From: Mobula hypostoma
Taxonomy: Eukaryota
DNA length: 64,000 nucleotides
NCBI RefSeq assembly: GCF_963921235.1
Contig: NC_086097.1
Location: forward strand, 76,882,001-76,946,000
Reading direction: 5' to 3'
In this document: one piece after another, positions 1-64,000 of the stretch
Position numbering within the stretch: the stretch's first letter is position 1
Layout of the letters: every line of letters begins with the position of its first letter
Notes under the pieces: model-generated
The model's database searches: none
What the model was told of the DNA's origin: nothing
Seen by the model: only the letters and a program-made list of their open reading frames with translations
Position numbers and translations under genes: made by a program

Positions 1-510
1 CACTTTTGTTTACAGATAAAGGTGCTTGATGGGAAATTTTCCAAAGTAGTCACTCTTCATTTGCAAATATTTTACTCTCAAGCAGCGAAGCCCAAACTTT
101 AATCTTGATAAATTAACAAAAGCAGTAAATGGCTTATTAGGGTTTGTGCTGAATATTTGATACAATTCAGAAGAGACAGTTTCACTGTGTGAAGTCAAAC
201 TGAGATGGGTATTAATATTGATTAATTTATTTTGCTTTGGTCTGCTGGTCTTCCATGTGACATGCAGAAGTATGTTATGAGGTTTGCACACGAAAACTAA
301 CTTTCCCTAACTAAACTATTCTAATATTGATGTGAGTATCTAACTGTGTAGGATGTCGTTCAGTGTATGGTCTTCACAATAAACATAATATATCCAAACC
401 TTTATCTACCACTGTATTAATCTCTTCCCCACTTATCAGTAAAAGAATGGGAGGGATGGGAGAACTCGACACTGGTAATGTCATTTGTTCCCTACTTAAC
501 AGCTTTTATT

Positions 511-959
511 CCAGGCCTCTGTACCACCCTCTGCAATTGGATCCGCATCTTCCTAACCGGAAGACCACAATCTGTGCGGATTGGTGATAACATATCCTCC
601 TCGCTGATGATCAACACTGGCACACCTCAGGGGTGTGTGCTTAGCCCACTGCTCTACTCTCTATATCCACATGACTGTGTGGCTAGGAATAGCTCAAATA
701 CCATCTATAAATTTGCTGATGATACAACCATTGTTGGTAGAATCTCAGGTGGTGACAAGAGGGCATACAGGAGTGAGATATGCCAACTAGCAGAGTGGTG
801 CTGCAGCAACAACCTGGACCTCAATGTCAGTAAGATGAAAGAGCTGATAGTGGACTTCAGGAAGGATAAGACGAAGGAATGCAGACCAATCCTCATAGAG
901 GGATCAGAAGTAGAGAGAGTGAGAAGTTTCAAGTTCCTGGGTGTCAAGATCTCTGAGGA
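511..959 (+). mobile_element. Rex1/Babar-type non-LTR retrotransposon RT fragment
   Basis: [15 protein letters not shown]...[10 protein letters not shown]...KELIVDFRK...FKFLGV; same family as 38299-39265. Confidence 0.85.
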
Positions 960-1506
960 GATCTTGCCTGATTTTAGAAATTGGCTTAAGAACTCAATGC
1001 CCAAAACCATGTAACCTCCCCTTTCAAAATTGGGGGAGTTTTAACAAACTGAGCTCAATTCAGCAGGGAAAATACCGAAGTGATTGAAGTCATTCCTGAT
1101 GTACAAATAATTTTGCATCTTGGAGATAAATTATCACAATCCAAGGATACTATTGCTTAGATCATTGTATTCACACATCTCCAGCTGTTTCATCAACAAT
1201 CAAGGGTGAAGTTGATTATCCTACTACTTAGTTGCATTTCCAGCATTGATGGAGGGTCAGCCCAGGCTAATGTCCAAATGGATTCAGGGTGCTGCATACA
1301 TTCTCACCTCTGCATGGTAAAGATTAAGGTCAACCCCATTGTGTTTTCTTTCCTTTTGAAATTGAAAACATCTTCTTTGAAGATTGCACTTCACGGCCAG
1401 ATTTTAATTGTCCTATAATTCCTTGATCAGTGAGATGATTATCAAGAAACTTCATCTCATCTTTTTAAAATATCCACTCATCTTTTGGACATATAAGTTA
1501 ACTTTT

Positions 1507-1870
1507 AACATAAGACCATAAGATGCAGGAGCAGAATTAGGACATTTCGCCCATCAAGTCTGCTCTACCATTTCTTCATGGCTGACCCATTTTCCCTCTC
1601 AGCCCCAGTCTCCAGCCTTCTCCCCATATCCCTTCATGCGCTGACCAATCAAGAATCTATTAACCTCTGCCTTAAATATACATAAAGACTCGGCCTACAC
1701 AGCTGCCCGTGGCAACGAATTCCACAGATTCATTACTCTCTGGCAAAAGAAATTCCTACTCATCTCTGTTCCAAAAGGACGCCCCTCTATTCTGAGGCTG
1801 TGTCCTCTGGTCTTGGGCTCTCTCACCATAGGAAATATCCTTTCCACATCCACTCTATCAAGGCCTTTCA
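1507..1870 (-). mobile_element. CR1 LINE 3' end
   Basis: Minus strand KGLDRVDVERIFP...TRGHSLRI...NLWNSLP followed by a CR1 3' UTR and short-repeat tail. Confidence 0.85.
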
Positions 1871-1886
1871 TATAAGTCATCTTTTA

Positions 1887-2810
1887 ACATATAAGACACA
1901 AGAGTAGAATCAGGCCATTCACCCCATCTAGTCTGCTCTGTCATTTGACCATGGCTGATTTATTTTCCCCTTTCAGTCCCATTCTCCTGCCTTCTCCCCA
2001 TAACCTTTGACACCTTTATTAGTCAAGACCCCATTAACTTCTGCTTTAAATATACCCAGTGACTTAGCCTCCCAGCCATCTGTGGCAATCAGTTCCAAAG
2101 ATTCACTGCCTCATCTCGGTTCTAAAGGAATATCCTTTTATTCTGAGGTTGTGCCCTCTGATCCAAAATTCGCTCACTAATGGAAACATCACTCCATGTC
2201 CACTCTGTCTAAGCTTTTCAGCATTTGGTGGGTATTAATGAAGTGCCCCCACATCCTTCTGAACTCAGAGCCATCAAATACTCCTCACATGTTAACTCTT
2301 TCTTCCCTGGGATCAGTCTCATGAACCTCCTCTGGATCCTTTCCAATACCAGCACATCCTTCCTTAGATATGGGGCCTAAAACTGCTCACAATACGCCAA
2401 ATGTGGCCTGACCAATACTTTAAAAATCCCCAGCATTATATCCTTGTTTTTATATTCTTGTCCTCTTGAAATGAATACTAACAATACATTTGCGTATCTT
2501 ACCACTGACTCAACCCTCGAGTTCACCTTTAGGGAATCCCGCACTAGGACGACTTCCAAATCCCTTTGCACCTCCAATTTCTCAATTCTTTCCCCGTTAG
2601 AGAAAGGTCTATGCCTTTATTCCTTTTACTGAAGTGCATTATCATTCACTTCCCAAAGCTGCATTCTATCTATCACCCCTTTGCCCATTCTCCTAATCTA
2701 TCTTAGTCCTCTGCAGACTTCCTGCTTCCTCAACACTACCTGCCCCTCCACCTATCTTTGTATCATCAACAAACAAAGACATCAATTCTGTCATGCAGAT
2801 CATTGATATA
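1887..2810 (-). mobile_element. CR1 LINE 3' portion, degenerate
   Basis: Minus strand LVRPHLAYCEQF, QRDL.V motifs, CR1 3' UTR. Confidence 0.85.
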
Positions 2811-4458
2811 TACAGTAATGCAGAAAGCTGGAGAATGCTCAAGCTGACTGTCCAATGCACTAGACAGGGGTGGGGGGGTGCTCTGCAGGAGGATCTATTT
2901 CTTGTCTGAGAAGGTAGTCTGAGCCCTTTCTACTCTGATGGGTGATGCAAAAGATGCAATAGCATTGTTGTAGATAAGAGCAGGTTTAATTTTCTGCCAA
3001 TTCCTTGCATAATTCTTTGGTCAAGACTTATTTGTACTCACTATATTTAATGTCAACAGGCTTTCACCAAAAAATGGGGAGTAATAGAGATGAACAGGTT
3101 TTAAGATGCAGAGAGAGGAGGGGATATAGAACTCAAAACTAAATTAAGATACAGGGGCTTATTTGTTACCGGTGCCAAAATAAATCTGACAACTCTCATT
3201 ATTACTTCCTCTTGTTCGTGATACAGGATTTACAGTGTACTGCCCTCCACAGACCAAACCTGCCCTGCCTACTCATCACGCACATTGGCCCACATTTTGT
3301 TCCTCAAATTCGATGACAACCGCCTCTCCAAATGCTCACCAAGAACCCTTCCCCACCTCCACAATCATGAGCTTGACATTAGCTACCCCTGTCCTTGCGA
3401 CAGACCCTTCCCCACACATCCACAATATGGTCACCCCAGGCTTCCCACTTCCATTGTGCCAATGCGCATTGTGCTTATCTCTCTCACCTCATACTAACAA
3501 CTGACATGTTCTTCTCCCCCGCCCCCAAAAAATGCTTGTGTTCAGTACATAGAGTGCCCCACCCACCCCTTGCTTACGATCTCCATCCTCACCTCAGATC
3601 ACCCTAGGGCTCACCAAGGACACTCTTACCATGTTCATCACTATATTTCCCTCAGACTCCACTCCTCCCTTCCCTGCCTCATGCTCAATGCAGGCCTACA
3701 CATCCCTGGTTTATCTCGTACCCACAATAATAGATTGCACTGTCCTCATGTTGTTTGCACAGGAAGAATTAAACGTCAAAAACCAACCTTAGCTCCTGGT
3801 AAACGCATTGTGTGTAGTGGAGGTTTCTGCATTTTATGTCTTATCACCCAGGGTCCATAGCAAGCTGATGAAAAAATGTTGTCTTTTCACTAAGCCAGAA
3901 TTCTTATTACGGTTGTCAAAACACTGTGGCTGTTTCTGATATTCAAAAATATTTCAATATTAATCAAGCATTTTAAATATCGAGGAATGTAAATGTTACA
4001 CAATGTAAGTACACTGGAAATGGCTTCAACATATATGAACACTTGTTTTTTTTTAAACCCCCACCCCAAGAATACAAACATATAACTTAATCCCTCTCTT
4101 CTGATGAATCATGTGCTGAGTCAAGCATCAGAACACAGAAGCTATGCAGGTTTGCACTCTAGTTGTAACATTGAGTCAGGCACATAATAGTAAGAACACC
4201 CTGGATCTTTCTGCAGTTTCTCCACAGTTAAATGATGTCTGATTTGCATATATGTTTTATTGATGTTGTTACTTCATAAGCAAGCAATGAACTGTTAGAG
4301 CATACTTCTGGTGGTAGCTTTAATTTATCAGTTTTTAAAATGTTGTGTCACTTTAAGCACATGTAATAAAGAGAGTTGTAAATTGTCAGTATGCCCCTAT
4401 ATCAACATTAATAAATAATGCCATGAGAAACTTATGTTGCTCTTGGTTTCTTACCCAG

Positions 4459-4534
4459 GCAATGGCCGAGCTCATGGCCGAAAACTATTATAATATCTGG
4501 GCCAAGAAAAGGAAAACTGAATTAGAAAGCAAAG
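4459..4534 (+). CDS. RYR3: RYR3 exon (76 nt, phase 0-1): [25 protein letters not shown](G), RyR repeat 4
   Basis: ttacccag| ... |gtaagt; RyR repeat motif AENxHNxWA. Confidence 0.95.
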
Positions 4535-7500
4535 GTAAGTCTGTGAATTTTGCAAGACAAGTATTTGAAGATGCTGGAAATGTGAAGTAACAACATAAAA
4601 TTTTCAAAACAACAGGTCAGACAGCATCTGTGAAGAGAAAAACAGAATTAAAGTTTCAGGAAGATGAGCTTGCAACAATTGTTTTTGAACTGTATTATAC
4701 TGACTGATCATTATATGTATTGATTCTTTTAGTGTAATAAAGGCAGTGGTGGAGGTAGGAATGGTTAGGGTGGGGTATAGAAATTTGCCTTCAGTCATCC
4801 ATCCCCAAAATGTGCAATTATGACTGTAATTAAAACTCTATGTTCAATGTTTTTTTGCCCTTGACTTAAACGAAGCTGGTTTTTGGAAGCAGATTCCACT
4901 GTGCAGGTGTTCCTACTTTGTGTTTCTCATGTTAGTGACGGTGAATGACATTCTACCCAAAACATTTAAGAAATCTAAAGTCTAAATCTCTAGCCATATA
5001 TTTTTGAGTGGTGACCAAACTGCATTTGTTTTTCAATACCTGAAATGTTCAATTGTATGTGTGAGTTTATTACGAAAACACCTTGCATAATTCATGCACA
5101 TCTGCTCTTACCCCATCCTCCCGCCACCCCACTAGGAATAGGGTTCCCCTTGTCTTCACCTCCCACCCCACCAGCCTCTGGGTCCAACATATACTCCATA
5201 ACTTCCGCCACCTCCAACGGGATCCCACCACTAAGCACATCTTTCCTCCCCCCCCCGCCTTTTGCTTTCCACAGGGATCGCTCCCTATGTGACTCCCTTG
5301 TCCATTCGTCCCCCCCCCCCATCCCTCCCCACTGATCTCCCTCCTGGCACTTATTCTTGTAAGCGGAACAAGTGCTACACATGCCCTTACACTTCCTCCC
5401 TCACCACCATTCAGGGCCCCAGACAGTCCTTCCAGGTGAGGCGACACTTCACCTGTGAGTCGGCTGGGGTGATATACTGTGTCCGGTGCTCCCTATGCAG
5501 CCTTCTATATATTGGCGAGACCCGACCCAGACTGGGAGACCGTTTCACTGAATACCTATGCTCTGTCCGCCAGAGAAAGCAGGATCTCCCAGTGGCCACA
5601 CATGTAATTCCACGTCCCATTCCCATTCTGATATGTCTATCCATGGCCTTCTCTACTGTCAAGATGAAGCCACACTGAGGTTGGAGGAACAACACCTTAT
5701 ATTCCGTCTGGGTAGCCTCCAACCTGGTGGCATGAACATTGACTTCTCTAACTTTCGTTAATGCCCCACTTCCCCTTCTTACCCCATCCCTTATTTATAT
5801 ATTTATGATTATTATTATTTTTTTCTCTATCTCTTTTTTCTCCCTCTGACCCTCTCACTATAACACCTTGCCCATCCTCTGGGCTCCCCTCCCCCTTTCC
5901 TTCTCCCTAGGCCTCCCATCCCATGATCCTCTCCCTTCTCCAGCCTCGTATCCCTTTTGCCAATCAACTTTCCAGCTCTTAGCGCCATCCCTCCCCCTCC
6001 TGTCTTCTCCTATCATTTCAGATCTCCCCCTCCCCCTCCCACTTTCAAATCTCTTACTATCTCTTCTTTCAGTTAGTCCTGACGAAGGGTCTCAGCCCGA
6101 AATGTCGACTGTACCTCTTCCTATAGATGCTGCTTGGCCTGCTGCGTTCACCAGCATTTTTTGTGTGTATTGCTTGCATAATCATCGTCATTCTTTGGAC
6201 CAAATATATGTAATAAAAATTTACTTCTGAAATTACATAGCACAGTTCTCAATGTGAAGTTCCTTGCTGCAGCAAGCTGAAATAGATTGGTTATGGGATT
6301 TATTGGGAGTACCAAAAATTACCCAGAAGCACAGAAAATGATCTGAGATATCTCAACTATTTCACAACTCCCAAGTTTCACAACATGTTTGACTGCAGTG
6401 TTGTTGGAGGTATCATCATTCAAGTGTAACTTTTAACCTCTTTGGCAGACACTGAAGATCCCACAACTCCCTTTTGATCATATAATTTATTGCTGTCTGT
6501 GGCTACTCCATTTTCTCTGGCAGAATAGGACTACCCTGCAAAATTCCTCATTGTAAAGCTTGTTACAACATCTTGGAATTGTGGAAGGTGCTATGTAATG
6601 AATATTCTTTGAAAGCCCATTGGATTTGCTTTCTGACTGTAATTTCACTGTAATTTGTCAGGAAGAAGGTTGCATTGCTTGCTTTCTGATAAATAAGTCA
6701 TGATCAGTACACCAAATCAGCATCTAGAAGGGAGATAGAAAATCTGGCTGAGTGATGCCATAACAACAGCCAGCAAGACCAAGGAACTGATTATTGATTT
6801 CAGGAGGAGGAAACCAGAGGTCCATGAGCCAGTCCTCATCAGAGGATCAGAGGTGGAGAGGGTCAGCAACTTTAAATTCCTAAGTGTTATCATTTCGCAG
6901 GACCTATCTTGGGCCCAGCACGTAAGTGCAATTACGAAGAAAGCACAGCAGTGCCGCTTTTTCCTTGGGAGTTTGTGAAGATTCAGAATGACATCTAAAA
7001 CTTTGACAAACTTCTATAGATGTGTGGTGGAGAGTATATTGTCTGGTTGCACCATGGTCTGGTAAGGAAGCACCAATCCCCTTGAATGAAAATCCTACAA
7101 GAAGTATTGGATATGACCCTCCACTCCACGGAGCACATCTACATGAAATGTTGTCACAGAAAAGCAGCATCTGTCATCAAGAACTTCTGCCACCAATCAC
7201 CTCTTCTCACTTCAGCCATCAGGAAGAAGGTACAGGAGCCTCAGCATTCACACCACTAGGTTCAGGAACATTTGCTACCCTCTCAACCATCAGGCTCTTG
7301 AACCAGTGTAGATAACTTCGCTCAACTTCACTCGCCCCATCTCCGAACTATTCCCACAACCGCTGGACTCGCTCTCAACGATTCTTCATCTCATGTTCTC
7401 AATATTTATTGCTTATTATTATTAATTTTTTTCTTTTGTATTTGAACAGTTTGTTGTCTTTTGTACACCAAAGCTGAACGCCCAAGCTGATGCAGTCTCT

Positions 7501-10500
7501 CATTGATTCTATTATGGTTATTATTTTATTATGGATTTATTGAGCATGCCCATAAGAAAATGAATCTCAGGGTTGCATATGGTGACATTTATATACTCTG
7601 ATAATAAGTATTCTTTGAACTTTGTCATTGACTAACTTGTTTCTAACCTGAACTAGGTGGAGGCAGCCAAATCTCTCTTATGCCTTATGATACCTTGACT
7701 GCCAAGGAGAAGGCCCGTGATCGTGATAAGGCTCATGAGCTGCTCAAGTTCCTCCAAGTGAATGGCTATGCAGTATCTAGGTAATGGATGAGCTTGATGG
7801 AACTTAGCAAGTGGGAGAATGGTATGCTCACTCATGACACTCAAAAAGTTAGGAAGTAGGTACAAGGAAAGTAACTAAGAAAGAAAGAGTGTTTTCCTTT
7901 TATTTCATTGGATAGTGAGCATGAAAGTGAGAAAGCCTCTTTATAACTGGACTATTGTGAGATTTAGGCTCCTGACTTAAAGAGTAATATATTTGCATTG
8001 GAGGCAGTTTAGAGACTGATCAACAGGTTGATTCCTGGTACAGAAGGATTGTCCTGTGAGGAAACATTTGTGAGCAATTTGTATGGATATGCATTTGAAT
8101 CAAAAGTAATAAGAGGTAATCTTCATGAAATACAAAAAGTCTTGAGGGTGATTGACGGATACTGAGATGTTGGATTCACTCAGGAATTTATAGCACATTT
8201 AAAGATCTACAACAAGATTGTTCAATTTGCAAGTTAGAAATTCACAAAGACTTAAATTGGTTCCTAGAACTAAATTACAGCTTTGAGATACTGAATTTAG
8301 ACATGGGACACAATCTCAGAATAAAGAAAGTTTATTTTTTGAGATTTGTGAATATTTGGAATTCTCCACCATTGAAAGCTGTAGAAGCTGAATCATTGAA
8401 TATATTCAAGACTGCAATTGATTTTTGATCTATAGAGAATTCAAGTGCTATGAGGAATGTGGATCTGAGGTCAAGTTCAGATCTTATGATTTTATTGAAA
8501 GGTATATGTGGCTGATTTCAGCTCCTATTTCTGAAGTCCTCATTATTACAGTCTCTAACCATGATGCAGGATGACACAGAAATTGCTAAGCCAATGTGAG
8601 AAGCTTCATGTTATGTATAGAATCAGAGTGGTGTTGAACAGTAATAATACATTGTTGAAGTTATCAGTATTAAACATTGTATGTCACAACACTTTGATCA
8701 TTATGCTATATTTTCAGAGGCTTGAAAGATATGGAATTGGATTCTTCTTCTTTTGAGAAACGATTTGCTTATAAATTCCTGGTAAGGGTGTTAAAATGTG
8801 TCGACACAGCTCAGGAATTTATAGCGCATTTAGGTAAGTGATTCTTCCTTCCCACTCACATTCAAACAGTTACTGCTTCTTTGTCTTTATTGTTACAGAC
8901 TACAACAGAAATACTCATTATTAAATTATTAATACACAAAGATTTATACCAGTTTAAACAACTGATTTACAACTCTGGGTCAATACTGTGTATGTAATGT
9001 TATGCAGGTCTGGGTCTTGTGGTGATCATGCCAGGCCCATACTTAAACCACATTGGCCAAATTCTCAGCTGTTCCAAAGGAGTTTTAAGTCTTCATCATG
9101 GATCCAGAGGAATACTCCTGTCCCTAAATCCACAAACAGATTGTATTTTTTAAAAAAAGGCAAATTAATGATTATTGAGAAAAATCAACCCTCTTAATTT
9201 CTTAAGAGGAAACTGAAAAGTCAGATTTTTCTCTGGCAATTCAATTTAAAACTGTAGTGTCTGATCTTGATGCTGAGAAAGGGTTCAGACTTGTACTTAC
9301 AGAAGGATCTGCTTACCACTTGTTACCTGGTTGTGGCAGTTGGTCACATTGGAAATCAGGCAGCTCGGGCAGATTTCAATTGCTTACCTATATTTTCCTG
9401 TGAGAACGTGGGTTAAGATTGTAGTCTCTCACCCCCCCCCCCACCCCCATCTTTACTTGGAAACTGTATGATCTGTGTCTCTAAACCAATTTCTGCATGT
9501 TGGCTTGTGTGCTTATTTCGAAATACTGAGTTTATGAAACATTGTTGAAGTTGAATTGCTGAGGCTATACTTTGGTATCAAATGATGTGCTATTACTGTA
9601 TTGCATGATTAGTGTTTGGAAAGTACCCCCCCCCCACCATGCTGGATTTTCCTCCATCTTCCTCCATCAACCGAAGGATCCAAATTCTATTTCATAATTA
9701 ATTTTTCACCAATTAAGTTACAGTTTGCATGAAAAATTAGTACATTTAAAAATATCAATGTTTGAGTAAGAAAATCACTCCTAAGAAAGATTTGATATCT
9801 AGATTTTTACCACGGCAGGATTACAATACACTCTGAGTTGAACAATTGTACTCGGGCGGTGGGTGCTATTCAAGCATAATCCACTTTGAAGTGATCCACT
9901 TTGAAGTGATCCACAGGAGCAAACCCAATCTCCCTTTCAATTAACATTTCACTTGTAGATGTAGCTAGTATACATAATGCCAAAACATGAACTGAGAAAC
10001 TCATCTGCTATTAAAAAAAAACTTTTTGAAGCATTTGACCTGATTCCTAAAAGGAGAAGCCCTCCTTCCTCCTTTCTTTGATAGATTCACAAATTGCCTA
10101 TTTGTTGGGAGCATATCCTTTTGAACTAATAGATGTCATTTATTTTATTTTTGAAGAGTTGGATCTCTATTTTATACATTTCAAAAGTTGTCTTAATCTG
10201 ATTTACTTGACTGTAACTGTTTAATTTCAGATTAATACCTTGCTGTGAGTGAACCATTTATTTTTGTATTGACAGAGGCCATTGTCAGTAGTGGTAAAGC
10301 AGACAAATCTCATGAGCAAGAGATAAAGTTTTTTGCCAAGGTACGTTATATTACAGGGGGTCGCTAAAGAAATTTCTGATTTCCCAAAAGAAATGTTGAA
10401 TTTATGGTGTTGGCAAAGCCTAGCAACTTGGCATGAATTCCTATTAATAAGTAGTATTCAATTACTCGAAAGGGAACATTAAACAAATATTTTAGTTTAA

Positions 10501-13500
10501 ATCTATTGACAGCAATTTATATCCATTCATTATTTCATAAAGTTTTATTTTAATATGAACAAATAGAGACACAAGTGCATCAACCATTGAGTCGCTTTAC
10601 CACATCTTACTGAAGTGTGCTGATCAAAACAGTACGTATTACTCCAAATATAATCATATTCCATGATACAATAGAAAAGGTGAAATGGATTGCTGGAGAA
10701 CTTGTAAAATAAATTAGACTATAAGACCTAGGAGCAGAATTTGGCCATTTGGCCCATTGAATATGCTTCACCATTCCATCATGGTTGATTTATTATCTCT
10801 CTCAATCCCATACTGAATAATTGCTATTATTAAGAAAGTCAAAAGGCATGGGATCCAGGGAAGTTTGGCCAGGTGGATTCAGTACTGGCTTGCCTGCAGA
10901 AAGCAGAGGGTAGTGGTGGAGGGAGTACATTCAGATTGGAGGATTGTGACTAGTGTTGTCCCACAAGGATCGGTTCTGGGACCTCTACTTTTCGTGATTT
11001 TTATTAACAACCTGGATGTGGGGGTAGAAGGGTGGGTTGGCAAGTTTGCAGACGACACAAAGGTTGGTGGTGTTGTGGATAGTGTAGAGGATTGTCGAAG
11101 GTTGCAGAGAGACATTGATAGGATGCAGAAGTGGGCTGAGAAGTGGCAGATGGAGTTCAACCCAGAGAAGTGTGAGGTGGTACACTTTGGAGGACAAACT
11201 CCAAGGCAGAGTACAAAGTAAATGACAGGATACTTAGTCGTGTGGAGGAGCAGAGGGATCTGGGGGTACATGTCCACAGATCCCTGAAAGTTGCCTCACA
11301 GGTAGATAGGGTAGTTAAGAAAACTTATGGGCCATTAGCTTTCATAAGTAGAGGGATAGAGTTTAAAAGTCATGAGGTAATGATGCAGCTCTATAAAACT
11401 CTGGTTAGGCCACACTTGGAGTACTGTGTCCAGTTCTGGTCGCCTCACTATGGGAAGGATGTGGAAGCACTGGAAAGGGTACAGAGGAGATTTACCAGGA
11501 TGCTGCCTGGTTTAGAAAGTATGCATTATGATCAGAGATTAAGGGAGCTGGGCTTTACTCTTTGGAGAGAAGGAGGATGAGAGGAGACATGATAGAGGTA
11601 TACAAGATACCTCCTGGCATAATTTACATATTACTATTTAACTTCCTGGCATAATTTACATATTACTATTTAACTATTTATGATTTTATTACTACTTATT
11701 ATTTATGGTGCAACTGTAATGAAAACCAATTTCCCCCGGGATCAATAAAGTATGACTAAGATATTAAGAGGAATAGATAGAGTGGACAGCCAGCGCCTCT
11801 TCCCCAGGGCACCACTGTTCAATACAAGAGGACATGGCTTTAAGGTAAGGGGTGGGAAGTTCAAGGGGGATATTAGAGGAAGGTTTTTTACTCAGAAAGT
11901 GATTGCTGTGTGGAATGCACTGCCTGAGACAGTGGTGGAGGCAGATATACTAGTGAAATTTAAGAGACAGGTATATGGAGGAATTTAAGGTGGGGGTTTA
12001 TATGGAAGGCAGGGTTTAAGGGCCGGCACAACATTGTGGGCTGAAGGGCCTGTAATGTGCTATACTATTCTATGTTCCATGGTCTATTTTCCTGCCTTCT
12101 CCCCATAACCTTTGAATCCCTGACTAATCACACACAAAATGCTGGAGGAACTCAGCAGGCCAGGCAGCATCTATGGAAAAGAGTAAACAGTTGATGTTTC
12201 AGGCTGAGACTCTTCATCAGGATCCCAAATGAGTTGCATTGAATTGAATTGAATTGACTTTATTTCTTACATCCTTCACATACGTGAGGAGTAAAAATCT
12301 TTACGTTACGTCTCCGTCTAAATGTGCAATGTGCAATTATAGTGATTTATAATAAATAGAACAGTCAATGTAACATAGAATACGCTCAAGTCAGCGTGAG
12401 TTAATCAGTCTGATGGCCTGGTGGAAGAAGCTGTCCCGGAGCCTGTTGGTCCTGGCTTTTGTGCTGCGATACCGTTTCCTGGATGGTAGCAGCTGGAATA
12501 GATTGTGGTTGGGGTGACTCGGGTTCTCAATGATCTTATGGGCCCTTTTTACACATCTGTATTTGCAAATGTCCTGAATCATGGGAAGTTCACAACTACA
12601 GATGTGCTGGGCTGTCTGCACCACTCTCTGCAGAGTCCTGCGATTAAGGGAGATACAGTTCCCAAACCAGGTAGTGATGCAGCCAGTCAGGATGCTCTCA
12701 ATTGTGCCCCTGTAGAAAGTTCTTAGGATTTGGGGGCCCATACCAAACTTCCTCGACTGTCTGAGGTGGAAAAAGCACTGTTGTGCCTTTTTCACCACAC
12801 AGCTGGTGTGTACAGGCCACGTGAGGTCCTCAGTGACGTGGATGCCGAGGAACTTAAAGCTGTTTACCCTCTCAACCCCAGATCCACTGATGTCAATAAG
12901 GGTTAGCCCATCTCCGTTCCTCCTGTAATCCACAACCAGCTCCTTTGTTTTTGTGATATTGAGGGAGAGGTTGTTTTCTTGACACCACTGTGTCAGAGAG
13001 ATGACTTCTTCCCTGTTATTGTTTGAGATAAGGCCAATCAATGTAGTGTCACCAGCAAATTTAATTAGCAGGTTAGAGCTGTGGGGGGGCGACACAGTCA
13101 CGGGCATACATGGAGTAAAGGGGAGGACTTAGTACACAGCCCTGAGGGGCTCCTGTATTGAGAGTCAGAGGAGTGGAGGTGAGGGAGCCCACTTTTAGCA
13201 CCTGCCAGCGATCTGACAGAAAGTCCAGGAAAGGCAGGGTGAAGGCCAAGGTCTCTGAGCTTCCTATCGAGCCTGGATGGAATTATGGTATTGAATGCTG
13301 AACTGTAGTCCAAGAACAGCATTCTCACATAAACATCCTTCTTCTCCAAATGTGTGAGGGTGGTATGTCAAAAAGTGGCTATTGTGTCATCTGTCAATCA
13401 GTTGTGTCAGTAGGTAAATTGTAGGGAGTCCAGTGTGGGTGATAGCAAGCTGCAGATGTAGTCCTTGACCAGCCTCTCAAAACATCTACTTTTTATTGAG

Positions 13501-16500
13501 GTGAGTTCGACAGCACGCCAGTTGTTCAGACATGTTACCTTGGTCTTTTTTGGGTACAGGGATAATGGTGGATGTTTTGAAGCAGAAGGGCACTCTACAC
13601 TGGGAGAGGGAGAGATTAAAAATGTCAGTAAACACACCTGCCAGTTGTGCTGCACGCATCCTGAGTACTCGCTCTGGGATGCCGTCCAGTCCCGCAGCCT
13701 TGTGACTGTCCACTCATGAGAAACATCTGCGTACCTCAGCCTCAGAGATGACCAGGTTGCAGGTTGTAGCGGTGGCTTTCCTCGGAGGCTCAGAGTTAGC
13801 GACGTCGAACCGAGAATAAAAGCGATTGAGCTCATCAGGGAGAGAGGCCGTGATGTTGGCGGCACCACAACGTTTGGCTTTGAAGTCTGCGTTGGTATGC
13901 AGCCCTCGCCTGACGTCACGTGTGCTATTTGTTGTGAATGTTGACTCAATCTTGTCCCTGTATTGTTGTTTCACAGCCTTGATAGCTTTGCGCAGATGAT
14001 AGCTGCTTTTCTTGAGCTCTAGTTGATCTCCAGCAATGTAAGGTCTATATCACGCGGTAAGTGCTGCTCGCACGGAACTATTGATCCAGGGTTTCTGGTT
14101 CGGGAAGACCCTGACCAACTTCTGGGTGGACAATATCGTCAATGCACTTCCGGATGAAGCATGTGAATCCATCAGTGAACTCGGAGACATCCTCATCATG
14201 GAAGACATTCCAGTCAACATCATTGAAGCAGTCCTGCAGCCTGGAGGCCAATTGGTTGGACCAACAGTGGACGGTTTTAACTATGGCCTCCTCTTGTTTC
14301 AGCTTCTGCCTGTACATCGGCAAAAGCAGGATCGAAGAGTGGTCTGATTTTCCTAAAGCTGGGCAAAGAAGAGCTTTGTAAGCATCGCAGAAGGGAATGT
14401 AGCAGCTCCCCCCATCTCACACGCGGAACACACCACTAACCCTGGATCCATTCTTATTGCACCAGCTATGTACTAATAGACAAAGAAAGAGGGGAAAAAT
14501 TTTAATCTTAAATATCATAAATAATCTTATTAGAAACTTACTTAGAATTTTCACTTGTGCTTGTCCAAACCTGTTGTGCTCTAGCCTTGGCCCGCTCCAA
14601 CAATGGTCACCCACTTACATGTTCCTTTTTATTGGCTCAAAAAAACTCACTCTGGGTGAGACTTTTTACTTTCAAATGGCTCCCACCTTGCAATTATGTC
14701 TCTCTCTCTCTCTCTCTCTTATTCGCTACTTCAAATTGACAGATATTGTGGATTGACAGGATATTTTATCCGATGAGAACCATAATTTATGAAGCTTGTG
14801 GTTTCACTGTGGCACCTCCTTGGGCAACTCATTCCAGCAGTGAGAGGTAATAAAATAAAATTTTGGAAGAGTGCTCCTAAGGAGCAGACCTAAGCAGTTA
14901 GAGTTCAAATATAAACATGCATCAAACTGCAATCTTGGAAACACTGCACTGATAAAATGACAATGCAACTCGAGCAGGATTCAAAGAAATGATGCAAATG
15001 TAGATAATATTGTGTTGTCTGAGTTTGATAATCCATGGAGTGTATGTCCTGTGAAATGGCCATCCAGGCCATAAGAATGTTTGTGGATTGAGTGTGAAGA
15101 CCGGTTTGCACGTGCATAAATGTGTTGGAGAATTGTTATTCCAGCCACTATAAATGAGTTGCCAAATGAGAACTCATCCTGCACCAGCCATTACTCTAAA
15201 GTAGATGCATCAGAGGATCCATATGGCAGATATAACATGGTACACATCAAGGAAAACTGTTAAATTCAGTGTTAGCTGCAACTGAATTTATTGAGTCCCA
15301 CCTTTGAGAAATAAGGTTGTGTTCCCTAAAGGAAAAGGAACTGTATTTTCAGAGAAGCCGTCTTTTGGGTGAGATGTAAAAAAGATTCAGTTTGCCTCTC
15401 AAATGAAAACAGAAGCTTATGAAATAAACAGGAACATTATCTGTGGTGCCCCTCAGTTTATACCACCAGAGAAGTTGGCTGCATCGGAGAGCTCATTGTG
15501 CACACTTAAGGCTCATCTTTACTTGTGCGTCAACTCTACGCTGTAGGTACGGCGTCGCCACGAACCCTACGCAGAGCCTACGCGGATCCCTACGCCGTAG
15601 CCTGACGTGCACCTCTCCCAAAATGTAACTACGCGTCGCAGCAACACAGACCGCAACAACTGTGATTGGTCCGCCTGGTAGCATCGCATTTCCTCCTACG
15701 CTGTAATAGCTTCCCACTGGCCGACTGAAGGGCAGGGAAGGAACTCTGGCTGCAATGCTTTCCATAAAGCTTTACAGACCTCCAAAATTATGGAGGACAC
15801 ATTTCGCCTTTACGAAAAAAGACGCTCGCTTTAAACTTGTTTACCCTGAGAAAGACTACCATAACCATGAAGCCTCATGTGGGCAGGTGTGTGCACATGC
15901 GCGACATGCCCGAATTGCAGAGCGACGCAGACACACCAACGCATAAGTATAAATGCTCACAACGCGCGTAGGCCACTTGCATAGGTTACGGCGTCAAGTT
16001 GACGCACAAGTATAAATCAGCCTTTACTGTCCACAAATCAGCTGCCTTGTTTCTTATGTTACAATGGAAGCTGTATTTCCTAGAGTGCTCTGCTGGCTGT
16101 AAAATTGTGAAATATATTGAGACTCTGAGCAGTGCAACTTTTCTTTCGAAGGCTTTGCACTGAGCATTGTAAAGTATTCTTTTCTCATTTTGTTATCATG
16201 ATACGCTTCAATCTCAGAATGTAATCCATTTCAACTACACCATGTGGAACAGGTTCCTAACAAACTCCTTCATGTTGCACCCCAATAAAGCAAAACTTGG
16301 TTAAATTGTTTTCATGTGGAAGTCACTGATATTCTTTACCAATACTTTTTCAATTCATTCAGTCCATGTCAGAACATTGTATCAGTTGAAATGTGTTGCC
16401 AAGAATTTGTAATTGTTGAGGCATTTTTATCCATGTTATATTTCATCAAGAGTTAATGGACATTCATTGTGCAATAAAGTTTGAACAAACTGCAAGGAAT

Positions 16501-19500
16501 TAAGAAACAGTGCTTGGTAGAAATAATCGTTCATATATTTCTTTCCCAGATTCTGCTTCCTCTGATTGATGAATACTTCAAGAATCACTGTATGTACTTC
16601 CTGTCCTCTCCAACCAAAAGCCTCAGCAGCAGTGGATATGCATCCAATAAAGAAAAGGAAATGTTGGCAAGGTTGGCAAAGCTGTTTTTCTACATCTTGT
16701 CATACTTTACAGAAATTTTACATGACAATTCATTTGAAAGGAATAATTTTCAAGTGCAGAAAATTGTGATTATGTTTAAAATTATGTTCTAATAAGAGGA
16801 AGCCACTGTTTGTCAAATAATTATCAAATCCAAATTTAAAACATTGGAAACAACAGGAATTCTGCAGATGCTGGAAATTCAAGCAACATACATCAAAGTT
16901 GCTGGTGAACGCAGCAGGCCAAGCAGCATCTATAGGAAGAGGCGCAGTCGACGTTTCAGGCCGAGACCCTTCGTCACGAGCTACTGTACTGAGCTACAGT
17001 GAAAAGCTTGTCTTGCACACTGTTCATACGGATCAGATCATTACACAGAGCATTGAGGTAGAACAAGGTAACACAAGAACAATGCAAAATAAAGTGTAAC
17101 AGCGACAAAGAAAGTGCAGTGCAGGTAAACAGTAAGGTGGAAGATCAAAATCAGGTAGACTGGGTGGTGAAGAGTCCAACTTACTCTACTAGGGAACTAG
17201 AGAATCTTAATATAAATGATATTAAGCCTTTTCCCAACTTTATTGCTTTGATCTTGAGTCATGAAAGTAGGAGCTTTTTAGATAGCTTATGTTAGAACCT
17301 TTAATCTGTGAAAATGCTTTTTTTATTGTTCTTGTTCTTAATAGTTCAATCACAGAGGATAATTCTGTAACTATGTATTTCTATCATCTTTTCTTCTTTT
17401 CTGCTTTTTCCTGATCTAGTATTTTCTGCAAACTTGCAGCCCTAGTCAGACATAGGATCTCACTCTTTGGTAAGCAGCCTAAAATCTTGATTATTTGAAT
17501 ATTATCCAATTGCACCAAGGCTGGGATAGCTAAAGATCATCCTGTGAATATAATAATGGGGCTGGGACTTGGGTGAATTGGTTACAATCCATCTTATTTT
17601 TTAATGTTTTTTCTACAACCAAATCCTTTAGATGATCTGAAAATATTTTTCGTAGTCCTCTTTTTTCTGAAGGCTGCCTCTAACAGATCTCCAGGAAAAA
17701 GGGAATAAAAGCTAATGTGTTTCTTCTATATGAAGGAAAACATGTTTGAAGAAAATCTGTGCTTTTGAGTGGCGATCCATCCCAGCATCATTTATACTTT
17801 TGCTGTGTTATTTATTGCATTTTTGCATAAATATGTTGACCAAACTGAACCCAGCTCTGTTCTTTTACAAAATTGATCTGAAGGATAAATTTCTTAAGAT
17901 AGTCAGAGAAAAATGTATTCTCTGATATCCAAAGTAATCTGGTGTCTGTGCCCCTAGGACCAAACTATCTTGAAATTTTGGGCACAACATCTCAATAAGC
18001 ATATAGTTGTGAGAATAATAGTTGTTAATTTCCAAAAATACAAAGATGTTTAAAACTAATTAGGCCTCAGAAATGTATTGCTGCAGTCAGAAAGAGGGCC
18101 ACCTAATTATTCTTGACTAACAACACCACAATGTTCTGTTTGTGCATAAATATAGTATTAAATATGCTGCATAGCTTGTAGACTATGCCATCACCATCCA
18201 AAAGCTGTTTGCTTGGGGAAGCAAGAGTGAACTTTGGAGATGTACAAATAAGGTACACAGCCATCTTTGCCAAGCAGCACACCTCGCCTGCTGAAGAGTT
18301 ATATGAAAGCCAGCAGATTTCTTTCTTATGCCCACCCAGTAACAGAGCAGCTCTTCGACTCCTGCTATTCACTAAGGGTTTTTTCAAGATGTAGCATTAA
18401 CCAGCTGATCCCACCTTAGGATTACAGCTTCAAATTCTACACACTTGCCTATTTGTAGATAAAAGTAACCTAATATGTAAAAATCCTGATTGGGGTATTG
18501 ACATTTAAAATATTAACAGTATTTGTGTAAATAAATAAGATAATATTCAGTTGTTTGATTACTTCTATAGGCACTGATTCTGGAACAATGGTGAACTGTT
18601 TACATATCTTGGCACGTACTCTAGACCCCAGGTATCTGAAGCAATTTTTTCATATTTCATTAAATTTTTCACCTACTTCGAGATTTTTAAGCAGAACTTG
18701 TCTCCACTCCCCCCCCCCCCACTGGAAATGTGGAAATGTGTAGATTGTGCATTTTATCCTTTGTGTATTCCAGGACTGTTATGAAGTCTGGCTTAGAGTT
18801 GGTAAAAGCTGGTCTGCGTACATTCTTTGAAAATGCAGCTGAAGATCTGGAAAAGACACTGGAAAATCTGAAACTTGGAAAATTCACACATTCACGATCT
18901 CAACTGAAGGGAGTTACACAGAATATCAATTACACAACTGTAGTTCTGCTACCTGTGCTAACATCATTCTTTGGCCATATCAGTCAACATCAGTTTGGAA
19001 CTGACTTGATCTGTGAGTAGCCCGGTTCCTCAACATAGTGCAAAGATATAATCGTCACTTGTAGACTTCAATTTGACTTTTATTTGCAACCATTTGTTTG
19101 TTTGCATTGACTGAAAACAGAAAAATGAGTCAAGTTTATTGTCATATGCATATGTATACTGTACATAAATGCAGATGCAATAAAAAAAACTTCTTTGCAG
19201 CAGCAACCCTGGAACTTAGCATCATATAAGAAGCATTTACAAGAAAAGTATAAATTAAAAATGAATTAGACACAATTTTTACAAGAGAAAAAGTTAGTAC
19301 AAAAAATGTGGATTTTAGGGCAACGTGATCAGAGTGATCATAGCGTTGCTAAACTGTAGAGGTGATTAGGTTTTTCCGATTGGATCAAGAACCAAACGAT
19401 CAAAGAGGAGGAACTGTTCCTGAACCTGGCGGTGTGGGACTTCAGGCTTTTGCGCCTACTGCCCAATGTTAGCTGCGAAAAGATGGGATGGCTCGAATGG

Positions 19501-22500
19501 TAGGGATCTTCTTACTTGTTACCTTCTTGAGGCAGAGACCTTTGCAGACACGTCTGATGGTGGTGGGGATAGTGGGGGGGAGGGGTGGGGTGCATCTTTG
19601 ATTGTATTGTGCAGAGTACACTACTCTCTGCAGCTTTCTGTGTACTTACTGAACCAGACCTTGATGCAACCAGTTAGGATACATTCAACAGTACATCTGT
19701 AGAAGTTTGATAGAGTGTTTCGGAACAAGCTGACCCTCCACCACCTCATAAGAAAATAAAGGCACTGGCACATTTTCCTTGTGATTGCACCTATGTTCTA
19801 GACCCAGGATAGGTCATCCGATATGTTAATGTCCAGGAACCGAGCCTCTCCACTACCGATCCCCCAGTGTAGTGTTTGTGCGGTAGTGCTGTATGAAGAG
19901 AAGGGAGTTTGGATAATAGATTGGCCTTTTCTGCTTCACTGGACTTTCCCACACCATTCAGCTCAAAAATGCTGTAAATTACTGGAAAAGTAAGCTGACA
20001 TAGCAAAGAGAGAGAAGTGGGACAGGAGGTAATTTGGAAGATGTTTTGATAGGCCTGTGAATAGTTACAGTGACTATACCTCTTTCCCACCCAGTCACTT
20101 GTAAAAATGCCATTCTCTTTTTTCAGTTCCTCCGTCTCCACTGCATCTGCTCTCAGGGTGAGGCTTTTCATTCTAGAACAACTGAGATGTCCTCCTTCTT
20201 CAAGGAAAAGAGCTGGCCTCACCTACACCTCTTCCATTTTGCATCCTCCCACCGCCACACGAGGGATACTGTTGCTCATGTCCTCATCTACCTCCCCACA
20301 AACCTCCACATCCAGCACACAATTCTCAGTAACTTCCACCATCTCCTACGAGATCCCACCGCCAAGCATAACTTTCCCTCCCCTCAGTTTCTACTTTCCG
20401 CAGGGATCGATCCCTACATGATTCCCTTGTCCATTCATCCCTCCCCACTGATCTCCCTCCTGGTACTTACCCTTGCAAGCTGAACAAGTGCCAGAATTGC
20501 CCCTACGCCTCCTCCCTCACTACCATTCAGGGCCACAGACTGTCCTTTCAGGTGAGGCGACACTTCCCCTGTGAGTGTGTTGAGGTCATTTACTGTATCT
20601 GGTGCTCCTGGTATGGCCTCCTGTATATTGTTGAGACACAAGATAGATTGGGAGACCACTTCACCGAGCACCTATGCTCTGTCCACCTCAAAACGCAGGA
20701 ATTCCCATTGGCCACCCATTTCAATTCTACTTCCCATTCCCATTCTAACATGTCAGTCCATGTCTCCTCTACTGCCACGATGAGGCCACACTCAGGTTGG
20801 AGGAGCAACACTTTATATTCCGTCTGGGTAGCCTCCAATCTGATGGCATGAACATCGATTTTGCAAACTTCTGGTAATTATCCCCCTCCTATCCTTCACC
20901 ATTCACCATTCTTATTTCCCTCTCACACCTCTTCCTACCTGCCCATTACCTCCCTCTGGTGCTCCGTCCCCTTCCCTTTCTTCCATGGTCTTCTGTCCTC
21001 TCCTATCAGATTTCCCCTTCTCCAGCCCTCATCTCCTCACCAATTCCCAGCTCTTTACTTTACTCCTCTCCCTCTCCCGGTCTCACCTATCACCTGCCAC
21101 CTTACATTTCTTCCTCCCCTCCCCTCACCTTATATTTCTGACTTCTTCTCCCTTCCTTTACAGTCCTGATGAAGGGTTTCTGCTCAAAACATTAACTGTT
21201 CATTCATTTCCATAGACCCTGCCTGGCCTGCTGGGTTGCTCCAGTATTTTGTGTTTGTTACTTGGATTTCCAGCATCTGCAGAATTTCTCGTTTGTAGCT
21301 GCAGGACTGTGCAAAAGTCATAAGCATATATATAAGTATATAGCTAGGATCTCTAAGACTTTTGAACAGTACTATATATTGATTAAAATAAAATGGTTGA
21401 GAAACAGAAATAACAGGACTTAGCTTTGTATTAGTTCAGTAGTATTAAGTGTTATTTGATAACTGGAAGACATAATATGTTTTCGTGGATTTTGCAAAGA
21501 AAAAGAATTTCAGGATGTGTATTGCATTCATTTCTCTGACATTAAATGTACATATTGAACCTATACAAAAGACTTGGGCAGCCAAGCTATATACTGTATA
21601 TGTGCCTATGACTTTTGCACAGTATTGTTTATATCACTGATATTAAAAATCTGAGGTTAAAAAAATGCAAATACCAAGCCCTTTAGGCAGCATTATGTAG
21701 GGAGAAATAGAGCTAATGTTGAAGGATGCTGACATTTAATCAGAATACAATAAAGTGTCTCTTGACCATTGAGAATTAAGAACCAATAGAAAAGGCAATA
21801 AACAAATGTGAATTAGAGTCATAGAAGGTGCAGATAGATTACAGAGGGGAAAATTAAGTTTGAGTTAAAAGAGAATATGAAAAATGGAGGAATTAAAAGT
21901 GAGATCAATAATCACAACCATTTAGAATGACGTGTTTAGCTGCTCACTTTCTGGATTAGAGTGATTGATCGACACTGGTTGGTTGGCATCCGTCTGTCTC
22001 GAAGGAACAATGGGTGATCATCATAATCACAACAAGCCTTGGCAGAAAATATGGAGATCTTGAAATGACACACATAAAAAATGCTGGTGAGTGCAGCAGG
22101 CCAGGCAGCATCTATAGGAGGAGGTGCAGTCAACGTTTTGGGCCGAGACCCTTCGTCAGGACTAACTGAAAGAAGAGATAGTAAGAGATTTGAAAGTGGG
22201 ATGCGGAGGGAGAGATCCGAAGTGATAGGAGAAGACAGGAGGGGGAGGGATGGAGCCAAGAGCTGGAAAGTTGATTGGCAAAAGGGATACGAGGCTGGAG
22301 AAGGGAGAGGATCATGGGACAGGAGGCCTAGGAGAAAGAAAGAGGGAGGGGAACCCAGAGGATGGAGAGCAGGCATGAAGTTATAGTGAGAGAGACAGAG
22401 GGAGAAAAAAGGGAGAGAAAAAAAGCAGTATCCCTTTTGCCAATCAACTTTCCAGTTCTTAGCTCCATCCCGCCACTTCCTGCCTTCTCCTGTCATTTCG

Positions 22501-25500
22501 GATCTCCCTCTCACCCTCCCACTTTCAAATCTCTTACTATCTCTTCTTTCAGTTAGTCCTGATGAAGGGTCTCGGCCCGAAACGACTGTACCACTTCCTA
22601 TAGATGCTGCCTGGCCTGCTGCATTCACCAGCATTTTTTATGTGTGTTGCTTGAATTTCCAGCATCTGCAGATTTCCTCGTGTTTGAGATCCTGAAATGC
22701 GTAGTCATCAAGATACCCCTCTCAGCCTCACCAGTGTAGTCCAAAGGAAAGCTTATGAAGCAATAGTTTGGCACCAGCTTGGCTGGAGGAGGTATTGGAA
22801 GGATATTCAATGACGTCCAGCCGCCTTAGGGGCTCCACTCTGCCTTTGCTGCCTGGGACTCGGCAAGGACTCTTCCACCCCCACCGATGACCCCTTCTCC
22901 CGTCTTCAACCCTCCTCTTCTTCATGGACACCCCGCTCTGGTCTTCTGCCTGCTCTGGATCTCTTTATTGCCAACTGCCGACGGGACATCAACCGTCTCG
23001 ACTTCACCGCACCTTGTCCCCATTCCAACCTCACTCCTTCGGAACGCTCTGCTCTCCACTCCCTCCGCACTAATCCTAACCTTATTATTAAACCCGCTGA
23101 TAAAGGGGGTGCTGTTGTAGTCTGGCGTACTGACCTCTACCTTGCCGAGGCACAGCGACAACTCGCGGATACCTCCTCTTATTTACCCCTCGATCGTGAC
23201 CCCACCAAGGAGCACCAGGCCATTGTCTCCCACACTATCAACGACTTTATCCGCTCAGGGGATCTCCCATCCATTGCTACCAACCTTATAGTTCCCACAC
23301 CCCGCACTTCCCGTTTCTACCTCCTACCCAAGATCCACAAACCTGCCTGTCCTGGCCGACCTATTGTCTCAGCTTGCTCCTGCCCCACCGAACTCGTTTC
23401 TGCATACCTCGACACTGTTTTATCACCCCTTGTTCAATCCCTTCCGACCTATGTTCGTGACACTTCTCACGCTCTTAAACTTTTCGATGATTTTAAGTTC
23501 CCTGGCCCCCACCGCTTTATTTTCACCATGGATGTCCAGTCCTTATATACTTCCATCCCCCATCAGGAAGGTCTCAAAGCTCTACGCTTCTTTTTGGATT
23601 CCAGACCTAATCAGTTCCCCTCTACCACCACTCTGCTTCGTCTAGCGGAATTAGTCCTTACTCTTAATAATTTCTCCTTTTGCTCCTCCCATTTCCTCCA
23701 AACTAAAGGTGTAGCTATGGGCACCCGTATGGGTCCTAGCTATGCCTGCCTTTTTGTTGGGTTTGTGGAACAATCTATGTTCCGTGCCTATTCTGGTATC
23801 TGTCCCCCACTTTTCCTTCGCTATATCGACGACTGCATTGGCGCTGCTTCCTGCACGCATGCAGAACTCGTTGACTTTATTAACTTTGCCTCCAACTTTC
23901 ACCCTGCCCTCAAGTTTACCTGGTCTATTTCCGACACCTCCCTCCCCTTTCTAGATCTTTCTGTCTCTGTCTCTGGAGACAGCTTATCCACTGATATCTA
24001 CTATAAGCCTACTGACTCTCACAGCTATCTGGACTATTCCTCTTCTCACCCTGTCTCTTGCAAAAACGCCATCCCCTTCTCGCAATTCCTCCGTCTCCGC
24101 CGCATCTGCTCTCAGGATGAGGCTTTCCATTCTAGGACGAGGGAGATGTCTTCATTTTTTAAAGAAAGGGGCTTCCCTTCCTCCACTATCAACTCTGCTC
24201 TTAAACGCATCTCCTCCATTTCACGTACATCTGCTCTCACTCCATCCTCCCACCACCCCACTAGGAATAGGGTTCCCCTGGTCCTCACCTACCACCCCAC
24301 CAGCCTCCGGGTCCAACATATTATTCTCCGTAACTTCCGCCACCTCCAACGGGATCCCACCACTAAGCACATCTTTCCCTCCCCCCCTCTCTCTGCATTC
24401 CGCAGGGATCGCTCCCTACACAACTCCCTTGTCCATTCGTCCCCCCCATCCCTCCCCACTGATCTCCCTCCTGGCACTTATCCGTGTAAACGGAACAAGT
24501 GCTACACATGCCCTTACACTTCCTCCCTTACCACCATTCAGGGCCCCAAACAGTCCTTCCAGGTGAGGCATCACTTCACCTGTGAGTCGACTGGGGTGAT
24601 ATACTGCGTCCGGTGCTCCCGATGTGGCCTTTTATATATTGGTGAGACCCGACGCAGACTGGGAGACCGCTTTGCTGAACATCTACGCTCTGTCCGCCAG
24701 AGAAAGCAGGATCTCCCAGTGGCCACACATTTTAATTCCACATCCCATTCCCATTCTGACATGTCTATCCACGGCCTCCTCTACTGTAAAGATGAAGCCA
24801 CACTCAGGTTGGAGGAACAACACCTTATATTCCGTCTGGGTAGCCTCCAACCTGATGGCATGAACATTGACTTCTCTAACTTCCGCTAGGCCCCACCTCC
24901 CCCTCGTACCCCAGCTGTTACTCATTTTTATGCACACATTCTTTCTCTCACTCTCCTTTTTCTCCCTCTGTCCCTCTGAATATACCTCTTGCCCATCCTC
25001 TGGGTCACCCCCCCCCCGTCTTTCTCCCTAGGCCTCCTGTCCCATGATCCTCTCGTATCCCCTTTTGCCTATCACCTGTCCAGCTCTCGGCTCTATCCCT
25101 CCCCCTCCTGTCTTCTCCTATCATTTTGCATCTCCCCCTCCCCCTCCAGCTTTCAAATCCCTTACTCACTCTTCCTTCAGTTAGTCCTGACGAAGGGTCT
25201 CGGCCTGAAACGTCGACTGCGCCTCTTCCTGTAGATGCTGCTTGGCCTGCTGCGTTCACCAGCAACTTTGATGTATGTTGCGTGGGTTTACTCCTGTAGC
25301 CTTTGTCTCACCCGAAACTGCCCACAAGGCAGTGGGGATATTTACCCATAGCTGGGAATCTGATTCACGAGCACCACAGCGTGTCCACATGCCAATAGGC
25401 CTGTGTACTGCGTGTGCAGGGGCTAGACCTCCTACCCGTCTTCTGTAGTTCAGCCTGAGTCTGAAAGGAGCTCAGTTTCCATGTGTTGCCAATTAGTAGC

Positions 25501-28500
25501 AATTAAAAAAAACTTTTATTGGACCATAAGACAAGACAAAACTGACTGATATTTACTGATCAGTTGTGATATGGATACATCAATTGTATGAAACGTGAAC
25601 AGAAGTTAATGTTTTTGCTAAGCTCACACTGAATTATTCAGAGATTACTGATGCACTATTCACTAAATATCCCATCCGAGCTGCAGGATGCTTATCAACT
25701 TGCACGTTAACAAGACTGTGTATCCTACCATTATTTTTAGAGCTTGAAAGGGGATTTGAGAGCTAGTTTTTTTACCCTGAATGTGATTGATATCTGGAAC
25801 TTGCTGCTGGAGGAGATGGTGGAATCAGATACAAATCACGAGACAATGAAAAGGTTATGTTTGCATGCCATCTTGACAAATTATTCCATATATAAGTTCA
25901 ACAAATAGAAAACAAAATGCAAAATATGGTCTCGCAGTTACAGAGAAAGTGCAGTGTAAGTAGATGAATAAGTAAAATGCAAAGGCCATGACAAGGTAGA
26001 TTAAGAGATCAAGATCATCTTGATCATATAAGAAGATTATTCACGGGTCTTGTAACAGGAGGATAGAAATTATCCTTGAGCCTGGTGGTATGTGTTTTCA
26101 AACTGTTCCATTATCTGCCTGATGGAAGGGGGAAGAAGAGAGAAGAGAACTAATGCAGGCAAATGTTATTCGTGCAGATAGGCAAAAATTTGGTGTGAAT
26201 GTGATGAACTGAAGGGCAAGTTTTCACACTGTGCAACTCCATGATTCTTTACATTAACTTCTTAAACATGGATTACCATTTCAGAAAGGATAGTGAAGAC
26301 AGAATCCTATGGAACTTGTAAGAGGTGTGAATATGTATCTGCAAGTTACACTGAGAAAGAATGTGTACAAACATCAGTCAAATAGGAACGTTGAAAGAAA
26401 AGCCCTTTCAGAATGGCAATACAGCAGTCACTTGCCATACCGTCTTTTGCTTTGACATTGGTAGTTCATGAATAAATGGGACTGATATTCATATCATCTG
26501 TCTCAGGATTGAAATCAAGGCACATACAGGAAATTCTGCAAGAACCTTGATATTGTAAATACGATTCATTGAGTTGATGGTGGTGGGGATACAGCCTGGT
26601 ACTGGGAAAGTCAGATTTTCCTGTCTGTAGTATCAAGTCAGTAAAGATAAGTAAACATGTTGGTGCATAGTATAATGCAACAGAATAAATGAGAAAGTAT
26701 TTTTGTACAGGAATGTAATACTGGCAAAATCAGTTGAAAGGATATCAAGGAGAAATAATGTTCAAAGTATATGTGTGTTTTCAGCTGCTGCCTTTACTAG
26801 TGTTTTACTACTGGTCTCTTGCTGCATTTTGTTGTCAATGGACAGAAAACAAAAAAAAAATCTGTCAACTGAGCTATTTTATTTGTTGTTTCCTGGTATA
26901 ATAAGTGTGCCATATTACTCCAAAAAAACAGGAAAAGGACTCATATTTGAGTCCTGAAATGTTTTCCTTCCAGTTTTTCCATCCTATCGTAATGTTTGAA
27001 AATTAAGAAGACTGAATTGGTAAAGAATGAAAAGGGTTTTAATTTCATATTTGGTAAATATTTGCTTCAATTAGAACTGTTGTAGGAGATTGCTTAATGA
27101 GAGCTTTAAACTCACAGAAATATGGTTTTGTGTTTACAGTGGATGATGTCCAAGTGTCATGCTATAGGATCCTGTGCAGCCTGTATGCTTTGGGGACAGG
27201 GAAGAATGTCTATGTGGAAAGGTAACTCCATCATTTTGAGTTTTAATTGGATTTGTTTGTTTGTTTGTTTGTTTATTTATTTATTAATTATTGAGATACA
27301 GCACGGAATAGGGCCTTCCGACCCTACGCACCACGGTGCCCAGCAACCCCCAATTTAACAATAGCCTAATCACAGGACAATTTACAATGACCAATTAACC
27401 TACCAATCAGTACATCTTTGGACTGTGGGAGGAAACTGGAGCACCTGAGGAAATCTGTGTAGTCACAGTGAGAACTCCTTACTGGCAGCAAAGATCCTAT
27501 AATACTGAGATTTTTTTTTTGACACAAGCTCTCTAATAAGTATATACTGTTCTAAAATAATCAGACATGCTGTCACCATGGTTACCTTAGCATTGAAGCT
27601 AGATTCATTTTTAATAGCGGGGTAATTCCAGAATTTACAGAGGTGACATGCTGAAAGGCTAGACCGAGAAAATAAAATATCTCAATCTCAGCAATATGCT
27701 GATATCCGCTAAGGTTCTCTAATGATCTCCCTGATAGGCGTTCAACAGCAATGGTAAGTTCTCCGGTTTAACTGCTAGTACATTCCTATGGCACCGGAAG
27801 TCAATTCAGGGTAGGATGGCCAAACAGTTGAAGACAGTTGTGTCTGTCTTACCCTTGCAACACTGCTCATCTTTAGCTTGGAATACAGACACCATTTCCA
27901 AACAGAGTATAGAATGGATAGGGAGTAGATGTCTCTGGGCGGTTTGGGGAGGCGATATGACTTGTTGTAGTCAGGCCACAGATTTGTTTCCAGTTGTTTC
28001 AACCGATTTCGACTCCAACTGTGAACATTGGGCTTTATCAGGACCATGGTGTAACTCTCAGTAGTAATGACCAGTAGCCATGTAATTGTCTGCTGCTGTA
28101 GAAGCAAAACTTTCAGCCTGGGTGAGCTGAAGTACAAGAGTGCTTATATCATTATGGACAACGTAGAACAGTCGAGCACAGAAGCAGGCCCTTCAGCCCA
28201 CAGTGTTGTGCTGATCCAGCTAAAAAAGCAGATCAAAAACACTCAAACACTTATCCCTTCTACCTACTCAGTATCCGTATTCCTCCATCTTCCTTACATC
28301 CATGTGTCCATCTAAACATCTCTTAAAAGCCTCTAATGTATTTCCCTCTACCACCATACTGGGCAGCACATGCCAGGCATCCACGACACTCAGAGTAAAA
28401 AGCTTGCCCTTCACATCCCCTTTGAACCTACCCCCTCTCACCTTCAATACATGCCCTCTGGGGTTAGATATTTCAGCCCTGGGAAACATACACTTCCTGT

Positions 28501-31500
28501 CTACTCTGTCTGTGCCTCTCATAATCTTATAAACCTCTGTCAGATCTCCCCTCAGCCTCTGCTGGTCCAAACAAAACAGCCCAAGTTTATCCAGCCTCTC
28601 ATGATAGCACATGCCCTCTAAACCAGGCAGCGTCCCAGTGAGTCTCTTCTGAATTCTCTTCAAAGCCTCAACATCCTCCCTATATTGGGGCAACCAAAAG
28701 CATATGCAATACTCCAGATGTGGCTGAATTGGAGTTTTATAAAGTTGCAACATAACCTCTTGACTTTTAAACTCAGTGCCTCGCCTAATAAAAGGAAGTA
28801 TTCTAAAGCCACCTTAGTCACTTTATCCACCTGTGTAGCCACTTTCAAGGAGCTATGAACTTGGATCCCAAGATCTCTCTGCCCAGCAGCACTGTTAAGG
28901 ATCTTGTCCTTAGTGTACTGTCTCCTTGCATTTGCCCTACCAAGGTGCAACAAAATAATCTTAATCTTGCCCTAAATTGTTCATATTCCACCCATGTAGC
29001 AGCTTTGCAGTAAACATGGTTTAAAACAATGACGTGTGTGCCGTCAAACATGTACAGTTATTTAAATATTATCTATCCAGAAAGATACCCATCCTATGCC
29101 AGTAGTGCAATTTCTACTGCACCAGGGTGCAGGTAGCATTAATGGAGAATGAAATTTCTTTCTTTCTTCCCGACTTTGCCTTTATCTTGTATGTGTCACA
29201 GAATAGTGGTGCCTCTATATTAGACACCCACACATCTTGTATCTTTTCCTTTTGCTCTTCTTATCTATCTCTTCCTTAAGCTTCATACTTTGGCTGATCA
29301 CCAAATGCATCCATCACCTTCCATTCAACCACTCCCAGTGGCACTCTCGTCAGTGGACAAAGACTTTAGTTCTGCATTCTTCTTTTAACTTACGATTGCC
29401 GTCCTTTGCATTTCTTCTCTTCGATTCAATCTCTGTAGGAAATAACAAAGAATTTTATTTTAATGCTTTATTAGCTTATATCACAAGATGTAGTGATTTG
29501 CTTATTCTTACTCAATTTATATTATTCTTCTACCTCTTCAAAATGTTTTATTTGTAATATATAACCTCCTATTTTGCTTAATCAAACTGTGATATCCAAC
29601 AGTTATCTACATTGAAACTTGCTGAACCATTATATGTCTATTATAGAAATGTATTGTTCACATCTTGTTATTTGTTGCACTCCTCTTTAATATTAGTCAC
29701 GAAAGCAGCTGATTGTTTTAAGAATTCCTAAAGCTAATTTTTATCTTTATCTTTAACCATCTCCTGTCATTAAAAGGACACAGTTGCAAAGGCCATTTTC
29801 AGCAGAATGCAATCTATTTTTTGCAGTATTTTAATGACATTCTCACATTGACTATTTAACCAAACAGAGGTATGGCATGTGTTATTGTGCCAGATTTTGA
29901 TAGCATGTTCTGCCTCATTTAATGCCAAGTTATGATGACTGGAAAGTCAAAAGAACAGTCATTGCTAGAAATGTGAAACATGTTCAGAAAATGCTGGAAA
30001 CACTCAGCAGGTCAGGCAACATCTGTTAAAAGTAAAAAAAAAACATTTAAGGTCCAGACTTAATATTGAATTCTCTAGAGTCATAGAGCAAAACAATGTG
30101 GAAACAGTCCTTTCAGCCAATGACTCCATGCTGACCAAGATGCCCGCTTAGCTGGTCCCAATCCCTCCATGATACCATTGTACCTAGCTCAACTACTTCT
30201 GGCAGCTCATTCCCTGTGCTCACCATAGTCTTCATGAAAAGTTTGCCCCTCAGGTCTGCTATAAAGCTTCTCCCTCTCACCCTAAATTTACTATATGCTC
30301 CCTAGTTTTGCTCTTCCCTACCCTGTGGAAAAGACTGTTATCATGGCCTCTCGTAGTTTTAAATTTTGTCTAAGTTTACCCCTTGTTCTCCTTCATTCCA
30401 AGGAATAAAAACCTTGCCAAGCCTACCATTCCCTTTGATTTAAGCACTCCAGTCTTGACAACATCTTTTCTGCCTTCTTTTCAGTTTTAGAATCTGATTT
30501 ATTGTCACTATCTTAAATGGCATGAAATTAATTGTTTTACAGCAGCAGTACAGTGTAAAGACATAAGATTACTACGAATTACAAAATAAATAAATAGTGT
30601 CAAAAAAATGGAATATTGAGGTGGTGTTCATGGACCATTCAGAAATCTAATGACAGTGGAGAGGAAAATTGTTTTCCTGAATCTTTGAGTGTGGGTCTTC
30701 AGGCTCCTGTTTCTCCCCAGATGGTAGTAAGGAGAAGAGGGTGTGTCCTCAGTCCATAATGATGGATGTTGTCTTCTTGAGGCACCACTTCTTCAAAATG
30801 TCCTCAATGGTTGTCATCGTAGTTCAGACATGGTAGAGTGGGTTGTGGCCATTATGAAGCTGGCTGACTCTACAACCCTCTTGTGATCCATTGATTGGAC
30901 CCTCCATACCAGGCTGTAATACAATCACTAAGAGTGCTCTCCACTGTACATCTGCAAAAATACGCAAGAGTCCTTGGTGACATATCAAATCTCTTCAAAC
31001 ACTTAAAGAAGTAGGGCCATTGGCATGCCTTATCTGTGATTTCATTAATGTGTTGGCCCCAGGATAGATCCATTGAGATGTTGGCACCCAGGAATTTAAG
31101 GGTGCTTGCCCTTTCCACCTTCTGATCGCTCAATGAGGACCTTTCTATGTTTTCTTTACATCTCATTCCTGAAGTCCACAATCAATTCCTGGTCTTGCTA
31201 ACAGGGAGTTCAAGGTTGTTGCTGTGACACCATTCAATCAGAATCAGAATCAGAATCAGGTTTAATATCATTGGCACATGTCGTGAAATTTGTTGTTTTG
31301 CAGCAGCAGTGTAGTGAAAGATGTAATAACCAAAGCTATAAATTACAATAAAAATGTATGTAAATTTAAATTAAATAAACAGTGCATCCATTATTAAAGA
31401 TTCACATCTCCCAGTCCTTGTCCACTTCTCATTGCTACCATCAAGGAGAAGGTACAGGAGACTGAAGACACACACTCAACATTCTTTCCCTCCACTATCA

Positions 31501-34500
31501 GATTTCTGAACAGATATGGCCTGGGAGATAGGATTCCTTAATAATACATGCTGCCTTTTTGAGGCATCACCTTTTGAAGATGTCCTCGATGCCGGGGTGG
31601 CTAGTGCCTATGATGGAGCTGGCTGAGTTTGCAACTTTCTGCAGCTATTTTTCATTCTATGCAGTAGCCCCTCCATATCAGACTGTGATGTAACCAGTTA
31701 GAATGCCCTCCACAGTACATCTGTAGAAATTTGCGAGAGTGATTGGTGACATACTAAATCTCCTCAAACACCTAATGAAATATAGAGACTATTGTGCCTT
31801 CTTTGGCATCAATATGTTGGGCCAGGATAGATCCTCAGTGATGTTGACACCCAGAAGCTTGAATCTGCTCACCATTTCCACTGCTGATCCCTGAATAAGG
31901 ATTGGTATCTGTTCCCTCGACTTCTCATTCCTGAAGTTCACCATCAATTCCTTGGGCTTACTGATGTTGAGTGCAATACCATTCAGCCAGCTGATTGATC
32001 TCACTCCTGTATGCCTTCTCCTCACCATCTGAAATTCTGCCTACAATTAGCAGCTTTGGGCCTGTACTCACTGGAATTTAGAAGAATGCGGGCGCATCTC
32101 ATTGAAACTTACCGAATGTTGAAAGGACTAGATAGGGTGGTTGTGGAGAGGATGTTTCCTACGGTGGGGTATCCAGAACTAGAGGGCACAGCTTCAAAAT
32201 TGAGGGGCGACCTTTTAGAACAGAGGGAAGGAGGAATTCTTTTAGCCAGAGAGTAGTAAATCTGTGGATGCTTTGTCACTGACTGCGGTGGAGGCCAAGT
32301 CCAATGGTATATTTAAGGTGGAAGTTGATCATTTCCTGATCAGTCAGGGCATCAAAGGATATGGTGGGAAGGCAGGTGTATGGGGTTGAATGGGATCTGA
32401 GATCAGCCATGATGGAACAGCACAGCAGACTTGATGGGCTGAAAGGCCAAATTCTGCTCCTTTGCCTTATGGTTTTATACAATTGCAACATAATGTTTCA
32501 TTTCCTATACTCAATGCTCTGACTGATAAAGACCAGCATGCTATATTCTTTTTTCACCATTCTGTCTATCTGAGATGCCACTTTAAAAAAAATGCACCTA
32601 TACTCTGAAGTTCCTCAGTTCCATTACATTCCCTTAGTATCCTACCAGTCGTAGTACAAGTTCTATATTAGTTTGACTTTCCAAAATGTATCACCCCACA
32701 CTTAACTGTATTGAAATGCATTTGCCTTTCTTCAGCCCACTTCCTAACCAATCATGATCCCCTTGTAAACTGTGATAATCTTCTTCACTATCAACACACC
32801 TGCTAATTTTGTGTCACCCTCAAACTTATTGATCAAGTTTTGTTCATTAACATCCAAATAAAATATATATAATATACACACACATAAAGCAAGTAACAAA
32901 GGTCTCAACACCGACTTCTGTGGCACAACACTAGATACCAGTCTGCGTTCCAAGAAATAACTTTCAATCATCACTCTCCGCTTCCTACCTCCTATTTTGA
33001 ATCCACCTAACTAGATCTCTCTGGATTCCGTGGGACTTAACCCTCCTGATCTGCCTACATATGGGACATCGTCAAAGGCCTTCCTAAATCTAAATACAAA
33101 ATATCCACTTCCCTATCTTCATCTATACTTGAGGTTACCTTTTTCAATAAAAAATCTCAAAATCTCATCAAGCATGATTTTCCACACACAAAACCGTGAC
33201 GACTGGTCCTAATCAGACTCTGTCTACCCAAGTGCTGGTAGATCCTGTTCTCCAGAATTTCTTCCAGAAACTTCCCCACTATCGATATCAGGCTGGCTGG
33301 CATGTAGTTCCCTCGTTTATCCTTGCCAAACTTCTTAAAACATTAACTATCTTCCAGTCTTCAGGAACTTCATCAGTGGTTAAGGATGAAGTAAATATCT
33401 CTGCAATTTATTCTCCAGCCTCCAACAAAGTCTGAAGATGCACTGTCAGGCCCTGGGGAATTATTCACTTTAAATCTATCAAGCTTGGAGTAATGTGCTC
33501 GCTCTTCCTGACGTAAGAGTAACTTAACTGACCACCTTTCTCTTTTCATCTTTGTTTAGAGCTTGGCTTGCTGAATACACCCCAGTAAGCCAAGACTACG
33601 TCAAACCATTGGGTGCAACCATTGCAGCCCATCCTATCTGCCACATACTGACTCTATCAAAGAAATTCCCTTAGTTTCATTCATTTTACCACTGCACAGA
33701 CTACATTATTTTTCTCTTCCTCAGGTTTGATGTAGGTTTCTTCACTGAAAAATGAACTGTCTCACTGTTCTGATTCTACCTGCTTAGTTTTCTCCCCCCA
33801 CTTTTTTGTGCTTGTTTCATGCTGGCTTAGTTTTTCTTATCCTAAATGCTTAAATCTAGCCTGCTGTGAATGTAACTGTAACAACTCGTTATGTAGACTT
33901 AGAAGCTTAATGTGCCGGTAATTGTATTATTAAAACATTTTGACTCATCCTAATAGAGACACTGTCTTTGTTCTACATACCCCTTCCCACTGAAAACAAA
34001 CTTGCATGTTCTCTTTTCCAGTCCTGATGAAGGGTCACAGACCCGAAACGTGGGCTGTTTCTCTTTCCACAAATGCAGAAAGGTGATGAGCATTTCCAGC
34101 ATTTCTATTTTTATCTCTTCTTTCTTTTGATCCTTCCTTTTGTGATTCTTTTCTCTATGTCAATACACATCAGAGCTATATAGTCATAGCCATAGTCATA
34201 CTTTATTAATCCTGGGGAAAATTGGTTTTTGTTACAGTTGCACCATAAATAATAGTAATAAAACCATAAATAGTTAAATAGTAATATGTAAATTGTGCCA
34301 GTAAATTATGAAATAAGTCCAGGACCAGCCTATTGGCTCAGGGTGTCTGACCCTCCAAGGGGAGGAATTGTAAAGTTTGATGGCCACAGGCAGGAATGAC
34401 TTCCTAGGACACTCTGTGTTACATCCTGGTGGAATGAGTCTCTGGCTGAATGTACTCCTGTGCCCACTCAGTACATTATGTACTGGATGGGAGACATTGT

Positions 34501-37500
34501 CCAAGATGGCATGCAACTTAGACAGCATCCTCTTTTCAGACACCACCGTGAGAGAGTCCAGTTTCATCCCCACAACATCACTGGCCTTACGAATGAGTTT
34601 GTTGATTCTGTTGGTGTCTGCTACCCTCAGCCTGCTGCCCCAGCACACAACAGCAAACATGATAACACTGGCCACCACCGGCTCGTAGAACATCCTCAGC
34701 ATCGTCCGGCAGATGTTAAAGGACCTCAGTCTCCTCAGGAAATAGAGACGGCTCTGACCCTTCTTGTAGACAGCCTCAGTGTACTTTGACCAGTCCAGTT
34801 TATTGTCAATTCGTATCCCCAGGTATTTGTAATCCTCCACCATGTCCACACTGACCCCCTGGGTGGAAACAGGGGTCACCGGTACCTTAGCTCTCCTCAG
34901 GTCTACCACCAGCTCCTTAGTCTTTTTCACATTAAGTTGCAGATAATTCTGCTCACACCATGTGACAAAGTTTCCTATCGTAGCCCTGTACTCAGCCTCA
35001 TCTCCCCTGCTGATGCATCCAACTATGGCAGAGTCATCTGAAAACTTCTGAAGATGACAAGACTCTGTGCAGTAGTTGAAGTCTGAGGTGTAAATGGTGA
35101 AGAGAAAGGGAGACAAGACAGTCCCCTGTGGAGCTCATTATCAACAATTAAGATTGAACCAGATAAATGGTTTGGTGATGCTAGTTCAGAGAAGGGAGTT
35201 AGTCAATATGTCAAGTGAAGGCCTTACTCCTCTTTAAGGGATCTTTTACATATACTAGAATAAGCAGAAGATTTTTAAATAATTTTATTTTACATCTCCT
35301 GATAGATGGAAACTCTAGCAATGTTCCAGTAAATCTTTCATACACAGTTTACTGCAATCTTAAGTCATGATAGAGATAGTGTGCCTAAGTAAATAAAACT
35401 GAGGGCACAGTCAGGGTGGAGGAGCAACACCTCATGTTCTGTCTAGATAGCCTTCAACCTGATGGTATGAACAATGATTTCTCCAACTTTCTCCCTCCCC
35501 CTTCCCTCTTCATTTCCCCACTCTGGTCTCTTACTTCTTCTCCTCACCTGCCTATCACCTCCCCCGGTGCCCCTCCTCCTTCCCTTTCTCCCATGATCCA
35601 CTCTCCTCTCCTATCAGATTCCCTCTTCTCCAGCCCTTTACCTTTTCCTAGTATCACCTCCCAAGTTCTTACTTCTGAACCCCTTTTCCACCCGCCTGGC
35701 TTTACCTATCACCTTCTTGCTTGTCCTCCTTCCCGTCTCCCCAATCATTTTATTCTGGCATCTTCCCCCTTCTTTTCCAGTCCAGATGCAGGGTCCCGGC
35801 CTGAAATGTTGACTGTTTATTCATTTCTGTAGATGCTGCTTGGCCTGCTGGGATCTTTCAGCATTTTGTGTGTGTTGCTCTGGATTTCCAGCATCAGCAG
35901 GACCTTGTGATATATGCTATAGGAATATCAGCTAACATAACAGTGTTATAAAATCATATTTATAAGCTATGGCTAATGCTTGCTGTCTGCTGCAGACTCT
36001 GAGTTTGCCTCGGGTGCTGTACATGGATCAGCAAGTAAAAAAGAAAGCTTCGGGGAAAATGGAACAATATCCTGTAATTCTTCTTTATTGTTAAATGGGC
36101 TGCCATCTGCAACCATTCATTTTTCAACACGTTTGCAGAGGATAAAAAGTGTTCTGAAGTGGGTTGCTCTTCCTCATTTCATGGACTTCCACTGAAAGCT
36201 TCATCAATGATTCTGAAAAAATACTGTTTCAAACACTATTTAATGATACCCTTTACCTTCATTTCCTTAACAATCAGAGTTTGAAGCTTGAAATAACTGT
36301 TAATATAACAGAACCATTAAAGTCCAAGCAGGTGTAGATGACAGAAAATGTTAAGAGAGCTAAATCGCTCCGTTCATTAGGAAATTAGGTCGATCATGAA
36401 TAGACAGGAACAGCTGTGCAAGAAAAATCTGTGGGATTAACCATAATGCATTCTTCCTCTGCAAATTGTGTTTCCATACGCATTCACAAAACCAAGAGCA
36501 ATTTGAAAGCTGTTAATGAAAGTCTTTGCTGTAAGGTCTGTTTTGCTGCGAATACAATCACTTAGGCTGGAGAGCAGAAACAGCAGAGTATCCTATACTG
36601 AAAGCAGCTATTCTCAAATTAAAAAGCGTGTAATATGCAAAGGTGTATAAAGGCCACACTATGACATATTGACTCTTTAAAGGTATGTACACAGTCAACA
36701 CTGGTTTCCCTTTCCAAATGAGAGTTGTACAACCATGTCAACAACTGCCTAAATATATTAATATATGCCATCAAATAAATATTTTACATATGAAATTATG
36801 CAATTAGCTAATTATAATTAGTTTCTTAATTTTCCGTCTATAAACCCTATATCACAATTTACTTCAGCTATTGTTACATACAGTATACATCTGGTCCCTT
36901 CTCCTCATCTCCAGTTGTACATAAATATTCCCAAGAGTTTAAAGATACTCCATGTGGTACACAGTGTACAAAAACTTCAACATAATCTGATAACCAAATG
37001 AAATTCTGCAATCTATTTAGCACACTACTAAATACAATGAATTCAATGGCAACAATCTTTTCTTTGGTTGCCCTGTAAGCTTATCAGTGTGTACAGGTTG
37101 ACCTGCAATAAGTATTGTCACATCTTTTGTCTTGACAATGCTATCTGCAGCACAGATAACTGTGGACTGGTCATAGTTCCGTTGTGAGGCAGACACCACA
37201 TCTATATCACTTTAAAATATGACCATTATGAAATGCCACATGGAATTTAAAATACTCTGTAAAATACCCCATGTAACTATGTCACACTAAGTCCTTTCTC
37301 TGTAACATGGGAAAAATACTATTGACTATGACTGTTCCCACCTCCTTGCATGCATTGCATTTTCCATTTCTAATGAGATTGGGGTCTGCATTCTCTATTA
37401 GCTACTCAACTTCTTCAAGAATGTGAATGGACATTGTAAGGCTGAGAGTCATTGCCAAGAGACAAGTGGAGATTGGTTAGGGTCAACAACATCACTGAGA

Positions 37501-40500
37501 TCTCAGGAAAGGCTGAAGAACAGAGAGGCATGGTGACGCACCAGAAGATGAAAGATTGTTGCTTACAGAAGACTAGAGACATGTAACAAATGACACCAAG
37601 CCATTGGCACTCACGTATCTGCCAATTTTCAATCTACATGACTTGCCATTAGTGTTGAAATTGTGCCCCACTATTATCATCATTGTGGGCCTGTGGCCTG
37701 CTTGCACCCCAGAATCATGCCCTGAGCAAAACTGTCTCTCATTTTACCACACAATCTCACTTCCGGTTGCTGTCCTGTTTGCTCCCTCGAGCAGTTGGTC
37801 CACTGCAAATAAACAACTTCCAACATTTTTGAATTATAATAGCCCTTCAGGAGTTTTATAATGTTCTCATTAGTGACTTGTCTGTCATCCATGGTACCTA
37901 TAAACTCACTGATGTCACATGCCTCTAGCCCTCCTGCCCAGTATCATTCCTTGCCTCACATCTATCCTGCTGTGCTCTTCTCTGGTCTTTCCTGGAACCT
38001 CAGCAATGCTTGATCACCTCAGAAACAACACAGTCACACAGTCCATATAAAGAGTGAATGGCAGAGTCCACTCATGCTCATTGAGCTTTCTGACAAATCT
38101 CACTCTCACGTCCTCTTTCTGACAAATTCACAGTGCCTCTTCTTACTCGGAGAACTTGGTTTTCCTGTTTCTGCAACCACAACCTCCATCTCCTGTTAGT
38201 CTCACAGGCAGCAATGCCCCAACCTTGTCAATTCAGTCAATGTTTTCCCTTGGTCAAGTACTGTCAATCATAGCAGACAGAGCTAACAATATGACATTTC
38301 AGAATCAGAATCAGGTTTATTATCACCATCATGTGTCGGGAAATTTGTTAACTTAGCAGCAGCAGTTCAATGCAATACATAATATAGAAGAAGAAAACAA
38401 TAATAATAAATAAGTAAATCAATTACAGTATACGTATATTGAATAGATTAAAGATTGTGCAAAAACGGAAATAATATATATTTAAAAAGTGAGGTAGTGT
38501 TCACAGTTTCGAAGTCCATTTAGGAATCGGACGACAGAGAGGAAGAAGCTGTTCCTGAATCGCTGAGTGTGTGCCTTCAGGCTTCTGTACCTCCTACCTG
38601 ATGGTAACGGTGAGAGAAGGGCATGCCCTGGGTGCTGGAGGTCCTCAATAATTGATGCTGCCTTTCTGCTCCTTGAAGATACTTTGTAGGCTAGTACCCA
38701 AGATGGAGCCTAGTAAATTTACAACCCTCTGCAGCTTCTTTCGGTCCTGTGCAGTCAGCAACCCATACCAGACAGTGATGCAGCCTGTCAGAATGCTCTC
38801 CACGGTACATCTATAGAAATTTCTCAGTGTATTTGTTGACATACCAAATTAAACTCCGAATGAAGTATAGTTGCTGTCTTGCCTTCTTTATACCTGCATT
38901 GATATGTTGGGACCAGGTTAGGTCCTCAGCGATCTTGACACCCAGGGACTTGAAACTGCTCATTCTTTCCACTTCTGATCCCTCTATGAGGATTGGTATG
39001 TGTTCCTTCGTCTTACCCTTCCTGAAGTCCACAACCAGCTCTTTCTCCTTACTGACATTGAGGGCCAGATTGTTGCTGCAGCACCACTCCACTAATTGGC
39101 ATATCTCAGTCCTGTACACCCTCTCATCTCCATCTGAGATTCTATCAACAATGGTTGTATCATCAGCAAATTTATAGATGGTGTTTGAGCTATGCCTAGC
39201 CACACAGTCATGGGTATAGAGAGAGTAGAGTAGTGGGCTAAGCACACACCCCTGAGGTGCGCCTCTTTGAATGCTGTGCAGAAGTATATTGAGGCAGTAA
39301 GAGACATCGTTAACCAGTGTCAAAATTCAGTATTAGTTCTCACTACACATCAGATCTAATTTCTCAATCAAGAGAAAATCTGCAGATGCCAGAGATCCAA
39401 ACAACACACACAAAATGCTGGAGGAACTCAGCACGCCAGGCAGCATCCATGGAAAGAGTACAGTCGACATTTTTGGCCTGAGACCCTTCCACAGGACTGA
39501 AGAAAAAAAGATGAGGAGTAGATTTAAAAAGTGGGGGTAGGGGAAGTAGAAACACAAGGTGATAGATGAAACCAGGAGTGGGAGAGATGTAGTAAAGAGC
39601 TGGGAAGTTGATTGGTGAAAGAAATACAGGGATGGAGAAGGGGGAATCTAATAAGAGAGGACAGAAGGCCATGGAAGAAAGAAAAAGGGGGAGGAGCACC
39701 AAAGGGAGGTGATGGGTAGGCAAAGAGATGAGGTGAGAGAGGGAAAAGGGGATGGGGAATGGTGAAGTGGGGGAGGAATTCCCAGAAGTTCGAGAAATCC
39801 ATGTTCATGGCATCAGGTTGGAGGCTACCCAAGTGGAATGTAAGGTGTTGTTCCTTCAACCTGAGTGTGGCCTCATCACGACAGTGAAGGAGGGCATGGA
39901 TAGACATACTGGGATGAGATTGGGATGTGGAACTAAAATGGGTGGCCACTGGAAGATCCTGATTTTTCAGGCAGACGGAAAGTAGATGCTCAGCGAAGTG
40001 GTCTCCTAATCTACATTGAGTCTCCCTGATATACAGCAGGCCACACACCAAGAGCACCAGACGCAGTATATGACCCCAAAAGATGTACAGGTGAAGTGTT
40101 GTCTCACCTGGAAGGACTGTTTGGGGCCCTGAATGGTAGTGAGGGAGGAGGTGTAGGGGCAGGTGTTTCACATTTACTTTTCTTTAAACATGGGATCATT
40201 AAACTTCACTCACACTAAGTTTGTGTCTATGGACCTATGTCATTAGGCATTCTACTATTTTAACACCCATCACATTTTACTATAAGTGAGTCAATGGATT
40301 CTGCTTTAACAGAGTAATGGAATTCCTCATGTGTTGAGAATTGCAATTGTAACTTTTTTATTATTTCTCTTTAGAATTAGCAGGAGTTACTAACCAGTGG
40401 TGGAGAATTACATTTTCATAACACTTCATATTTTTGCTGACCTCTGTGAAATTTAGTGTAATTGAGAAAAGGAACTTGTGGGATCTTATCTCTAATGATC

Positions 40501-43500
40501 TCCTGGATAACTTTTTTTTATTGCTTGTATAATTCTTAAACATGTTTGAGTTACGATACCACATGCTCCTTCAATCAATGTATTGTACATAAAATATGTA
40601 GCATGTTCTCAGCTATGGCAAACATAGCTTCTCGAATATTGGTACAGTTCAATATTTTACAGGAGATAATTGCCCTTTATTTGACGAGAAAATGGCTTTA
40701 TACTTTTCCTTCTGCCTTTGTTTAGACAACGACCTGTCCTTGGAGAAAGTCTTGCCACACTTGCAGCTGCCATGCCAGTCGCTTTTCTTGAGCCTTCTAT
40801 CAACATACACAATACGCATTCAGTTTTCAACACAAAATCACCCCGAGAACGTATCAGTAAGTGACGTGGTCTTTCTATGGGGATAAAACACTTGCTTTCA
40901 GGGTGAACTAACACTATGCAGCATCTAATCTGGCAAATAGTTGTGTTTATTTAGTGGTGAATTCATAACATTAAGTACAAAACTGAATGGTTTGTCACAA
41001 TTACAACATTTGATATTTATTATGTGGAATAATAGAGGCCCGAATCTGTCTATTAATGGAATGGGATCCAGAGAACTGGCCTTGCTGAATTGAAGCTCCT
41101 GGACTCCAATAGCTAGCCTAGGCGGTTACAATACCTCTATTGGTAGCCCAACAAAGCTCTGTCATTGAAACATCCCTGAAGGTTTTGACAGCTAGAAAAC
41201 CTTTGCCCCACCCCCCAACTCCAGCTTCATCAGCTCTCGAAGCTACAGAAGTCATATCGTAGTTCAGCCAATCTAAAGCACTTCAAAATGATTCAAAATA
41301 AAATGAAGCATTTTTATGTTAAAACAGCTAAAATACTGACAATCAAAAATATGAAACAGAAATCATTTTGAATAAAGCCTTCCAGTATTATTGTCAATCA
41401 CAAGCTTTATCACGATCATATCCAAGAGGCCATTTTTCAGGAAATGCAGCAGTATTTGGAATGCTGAATCTGTCAATAATTTAGCAATAATTTACCAGTA
41501 AAAACATATTAGATCTAAGATGGCAAATTTCTAACAAAATTTGCTTCGTTTCACAAGCTTTCTCTGGCTGCGCAAAATGTTCAGATTGTTGCTGGCTGTT
41601 CTCTTCTGTCTTTTGCATTTATGGGAGTCCAAAGTACCAAGCAGATCTTTTTTTGCATTCACCCTTAATTACACTGCAGTCCCAGTTTGCTTTCAAGAAG
41701 GTCCTTTGAAGGCTGATATCCCTTCCTGGGGACAGTAGCTCCATAGGCTCACTGTGCCAAGTTACTGAGATCCTTGTAGAGTTTTTCTTGAGTCAGCCAA
41801 TTTGAAATGTCTCTGACTGTAATATAATGTCTCCATCATTCTCATCTGTACCTTTAACTAAAAACACCTGCTTCTTCGAATTGTCCTTTAAATTTGGTCC
41901 TTTGACGTTGGTCATCAGAACTATATTTGTAACTTAGTATTCAAATTTCCTTCCATTTGGTGCTGCTCCTGTATACAGCTTGTTATGTTATTGTCCTTTT
42001 GTAAATATAAGTTGTTCTGTTTATAATGTTGCCATTGAAAGTGGATCTTGTATGTCCCTAGAGCTTCTGGCCTAGATTTTCCAGTTGGTTGGCAAGCAAA
42101 AGCACTTGTAAATTGTGTCACTGATAGATCCCCAAAATCTAATCTGGTTTCTGACCAAGTGAGGTTCCACCTACTGGGCATCTTTAGCACGTTCAAGGAG
42201 TGCAAGAAATGCTGAGGCTCGTCCACCCATCTAATTGACGAATCCTCATTAAGAAATGCTGAATCTAAATAATGAAGTTGAAATTCTATCTAAATGATGA
42301 ACAGTAAAATAAAGATGTTGAAGTCAAGATGGTTTAAGAGAAAGAATATACTGAAAAGGTTAGAAGAGTTTGTTTTTAAATCTCCAACATTAATATCTGA
42401 GAGAATGAGATGCTTCACCTGTAAAATTAATTGTTCAGAGCTGGATAAGTTAATCAGTAAACACGAGGAAATCTGCAGATCCTGGAAATTCAAGCAACAC
42501 ACACAAATGCTAGTGGAATGCAGCAGGCCAGGCAGCATCTATAGGGAGAAGTACAGTCGACGTTTCGGGCCGAGACCCTTCGTCAGGACTAACTGAAAGA
42601 AGAGATAGTAAAAGATTTGAAAGTGGGAGGAGGAGATCCGAAATGATAGGTGAAGACAGGAAAGGGAGGGATAGAGCTAAGAGCTGGAAAGTTGATTGGA
42701 AAGAGGGATACAGAGCTGGAGGAGGGGGAGGATCATGGTACGGGAGGCCTCGGGAGAAAGAAAGGGGGAGGGGAGCCCAGAGGAAGATGGAGAGTAGACA
42801 AGGAGTGATTGGGAGAGGGACAGAGAGAGAAAAAAAGGGGGGAATAATAAATAAGGGATGAGGTAAGAAGGGGAGGAGGGACATTAACAAAAGTTAGAGA
42901 AATCGATGTTCATGCCATCAGGTTGGAGGCTACCCAGACAGAATATAAGGTGTTGTTTCTCCAACCTGAGTGTGGCTTTTTTTCTCTCTCTGCCCCTCTC
43001 ACAATAACTCCTTGCCAGCTCTCCATGTTCCTCTGGGCTCCCCTCCACCTTTCTTTTGCCCTGGGTCTCCCGTACCATGATTCCCTGCCCCCCCCCAACT
43101 CTGTATCCCTTTTGCCAATCAGCCTTCCAGCTTTTAGCTTCATCTCTCCCCTCCTGTCTTCTCCTATCATTTCGGATCTCCCACTTCCCCTCCCACTTTC
43201 AAATCTCTTACTATCTCTTCTTTCAGTTAGTCATGACGAAGGGTCTTGGCCTGAAACTTCGACTGTACTTCTTTCTATAGATGCTGCTTGGCCTGCTGCG
43301 TTCCACCAGCATTTTGTGTGTGTTACTTGAAGTTAATTAGTAGCTAGTTACTTTGATTTTATTTTGAAATCACAATTATGCTGAGCTTAATGTACTGCCA
43401 TCTTTTGTTGCGAGCTAATGGATAGGCCGAATGCAGATCATCTCAGTCCATATTCCATCAGTCAGAAGTGCAGCAATGCACTCTGTCAGAGGAGGGAGCT

Positions 43501-46500
43501 AACTCTGACAACAGCCCAATGTATATGTGTACAGTATAACTATGTACAATGGCCTAACCCAGTAATGAATGAATCTAAAAATCTAAATGTAAACCTTGAG
43601 AAAAGCAAGTACGAAGTAAAGGTTTTCTTCATCTTTTATTTTAAATATTTTTACATTGTTCCAATACAAATTCTAATTGTCACATGAAGTGTCATCCTCT
43701 TGCTACCCACAGCCCTCTCTTTAAGACCCATAAATGTGTTGACAATGTAATGGTCAAAGACCCAGAATAATGATCCTTTGCCTCTTTCTCTTAATTTTTG
43801 TATTTGGGAAAATGGTCTTTACAATGATAACAAAGTTGCCGCTGCAGTGGTCAGTATCATAGTCATAGTCATAGTGATAATTTATTGATCCCGAGGGAAA
43901 TTGGTTTTCATTGCAGTTGCACCAACCAAGAATAGAGTATAAATAAAGCAATATAAAACCATAAATAATTAAATAGTAATATGTAAATGCCAGGAAATAA
44001 GTCCAGGACCAGCCTATTGGCTCAGGGTGTCTGACCCTACAAGGGAGGAGTTGTAAAGTTTGATGGCCACAGGCAGGAATGACTTCCTATGATGCTCTGT
44101 GTTGCATATTGGTGGAATGATTCTCTGGCTGAATGTACTCCTGCGCCCACCCAGTACATTATGTAGTGGGTGGGAGACATTGTCCAAGATGGCATGCAAC
44201 CTGGACAGCATCCTCTTTTCAGACACCACAGTCAGAGAGTCCAGTTCCATCCCCACAACATCACTGGCCTTACGAATGAGTTTGTTGATTCTGTTGGTGT
44301 CTGCTACCCTCAGCCTGCTGCCCCAGCACACAACAGCAAACATGATAGCACTGGCCACCACAGACTCGTAGAGCATCCTCAGCATTGTCCGGCAGATGTT
44401 AAAGGACCTCAAGTCTCCTCAGGAAATAGAGACGGCTCTGACCCTTCTTGTAGACAGCCTCAGTGTTCTTTGACCAGTCCAGTTTATTGTCAATTCGTAT
44501 CCCCAGGTATTTGTAATCCTCCACCATGTCCATACCAATGTGAAAAAGCACAAGTACCCAAAGTTAGAAATTACTAGACTATTAGATTAACAGCCTTTTT
44601 TTTACATAAACTTGCATTTTTGAATGATGCAACAAAAATTGCTCCCAAATTACTGATCAAGGAAATTGAGCTGGATTACAGATGGTCCTGGGACTTGCAA
44701 ACACCATCCTCTTGCTCTTTGTTTGTCACCAGCACAGCCTTGAACTTTAAATAGCTCATGGTCAATCAGGTACAGAAAATTAAACTAAGAAAAATACATG
44801 AAACAAAGAAATAGTATTGAAGTCTCGGTGTCAGCTACTGAGCTCCACTCTGTCGACCCAATGAACTAGGGTATGATTTAGCAAGATTTACAGGAGCTTT
44901 ATGTTAATTATGTCTAGTCATTCAGTAGGGAAAACATAAGTAGTTGAATCAATAAACAATGGGCTGGATCTTATTTGACCCAACCCCTGCTTTGCATTTG
45001 CTCTCACATGGTGCCCTTAGCTTTTCACTTCCAAACCAAAGTTTCAGCACAAACTCAGATTACAAAGGGCATGACAAAGCACAGCAACCACATCTCAAGA
45101 CAGCAAAGTATTTCATTAGAAGTAGTGGGTTTCTCTAGTAAAATGCAGTGAGCAAAGGGAGGTCACATCATAAAAATTTGAAGTATTAAACCCATCCCAG
45201 TTGGTCACAGCAACAGTATCTGCTGCTGTGGTTGACTCAGAAATTTTTCAGTCATCTCCCTTCGAACAAAGACAATGAATGACATGACATAGAAAACAAT
45301 GGTTTATGTCAAGTTTAGAGATTTTATCATATTATCATAATTCTTTTTGAAAGGATTTTTTACTATGAGAATGTTAACTAATCGTGCCTTAATTCACATG
45401 CCCAAATCTCCTGGTTGATTCAACCATGGACTGATGTTAGATGTCCCTTCTGATGCTCAAAGCATTCCATTTGCTTGGTCTATCTGAAGGTTACCTGTTG
45501 CAGTGCTCATCCTTGCCCAAAACTGACTCATGCGTTTCTCTCTTAGGCTGTTGCAGCTTACATGTTCTAGAACACAATTCATCCAAATGTTTGCCATCCA
45601 AACCCATTTGCCTTCACTGAGTTCTTGGCTCCAAGCCTCCATGATGAAGGGTCTCTGGCCGAAACATCGACTGTTTATTCCCCTCCGCAGACGCTACCTG
45701 ACTTAGAGTTCCTCCAGATTTTTTTGTGTTTGCTTATGATTTCCATCTTCTGCAGAATCTCTTGTGTTTCTGATATTGACACTTAATTTGCTTTGTTAGT
45801 TCTAGGTTTGCCAGATACTGTGGAGGAAGTGTGCCCAGAGGTACCTCAACTAGATGCACTAATAAAAGAGATCAGTGAAACAGCTGAGTCTGGAGCTCGA
45901 TACACAGAAATGCCTCACATCATTGAGGTGGTTTTGCCCATGCTGTGTAATTATCTGTCATATTGGTGGGAACGGGGCCCTGAGAACAACCCCAGTGGGG
46001 ACTGCTGTACTGTCGTCACCTCGGAGCATCTTAGTGCAATCTTGGGCAACATCTTGAAGATCTTGAACAATAACCTGGGCATTGATGATGCTTCGTGGAT
46101 GAAGAGGCTAGCAGGTAAAAATGCAATATATTTTAATGGCCCCTAAAGGGACCTGTGTTTTGTTGATAAAATCCTGCTTCATACTTGCAGAAGCAAAAGA
46201 CCTGTTTTGCCTTCATGAACTTATTAAATGTACGGCATGAAATTTGATTAATATTACATAAAACCCCAGTCAATTTTATGGTGAAAGTAATTATATGCCA
46301 TTTGTAAACTGAAGCACAGCAAAGTGTTGTTCGGAATGGACTAGAAGGGTCAAGACGGCCTTTTTCTGTGCTGTAATTGTTACATGGTAAAGTGCAATGA
46401 CTTTTGAATACTTAGCACACTCTAAATGCCTTTGCAGTCACTTAATTGTGTGCATTTAATGGAAATGGCCATACATTCCATTGAGCTGGTTTCACATTTA

Positions 46501-49500
46501 ATTGTCTCATAGCTAATTTGTGCGTTGACTTTATACTTCCAGCTTTGCTCTACAAACTTTGGTAGCCCCTTTTAGCAACAAGCCTTCTTAACCCTATACA
46601 GACAAACTAGTAATTTTTCAGTTGATGTAACTGATGTTATATGAGGAAGATAATTCCACATTTTCATTCTCCCTTCTAAGGAAAGCACCTTATTGATATC
46701 ATTCTTGAATGAACTGGCAGAGGAAATGCCTAGGTGAAGGGAACAACAGTGTGCTATCAGGGCTCAATGAAAACTGCGTACAGGATATGGTAATATCCGC
46801 TGCATGGGGTTCCCTTTACTGACCAGTTCGACAAGACCTCTGGTGTACAGCAGTCCCAGCAATTAGAGAAAATTTAGCAGAATATTGGGATCCTTAAAAT
46901 AAATGGCAACTTCTCCGAAGATTCTTAATGGGCAGTACCATTGCTGAATTATTACTTTGAGTAGGTTGTTGTCAAGCTGGGAGCTGACCACAATAAGAAA
47001 AAAGTGCATAATACATGAACCAGCAATATACACTTTGTCTACTTAGTCTCAATGCAGTATGTGTTAGATGATTTCCTTGAACTACGTGGGGTATTTTCAT
47101 GCATGATGCATACAGTTAGTAGAAAAGACTAACCATGTTAAAATTCCACCATGTTAGACTTCCATTTCTATTTCTCTTTGAATTCTCCAGTGTATGCTCA
47201 GCCAATCATCAGCAAAGCCAAACCTGAATTGCTGAAAAACCAATTCATTCCAACGCTGGAGAAACTGAAAAAGAAAGCAATAAAAGTTGTTTTAGAAGAA
47301 GAACAACTGAAAGCAGAGTATAAAGTAGATTTTCAGGAGACAGAACTGCTAATCCTAGATGAATTTGCTGTTCTCTGCCGAGATCTCTACTCCTTCTACC
47401 CAATTTTGATCCGCTATGTGGATTATAACAGGTAAGATTACTAACATGATTGTTAAGCATCAAGGTCTATGTTATTTTTAGTGATATTCTGAGTAATTGC
47501 AGACTCAAAGCAAAGAGTTCACTGCTTGCAGCTGCACTGGAATGGACATTAGGTTCAATACTTTCTGATTAGGATAGAGATTCCAACATCTGATCACTAC
47601 CCATGCACTCATGCTGTAGAGTCATAAAAAAGTACAGCACAGCATGGGCCCTTTGACCCATCGAGTCCATTCCAAACCCTGCGTACCTTTAGATAAACAG
47701 ACAAATAGACATTCTACTGAAAATAACTAAAGACCACAGCATAGTGCTTTAATGAAATTTAATGTGAATCATATTAGAAATTCACTATGACAAACTTCAC
47801 TTGGTTGTTAAATATTTCTCATCTTATTATTGAAAACAGTTGATGGTCATATAAACCCAGTAATAGCAGAGCCTTAAACAAGTAAGTATCCATTACAAAG
47901 TGAAGGACAATTTGGAAAGCAAAATACTTCCAAAGAAAAAGCAATTTACTGTTATCATACTTTCTATATTTGAATTCATGTAATGATAGGAATTTAATAA
48001 AACCCATTTTTTGAATCAAACCTACAAAGCAGTTTCAGATTATCTGTTGTCTGGGTACATCACAGACAATATTTGCCCCATCATTGAAATGTCCCACAAC
48101 TTACAGGCTCACTTTCAAGGACTCTTCATCTTATTTTCTCGATATTTATTGATAATTATTATTATTATTATTATTATTATTATTTGTATTTACACAGTGG
48201 TCTTTCATTGATTCTGTTATGGTTATCCTATTATGTATTGAGTATGAAAATGAATCTCATGGTTGTTTATGGTGACTTATATGTACCTTGATAATGAGTT
48301 TACGTTGTACTTTCAACATGATGAAGACTACACTTGTTTCTCTGTAATTCTACAATTGAGCTTTATTTTTCTAGAGCAAGATGGCTCAAGGAGCCAAATG
48401 CAGATGCTGATGAACTCTTCCGTATGGTGGCTGAGATCTTCATCTTGTGGTGTAAATCACATGTAAGGAATGAATTTACGAGCTGGTGTAAAAGCTAACT
48501 TTAATGATGCCTCACTTTAGAACAGAGCTCTTAATTCTGAACGTTGCAAAAAAGCATCATTTTTACTGAGCTACTTGTTGTAGCAGCAAGTTGGTGCTCT
48601 TAGTTCCTGTGTGATGCTGTCAGCTGACGACTTTTCAGGACTTTGCTGTACTCTGCCAAGGTTTGCTACCCGCCTTTAATGCATACTTCATGCAATCTCT
48701 TGAACTGTGAGAATTAAAGCTGATGAAAATTAAACAGATACCTTTACACCTAGTGTAATTAGATAACTGAATTGAGATGACCCTCGTGCCTTCAGATAGA
48801 TATTCTGCTGTTAAAGATTATAAAGCAAGATTATTAAAACTGTAAGTAGTAGAATATTAAAATAAAAATATTTTATTCAATTATAAAATAGTTTCTTGCT
48901 ACCCTTGCAGCTTTGACAGGCTATTTCAACTGTTTCTAAAAATCTCTGATGATTAGAGGCAATTAAAAATGGTTGAAGTAGGAAAAAATAAAAATTTAAA
49001 AATGAAAAAAAATTTAATTAAGAAATTAATTTACTTAACACATTTAATTGTTAAAAAATTAAAACATTAATGCAGTAAAATAAAAAACACAACATTCCAC
49101 TTAGCTTCTACATTCAGGTCAGAGATCTCATTGAAGTGAGTGGGGTTGTGCTACATATGCCAGCCATGGGTGGTGTAAGGTTGAAGGACCAGATGTAAGT
49201 TACACCTGATTCAGCTGAAGACCAAGTCATGCTGATGGCCAGAGATCAGACATGTCCATAGAATCACCTGCATTCAAAATATTTCATACTGTCAGTCCAT
49301 CCTATGTCTTGATTTTAAAAGAGACATGTTTTCCTCATGACCTTTTGCTGAGGTCACAAATAGTAGAAGAAATTATCAGATGAGAATAATTTAAGCAATC
49401 CCTGAAAATAAGAACTGGAGCTTGGATATTAGTTGCTAAGAAGTGCTTTTAGAGGAAAACAATCCATAGAGATTTTCATTCCAATATGTAAATGGGCCTG

Positions 49501-52500
49501 TCGGAGAGAATACTGTAAGCATTTTGACGAGACTATCATTTCAGAAACTTTGCTAATTGTTGGAGTATTGTGGACTAAGAACAAAACTCAAACAACCTTT
49601 GTATTTTTTTTGCTCACCATTCGATAGAATTTCAGACGGGAAGAGCAGAATTTTGTGATTCAGAATGAAATCAACAACATGGCTTTCCTGATTGCAGACA
49701 ATAAGAGCAAAATGTCCAAGGTAAATATCAATTACAGATTCCTTGAATTGCTACATATGTACCAGGATTAAATTTACTTATTTTCGAGCTAAGTTGTGTT
49801 AGGGTCTTGATAATGTTGATAAATGTACAGAACAGCAGAACTGAGGTAATTACAGATGCACGTTTGAAACTGTATTTCACACTGTAAGTATTTTTAAAAA
49901 TAATTCCACTTCATGTATCAAAAACTTAGAAGATAAAATATTTTTTTCACTTTATAACAATTGGTGAATTATTGATCTGGCAATGTTTCTGATCAAGGAT
50001 CATGGAGAAATGCCAACAAAGGAAATGGAATAGAAGATAAGTATTTGCTTTCCAAAACAGCTAAGCCAATGTAATTAATGTATTTAAATAAAAACAAGAG
50101 GATGCTGGAAGAACTTAGCTAGTCAGGCAGTATTTTTGGAGAAAGGAAAACAGAGTAACAACATTTCCTGTCAATAACCTTTCATCAGAACTGAAAATGT
50201 GAGAAAACAAGAGTGTTTTATTTTGCAGAAAACGTTTGAGTGTGGTGGGGTGCAGGATAGAGAGAATGGACAGAATGTCTGCAAAAGAGTAGGGACCAAA
50301 GTCGTTAAAGTAGCAATAACTTTAAATACTGGCGATTAGAGGCAGAAAAGAAAAGGAAGAAAGGAACAAATTGAAACTGAAACATTCAGCAATATCTGAA
50401 TGAAGAAATAAAAAGCTGGTTACTTCAAGTTCAGAATTGACTCCCGAGGGTTCCAGAAATACCCAAGGAAATTCCTGACTGATGTGTGGGATTTGTAGTT
50501 ATGAAGACATTGTCATCTCTGTTTGATAACTGGAGACATTGTCACCACTGTTTGATCATAGAAACATATTTCCTGAAGCATTACTCTTTTTTTATAGGGA
50601 CTGAATATTAAAGATATGAATCTGTATATTCATTGAATCAATATAGGAATATGCTCATAGAAAACAAAAGAGTTTGAAAAATAAACTAAGTTTAATTATT
50701 GGTAATTATTATTAATCAGGTCATCTTAAAAGAGAGAAACTCATTTTTTTTAAATTAACCACTATTTGGGTTTTAATAAAAGTCAGTTCCTTTCACATTT
50801 TCCCCCGGGATCAATGAAGTATGACTATGATTTTGACCCCAAGGAGAAATGAATCTGAAATTGAAGCTCTGCCTATCTGTACATTGGTCAGACTCTTCCA
50901 CAGAACAACAGAGCACAGGAACAGGCCCTTCAGCACACAACGTTTTGTGCAATTAATTGAACATGTGATTAAATGCCTACCTACAGAAAAATGAATCCCT
51001 TCTGCCTACACAATGTTCATGTCTCTCCACTTCCTTCACATTAATGTGCCTATCTAACAGCCTCTTCAATGTCTCTGTCATTATTTTCCTCTACTATTAA
51101 CTGTGACAGTGAATTCCAGGCACCCACAATTCTCTGTGGAAAGAAAATTCTAGCCCCACACGTCTCCTTTCAACTTACTCCCTCTTTACTTAAATGAAAG
51201 CACTCCATTTTAGACACTTCTCTCCTGGAATAAAGATGCTGACAGTTGACTTCATGTATGCCTCTCATAATCTTATAAACTTCTACCAGATCTCCCTTCT
51301 GCCTCCAGAAAAAAAAACAACCCAAATTTTTCTAACCTCTACTTATAGCTAAAGCCTTCTAACTCAGGCAGCATCCTGGTAAATCCCTTCTGCATCCTCT
51401 GCAAAGTCTCCACATCCTTTCGATAATAGAGCAACCAGAATTGAATGTACTACTCTAGATATCAATTGCTGGCTCCCGAACCTGATGCCTCAGCTAATAA
51501 ACACTAGCATGCCATCTTTACCACCCTGTCAACATGTGGAGCCATTTTCAGGGAACAATGGATTTGTATCCCCAAATCCCTCTTTACATCAACACTGTTA
51601 AGACCCTTGCCTTTTTTGTGCCCTTACAAACAAGGGAATATCTGCAGATGCTGGAAATCAAAATAATGAACACAAAATGCGAGAGGAACTCAGCAGGTCA
51701 GGCAGCGTCTTTGGAAGAGTAAACAGTCAATGTTTCAGGCCCAGCCCGAAACTTCGACTGATTACCATTTTTCACAGACGCTTCCTGGCCTATGGAGTTC
51801 CTCCAGCATTTTGTGTGTATCACTGTGCCTTTACAATTGGTTACCTAAAGAGCAACACCTCACACTTGGCTCCATTAAACTCCATCTGCCATCCCTCCTC
51901 CCATATCTGCAACTGATTTACATTCCGCTGTACCACTTGGCAATCATACATACTACCCACAATGCCACGACTCTTTGTATTATCTGTGAACTTACTAACC
52001 CACCATCCATGTTTTCATCCAAGCCATTTCTATATACATTAAACAACAGAGATTCCAGTAGGGATCCCCTTGGAACACCACTGGTCACAGAACTCTGGCC
52101 AGGATAAGTCTCATCAAATACCCGTCTCTGTCTTCCATGGGCAAGCCAATTCTGAATCCAAACAGCCAATTCACCATGGATTGCATACATTTCAGTCTTC
52201 TGGATGAGCCTACATGTGGGACCTTATCAAACACCTTAGTAAAATCTATGTAGACAATATCCATTGCTCCACCCTCATCACCTTCACAATTTTCTAAAAT
52301 ACAGTTCCTCAATCAAGTCGGTAGGACATCACTTACCCACACAAAGCCATGCTGACTGTCCCTAATTTGATTTTTCAAATGCTCATAATTACTATCCCAA
52401 AGAATCCTCTCCAATACTGACCATGAGATTCATCAGTTACAACATTAGATACTTTCCAGCCCTCCATGACCTCACCTGTAGCTAGAGAGGACACACACCA

Positions 52501-55500
52501 AGGCCTCTCTCAGAAATCTGGGGTATATTTAATCAGTAATAATGTTCTTCAAGAGACTCAGCCCTTTCTCTTCCTTAATCTCAAATACACTATCATATTA
52601 TCAGAGCCTATTATACTGATTCCACTGTCCGCCACTTCCTTCCTCGTGGTAAGTACCAACACAGACTACTCATTTAGGACCTTGCACATTTCCTTTGCTC
52701 TCATGTATATGTTTTCTCCTTTATCCTTGAGTCCGACCCTTTGCCTAGTTCTTGCTCTTAATAACTATAGAGTGCCTCGGGATTTGCTAAGAATTTTTCA
52801 TGGCCCTTCTTGTCTCGCTTAATTCCCTTCTTAATTTCTTTGCAGGCTTCTTTATAAACTTCAAGGGCCCTGATAACTTTAGCTTTCTAATCCTTACACA
52901 CACTTTTTTTCCTTCTTGATTAAATTCACCATCTATCTTGTAATCCAAAGATTCCTTACATTGTTGTCCTTGTTCCTCCTTCTGATTGGAGTGTAACACT
53001 CAGTTATATTGGCTGGTATATGTCTAGGGGAAATCCCACCCAGCACCTGCCTCAACGCCTCCCACGGAGTTGGTTGCCGCCCGAATCAAGCCCAAACATC
53101 AATCATCAGCCAGCACACCCAGTAAATTTTAACTAATTCTATGATGTTAATATAAATTCGATACAGAAAGGGAAGTAATGAAAAAAAAAAGGTGCCAACA
53201 CTTATCAAAGTCCAAGTACCCTTCAACTTGTCTGTCTTCTCTATCATCTTGCTCCTGCTGAAGTTCCCTTAAGGTCTTGCTGTAGTTACCTTCCTTTCAA
53301 TCCCTCCACTTACTGACCTGGTGATCTGGTTCCCATCCCCCTGTCAAACTAGTTTAAACTCCCCCAAGCAGCACCTGCAAACCTCCTCACCAGGATATTG
53401 GTTCCCCTCCAGTTAAGGAACAACCAGTCCCTCTTGTGCAGGTTGCTCCTTCCTCAGAAGAAATTCCAATGGTCCAAAAAACTGAAACTTTACCCCTTGC
53501 ACCAGTTCTTCAGCTGTATAATCATTTGTTCTATTGTTCTATTCCTGCCCCAATAATAATTAGAGACTGGGACTAATCAATAGATTACTACCTTTTGGGC
53601 TCCTCCTTTTCTCTTTTTCTTTCCTTAGTCCCCATATTTACTGCACAGAACTTTGTCCCCTTTACTACCTATGTTCTTGATGACAATGTGTACCACAACC
53701 TCTGGTTGCTCACCCTCCACTTGGGAATGTTCTACAGTCGCTCTGAGACAGCTTGACCTTGGCATCTGGGATGTAACACACCATCCTGATATCTCTTTTA
53801 CACCTGTAGAATCTCCTGTCTGTTCCCCTTAACGATCGTCTCTCCTTTCACAGATAGCCTTCCTGACTTCGCTTTTCCCTACTGGTCCTCAGAACCAACT
53901 ACAAAAGTCTCCCAAGTTAACACAAAATTGGATTTCTTACTGACAATGTTTTTTATAAATTGGAAAAAAGAAGAGTGGTAATTTAAACCAATGTTTTGTT
54001 GAGGTTGTTTAACATGTTAAAGCATGTTACTGTCTTTAACATGTTAAAGCATGTTACTGTCAGTTCTTTCTTTATTCTACAAATGGTAATGGTGCAAAGA
54101 GAAAAAGTTTCATTTCCAAGTGTTTACATCTCACCTTTTGGGCAAAAAAATCAAATCACTGAAATGGTAAATGTGCATTTAGAATCCCACAGTTTAATAT
54201 TTTATATTAATTAACAGCACTAAAATGGAAACCTACGTAAAGCACTTTGATCTTTTTTTGCTTTTGACAGATCAACACTAATGGTTAAAACATATGAAAT
54301 CTATTCATTTTTGAATTATCTGATGTTTTAACATATTACTAATGTTTTTTGTATTTATTTTCTCCCTTGCCGTTCCTCCCTTTCAAAGCGATGTAAGCAA
54401 GTTGGCCTTAAGGTCAGATTGCATGATAGCATCATCATGCAAAAGGCTGCACAACAGACCTGGCGACTTAAGGTTTTTTTTAAAATGACCACACTCATAG
54501 CATATGCAGTTGTCTGGAAGCTGTACTGTGCTCATTGTCTGAAACCTCTGTAGAAGACTAACTGTGCTTTCCATAAATTGTCCAGCTTCTGAAAAGTATG
54601 TGTAAAAATCAGCTCTCAAAGCATAGCTTTTGCATAGGGTAAATCGAGGCTAATGAGCAACAAGTGACAAAGCCCACAGTCCAAAGATATACTGGGTAGG
54701 CTAATTGGTCATGGTAAATTGTTCCGTGATTAGGTTAGGATTGATCAGGGTCGTGGGGTTGCTGGGGTTGCTGGGGCAGTGTGGCTTGAAAGGCTGCAAG
54801 GGCCTACGCTGCACTGCGTCGCTAAATAAGTAAATTCATTTATATGGTTCATTGAACTTTAGCAGAATTGGGAGATTGGATTTCTCTCCTAAACTCAACA
54901 GTTCTTTTTCATTGCTCTGTGGTAAATGTGAGGGTAATATTTTAGTCAGGATTTAGATTCACTGGACTGAAGGTATAGATCCTTATTTCTCTAGAAATTA
55001 TGTTGTATACTACATGTTTTAGACCCTTAGCTATAAAACAGGGCAATGTCATTAAAGGATATTGGATTAAAGGTTTAAGCACTTTTCCATCTAACATAAT
55101 ATATCCATTATTGAAATGTTCTCAAGTGTAAAGATTAGCATGATTTTAATGGATTATCAGATCATCATCAGATTAAGACAGGACAAAGTTTAACATTTCA
55201 TGTAATGTTCAAATGCTTTAAAAAGAGACTAATTTCCTCTTTGTTAATCTGAAGTGATTTATTATTCAATTTGACTGTGGCAGCTATCATTGCCAGCTTG
55301 GATCCCCCGGGCTGCCAAGAGAGCTGAAGTTCAGCATCTGAATGGTGGAAAGAATTGACCCAACTTGCCTGATGGGAATAGGGTGAACATCCAATGAAAG
55401 TGATCATGCAAATTATTAATCACACTACAGCATCTTGTTTTCCAAACTAGCCCTCACTTTAAACGGCCACTTGGTTAGATTTAAAAAGTGGGTTTTCAGC

Positions 55501-58500
55501 TCATTATTCCTGTACTGACTGTATATTGAGGCCTACTTATCTCCCACTTCTCAAAGATCTGGATTCTTTACCCTCTTCTCACTTGAAAGCCACCATTGAA
55601 TCTGCTTCCATACCTCTTATCAATGTACAGTATTCCATATCCCAACAAAAGAAGTGAGTGTTCATAGTTCACTTGCCAATCACTTGCCTAGTTCAAGTCA
55701 CTACCTCATTAATACGAGCAGTGTGGGGTACACTAGTGACTCAGTAAGTGCTTCAACTTTGTACACTCGCTTTCTGTCATCTACAATGAGGAAGATAGTA
55801 ACAGAATACAGAATCAGAATTGGAAAGACACCAACGCAAGGAATTCAGGGAAATGGCAATATGGAAAATTAGGCCTGTAACTGAATTTGATGATCGACCA
55901 CAATCCTATCAAATAGTGTTGCCAGCTCGAGGGGTAGATAATTTCCTTCTGCTGCTACTTATTATGTTCTTTCTTGGGCTGGTGAAATGAACAAACATAT
56001 AGCATGAATTTTACTGCAGGGAAATGAGAAATTGTAGCTTGGTAAGAAGAAGGATGCAATATGAACCCAGAGTGGTTATTTTATAGACAAAGGAAGGAGA
56101 AACTCTTGCTGTAACAAGACCATCAGCAATCAGAGACCACATGAGCCAGAAACACCAAAGGACATTGTATAATAACCTAAGCTGCTCTAGAATGCATTGT
56201 CTAAAAGTCTGGTAGAAATTAATTCAATAGTAATAATTGAAAAAGAAATTGCATGAATATAAGAAAAAAGTGAGGACTGTTGGGGGAAAAATTGGACTGA
56301 ACAGTCTTCTAAACATTAATATAATAGAAGAGAAATAATCTAAACGACTGTCCTGAATGAGGTGTCAATCTGTGGTTTATAATACAATACATTGCAGCCC
56401 TGAAGCACTTCTTTAAGAAAATAGTTTGTAACAGCAAATTTGACTGTAGAAAGAGCAACATAATACATTTTATTGGATGGTTGATTTGTTTCTTTATCAA
56501 AGTGTAGTAAAGCTTAAAGCTGCAACAAGATTCAAGATTCTTTAATGTAAGGAGCCTTAATGTAATTGCACAGCTTTAATGTAATTCTTTAATGTAATTG
56601 CACAGCTACACTTATATTAAGCTAAGAGAGGCTGAGAGTTGATATCATTGAAATCAAAGCCAGTGTGCATCTAACCCATCATAAGCACAGCTTAGCAAAA
56701 CATTCCATTTGCATCATCATCTTTGTGTTACTTGTACTGGCAATGCATTTTCTTGTATCATATTCAATTTACCTTTGTGTGCGTGCGTAAATATGTGTTG
56801 GGGCAGTATTATTAATTAAATACTTTCCTTTTGTATTAGCTGACATGAAAATTAAATGATTGAGTGAAAATATGGTTGGTTACCTTATAATTTGTACAAA
56901 ACCACATTGTTTTTCTTCAATGATCATTCTGTGCGGTACTGTGTTTGTCTCACAGCCTGCACAGTTAATACTGCAAGCAGTTCCAGTTTATTATATTAAA
57001 GAGGTGTGGTGTCAAATTATCCTGAACTACAAGAGCTAACTGTTCACAAAGCATTCAATGGCCATCAGCACTTTGTAACGTAGTAAAGAAGTGATATTCT
57101 AGCCTCTCAGTGGTACAGTGGTTCTCAGCATTTTCTAACAATTACTCTGGAGCATGTGCATAAAAGCTTTCAGCTTCAGAATGATTTAAAATCTGCCAAG
57201 AACACTGGTGTGCTAAATAAGGTTTCATTTTTAAATCTCACAGTTGAATGATATACACATTGAGAGAGGAATGAGGCATTATATTATTGAAATGAATAGG
57301 ATTTGACAGGATATATAGTGTGAAGATCTTTCCCTCATATAGGGATATAGAAACAGGGCATAAAATTTCATAAGGGTTGCCTATTTAAGACAGTAATGAT
57401 GAGGAATCTTTTGGAATTGCCTCTTCCAAATAATTGCAAACATTAATTCATTAATATATTTAAAGCTGAGTAGATGGATAATTCAACCCGGTGAGTTGGA
57501 GATCCTGCAGAACAGGCAGGAGAGTGGATTTGGGGCCAAGATCAGATCAACTTTTATCTGTTGAAGCAGACTTGAGAGGACTCCTTCATTATGTGCTTGT
57601 TCTTGATCCATAGTTGCTGCGATGTGAAGCAAACCAACATGATAGCTTACATTCGCAAACACGAGGAAATCTGCAGATGCTGGAATTTCCAGCAAGATAG
57701 CTAATATTACTGTATATAAAAAAAATCTTCTGGTAAATTGCATAATATAGAACTGATACACAGTATGTATGATAAGAGCAATGTTTAGATCCTTGGCTTA
57801 TAATGAATTAGTTAATATTGTAAATAAACAATTACATGTAAACGAACAGGGCCAGTTTCAGGGACCAATAGTTTGGAGTGTATGTTGTATAGTAGATAAC
57901 AAGTAAGAGAGATCTTACTTTTAAACGCCCCTTGAGTCAAATAGCTTACCAGTATTCCATTTCGAAACTTGCTTAGAAAGAACGGCTCATCAGTTGAGCA
58001 AACACCACATTTCATACTTTTAGATCCAAATGCTAGCTTTATAACACCTTCAGGGATGAAAAGGAAGCTTTTGAGCAGGTGGAAAGATGTGCTGGATTTG
58101 AAATTCTGTGTCAGCTTTGTATGTAATTGGAGTTCAGAACATGGGATATCCCATGGAACATGGGATATGTTACCATATCATATGTCAGTACTACACAACA
58201 TTCATTAAACAGCATAACCTATTTAAATACTTGAAATAAGCATTCATACAAAATACTGCATTGTCATAAACAATTTAATTTATTTCAGGCAGAGGGAGAT
58301 AACCAGGAACGGAAAAAAATTAAGCGCAGAGGTGACTATTACTCGATACATACATCACTGATTGTGGCAGCTGTTAAAAAGTTACTTCCTATTGGTTTAA
58401 ATATGTGCACAGCAGGAGACCAGGAATTAATCTCATTGGCCAAGCAGAGGTACAGTCTGGTAAGTTTCCAGTATTTTTCTTAAGTATTGTCTCTCGTAAA

Positions 58501-61500
58501 TTTTTAAAATATAAACAGCAAATCAACAAACTTGACATTGTTAAATCTACATCTAAGTATTCCTAAATTCATGACAGAATTTGACTAATGCATTTAAAAC
58601 AAAACGTGCCTTCATCTTAAATTCACATAATCTTAATATTTTCTGGTATCTCCAAGGAAAAAAGGAAGCAAAATTTGTTTTGACTAATTTACAGTCTGAT
58701 GTCTCCGGATGTGGTGGTAGAGCTTTACCTATAAATAAACATATAATGAAAATAATTTATAAATGTATGTTACTGCCTTTTCACAAACACAAAAACTTAA
58801 TTTAATCCAGCCAAATGTTTTGCTTAAAGCTGTACTGTTTCATCAACAGAAAGACACCGATGAAGAAGTGAAAGAGTTCCTTGCAAATAACTTGCATTTG
58901 CAGGATAAGGTAGGATTTAAGAAAAACATTACTCGAAGGATGTGATCGCATGTTACATTCAACCTTGTTTTCTGCTTCATTCTACTGAAAGGACTAACTT
59001 CAAAATTCAAAGTGAATTGTATTATCAAAGAATGTATTTGTCATAGTCATAGTCATACTTTATTGATCCCGGGGGAAATTGGTTTTCGTTACAGTTGATC
59101 CATAAATAGTTAAATAGTAATATGTAAATTATGAAATAAGTCCAGGACCAGCCTATTGGCTCAGGGTGTCTGACCCTCCAAGGGAGGAGTTGTAAAGTTT
59201 GATGGCCACAGGCAGGAATGACTTCCTATGACGCTCTGTGTTGCATCTCGGTAGAATGAGTCTCTGGCTGAATGTACTCCTGTGCCCACCCAGTACATTA
59301 TGTAGTGGATGGGAGACATTGACCAAGATGGCATGCAACTTAGACAGCGTCCTCTTTTCAGACACCACCGTCAGAGAGTCCAGTTCCATCCCCACAACAT
59401 CACTGACCTTACGAAATAGTTTGTTGATTCTGTTGGTGTCTGCTACCCTCAGCCTGCTGCCCCAGCCCACAACAGCAAACATGATAGCACTGGCCACCAC
59501 AGACTCGTAGAACATCCTCAGCATCGTCCGGCAGATGTTAAAGGACTCAGTCTCCTCAGGAAATAGAGACAGCTCTGACCCTTCTTGTAGACAGCCTCAG
59601 TGTTCTTTGACCAGTCCAGTTTAGTTTAGTCACCAATACCACCCTGAGATTCACAAACAAAGGACAAAGAAGTACAATAGAATCAATGAAAAACTACACA
59701 CAAAGACTGACAAATTATACAAATACTATACGAAACAGGTCATGATAAATAAATAAATAGTACTGAGAACATGAGTTCTCATGTCTGAACTGTTAGTCAG
59801 GCGTTGAATTTCACATTCTGTATGTTTTGTGATATCCTACCATCTAATACTTTTTAGTCAAGTCTTCTTTAACCATCTTATTACTTAAACTGCATTTTAT
59901 TTTGAACATGTGTTCCTGATATGTCATCTAAGCATAATTCCTATACTTGTAAATGAAGCCTTCTTTAAGTAGTGCACCAAGGGCATTGACAAATTAGGAT
60001 TTCCACCCGATACCTGCATTACAATGTTCACAGCATAAAGACAAGCCAGCGTTTGAATGAGCTGAGACCCACACCCTTGCTTTTGGAAACTTAGTCGTCC
60101 TTACCAGTAACAGTAAACAAAAATGGACTCAGGCTAATCTGATTGTACAATTATTTCAAAGAACTAGATTCTCGTTAGCAAACTTGAAAGTGAGTCGCAT
60201 TTGTGAAGGAGCAGGATTGGGTGCATATTATACTCTGCAGCCATAATCTGAATCGTGCACTCTGGGAAAAGCTTTTCCCTAGATCATGGGACTGCAAATA
60301 TGCAGGAAGATTTGGAACAAACTTGGCAGAGAGAAAGACTTGCCATCTCTAATCAGCAGCTAACATGAGCATTGTACAGTCACAGCGGAGCATTTCCGTC
60401 ACGGTACTGGTTGTCTCATCCGGAGAAAGAGTCAATTCAGTCACATTCCCGACCTGATATATCAATCATTCATTATCACTAAGGCAAAAACCTGAAACTC
60501 CCTCACTCACTATCTGAGCCACTCAGCTCGGCTGTGATCTTCCCTGTGGCAGCCAGGGAAGGACAAAAACTCATGGTCTCAGCCAATGATGCCCCACATT
60601 TTAGATTGGCTTTTAGGAAATAGTTTGAAGGTCATAACTTAACACAGAATCTGTTTAAAACATTAATGTAATTAACACCAGAGGTAACGCCTGTGTCTTG
60701 ATTAATTTACAAGTCAGATTGCTGGGTTGTGGCCAGCATTTCTGAAACTTGATCAGAGAAGGCAACTTCTGTTGTCGCCCAATTTATATTTGGAGTTCTG
60801 TGAAATAACAGGACAATTCATTATTTGCTGTCGAATGCAAATCTTGCCTGTGGTTGCCTTCTACTTGTTTTAATAATCCTTCAATTTCCCATTCAGACTG
60901 ACGACCCAGCAGTTCGATGGCAGTTAGATTTGTATAAGGATATTGTTAAACCTGAAGAGAGAATGGATCCTCAGAAGATTGTGGAACGTGTGCAAAAGAT
61001 TTCAGCTGCTGTTTTCCACTTGGAACAGGTAACCAGAGCAAACATATAAAAAAATAATGTAAGGAAGTGTTAAAGACTATATTCCCTTATAATAAAATAA
61101 ACAATCATCTTGTGGACATATTAAAAATCCCACTATCTGATGTGTCAGGATGACCAAGGGCAAATGGAACACTTGAAGATGTTTCCTACTAATAGACGTC
61201 ACAAGTCTGACTGCATTTCTTAATGATAGCGATAATTTCTTCATGATTGAATAATGATAGATTTATTCAGTATGTTGTTGTAAATTGATGGCTTGTTAAT
61301 TTTCCAGTTATTTCGTAAAAGGATAAAATGTTTTGTGTCTTATTGTAGAGGTTGTATTTTTGCATTTTCAGAAATTTTTCATCACTGTGTAGAAATATGC
61401 AAGGCTCCCAGATAGCAGAGAACAAGTCTGTCACATTCTCCAAATATATACAGCAGTTGCTTGATACTGATCTTCTATATGCCTCTGAGCACTTTGGTAA

Positions 61501-63750
61501 TTGGTGCATCAATGGTATGTGAGCTTTATCCACTGTATGTAATAACGGTACAGAACTAAATTTGAGAGCATTTTACTGCATCCCTGGGCAAATAAGTCTG
61601 TAAGTTATTTATGGATAGATTTGCACAAAAATTGACATTTTGTGAGTTTTTATTAGGATTCATTCCCTTCAGACCAAAATCTAATGGAAAGGTTTAATGT
61701 GTGTGAAGAAATTACACTTAGTTCTTTTTCCAATTATATTCAGCTGCTTTAAGAAACCGTTAACATAATAAATGTTGATAACAAAAAAAGTCCTGAGCAT
61801 AATAATCAATTCTCCAATGACACAGATTCTGGAGAAAACAACGCAACTGATTGAATAAAGTTTTTGACCATTTACATTGGTAATAGTCATATTGTAGTTG
61901 GAATCTATCGTACTATTTGTTTTTTGTAACTTCATAAATTAATCAAAAGAAAAACGCGGGCCCAGGAGAATGTGTATGCTTCATTTTTTTTACATAGTGA
62001 GGGATGCAATATATGATGTGGTGATGTGATGACGTACACCACTCACGTACTTCTTACATAAAACCCACAATGAATTATGTTATCAGCAAGGAATGCTTAA
62101 TCAAACAATATACAATATTTACAATATTACTCAAATTTTACTGAAATATTAAATACACTTTGTTATCTAGTTCATTAGCTTGTATCTTCATTGAGAGTAC
62201 CAGGAAGAAGTGCTTGTAAAGCTTTAAAGTGACAAGAACCTCTTGCATGTGAACCAATATTAACCTCAGTGTAATATAAATAGAGGTAACATTTAAAAGA
62301 ACCATCCTGCTCTGCACCAACAGAATGACATTGATCACTCCTTTCATTGGCAGTTGCTTGCCGTGTTTTTGAGGGTTCCATGGGGTACCTGTGAATGCTG
62401 TGAGCACCATTGAGCTTCTTAAATAAAATTCAACAGTCATTAGATAGCAGAGAACATAAATAAAATTCAAACAAGCTTCAGAAATCAAAATGTGGACTTT
62501 AAAGCAGTAATTATCATTAATGTATCTTTTAAAATTCAATTTGCTCTCGAATGCAGTAGTCATACGTTCTGAGTTCTTTTAGTGGAAGACTTGAGATGAA
62601 ATATCCCAAGCACCTTCCTTAACACAATGCATTCTTGTAGAAGAGCAAGGTTTTTCTGAGAACCCTTGAAATTCCCACATGGGGCTGTATATATGTATAA
62701 GCCAAGGATTGCTGTCAGACTCCATTGCAATGAGCACATTCTGAAAGCTTGTACATTAGGATGTGTTCCTTTATCCCAGAATTTTCTAGTCAATCCACAT
62801 TTTATTAATGGCATGCATTGTTTTTCCAGTAAATCGGAACCAATATTAAGGAAGTAAATATGTTTTTTTAAGGTGGAGCAGCCATTGCGGTCAAAGAAGA
62901 CAGGGTGGCATAAACTTATGTCCAAACAACGCAAACGAGCTGTGGTTGCCTGCTTCCGGATGGCACCACTTTATAACCTTCCCAGGTAGAAGTAATGCTG
63001 TGTTTTGCATGTAAAGAAGAAAATTATATTTAAACAATCATTTCTATTTATTCTTTATCTCACTTAGCTACTTTCTTGAATTTTATTTTCCAGTTCAAAG
63101 TTGTTTTTTGATAAAGCTGTTGATATATTAACAATCACTCCCAAACTTCATTTCCAAGCTTCAGCTTCCAAGCTGCATGCACTGTTCCAGAAGAATACTG
63201 GAACTCTCTACCATTTGGACTAGAACATCTACAGTAATTTTCCCTGTTAGCATTTCTTCTTCCTTTCTTGTAAGAGAGTACCTCATTTCAATTTGGAGCC
63301 CCAGTTCTGCTTAGGGTTGGGGCAAGAATGTCAAGTCAGAAATCACAGTGCAAACCTATACCTTTTAAGTTCCCTAACTTCACTTGACAAGCTACATTTA
63401 TATTTAATTAACGAAGTTTATGAAGCCAGTCAAAAATCATGTCTGTTGATCACGCTTTACAGAATATATATGCAGTTTTGTCTTTGGCAATCAATAATGT
63501 ACATGCTTAAGAAAAACCATTTTAATGCAATGAACTAGTTGCAGAAACCATGCTTTAATTCACACTACATGGAGAATTATCCCACAGATAATTTAGAAAA
63601 ATCTGTGCTTTTAAATTGATCAATGCAAAACATGTATCCCTTTTCTTTAGACACAAAATTAACATTTACTTCCTGAACGCCTATCAACATCTGTGGCTGG
63701 AAAAACTATATAAGAAAACTGACTTTGAGAATCTTATCGTCTGTTTGGCG
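4459..63750 (+). CDS. RYR3: Ryanodine receptor 3, internal part of gene (19 coding exons, 2379 nt / 793 aa spliced; incomplete at both ends)
   Basis: Exons below join with GT-AG sites and matching phases into one open frame. Peptides such as YKFL...[43 protein letters not shown] and EQPLRSKK match RyR3 better than RyR1/RyR2 as I recall them. Confidence 0.93.
5092..6172 (+). mobile_element. Penelope-like element (Neptune type), 5'-truncated: GIY-YIG region + 3' pLTR
   Basis: [24 protein letters not shown]; ~10-bp TSD cttgcataat (5082-5091 / 6173-6182); highly similar to 24220-25280. Confidence 0.9.
6075..6110 (+). ncRNA. Minimal hammerhead ribozyme motif in PLE pLTR
   Basis: AGTC-CTGACGA-A-GGGT CTCA GCCC-GAAA-T-GTC-GACT. 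Confidence 0.7.
6712..7624 (+). mobile_element. Rex/Babar-type LINE 3' end, degenerate
   Basis: [11 protein letters not shown]...[21 protein letters not shown] motifs; 3' UTR ending aataag...tttgaactttg. Confidence 0.8.
7657..7780 (+). CDS. RYR3: RYR3 exon (124 nt, phase 1-2): [41 protein letters not shown](R)
   Basis: aactag| ... |gtaatg; [10 protein letters not shown] motif. Confidence 0.95.
7880..8540 (+). mobile_element. Old CR1 LINE fragment
   Basis: Degenerate ALEAVQR / RG.L.ETYK / WNSLP coding traces and CR1 3' UTR. Confidence 0.55.
8718..8833 (+). CDS. RYR3: RYR3 exon (116 nt, phase 2-1): [38 protein letters not shown](E)
   Basis: ttttcag| ... |gtaagt; EKRFAY and AQEFIAHL motifs. 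Confidence 0.95.
9879..9914. repeat. 15-bp tandem duplication (atccactttgaagtg) x2.4
   Basis: Read directly. Confidence 0.9.
10276..10340 (+). CDS. RYR3: RYR3 exon (65 nt, phase 1-0): [22 protein letters not shown]
   Basis: gacag| ... |gtacgt; QEIKFFAK motif. Confidence 0.95.
10828..12085 (+). mobile_element. CR1 LINE RT 3' half, nested inside an older minus-strand CR1 tail (10717-10815 / 12086-12129)
   Basis: [46 protein letters not shown]. Confidence 0.93.
11610..11757 (+). mobile_element. Severely 5'-truncated tail of the (ctatga)n-tailed LINE family inserted into CR1
   Basis: TSD aagata (11604-11609 / 11758-11763); matches the 3' UTR of 34180-35135; internal ~32-bp tandem duplication. 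Confidence 0.85.
12130..12222 (-). mobile_element. PLE pLTR 3' fragment with degenerate hammerhead
   Basis: Reverse complement ctgatgaagagtctcagcctgaaacatcaact...gctgcctggcctgctg. Confidence 0.8.
12236..14420 (-). mobile_element. Rex1/Babar-type LINE (end of EN + RT), frameshifted, (ttcaa)n tail
   Basis: Minus-strand ORFs [58 protein letters not shown]. Confidence 0.92.
14800..15200 (-). mobile_element. Possible ancient L2/Crack-like LINE C-terminal remnant
   Basis: Minus-strand traces LHLHHFF... and [14 protein letters not shown] resemble the non-LTR RT C-terminus. Confidence 0.3.
15509..16023. mobile_element. PIF/Harbinger (Tourist-like) MITE, 515 bp
   Basis: Imperfect TIRs AGGCT(C/G)AT.T.TACTTGTGCGTCAACT; TTA target duplication at 15506-15508 and 16024-16026; CpG-rich. 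Confidence 0.88.
16550..16671 (+). CDS. RYR3: RYR3 exon (122 nt, phase 0-2): [40 protein letters not shown](S)
   Basis: ctttcccag| ... AG|gttggc (weak donor, but phase fits the next exon); ASNKEKEM motif. Confidence 0.92.
16848..16976 (-). mobile_element. PLE pLTR 3' end, young subfamily, truncated within the hammerhead core
   Basis: Near-identical to the reverse complement of 25188-25281, plus full tail. Confidence 0.88.
17420..17469 (+). CDS. RYR3: RYR3 exon (50 nt, phase 2-1): [16 protein letters not shown](G)
   Basis: ctgatctag| ... |gtaagc; [11 protein letters not shown] motif. Confidence 0.95.
18571..18631 (+). CDS. RYR3: RYR3 exon (61 nt, phase 1-2): [20 protein letters not shown](R)
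   Basis: ttctatag| ... AG|gtatct. Confidence 0.95.
18774..19012 (+). CDS. RYR3: RYR3 exon (239 nt, phase 2-1): [27 protein letters not shown]...QHQFGTDLI(L)
   Basis: ttccag| ... |gtgagt; follows a 142-nt intron. Confidence 0.96.
19128..19860 (-). mobile_element. Degenerate Rex/Babar-type LINE 3' end
   Basis: Reverse-complement traces of [10 protein letters not shown] and a typical 3' UTR (ctgaacctggcggtgtgggacttcaggct). Confidence 0.6.
20065..21296 (+). mobile_element. Penelope-like element, older subfamily, GIY-YIG region + pLTR
   Basis: [33 protein letters not shown]; degenerate hammerhead at 21162-21197. Confidence 0.88.
21302..21627. mobile_element. Pair of inverted ~65-75-bp Tc1/mariner-like palindromic mini-elements (21302-21374 and 21563-21627)
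   Basis: Ends resemble CAGTACTGTGCAAAAGTC..AGGCA; the two units are near reverse complements. Confidence 0.6.
22068..22685. mobile_element. Fold-back PLE insertion: minus pLTR arm 22068-~22425, plus arm ~22428-22685
   Basis: 14-bp TSD gagatcYtgaaatg (22054-22067 / 22686-22699); both arms carry mutated hammerheads (22128-22163, 22555-22587). Confidence 0.9.
22862..24889 (+). CDS. PLE polyprotein (reverse transcriptase + GIY-YIG endonuclease), ~675 open codons, no start codon (5'-truncated; first ATG at 23528)
   Basis: [75 protein letters not shown]; frame is continuous from 22862. Confidence 0.92.
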   Translation, partial: GKDSSTPTDDPFSRLQPSSSSWTPRSGLLPALDLFIANCRRDINRLDFTAPCPHSNLTPSERSALHSLRTNPNLIIKPADKGGAVVVWRTDLYLAEAQRQLADTSSYLPLDRDPTKEHQAIVSHTINDFIRSGDLPSIATNLIVPTPRTSRFYLLPKIHKPACPGRPIVSACSCPTELVSAYLDTVLSPLVQSLPTYVRDTSHALKLFDDFKFPGPHRFIFTMDVQSLYTSIPHQEGLKALRFFLDSRPNQFPSTTTLLRLAELVLTLNNFSFCSSHFLQTKGVAMGTRMGPSYACLFVGFVEQSMFRAYSGICPPLFLRYIDDCIGAASCTHAELVDFINFASNFHPALKFTWSISDTSLPFLDLSVSVSGDSLSTDIYYKPTDSHSYLDYSSSHPVSCKNAIPFSQFLRLRRICSQDEAFHSRTREMSSFFKERGFPSSTINSALKRISSISRTSALTPSSHHPTRNRVPLVLTYHPTSLRVQHIILRNFRHLQRDPTTKHIFPSPPLSAFRRDRSLHNSLVHSSPPSLPTDLPPGTYPCKRNKCYTCPYTSSLTTIQGPKQSFQVRHHFTCESTGVIYCVRCSRCGLLYIGETRRRLGDRFAEHLRSVRQRKQDLPVATHFNSTSHSHSDMSIHGLLYCKDEATLRLEEQHLIFRLGSLQPDGMNIDFSNFR
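25183..25218 (+). ncRNA. Minimal hammerhead ribozyme motif with intact core (predicted GUC cleavage after 25214)
   Basis: AGTC-CTGACGA-AGGGTCTCGGCCT-GAAA-C-GTC-GACT; stem I AGTC/GACT; palindromic ACGT stem III. Confidence 0.8.
27140..27221 (+). CDS. RYR3: RYR3 exon (82 nt, phase 1-2): [27 protein letters not shown](R)
   Basis: tgtttacag| ... AG|gtaact. Confidence 0.95.
27257..27490 (-). mobile_element. V-SINE (HE1-like tRNA-derived SINE)
   Basis: tctttggactgtgggaggaaactggagcacc is the reverse complement of the V-domain; (ttta/tttg)n tail. Confidence 0.8.
28157..28951 (-). mobile_element. CR1 LINE 3' portion
   Basis: [42 protein letters not shown]. Confidence 0.92.
30080..30470 (-). mobile_element. 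Degenerate CR1 3' fragment
   Basis: agagtcatagagc tail and CR1 C-terminal traces. Confidence 0.55.
30488..31236 (-). mobile_element. Rex/Babar-type LINE 3' end
   Basis: [36 protein letters not shown]. Confidence 0.75.
31237..32040 (-). mobile_element. Rex/Babar-type LINE 3' end with (tctgat)n tail
   Basis: (aatcag)n at 31236-31259; KELMVNFR..., [14 protein letters not shown]. Confidence 0.78.
32045..32478 (+). mobile_element. CR1 LINE 3' end
   Basis: [27 protein letters not shown] and 3' UTR ending ttatggttttat. Confidence 0.88.
32480..33470 (-). mobile_element. CR1 LINE RT fragment, degenerate
   Basis: [19 protein letters not shown]. Confidence 0.75.
34020..34112 (+). mobile_element. Short PLE-related pLTR fragment, divergent family, with hammerhead-like motif (34020-34056)
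   Basis: AGTC-CTGATGA-A-GGGTC ACA GACCC-GAAA-C-GTG-GGCT. Confidence 0.7.
34180..35135 (-). mobile_element. Rex1/Babar-type LINE 3' portion with (ctatga)n tail
   Basis: ORF 34274-35116: [43 protein letters not shown]. Confidence 0.92.
35400..35900 (+). mobile_element. PLE 3' end / pLTR, degenerate hammerhead at 35779-35814
   Basis: [20 protein letters not shown]. Confidence 0.85.
38299..39265 (-). mobile_element. Rex1/Babar-type LINE RT 3' portion with (tctgat)n tail
   Basis: [50 protein letters not shown]. Confidence 0.92.
39368..40168 (-). mobile_element. Penelope-like element GIY-YIG region + pLTR
   Basis: [33 protein letters not shown]; degenerate hammerhead at 39462-39497. Confidence 0.9.
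40726..40856 (+). CDS. RYR3: RYR3 exon (131 nt, phase 2-1): [43 protein letters not shown](I)
   Basis: ttgtttag| ... |gtaagt; [11 protein letters not shown] motif. Confidence 0.95.
42460..43329. mobile_element. Fold-back PLE insertion: minus arm 42460-~42978, plus arm ~42979-43329
   Basis: 13-bp TSD aagttaatYagta (42447-42459 / 43330-43342). Confidence 0.9.
42555..42590 (-). ncRNA. Minimal hammerhead ribozyme motif, consensus-perfect copy
   Basis: Reverse complement AGTC-CTGACGA-A-GGGT CTCG GCCC-GAAA-C-GTC-GACT. Confidence 0.8.
43855..44533 (-). mobile_element. Rex1/Babar-type LINE 3' end, (ctatga)n family
   Basis: Near-identical to 34180-34850. Confidence 0.92.
45641..45770 (+). mobile_element. 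PLE pLTR 3' fragment ending 30 nt upstream of a RYR3 acceptor
   Basis: tgatgaagggtctctggccgaaacatcgactg...ctgcagaatctcttgtgttt. Confidence 0.8.
45800..46114 (+). CDS. RYR3: RYR3 exon (315 nt, phase 1-1): [19 protein letters not shown]...[12 protein letters not shown]...[10 protein letters not shown](V)
   Basis: ctttgttag| ... G|gtaaaa; lies within ORF 45793-46146. Confidence 0.97.
47191..47431 (+). CDS. RYR3: RYR3 exon (241 nt, phase 1-2): [30 protein letters not shown]...[19 protein letters not shown](R)
   Basis: ttctccag| ... AG|gtaaga. Confidence 0.97.
48085..48315 (+). mobile_element. LINE 3' UTR remnant (same type as 7330-7624) containing an (att)n microsatellite
   Basis: Similarity to 7330-7624; (tta)n at 48153-48184. 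Confidence 0.65.
48375..48462 (+). CDS. RYR3: RYR3 exon (88 nt, phase 2-0): [29 protein letters not shown]
   Basis: tttttctag| ... |gtaagg. Confidence 0.96.
49628..49720 (+). CDS. RYR3: RYR3 exon (93 nt, phase 0-0): [31 protein letters not shown]
   Basis: cgatag| ... AAG|gtaaat; REEQNFV motif. Confidence 0.96.
50095..50250 (-). mobile_element. Old PLE-related pLTR fragment (similar relics at ~4560-4660, ~21660-21750, ~29980-30055)
   Basis: atgctggaa...tcaggcagtat...; reverse complement cagttctgatgaaaggtt...gaaatgtt. Confidence 0.55.
50905..53830 (-). mobile_element. Long degenerate CR1 LINE with internal deletions and insertions
   Basis: [37 protein letters not shown]. Confidence 0.8.
51630..51823. 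mobile_element. Miniature fold-back PLE insertion inside CR1
   Basis: Two inverted pLTR 3' ends fused within the hammerhead stem II (~51740); 13-bp TSD tgtgccYttacaa (51617-51629 / 51824-51836). Confidence 0.8.
54008..54061. repeat. Perfect 27-bp tandem duplication (tttaacatgttaaagcatgttactgtc) x2
   Basis: Read directly; each unit contains the 14-bp palindrome TTTAACATGTTAAA and GCATG. Confidence 0.92.
54389..54412 (+). CDS. RYR3: Candidate alternative microexon (24 nt, phase 0-0): RCKQVGLK, at the ASI position
   Basis: Branch-like TACTAAT (54337), long polypyrimidine tract with TGC, aag| acceptor, AAG|gtcaga donor, TGCATG 8 nt downstream; in frame with no stop. Confidence 0.5.
54673..54836 (+). 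mobile_element. V-SINE 3' portion
   Basis: cccacagtccaaaga...taattggtcatggtaaattg...gggcct...ctaaataa; same family as 27257-27490. Confidence 0.75.
56540..56607. repeat. Compound short tandem repeat built on ttaatgtaa(ttgcacagct)
   Basis: Four copies of ttaatgtaa, two followed by ttgcacagct. Confidence 0.8.
57657..57693 (-). mobile_element. Isolated PLE 3' tail (~36 nt)
   Basis: aaacacgaggaaatctgcagatgctggaatttccagca matches the extreme pLTR end at 42459-42496. Confidence 0.7.
58289..58459 (+). CDS. RYR3: RYR3 exon (171 nt, phase 0-0): [57 protein letters not shown]
   Basis: tatttcag| ... |gtaagt; KRRGD and LPIGLN motifs. Confidence 0.96.
58850..58909 (+). CDS. RYR3: RYR3 exon (60 nt, phase 0-0): [20 protein letters not shown]
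   Basis: catcaacag| ... AAG|gtagga. Confidence 0.95.
59040..59622 (-). mobile_element. Rex1/Babar-type LINE 3' end, (ctatga)n family
   Basis: Near-identical to 34180-34800 and 43855-44485. Confidence 0.92.
60897..61028 (+). CDS. RYR3: RYR3 exon (132 nt, phase 0-0): [44 protein letters not shown]
   Basis: attcag| ... CAG|gtaacc. Confidence 0.96.
62010..62158 (-). mobile_element. Possible LTR fragment
   Basis: Reverse complement begins TGTATTTAATATTTCAGTAA..., TG-started LTR-like sequence. Confidence 0.3.
62873..62985 (+). CDS. RYR3: RYR3 exon (113 nt, phase 0-2), calmodulin-binding site CaMBD2: [37 protein letters not shown](R)
   Basis: ttttttaag| ... AG|gtagaa; [18 protein letters not shown] motif. 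Confidence 0.96.
63651..63750 (+). CDS. RYR3: RYR3 exon (100 nt, phase 2-0): [33 protein letters not shown], probably one of a mutually exclusive pair
   Basis: ttttctttag| ... |gtaaag; phase fits; resembles the HKIN..FL...Q..WLEK...KT RyR3 splice variant. Confidence 0.85.
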
Positions 63751-63906
63751 GTAAAGTAACATTTGATTGATAGACACTGCTTCCTACCCTGTGCAATCAT
63801 TTCTCTTGCCACACCAACCATCTTCAATTTGTACAGTAAACCTTACAGAATCTGATTGGTCAATCCATCAACCAAAACTTTCAGCAATCTTGCATGAAGA
63901 AAGATA

Positions 63907-64000
63907 CACACAGTGGCTATTTTATTAGGTACACCTGTACACCTTGTTAATGCAAATATCCAATCAGACAATCAAATGGCAGCAATGCAATGCACAAAAG
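63907..64000 (+). mobile_element. Tc1/mariner DNA transposon left end (runs off the window)
   Basis: TA followed by cacacagtggctattttattaggtacacc, resembling the Tc1 TIR CACTCAGTGGCCACTTTATTAGGTACACC. Confidence 0.7.

Follow-up and report, generated by a model that had tools for sequence, protein, structure and literature searches.

Minimal hammerhead ribozyme motifs in a very high-copy Penelope-like retrotransposon of Mobula hypostoma and their copies within an RYR3-like gene

Background

The motif that recurs through the DNA analysed here is a small hammerhead-ribozyme sequence already known from Penelope-like elements (PLEs), and its class is thus a known one. A minimal hammerhead of Schistosoma is inactive as a monomer and only weakly active as a dimer or trimer (PMC4209133). 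In PAc (Poseidon, Anolis carolinensis; Frangieh et al. 2024, PMC11167929) cleavage occurs only with the PLE protein, and the ribozyme is dispensable for insertion in vitro. Naiad PLEs are without canonical hammerheads (PMC8557442). A first-pass annotation of this DNA had taken it as established that the hammerheads of PLE pLTRs cleave as dimers; their carriage by pLTRs agrees with the literature, but dimer cleavage overstates what PMC4209133 and PMC11167929 report.

Like the PLE minimal type I hammerheads described before, the ray motif has no helix III of its own, a palindromic 15.2-16.2, a helix I of 4-5 bp and an extra nucleotide between 9 and 10.1, and it occurs once per pLTR, mostly as scattered singles. 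It differs from those accounts in its stem II (3-4 bp, against 7-8 in Schistosoma), in the G10.1-U11.1 pair of its youngest family and in an A6C lineage. Our estimate of ~85,000 intact motifs compares with published counts of ~4,000 for the coelacanth and ~9,000 for Xenopus, which were obtained by a different method with the authors' own descriptor. PAc likewise has a pLTR hammerhead near the ORF start and two 3' ends 30-40 nt apart (the tail), but in the ray the whole motif precedes the open frame, and the protein carries a CX2-5CxxC linker. With the Neptune clade (Craig et al. 2021, PMC8557442) it shares a single ORF with RT followed by a C-terminal GIY-YIG, the CX2-5CxxC linker, CCHH-type residues in the EN, partial tandems, inverted 5' copies and a tail, whereas ray insertions have 10-14-bp target-site duplications (TSDs) in ordinary sequence and not microsatellite targets. 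Many ray copies are non-coding, hammerhead-bearing and PLE-derived, as are animal non-LTR retrozymes (10.64898/2026.07.22.740005); unlike these, they are dispersed stumps or fold-backs with the ends of an autonomous element, not tandem arrays. The ray is absent from the published host lists in the parts and supplements covered, and our literature search found no chondrichthyan PLE hammerhead, although file 1 of PMC4209133 and the supplement of the retrozyme preprint, which lay outside that search, may list a shark or ray.

Results and discussion

Motif-bearing insertions in the window

The window is a 64,000-nt stretch of contig NC_086097.1. Each of the 13 sites first listed in it holds, on the strand given, either the motif or a homologue of it that has decayed, and all 13 are homologous pLTR ends of a PLE that its motifs mark as Neptune-type.

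5091-6179, plus: 5'-truncated PLE copy with pLTR and a frameshifted EN; motif 6075 (C15.2U)
12128-12222, minus: older stump; decayed motif 12189 (G16.2A, G1.1A, G10.2A)
16848-16979, minus: young stump, 99% identity, whose start coincides with the front of the core; motif 16946 (C3G)
20072-21289, plus: older 5'-truncated PLE copy, 71% identity; decayed motif 21162 (G12A and further changes)
22068-22685, no strand: two pLTR stumps in a head-to-head fold-back, with motifs 22128 minus (G12A) and 22555 plus (3 nt missing at the cleavage triplet); 14-bp TSD with one mismatch
22860-25284, plus: young 5'-truncated PLE copy with RT, CX4CX2C linker, GIY-YIG and a 3' UTR/pLTR with hammerhead
25183-25218, plus: intact minimal type I hammerhead (core, an additional A after A9, ACGU, stem I; stem II of 4 bp including G10.1-U11.1), sense to the host gene; predicted cut 25214/25215
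34016-34106, plus: older stump; motif 34020 (G at position 17; core boxes, stem II and ACGU kept)
35775-35900, plus: older pLTR end; motif 35779 (U4A, A9C)
39365-40166, minus: older 5'-truncated PLE copy, 71% identity; decayed motif 39462 (A6U, G12A)
42459-43334, no strand: head-to-head fold-back, motifs 42555 minus and 43229 plus (C3A, G16.2U); TSD of ~13 bp with one mismatch
42555-42590, minus: intact minimal hammerhead motif with G10.1-C11.1, antisense to the host gene
45641-45733, plus: older stump; motif 45641 (C3A, stem I absent), with an RYR3 exon ~65 nt downstream
50100-50195, minus: additional decayed stump, absent from the first list
51627-51824, no strand: additional head-to-head fold-back stump pair, absent from the first list

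Core, ACGU and both stems are kept only at 25183(+) and 42555(-); the other 11 sites are broken. Intact motifs, with core boxes CUGANGA and GAAA and a UH triplet, thus make up 2/13 of the listed window copies and 38/350 of those sampled across the genome, bearing out the expectation that most copies are decaying. A near-verbatim exact pattern matches the window only at 42555-42590(-), with no match in 100 shuffles. A profile HMM of the pLTR end gives 18 matches, the 13 listed and five more at 4610(-), 29984(-), 50100(-), 51660(-) and 51740(+), and none in a shuffled 960-kb genome sample. The high density proposed earlier, one motif per ~5 kb, is upheld at a measured 1 per 3.6 kb (18/64 kb), and the genome sample has 1 per 4.4 kb (351/1.56 Mb). 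An Rfam search of the window, with matches allowed to E 5, returned no hammerhead family; its MIR8670 match at 51669-51818 (43.9 bits, gathering cut-off 150) was rejected as the fold-back stump pair. No tandem arrays of short non-coding hammerhead units occur in the window; the family is represented there by single stumps, by fold-backs and by truncated copies that carry ORF sequence.

The full-length element and its abundance

Over 2,426 nt, the young copy at 22860-25284 (open frame 22814-24889, 691 codons) shares 99.4% identity with a full-length unit, L057, whose open frame has 1,043 codons and whose pLTRs each carry one hammerhead. Complete elements measure 3.5 kb and have a single RT + GIY-YIG frame, one hammerhead 90 nt before the frame and a second ~295 nt after it. 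The two motifs are one unit, ~3,515 nt, apart. Eighteen near-full-length loci place the motif in the pLTRs of an RT + GIY-YIG element, as first proposed, and sense to the ORF: the 3' hammerhead is present in all 18, both hammerheads (at -90 and ~+3,425, with frames of 1,038-1,043 codons) in 8, and clear 10-14-bp TSDs in 9. The 5' pLTR varies in length up to 1.5 kb, and the family includes partial tandem pLTRs, inverted 5' copies and a 30-40-bp tail. Pfam finds both RT and GIY-YIG, each below its gathering cut-off. At a threshold of E 1e-30 the element has 1,175 homologues; among those with names, the nearest come from Mobula (92-95%), Hypanus (79-81%) and two sharks (68-72%). The translated frame has C-X4-C-X2-C ahead of the GIY-YIG motif, corresponding to Neptune's CX2-5CxxC linker (PMC8557442). 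Judged by these motifs, and not by a tree, the element belongs to the Neptune-type EN+ PLEs.

Across 156 evenly spaced 10-kb stretches (1.56 Mb), the family covers 84,934 of 1,560,000 bases (5.4%), and the 351 pLTR ends extrapolate to 782,000 genome-wide (bootstrap 684,000-885,000), confirming the very high copy number suspected earlier. Intact motifs would number ~85,000 (58,000-114,000). One 33-nt variant has 6,892 exact genome copies, and a pattern fixing 23 nt of another has 45,804 matches. In the cluster that is both youngest and largest (48 copies at 0.8% divergence) the core is complete, and the family has likely been active in recent time. Although 45 of 70 young copies have no ORF, these share the element's two 3' ends, which argues for a stump-bearing retrotransposon family and not an independently spreading ribozyme family. 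The "ribozyme family" of the first-pass annotation is right as to copy number, but the unit that spreads is a retrotransposon with motif-bearing stumps.

Conservation and decay of the hammerhead

The minimal type I anatomy, with core, extra A, palindromic ACGU and stems, stood up to closer analysis. The extra A between A9 and G10.1 is found in 216/228 copies; the closing pair 10.1-11.1 is G-C in 87/228 and G-U in 96/228, the latter fixed in part of the young cluster (30/48). A core-only search of 80 related PLE loci gave 18 matches, against 0.71 in shuffles, and both stems are paired in 13 of the 18, against none in shuffles. In nine aligned motifs the extra nucleotide is invariant, 92.9% of cells pair, 9/11 pairs change on both sides and the palindromic 15.2-16.2 shows one ACGU-to-AGCU swap; since a pairing descriptor chose these motifs, the alignment leans towards structure, and the core-only search is the non-circular test. 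Across PLEs of ~45-55% RT identity the core is invariant while stems I and II covary, whereas within the M. hypostoma genome stem changes are one-sided wobbles only. Among five subfamily consensuses (of eight clusters with at least 4 copies, three with inverted-arm upstream sequence being left out), identity is 87-95% for the 38-nt motif, 54-76% for the upstream flank and 64-89% for the downstream tail; as the tail is conserved too, part of this conservation may reflect promoter or RT signals.

The fold would be kept by selection in source elements, with inserted copies decaying mostly at CpG. An excess of TG over CA is confined to the two CpGs that tolerate C-to-U, N7 (98:11, p 1e-18) and 11.1 (107:57, p 1e-4), with no such excess at three others (63:52, 54:69, 47:60). 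A G8A sub-lineage was dismissed as CpG decay. The full core is not always kept: A9C occurs in 12/228 copies and A6C in 28/228, the latter an older lineage that spread widely with its own RT/EN (52-76% identity to the young protein).

Insertion ends and the question of cleavage

We consider it probable (about 0.85) that the motif is a minimal type I hammerhead sequence in the pLTR of a very high-copy Neptune-type PLE, and that the intronic copies are truncated insertions of it, which likely derive from RNA that had not been cut and are likely inert within the RYR3 transcript. Among the 70 young copies, 22 5' ends per 1,761 nt at risk fall in -33..0, against 12 per 8,542 further upstream (p 9e-10), and they peak at -33..-26, which is the ribozyme's front edge and not the cut site. 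In the first 100 of 2,923 matches to a truncation pattern, scored by eye, there was no sharp pile-up at the cut site G1.1, with 11-17 ends there against 16, 12 and 10 at three neighbouring positions; many of these ends show microhomology to an inverted arm. Two preferred sites ~36 nt apart account for 20/54 and 22/54 of the 3' ends. These ends suggest that transcription may begin within the pLTR, close to the ribozyme's front edge. RT would prime internally, as it does in Anolis PAc, at two sites that lie ~67 and ~103 nt beyond the cut site, and it would often run off or switch template inside the ribozyme, leaving many 100-140-bp stumps.

Splicing was also considered, with an acceptor at the pyrimidine tract and CAG with which stem I opens and with the D. 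virilis PLE intron (PMC4209133) as a precedent, but it found no support: no GT..AG joint marking an intron in the pLTR/5' UTR was found among the 15 listed in each of two contig sets (which hold 115 and 61 more), and 11 front-edge copies have no common upstream exon.

Having no stem III of its own, the motif would be cut after C17 only in a pair of copies joined through ACGU; such cleavage would probably be slow and probably helped by the element's protein. ViennaRNA prefers an inactive rod, with core box GACG paired to CGUC, and gives the active dimer an energy 17-19 kcal/mol higher than that of the best dimer, a score that leaves out the non-canonical contacts of the core.

An alternative is rolling-circle copying, put forward earlier (PMC4209133), whereby the two hammerheads of a tandem transcript release a unit-length RNA that is circularised and copied more than once by RT. 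The one-unit spacing of the motifs and the variable 5' pLTRs are what such copying would give, and a religated circle would also keep the cut site intact in copies. The clustering of 5' ends at the front edge, with no distinct pile-up at the cut site in the 100 copies scored by eye, speaks against it, as does the indifference of PAc insertion in vitro to ribozyme mutants (PMC11167929), and we regard it as unlikely. Slightly less credible is that the motif no longer cuts in the ray lineage and is kept as a structural or promoter/RT-recognition element: the favoured rod, the Naiad PLEs and the spread of the A6C lineage with a change associated with low activity (kobs under 0.1 per min, PMC3088659) are consistent with this, but the youngest, largest cluster has a full core, and that core is invariant across distant PLEs while the stems covary.

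Motif copies in the RYR3-like gene

As first proposed, the 13 sites first listed lie inside an RYR3-like gene on the plus strand, between exons that match RYR3/RyR:

about 4450-4539: RyR-like exon, RYR2 score slightly above RYR3
about 45799-46113, plus: host exon, best match RYR3 residues 3088-3194 (184 bits against 150 for RYR2)
about 47187-47432, plus: host exon, best match RYR3 residues 3194-3275 (127 bits against 106 for RYR2)

That intronic copies cut or regulate RYR3 pre-mRNA is very improbable. The intact 25183(+) is sense to the gene, and 34020(+), with its core boxes, stem II and ACGU, could in principle serve as its partner, but 8.8 kb separate them, and antisense pLTR arms at 22068-22286, 16875-16986 and 42516-42635, 86-93% complementary to the 25183 region, would compete. 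Motif density here is near the genome average and 11/13 copies are broken; cleavage of host-gene RNA by the two intact copies is predicted to be unlikely, and nothing points to a role in RYR3. A chance likeness to a hammerhead inside a repeat, which the empty Rfam search might suggest, is refuted by the covariation in related elements and by 0 descriptor matches in 5 shuffles of 1.56 Mb, and is practically negligible.

Conclusions

The ray element adds scale to a known class, with ~780,000 pLTR ends and ~85,000 intact motifs in one vertebrate genome, and, as a young, intact Neptune-type element, it is usable for testing hammerhead function in PLEs. We tentatively propose, at somewhat less than even odds, that its insertion ends record a PLE RNA which begins at the hammerhead's front edge and is copied without being cut, and that a lineage crippled by A6C still reached tens of thousands of copies. 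If so, the PLE hammerhead would be a conditional switch or a 5'-end structure and not the enzyme that processes RNA to unit length. This young family, with its many open frames, would then offer a ready system in which to study the function of PLE hammerheads.

The carrier element and its copies

The minimal type I hammerhead motif at 25183(+) lies downstream of an open frame of 691 codons (22814-24889), the product of which has weak Pfam RT and GIY-YIG matches, a DKG motif, YIDD and a C-X4-C-X2-C linker ahead of the endonuclease. Its closest named homologues come from rays and sharks, and the linker points, at the level of sequence, to a possible place in the Neptune clade. When the first 150 residues were compared with the genome, the best 150 of 16,693 candidates were 97-100% identical, without internal stops, and the window copy at 22860-25284 matches the full-length unit at 99.4% identity. 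The motif sits about 295 nt past the stop in 18/18 loci chosen for long frames, and eight of the 18 carry it a second time at -90 relative to a frame 1,038-1,043 codons long, which agrees with the first-pass annotation in assigning it to the pLTR of a Penelope-like element (PLE). The same loci contain partial tandems, which vary in length, along with inverted 5' copies; clear target duplications of 10-14 bp are present in 9/18. Two 3'-end sites about 36 nt apart account for 20 and 22 of 54 copies; tandems, inverted 5' copies, target duplications and 3' ends match features listed for EN+ PLEs in the accessible parts of PMC8557442 and PMC11167929. Short pLTR-end insertions (stumps) also occur, and three stretches of the window are fold-backs:

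22068-22685, head-to-head fold-back
42459-43334, head-to-head fold-back
51627-51824, head-to-head fold-back

Two ray gene models in public databases that bear host-gene names (P0012, P0029) contain long stretches of this PLE ORF, which suggests exonisation or annotation error.

The motif or a decayed homologue was found at all 13 sites originally proposed, on the strand claimed. Under a strict motif pattern the window has a single match, 42555-42590(-), and 100 shuffles have none. A profile HMM built from the motif and the flank that follows it, and refined by iteration over a genome sample, scores 18 window matches; shuffled DNA yields zero. When core, ACGU and both stems (II and I) are required, the intact sites are 25183(+) and 42555(-) alone, the same pair that an independent structure descriptor picks; with 2/13 window sites and 38/350 genome-sample copies intact, most copies are indeed decaying.

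The genome sample (156 evenly spaced 10-kb stretches of large contigs) yielded 351 HMM matches spread over 130 stretches, or 225 per Mb, and window density is therefore near the genome average. The suspected very high copy number is borne out by a genome-wide estimate of about 782,000 ends in 3.48 Gb (bootstrap 684,000-885,000) and about 85,000 intact motifs (58,000-114,000; 38/350 scored). Exact counts, 6,892 genome copies of one 33-nt variant and 45,804 genome matches to a pattern with 23 nt of the young variant fixed, are of the same order. By another method, about 4,000 minimal hammerheads in coelacanth and about 9,000 in Xenopus are given in the available text of PMC4209133.

Conservation of the fold

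Across 80 loci of related PLEs from metagenomes, core letters alone matched 18 times, versus 0.71 in shuffles, and both stems were paired in 13/18 of these matches (shuffles, 0). Covariation and core conservation were checked on nine aligned motifs, two from the window and seven from related PLEs chosen by a pairing descriptor, a choice that biases the pairing count: the core does not vary, 92.9% of cells pair, 9/11 pairs show changes on both sides, and one element replaces ACGU with AGCU. The same minimal hammerhead with other stems occurs in metagenome PLEs at L246:1028, L246:4094, L265:3582, L281:4197, L257:338, L284:49 and L296:126; L246 has one in each pLTR, with A at position 17.

Across five genome subfamily consensuses, clustered on flanks alone, the motif is 87-95% identical and the upstream sequence 54-76%. 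Decay at CpGs is skewed solely at sites that tolerate C-to-U (TG:CA 98:11 at N7 and 107:57 at 11.1, versus 63:52, 54:69 and 47:60 at the remaining three), a pattern that fits source elements altered at tolerated sites only and inserted copies decaying neutrally.

Ends of copies

Forty-five of 70 young (low-divergence) copies lack the ORF because they start no more than 330 nt from the cut site. The 5' ends of the young copies, BLAST-derived and possibly off by a few bases, cluster within the motif: the stretch -33..0 holds 22 for 1,761 nt at risk, 11 of them at -33..-26, versus 12 for 8,542 nt in -330..-34 (p 9e-10). These 11 front-edge copies are flanked by inverted arms, by duplications or by unrelated DNA, and the 3' UTR of older subfamilies is absent from their flanks; no sharp 5'-end peak at the cut site was seen among the first 100 of 2,923 truncated copies, scored by eye. 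We infer that the clustered ends mark the RNA's 5' end, which, combined with internal priming as established for PAc, the Poseidon PLE of Anolis carolinensis (PMC11167929, in part), would give many stumps with motif and tail alone.

The motif's complementary segments (stem I arms, GACG/CGUC, ACGU palindrome) provide microhomology at many inversion/deletion junctions (G000:C1, genome). Stem I opens on a splice-acceptor-like sequence, a pyrimidine tract closed by CAG (window 25160-25184), with an equivalent in all five subfamilies, and the young family has an additional AG 4 nt beyond; no spliced joint at the stem-I CAG appears among the joints listed in the contig data.

Is the ribozyme strictly needed?

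Several results speak against a strict need. The core substitution A6C occurs in 28/228 copies versus an A-to-C rate of 1.2% at the remaining A positions (p 6e-20), and its carriers group as a flank cluster (12/15 members) that is older than the young cluster (divergence 8.6% vs 0.8%), with RT/EN fragments ahead of the motif 52-76% identical to the young protein. This lineage, exemplified by L091, L142, L150, L156 and L168, would number about 60,000 copies across the genome if the sample is representative. A6C breaks a predicted inhibitory helix between core box and cleavage site; in a natural phage hammerhead it is reported, in the part of PMC3088659 available, with a kobs under 0.1 per min. 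A9C is also above background (12/228, p 2e-5), mostly in old copies; its carriers include window site 35779 and L048, L114 and L200. ViennaRNA predicts an inactive rod for the monomer and rates the active dimer as 17-19 kcal/mol less favourable than the best one. In published work, the Schistosoma minimal hammerhead cuts weakly and as a multimer only (PMC4209133), and the Anolis PLE hammerhead requires the PLE protein for cutting and is dispensable for in vitro insertion (PMC11167929).

The host gene

about 4450-4539 (+), host exon, RyR-like
about 45799-46113 (+), host exon, best match RYR3
about 47187-47432 (+), host exon, best match RYR3

The first-pass annotation had put the motif in RYR3 introns, and these exons place the sites inside a + strand RYR3-like gene. 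Of the two intact motifs, 25183(+) alone reads in the RYR3 sense. The closest copy that might partner it, 34020, is 8.8 kb off, and antisense arms in the same region are 86-93% complementary to the 25183 sequence. Cleavage of RYR3 pre-mRNA by the motif is unlikely. A weak Rfam Histone3 match at 46113-46158(-) (23.5 bits, gathering 34) is probably chance. Fragments of RT-like frames from other retroelements (421-1011, 10817-11577, 11749-11985, 38762-39263, 34311-34851, 43994-44535, 59133-59672), some pairs of which are 95-98% identical, are presumably LINE-like, judging by resemblance.

Standing among known systems

Our literature search found no paper on this PLE hammerhead family in sharks or rays, and the retrozyme preprint 10.64898/2026.07.22.740005 samples one chondrichthyan in its accessible portion. 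The PLE minimal hammerhead is a known kind, to which Mobula hypostoma adds a family.

Follow-up and report, generated by a model that had tools for sequence, protein, structure and literature searches.

In this study, which was based on a comparison of a 64,000-nucleotide stretch of DNA (the whole of it is called the window here) with RyR proteins, structures and assembled contigs, we found that positions 54389-54412 very probably form a real cassette microexon of RYR3, whose default state is skipping and which in elasmobranchs corresponds to the 15-nt RYR3 exon that bony vertebrates have at the position of the RyR1 ASI. As a modest variation on a splice switch that is already known, it is not a new kind of element. 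Its eight-residue form appears to be common to elasmobranch lineages and is annotated already in RefSeq models of one shark.

Host gene and splice junction

Sequence comparison identifies the gene in the window as a cartilaginous-fish RYR3. Its 18 mapped exons gave a single open frame of 759 aa, which was 80% identical to a bird RyR3 and 71% to a bird RyR1, and among the matches in the PDB mink RyR3 was the best with 80.9 bits, followed by RyR2 (70.4) and RyR1 (64.7). The window protein shared 90.5-91.6% identity with six shark RyR3 sequences, which were 92.6-99.7% identical among themselves, and in a tree that had no RyR2 row it was grouped with these six at 100/100; its placement outside these galeomorph sharks had a weaker support of 93/92. 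The exon at 10276-10340 lacks the Pro of KSPHEQ that is present in the bamboo shark and in bony vertebrates, and the basking-shark models align with the window at this exon without a gap.

The junction of interest lies between two exons whose facing ends were confirmed by spliced contigs (here and below, a slash in a splice site marks the end of the exon):

49628..49720, + strand: upstream RYR3 exon, ending in ...KSKMSK with the donor AAG/GTAAAT, phase 0; 3' end confirmed by spliced contigs
58289..58459, + strand: downstream RYR3 exon, carrying the polybasic motif and starting in phase 0; start confirmed by spliced contigs

The upstream exon aligned with residues 3450-3480 of rabbit RyR1 and 3305-3335 of mink RyR3, and in the alignment the downstream exon began at RyR1 residue 3486. 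In sections of PMC4510890, the ASI is given as A3481-Q3485 of RyR1, just ahead of the polybasic motif. Because the exons on either side correspond to RyR1 3450-3480 and to the sequence from 3486 on, the intron between 49720 and 58289 is the one that holds the ASI, which agrees with the RyR ASI splice position that had been named in the initial annotation. At the equivalent junction of RyR2, the insert was absent, and mink RyR3 9C1E, the sole RyR3 sequence in the PDB copy that was searched, represented the skipped form.

The 24-nt exon and its splice signals

The following features were recognised around the exon; the roles of the QKI-type and RBFOX-type motifs are putative:

54271..54386, + strand: AG-free zone of 116 nt, read from the letters; 12-83 nt at the gene's 18 ordinary acceptors
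54277..54282, + strand: ACTAAT, distal branch-like or QKI-type motif with a putative function
54337..54343, + strand: TACTAAT, likely to hold the branch point, 45 nt ahead of the AG; putatively also a QKI-type motif
54360..54384, + strand: pyrimidine tract with TCTC (54361) and TGC (54368); pyrimidine fraction of 0.91 at -25..-4
54386..54388, + strand: AAG acceptor, the first AG past the branch point; its use agrees with the eight-residue shark insert
54389..54412, + strand: cassette microexon of 24 nt, CGATGTAAGCAAGTTGGCCTTAAG, encoding RCKQVGLK; XP_072425165.1 and XP_072425171.1 have QCKQVGLK at this junction
54393..54398, + strand: rival donor GTAAGC (GAT/GTAAGC, 4-nt exon), for which a stop would follow after 11 nt of the next exon; overlaps the rival AG at 54396-97
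54413..54418, + strand: moderate donor GTCAGA (AAG/GTCAGA), 7/11 consensus matches compared with 9/11 for the flanking exons
54420..54425, + strand: TGCATG at +8, a motif of the RBFOX type with a putative function; 0.09 occurrences expected per 373 nt
54557..54562, + strand: ACTAAC, downstream QKI-type motif at +145 with a putative function

These positions bear out all of what had been read from the letters in the initial annotation, in which the 116-nt AG-free zone, TACTAAT at 54337, TGCATG at 54420, a pyrimidine tract with a TGC shortly before the AG, an RCKQVGLK exon of 24 nt in phase 0-0 with the donor GTCAGA, and a competing GTAAGC donor at 54393 that leads to a 4-nt frameshifting exon were all described; the upstream exon ends at 49720 and the downstream exon starts at 58289, both in phase 0. 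Sixteen nucleotides separate the end of the TGC at 54368 from the AG at 54387-88. The AAG acceptor, the second AG at 54396 and the three ACTAAY motifs had gone unremarked there. This second AG (54396-97) is in frame and would give a 15-nt exon encoding QVGLK.

The length of the AG-free zone alone is not decisive because 11 of the 4056 AG-to-AG gaps on the plus strand of the window were at least 116 nt; this zone was the second longest in the intron. ACTAAY occurred three times (54277, 54338 and 54557) against 0.19 expected in 373 nt, with a Poisson P of ~0.001 for a segment that was picked post hoc. Of the 18 ordinary acceptors in this gene, one is likewise AAG, and in a small matrix built from the gene itself the microexon acceptor scored under all 18. 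At 62870-62873, an ordinary RYR3 exon uses an AAG acceptor, so the rare type works in this gene.

A rule scan was also made, in which an AG-free zone, a pyrimidine tract, a branch motif, an in-frame and stop-free length of 3-51 nt and the donor score were combined. With an AG-free zone of at least 40 and a pyrimidine fraction of at least 0.7, thresholds that were chosen with the candidate known, 54389-54412 was the sole match on both strands, and the loosest setting returned five intronic matches on the plus strand and one on the minus strand. A 30-nt rival exon at 51349 was rejected, as it lies in repeat-rich DNA and agrees with no isoform. At 54455-54478, a second CTTAAG/GT, located 60 nt past the exon end with a CAG ahead of it, would frame a 15-nt TWRLK exon; this site resembles the 3' end of the exon, its donor is poor (GTTTTT) and it has no pyrimidine tract.

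Shark isoforms and the reality of the exon

A search with a caecilian region that was picked by local ranking reached a shark RyR3 cluster of 55 sequences, the 15 listed members of which were examined. The insert was found in two of these 15 isoforms, while 13 skip it, and both carriers were RefSeq predicted models of one species, the bamboo shark Chiloscyllium punctatum: isoforms X1 (XP_072425165.1) and X6 (XP_072425171.1), which read KSKMSK-QCKQVGLK-AEGQGQERKK. Deleting the eight residues from them yields exactly isoforms X3 and X7. Alternative RefSeq models of such a kind are usually built on aligned RNA reads. The conservation in another chondrichthyan, which had been named beforehand as a test, was thus found in two models. 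The microexon is therefore frame-preserving and optional, with the skipped form seen in RNA-like contigs and both included and skipped models in the bamboo shark.

RCKQVGLK and QCKQVGLK are identical at 7/8 residues, the first being Arg in the window and Gln in the bamboo shark. This level is in line with that of the flanking exons because these match the bamboo shark at 29/31 and 54/57 residues. A length, a frame and a sequence that were kept over a protein distance of 9% would be hard to explain as plain intron DNA. In the two lineages compared, the Cys and two Lys are conserved and the Arg is not. The earlier description of three added basic residues consequently holds for the window lineage but not for the bamboo shark, in which the Arg is a Gln. 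Similarly, the form had been described as a lineage-specific version of eight residues; it is indeed longer than the five-residue insert of bony vertebrates and has a Cys, but it is common to elasmobranch lineages.

Other searches returned negative results. With the downstream exon as the protein query (27 matches and 142 matches), no cartilaginous-fish sequence was reached, none was present among the 120 listed of 1700 matches to a rat region, and a 22-nt pattern search of metagenome contigs gave no match. When a search weighted with a divergent scaffold was simulated, fragments were misaligned and 17-51 bits were gained, and for these reasons the approach was abandoned. The bamboo-shark RyR3 (P0337) isoforms also differ elsewhere, by a basic 22-residue insert near the N-terminus (93-114), by an apparent mutually exclusive exon pair (3545-3575) and by an optional piece of six residues (3756-3762), all of which fall outside the mapped part of the window.

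Skipping in assembled contigs

In contig sets X1, X4 and X14, which came from three studies, 49720 was joined directly to 58289 in 3/3. These sets are RNA-like, with an RNA status that was guessed or off record and no tissue labels, and they were drawn from the four listed of 18 runs. The depths of the skipping contigs were 44, 12.1 and 4.7, respectively; the best-covered set, X1, gave a 13.9-kb RYR3 contig with zero differences from the two flanking exons of the window. The depths of the bins in the downstream exon equalled the share of a single contig, which excludes a second contig at this exon. Inclusion was seen in none of the contigs of the three sets and 54344-54642 had no cover in them, which is not proof of silence. 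Because contigs drop minor forms, these sets show that skipping is dominant in those samples and not that inclusion is absent.

In a DNA contig of a close relative, the stretch 54043-54489 had 17/444 differences compared with 4.5% in the rest of the intron (P=0.63), and by this whole-contig difference count no extra conservation was found around the microexon. An exact 27-nt tandem duplication lies at 54008-54061; the alignment of the relative's contig ends at 54043 with 60 letters over, so the duplication may be recent. A high-copy repeat with 58-nt inverted arms (51627-51827) and a truncated second copy of it (57656-57695) reached extreme depths in both DNA runs and RNA-like ones.

The insert across vertebrate RyR proteins

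Among 210 RyR proteins of more than 2000 aa, 185 could be parsed at the junction and 25 could not; 118 of the parsed proteins skip the insert and 67 carry one. The AMQVK insert that had been given for mammalian RyR3 in the initial annotation was recovered (P0011), and the five-residue inserts of amniotes were AMQVK in 15 cases, AMHVK in nine and AMEVK in one. Inserts of the same length were PMQVK and PIQVK in frogs, TVHVK in the lungfish, SLQVK in the coelacanth, SMLLK in the bichir, SMHLK in the gar, SLSVK in the sturgeon and SYLGK in a mormyrid. The eight-residue form was found in the shark alone among the 185 parsed proteins. Taken together with its position, by which its orthology is judged, the best interpretation of the exon is that elasmobranchs have their own version of a long-standing RYR3 microexon. 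A back-translated likeness to A-M-Q-V-K, one base off frame and unique in the window, was given no weight because it is a post hoc pattern and because in basal bony fishes the first residue of the exon is Ser or Thr.

Further variation was observed at this junction. A seven-residue form, i.e., a five-residue insert followed by VQ, occurs in coelacanth and paddlefish RyR3 (P0290, P0299 and isoforms), and the addition of VQ in both suggests that a conserved second donor may lie 6 nt downstream. In six amniote RyR3 models from a turtle, pigeon, snake, lizards and opossum (P0296, P0301, P0289, P0294, P0300 and P0305), a QIARRGM-type sequence and an AMQVK-type sequence make up a 12-residue insert, which could be due either to a second microexon or to an acceptor 21 nt upstream. 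Five inserts at the junction resemble intron read-through. P0246 is a very divergent full-length RyR with ~55% identity to vertebrate RyR3 and a long branch.

Proposed regulation and alternative explanations

A downstream UGCAUG is bound by RBFOX, by which inclusion is enhanced. In the available text of 10.1101/2024.09.17.613571, a UGC between the branch point and the AG is reported for 74-79% of SRRM3/4 microexons, and responses to SRRM3/4 are described as conserved from shark to mammals. According to parts of PMC13004596, an upstream UACUAAY is tied to skipping in muscle through QKI, a downstream one is tied to inclusion in muscle, and QKI is absent from most neurons. In the initial annotation, the UGC was taken as a mark of SRRM3/4; a TGC is present, but it is not diagnostic because 7/18 ordinary acceptors of the window RYR3 also carry TGC within 25 nt of the AG. 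The mechanism that we propose is that the exon would be weak by design, with its AAG acceptor, a branch point 45 nt off and a moderate donor, and would need helper factors. In muscle, QKI would block the two upstream ACUAAU elements, and in neurons without nuclear QKI, SRRM3/4 acting at UCUC..UGC with the aid of RBFOX at +8 would turn the exon on. Such a circuit, off in muscle and on in neurons, is the most likely pattern, and we give it about an even chance in view of two ACTAAY copies before the exon and one after it; the ACTAAC and TGCATG on the downstream side are equally compatible with inclusion in muscle.

No RYR3 exon was named in the supplements of PMC12626424 (12 files), PMC7935315 (17/19), PMC7821500 (8), PMC9303857 (12/18 files), PMC8187152 (3/4) and PMC12868881 (1). 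Microexons and their shark orthologues are listed in the supplement of 10.1101/2024.09.17.613571, which may be relevant here. In the open-licence literature, no paper on the window exon, the bamboo-shark isoforms or the splicing of shark RyR3 was found. In file 10 of PMC7935315, HsaEX0056077 and HsaEX0056073 have a neuronal rise of +47 and +33 PSI; their numbering is where RYR2/RYR3 events might fall, and being given without a gene or coordinates they are a lead only.

The regulatory step alone has a rival in which the same 24-nt exon is switched on in maturing muscle or heart, like the RyR1 ASI, through the downstream RBFOX and QKI motifs. We regard this as possible, with the remaining chance left to other patterns: ASI(+) is described as the adult form of RyR1 in sections of PMC4510890, a downstream UACUAAY is the arrangement linked to muscle inclusion in parts of PMC13004596, and here TGCATG stands at +8 and ACTAAC at +145, while UGC is common at ordinary acceptors. 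However, two ACTAAT motifs upstream are set against one ACTAAC downstream, and the best-covered RNA-like set, X1, skips the exon (it has no tissue label). The skipping in 3/3 RNA-like sets would also be expected if the exon, functional in some sharks, were silent or nearly silent in the window lineage and represented a decaying remnant, as would the weak AAG acceptor, which is below all 18 ordinary ones in the small own-gene matrix, and the close relative's lack of excess conservation. Yet the frame, the length, both splice sites and 7/8 residues were kept across a split with a protein difference of ~9%, and we consider decay improbable.

Two further explanations concern the boundaries of the exon. 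If this species used the second AG, the 15-nt form at 54398-54412 (QVGLK) would be in frame and stop-free, would have the length of the ASI, AMQVK and the other five-residue inserts of bony vertebrates, and would end in LK as do SMLLK of the bichir and SMHLK of the gar. Against this stand an AG-free zone of 7 nt, an acceptor score of -5.6 compared with -2.9 and the fact that no five-residue QVGLK insert was found in any parsed protein, which make the short form very improbable. The locus could instead be mainly a poison exon that lowers the RYR3 message by nonsense-mediated decay, either through the GAT/GTAAGC donor (4 nt) or through a third AG (11 nt), as the frameshifts of these forms lead to stops in the following exon, after 11 and 70 nt, and the 4-nt donor equals the main donor in its consensus match (7/11 each). 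In the own-gene donor matrix, though, it scores 1.1 compared with 2.8 for the main donor, no such joint was present among the 15 listed of 460 joints, and amino-acid conservation over all 24 nt argues for coding use; we therefore consider this explanation extremely improbable. The 24-nt form is favoured over both the 15-nt acceptor and the 4-nt donor because the bamboo-shark models carry eight residues.

Protein effect and significance

The 24-nt exon would add eight residues, without a new domain, to a length-tolerant linker just ahead of the polybasic motif. Across vertebrates, this linker takes 0 to 12 residues, so the insert would act as a spacer-type tuning element. In the text seen of PMC4510890, the RyR1 ASI alters activation by the beta1a subunit and agonists, probably via an inter-domain contact that involves the polybasic motif. 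By analogy, the elasmobranch RYR3 insert may have an ASI-like effect on the channel, i.e., it may tune an inter-domain contact and hence the sensitivity of the channel to activators. The switch at this junction probably dates to the jawed-vertebrate ancestor, because an optional RYR3 microexon is present in both cartilaginous and bony fishes, and it may share its origin with the RyR1 ASI. The natural inserts, which are acidic in RyR1 but basic in RyR3 and comprise 0, 5, 7, 8 or 12 residues, offer a ready test of length versus charge at the linker.

A more far-reaching scenario is that the ancestral 15-nt exon used the AG at 54396 and that elasmobranchs lengthened it by a shift of the acceptor by 9 nt in the upstream direction, thereby gaining a conserved Cys-Lys beside the polybasic motif. 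This would form a thiol switch, through redox or lipid modification, whose addition to RyR3 by splicing would be confined to certain cells (probably neurons) by a toggle between QKI and SRRM3/4. We consider this scenario doubtful.

Comparison with known systems

The window exon resembles the QCKQVGLK insert of Chiloscyllium punctatum isoforms X1 and X6, which has the identical junction, eight residues and 7/8 of them the same, and differs in a first Gln instead of Arg. With the 15-nt RYR3 microexon of bony vertebrates it has in common the gene, the intron, phase 0, a Lys at the end and its optional nature, as included and skipped forms both exist among the bony-vertebrate models as well. The insert of the latter, however, has five residues, whereas the elasmobranch exon encodes eight with a Cys and an extra Lys, and there is little sequence identity apart from the last Lys.

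The RyR1 ASI occupies the paralogous junction just before the polybasic motif, as described in sections of PMC4510890, but it belongs to another paralogue and has five residues compared with the 24 nt and eight residues of the window exon. In the retrieved bird and snake RyR1, the ASI is acidic (SGDGQ and SEESQ), while the window insert is basic, and the effect of the ASI on the channel has been measured, whereas that of RCKQVGLK is an analogy only.

Compared with the SRRM3/4 neural microexons, which are characterised in the available text of 10.1101/2024.09.17.613571 by 3-27 nt, frame preservation, a distant branch point and a UGC, the window exon has a length of 24 nt, which is within that range, a branch A 45 nt from the AG and a TGC at 54368 of a kind that ordinary acceptors of the gene also have (7/18). 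Strong donors are stressed in the same text, whereas the window donor is moderate and the QKI-type motifs hint at a further layer. In the QKI-repressed exon 11 of RAI14, a pair of ACUAAC motifs, 34 and 43 nt away from its acceptor, is given in parts of PMC13004596; in the window, the two upstream ACTAAT motifs are 61 nt apart and end in T instead of C.
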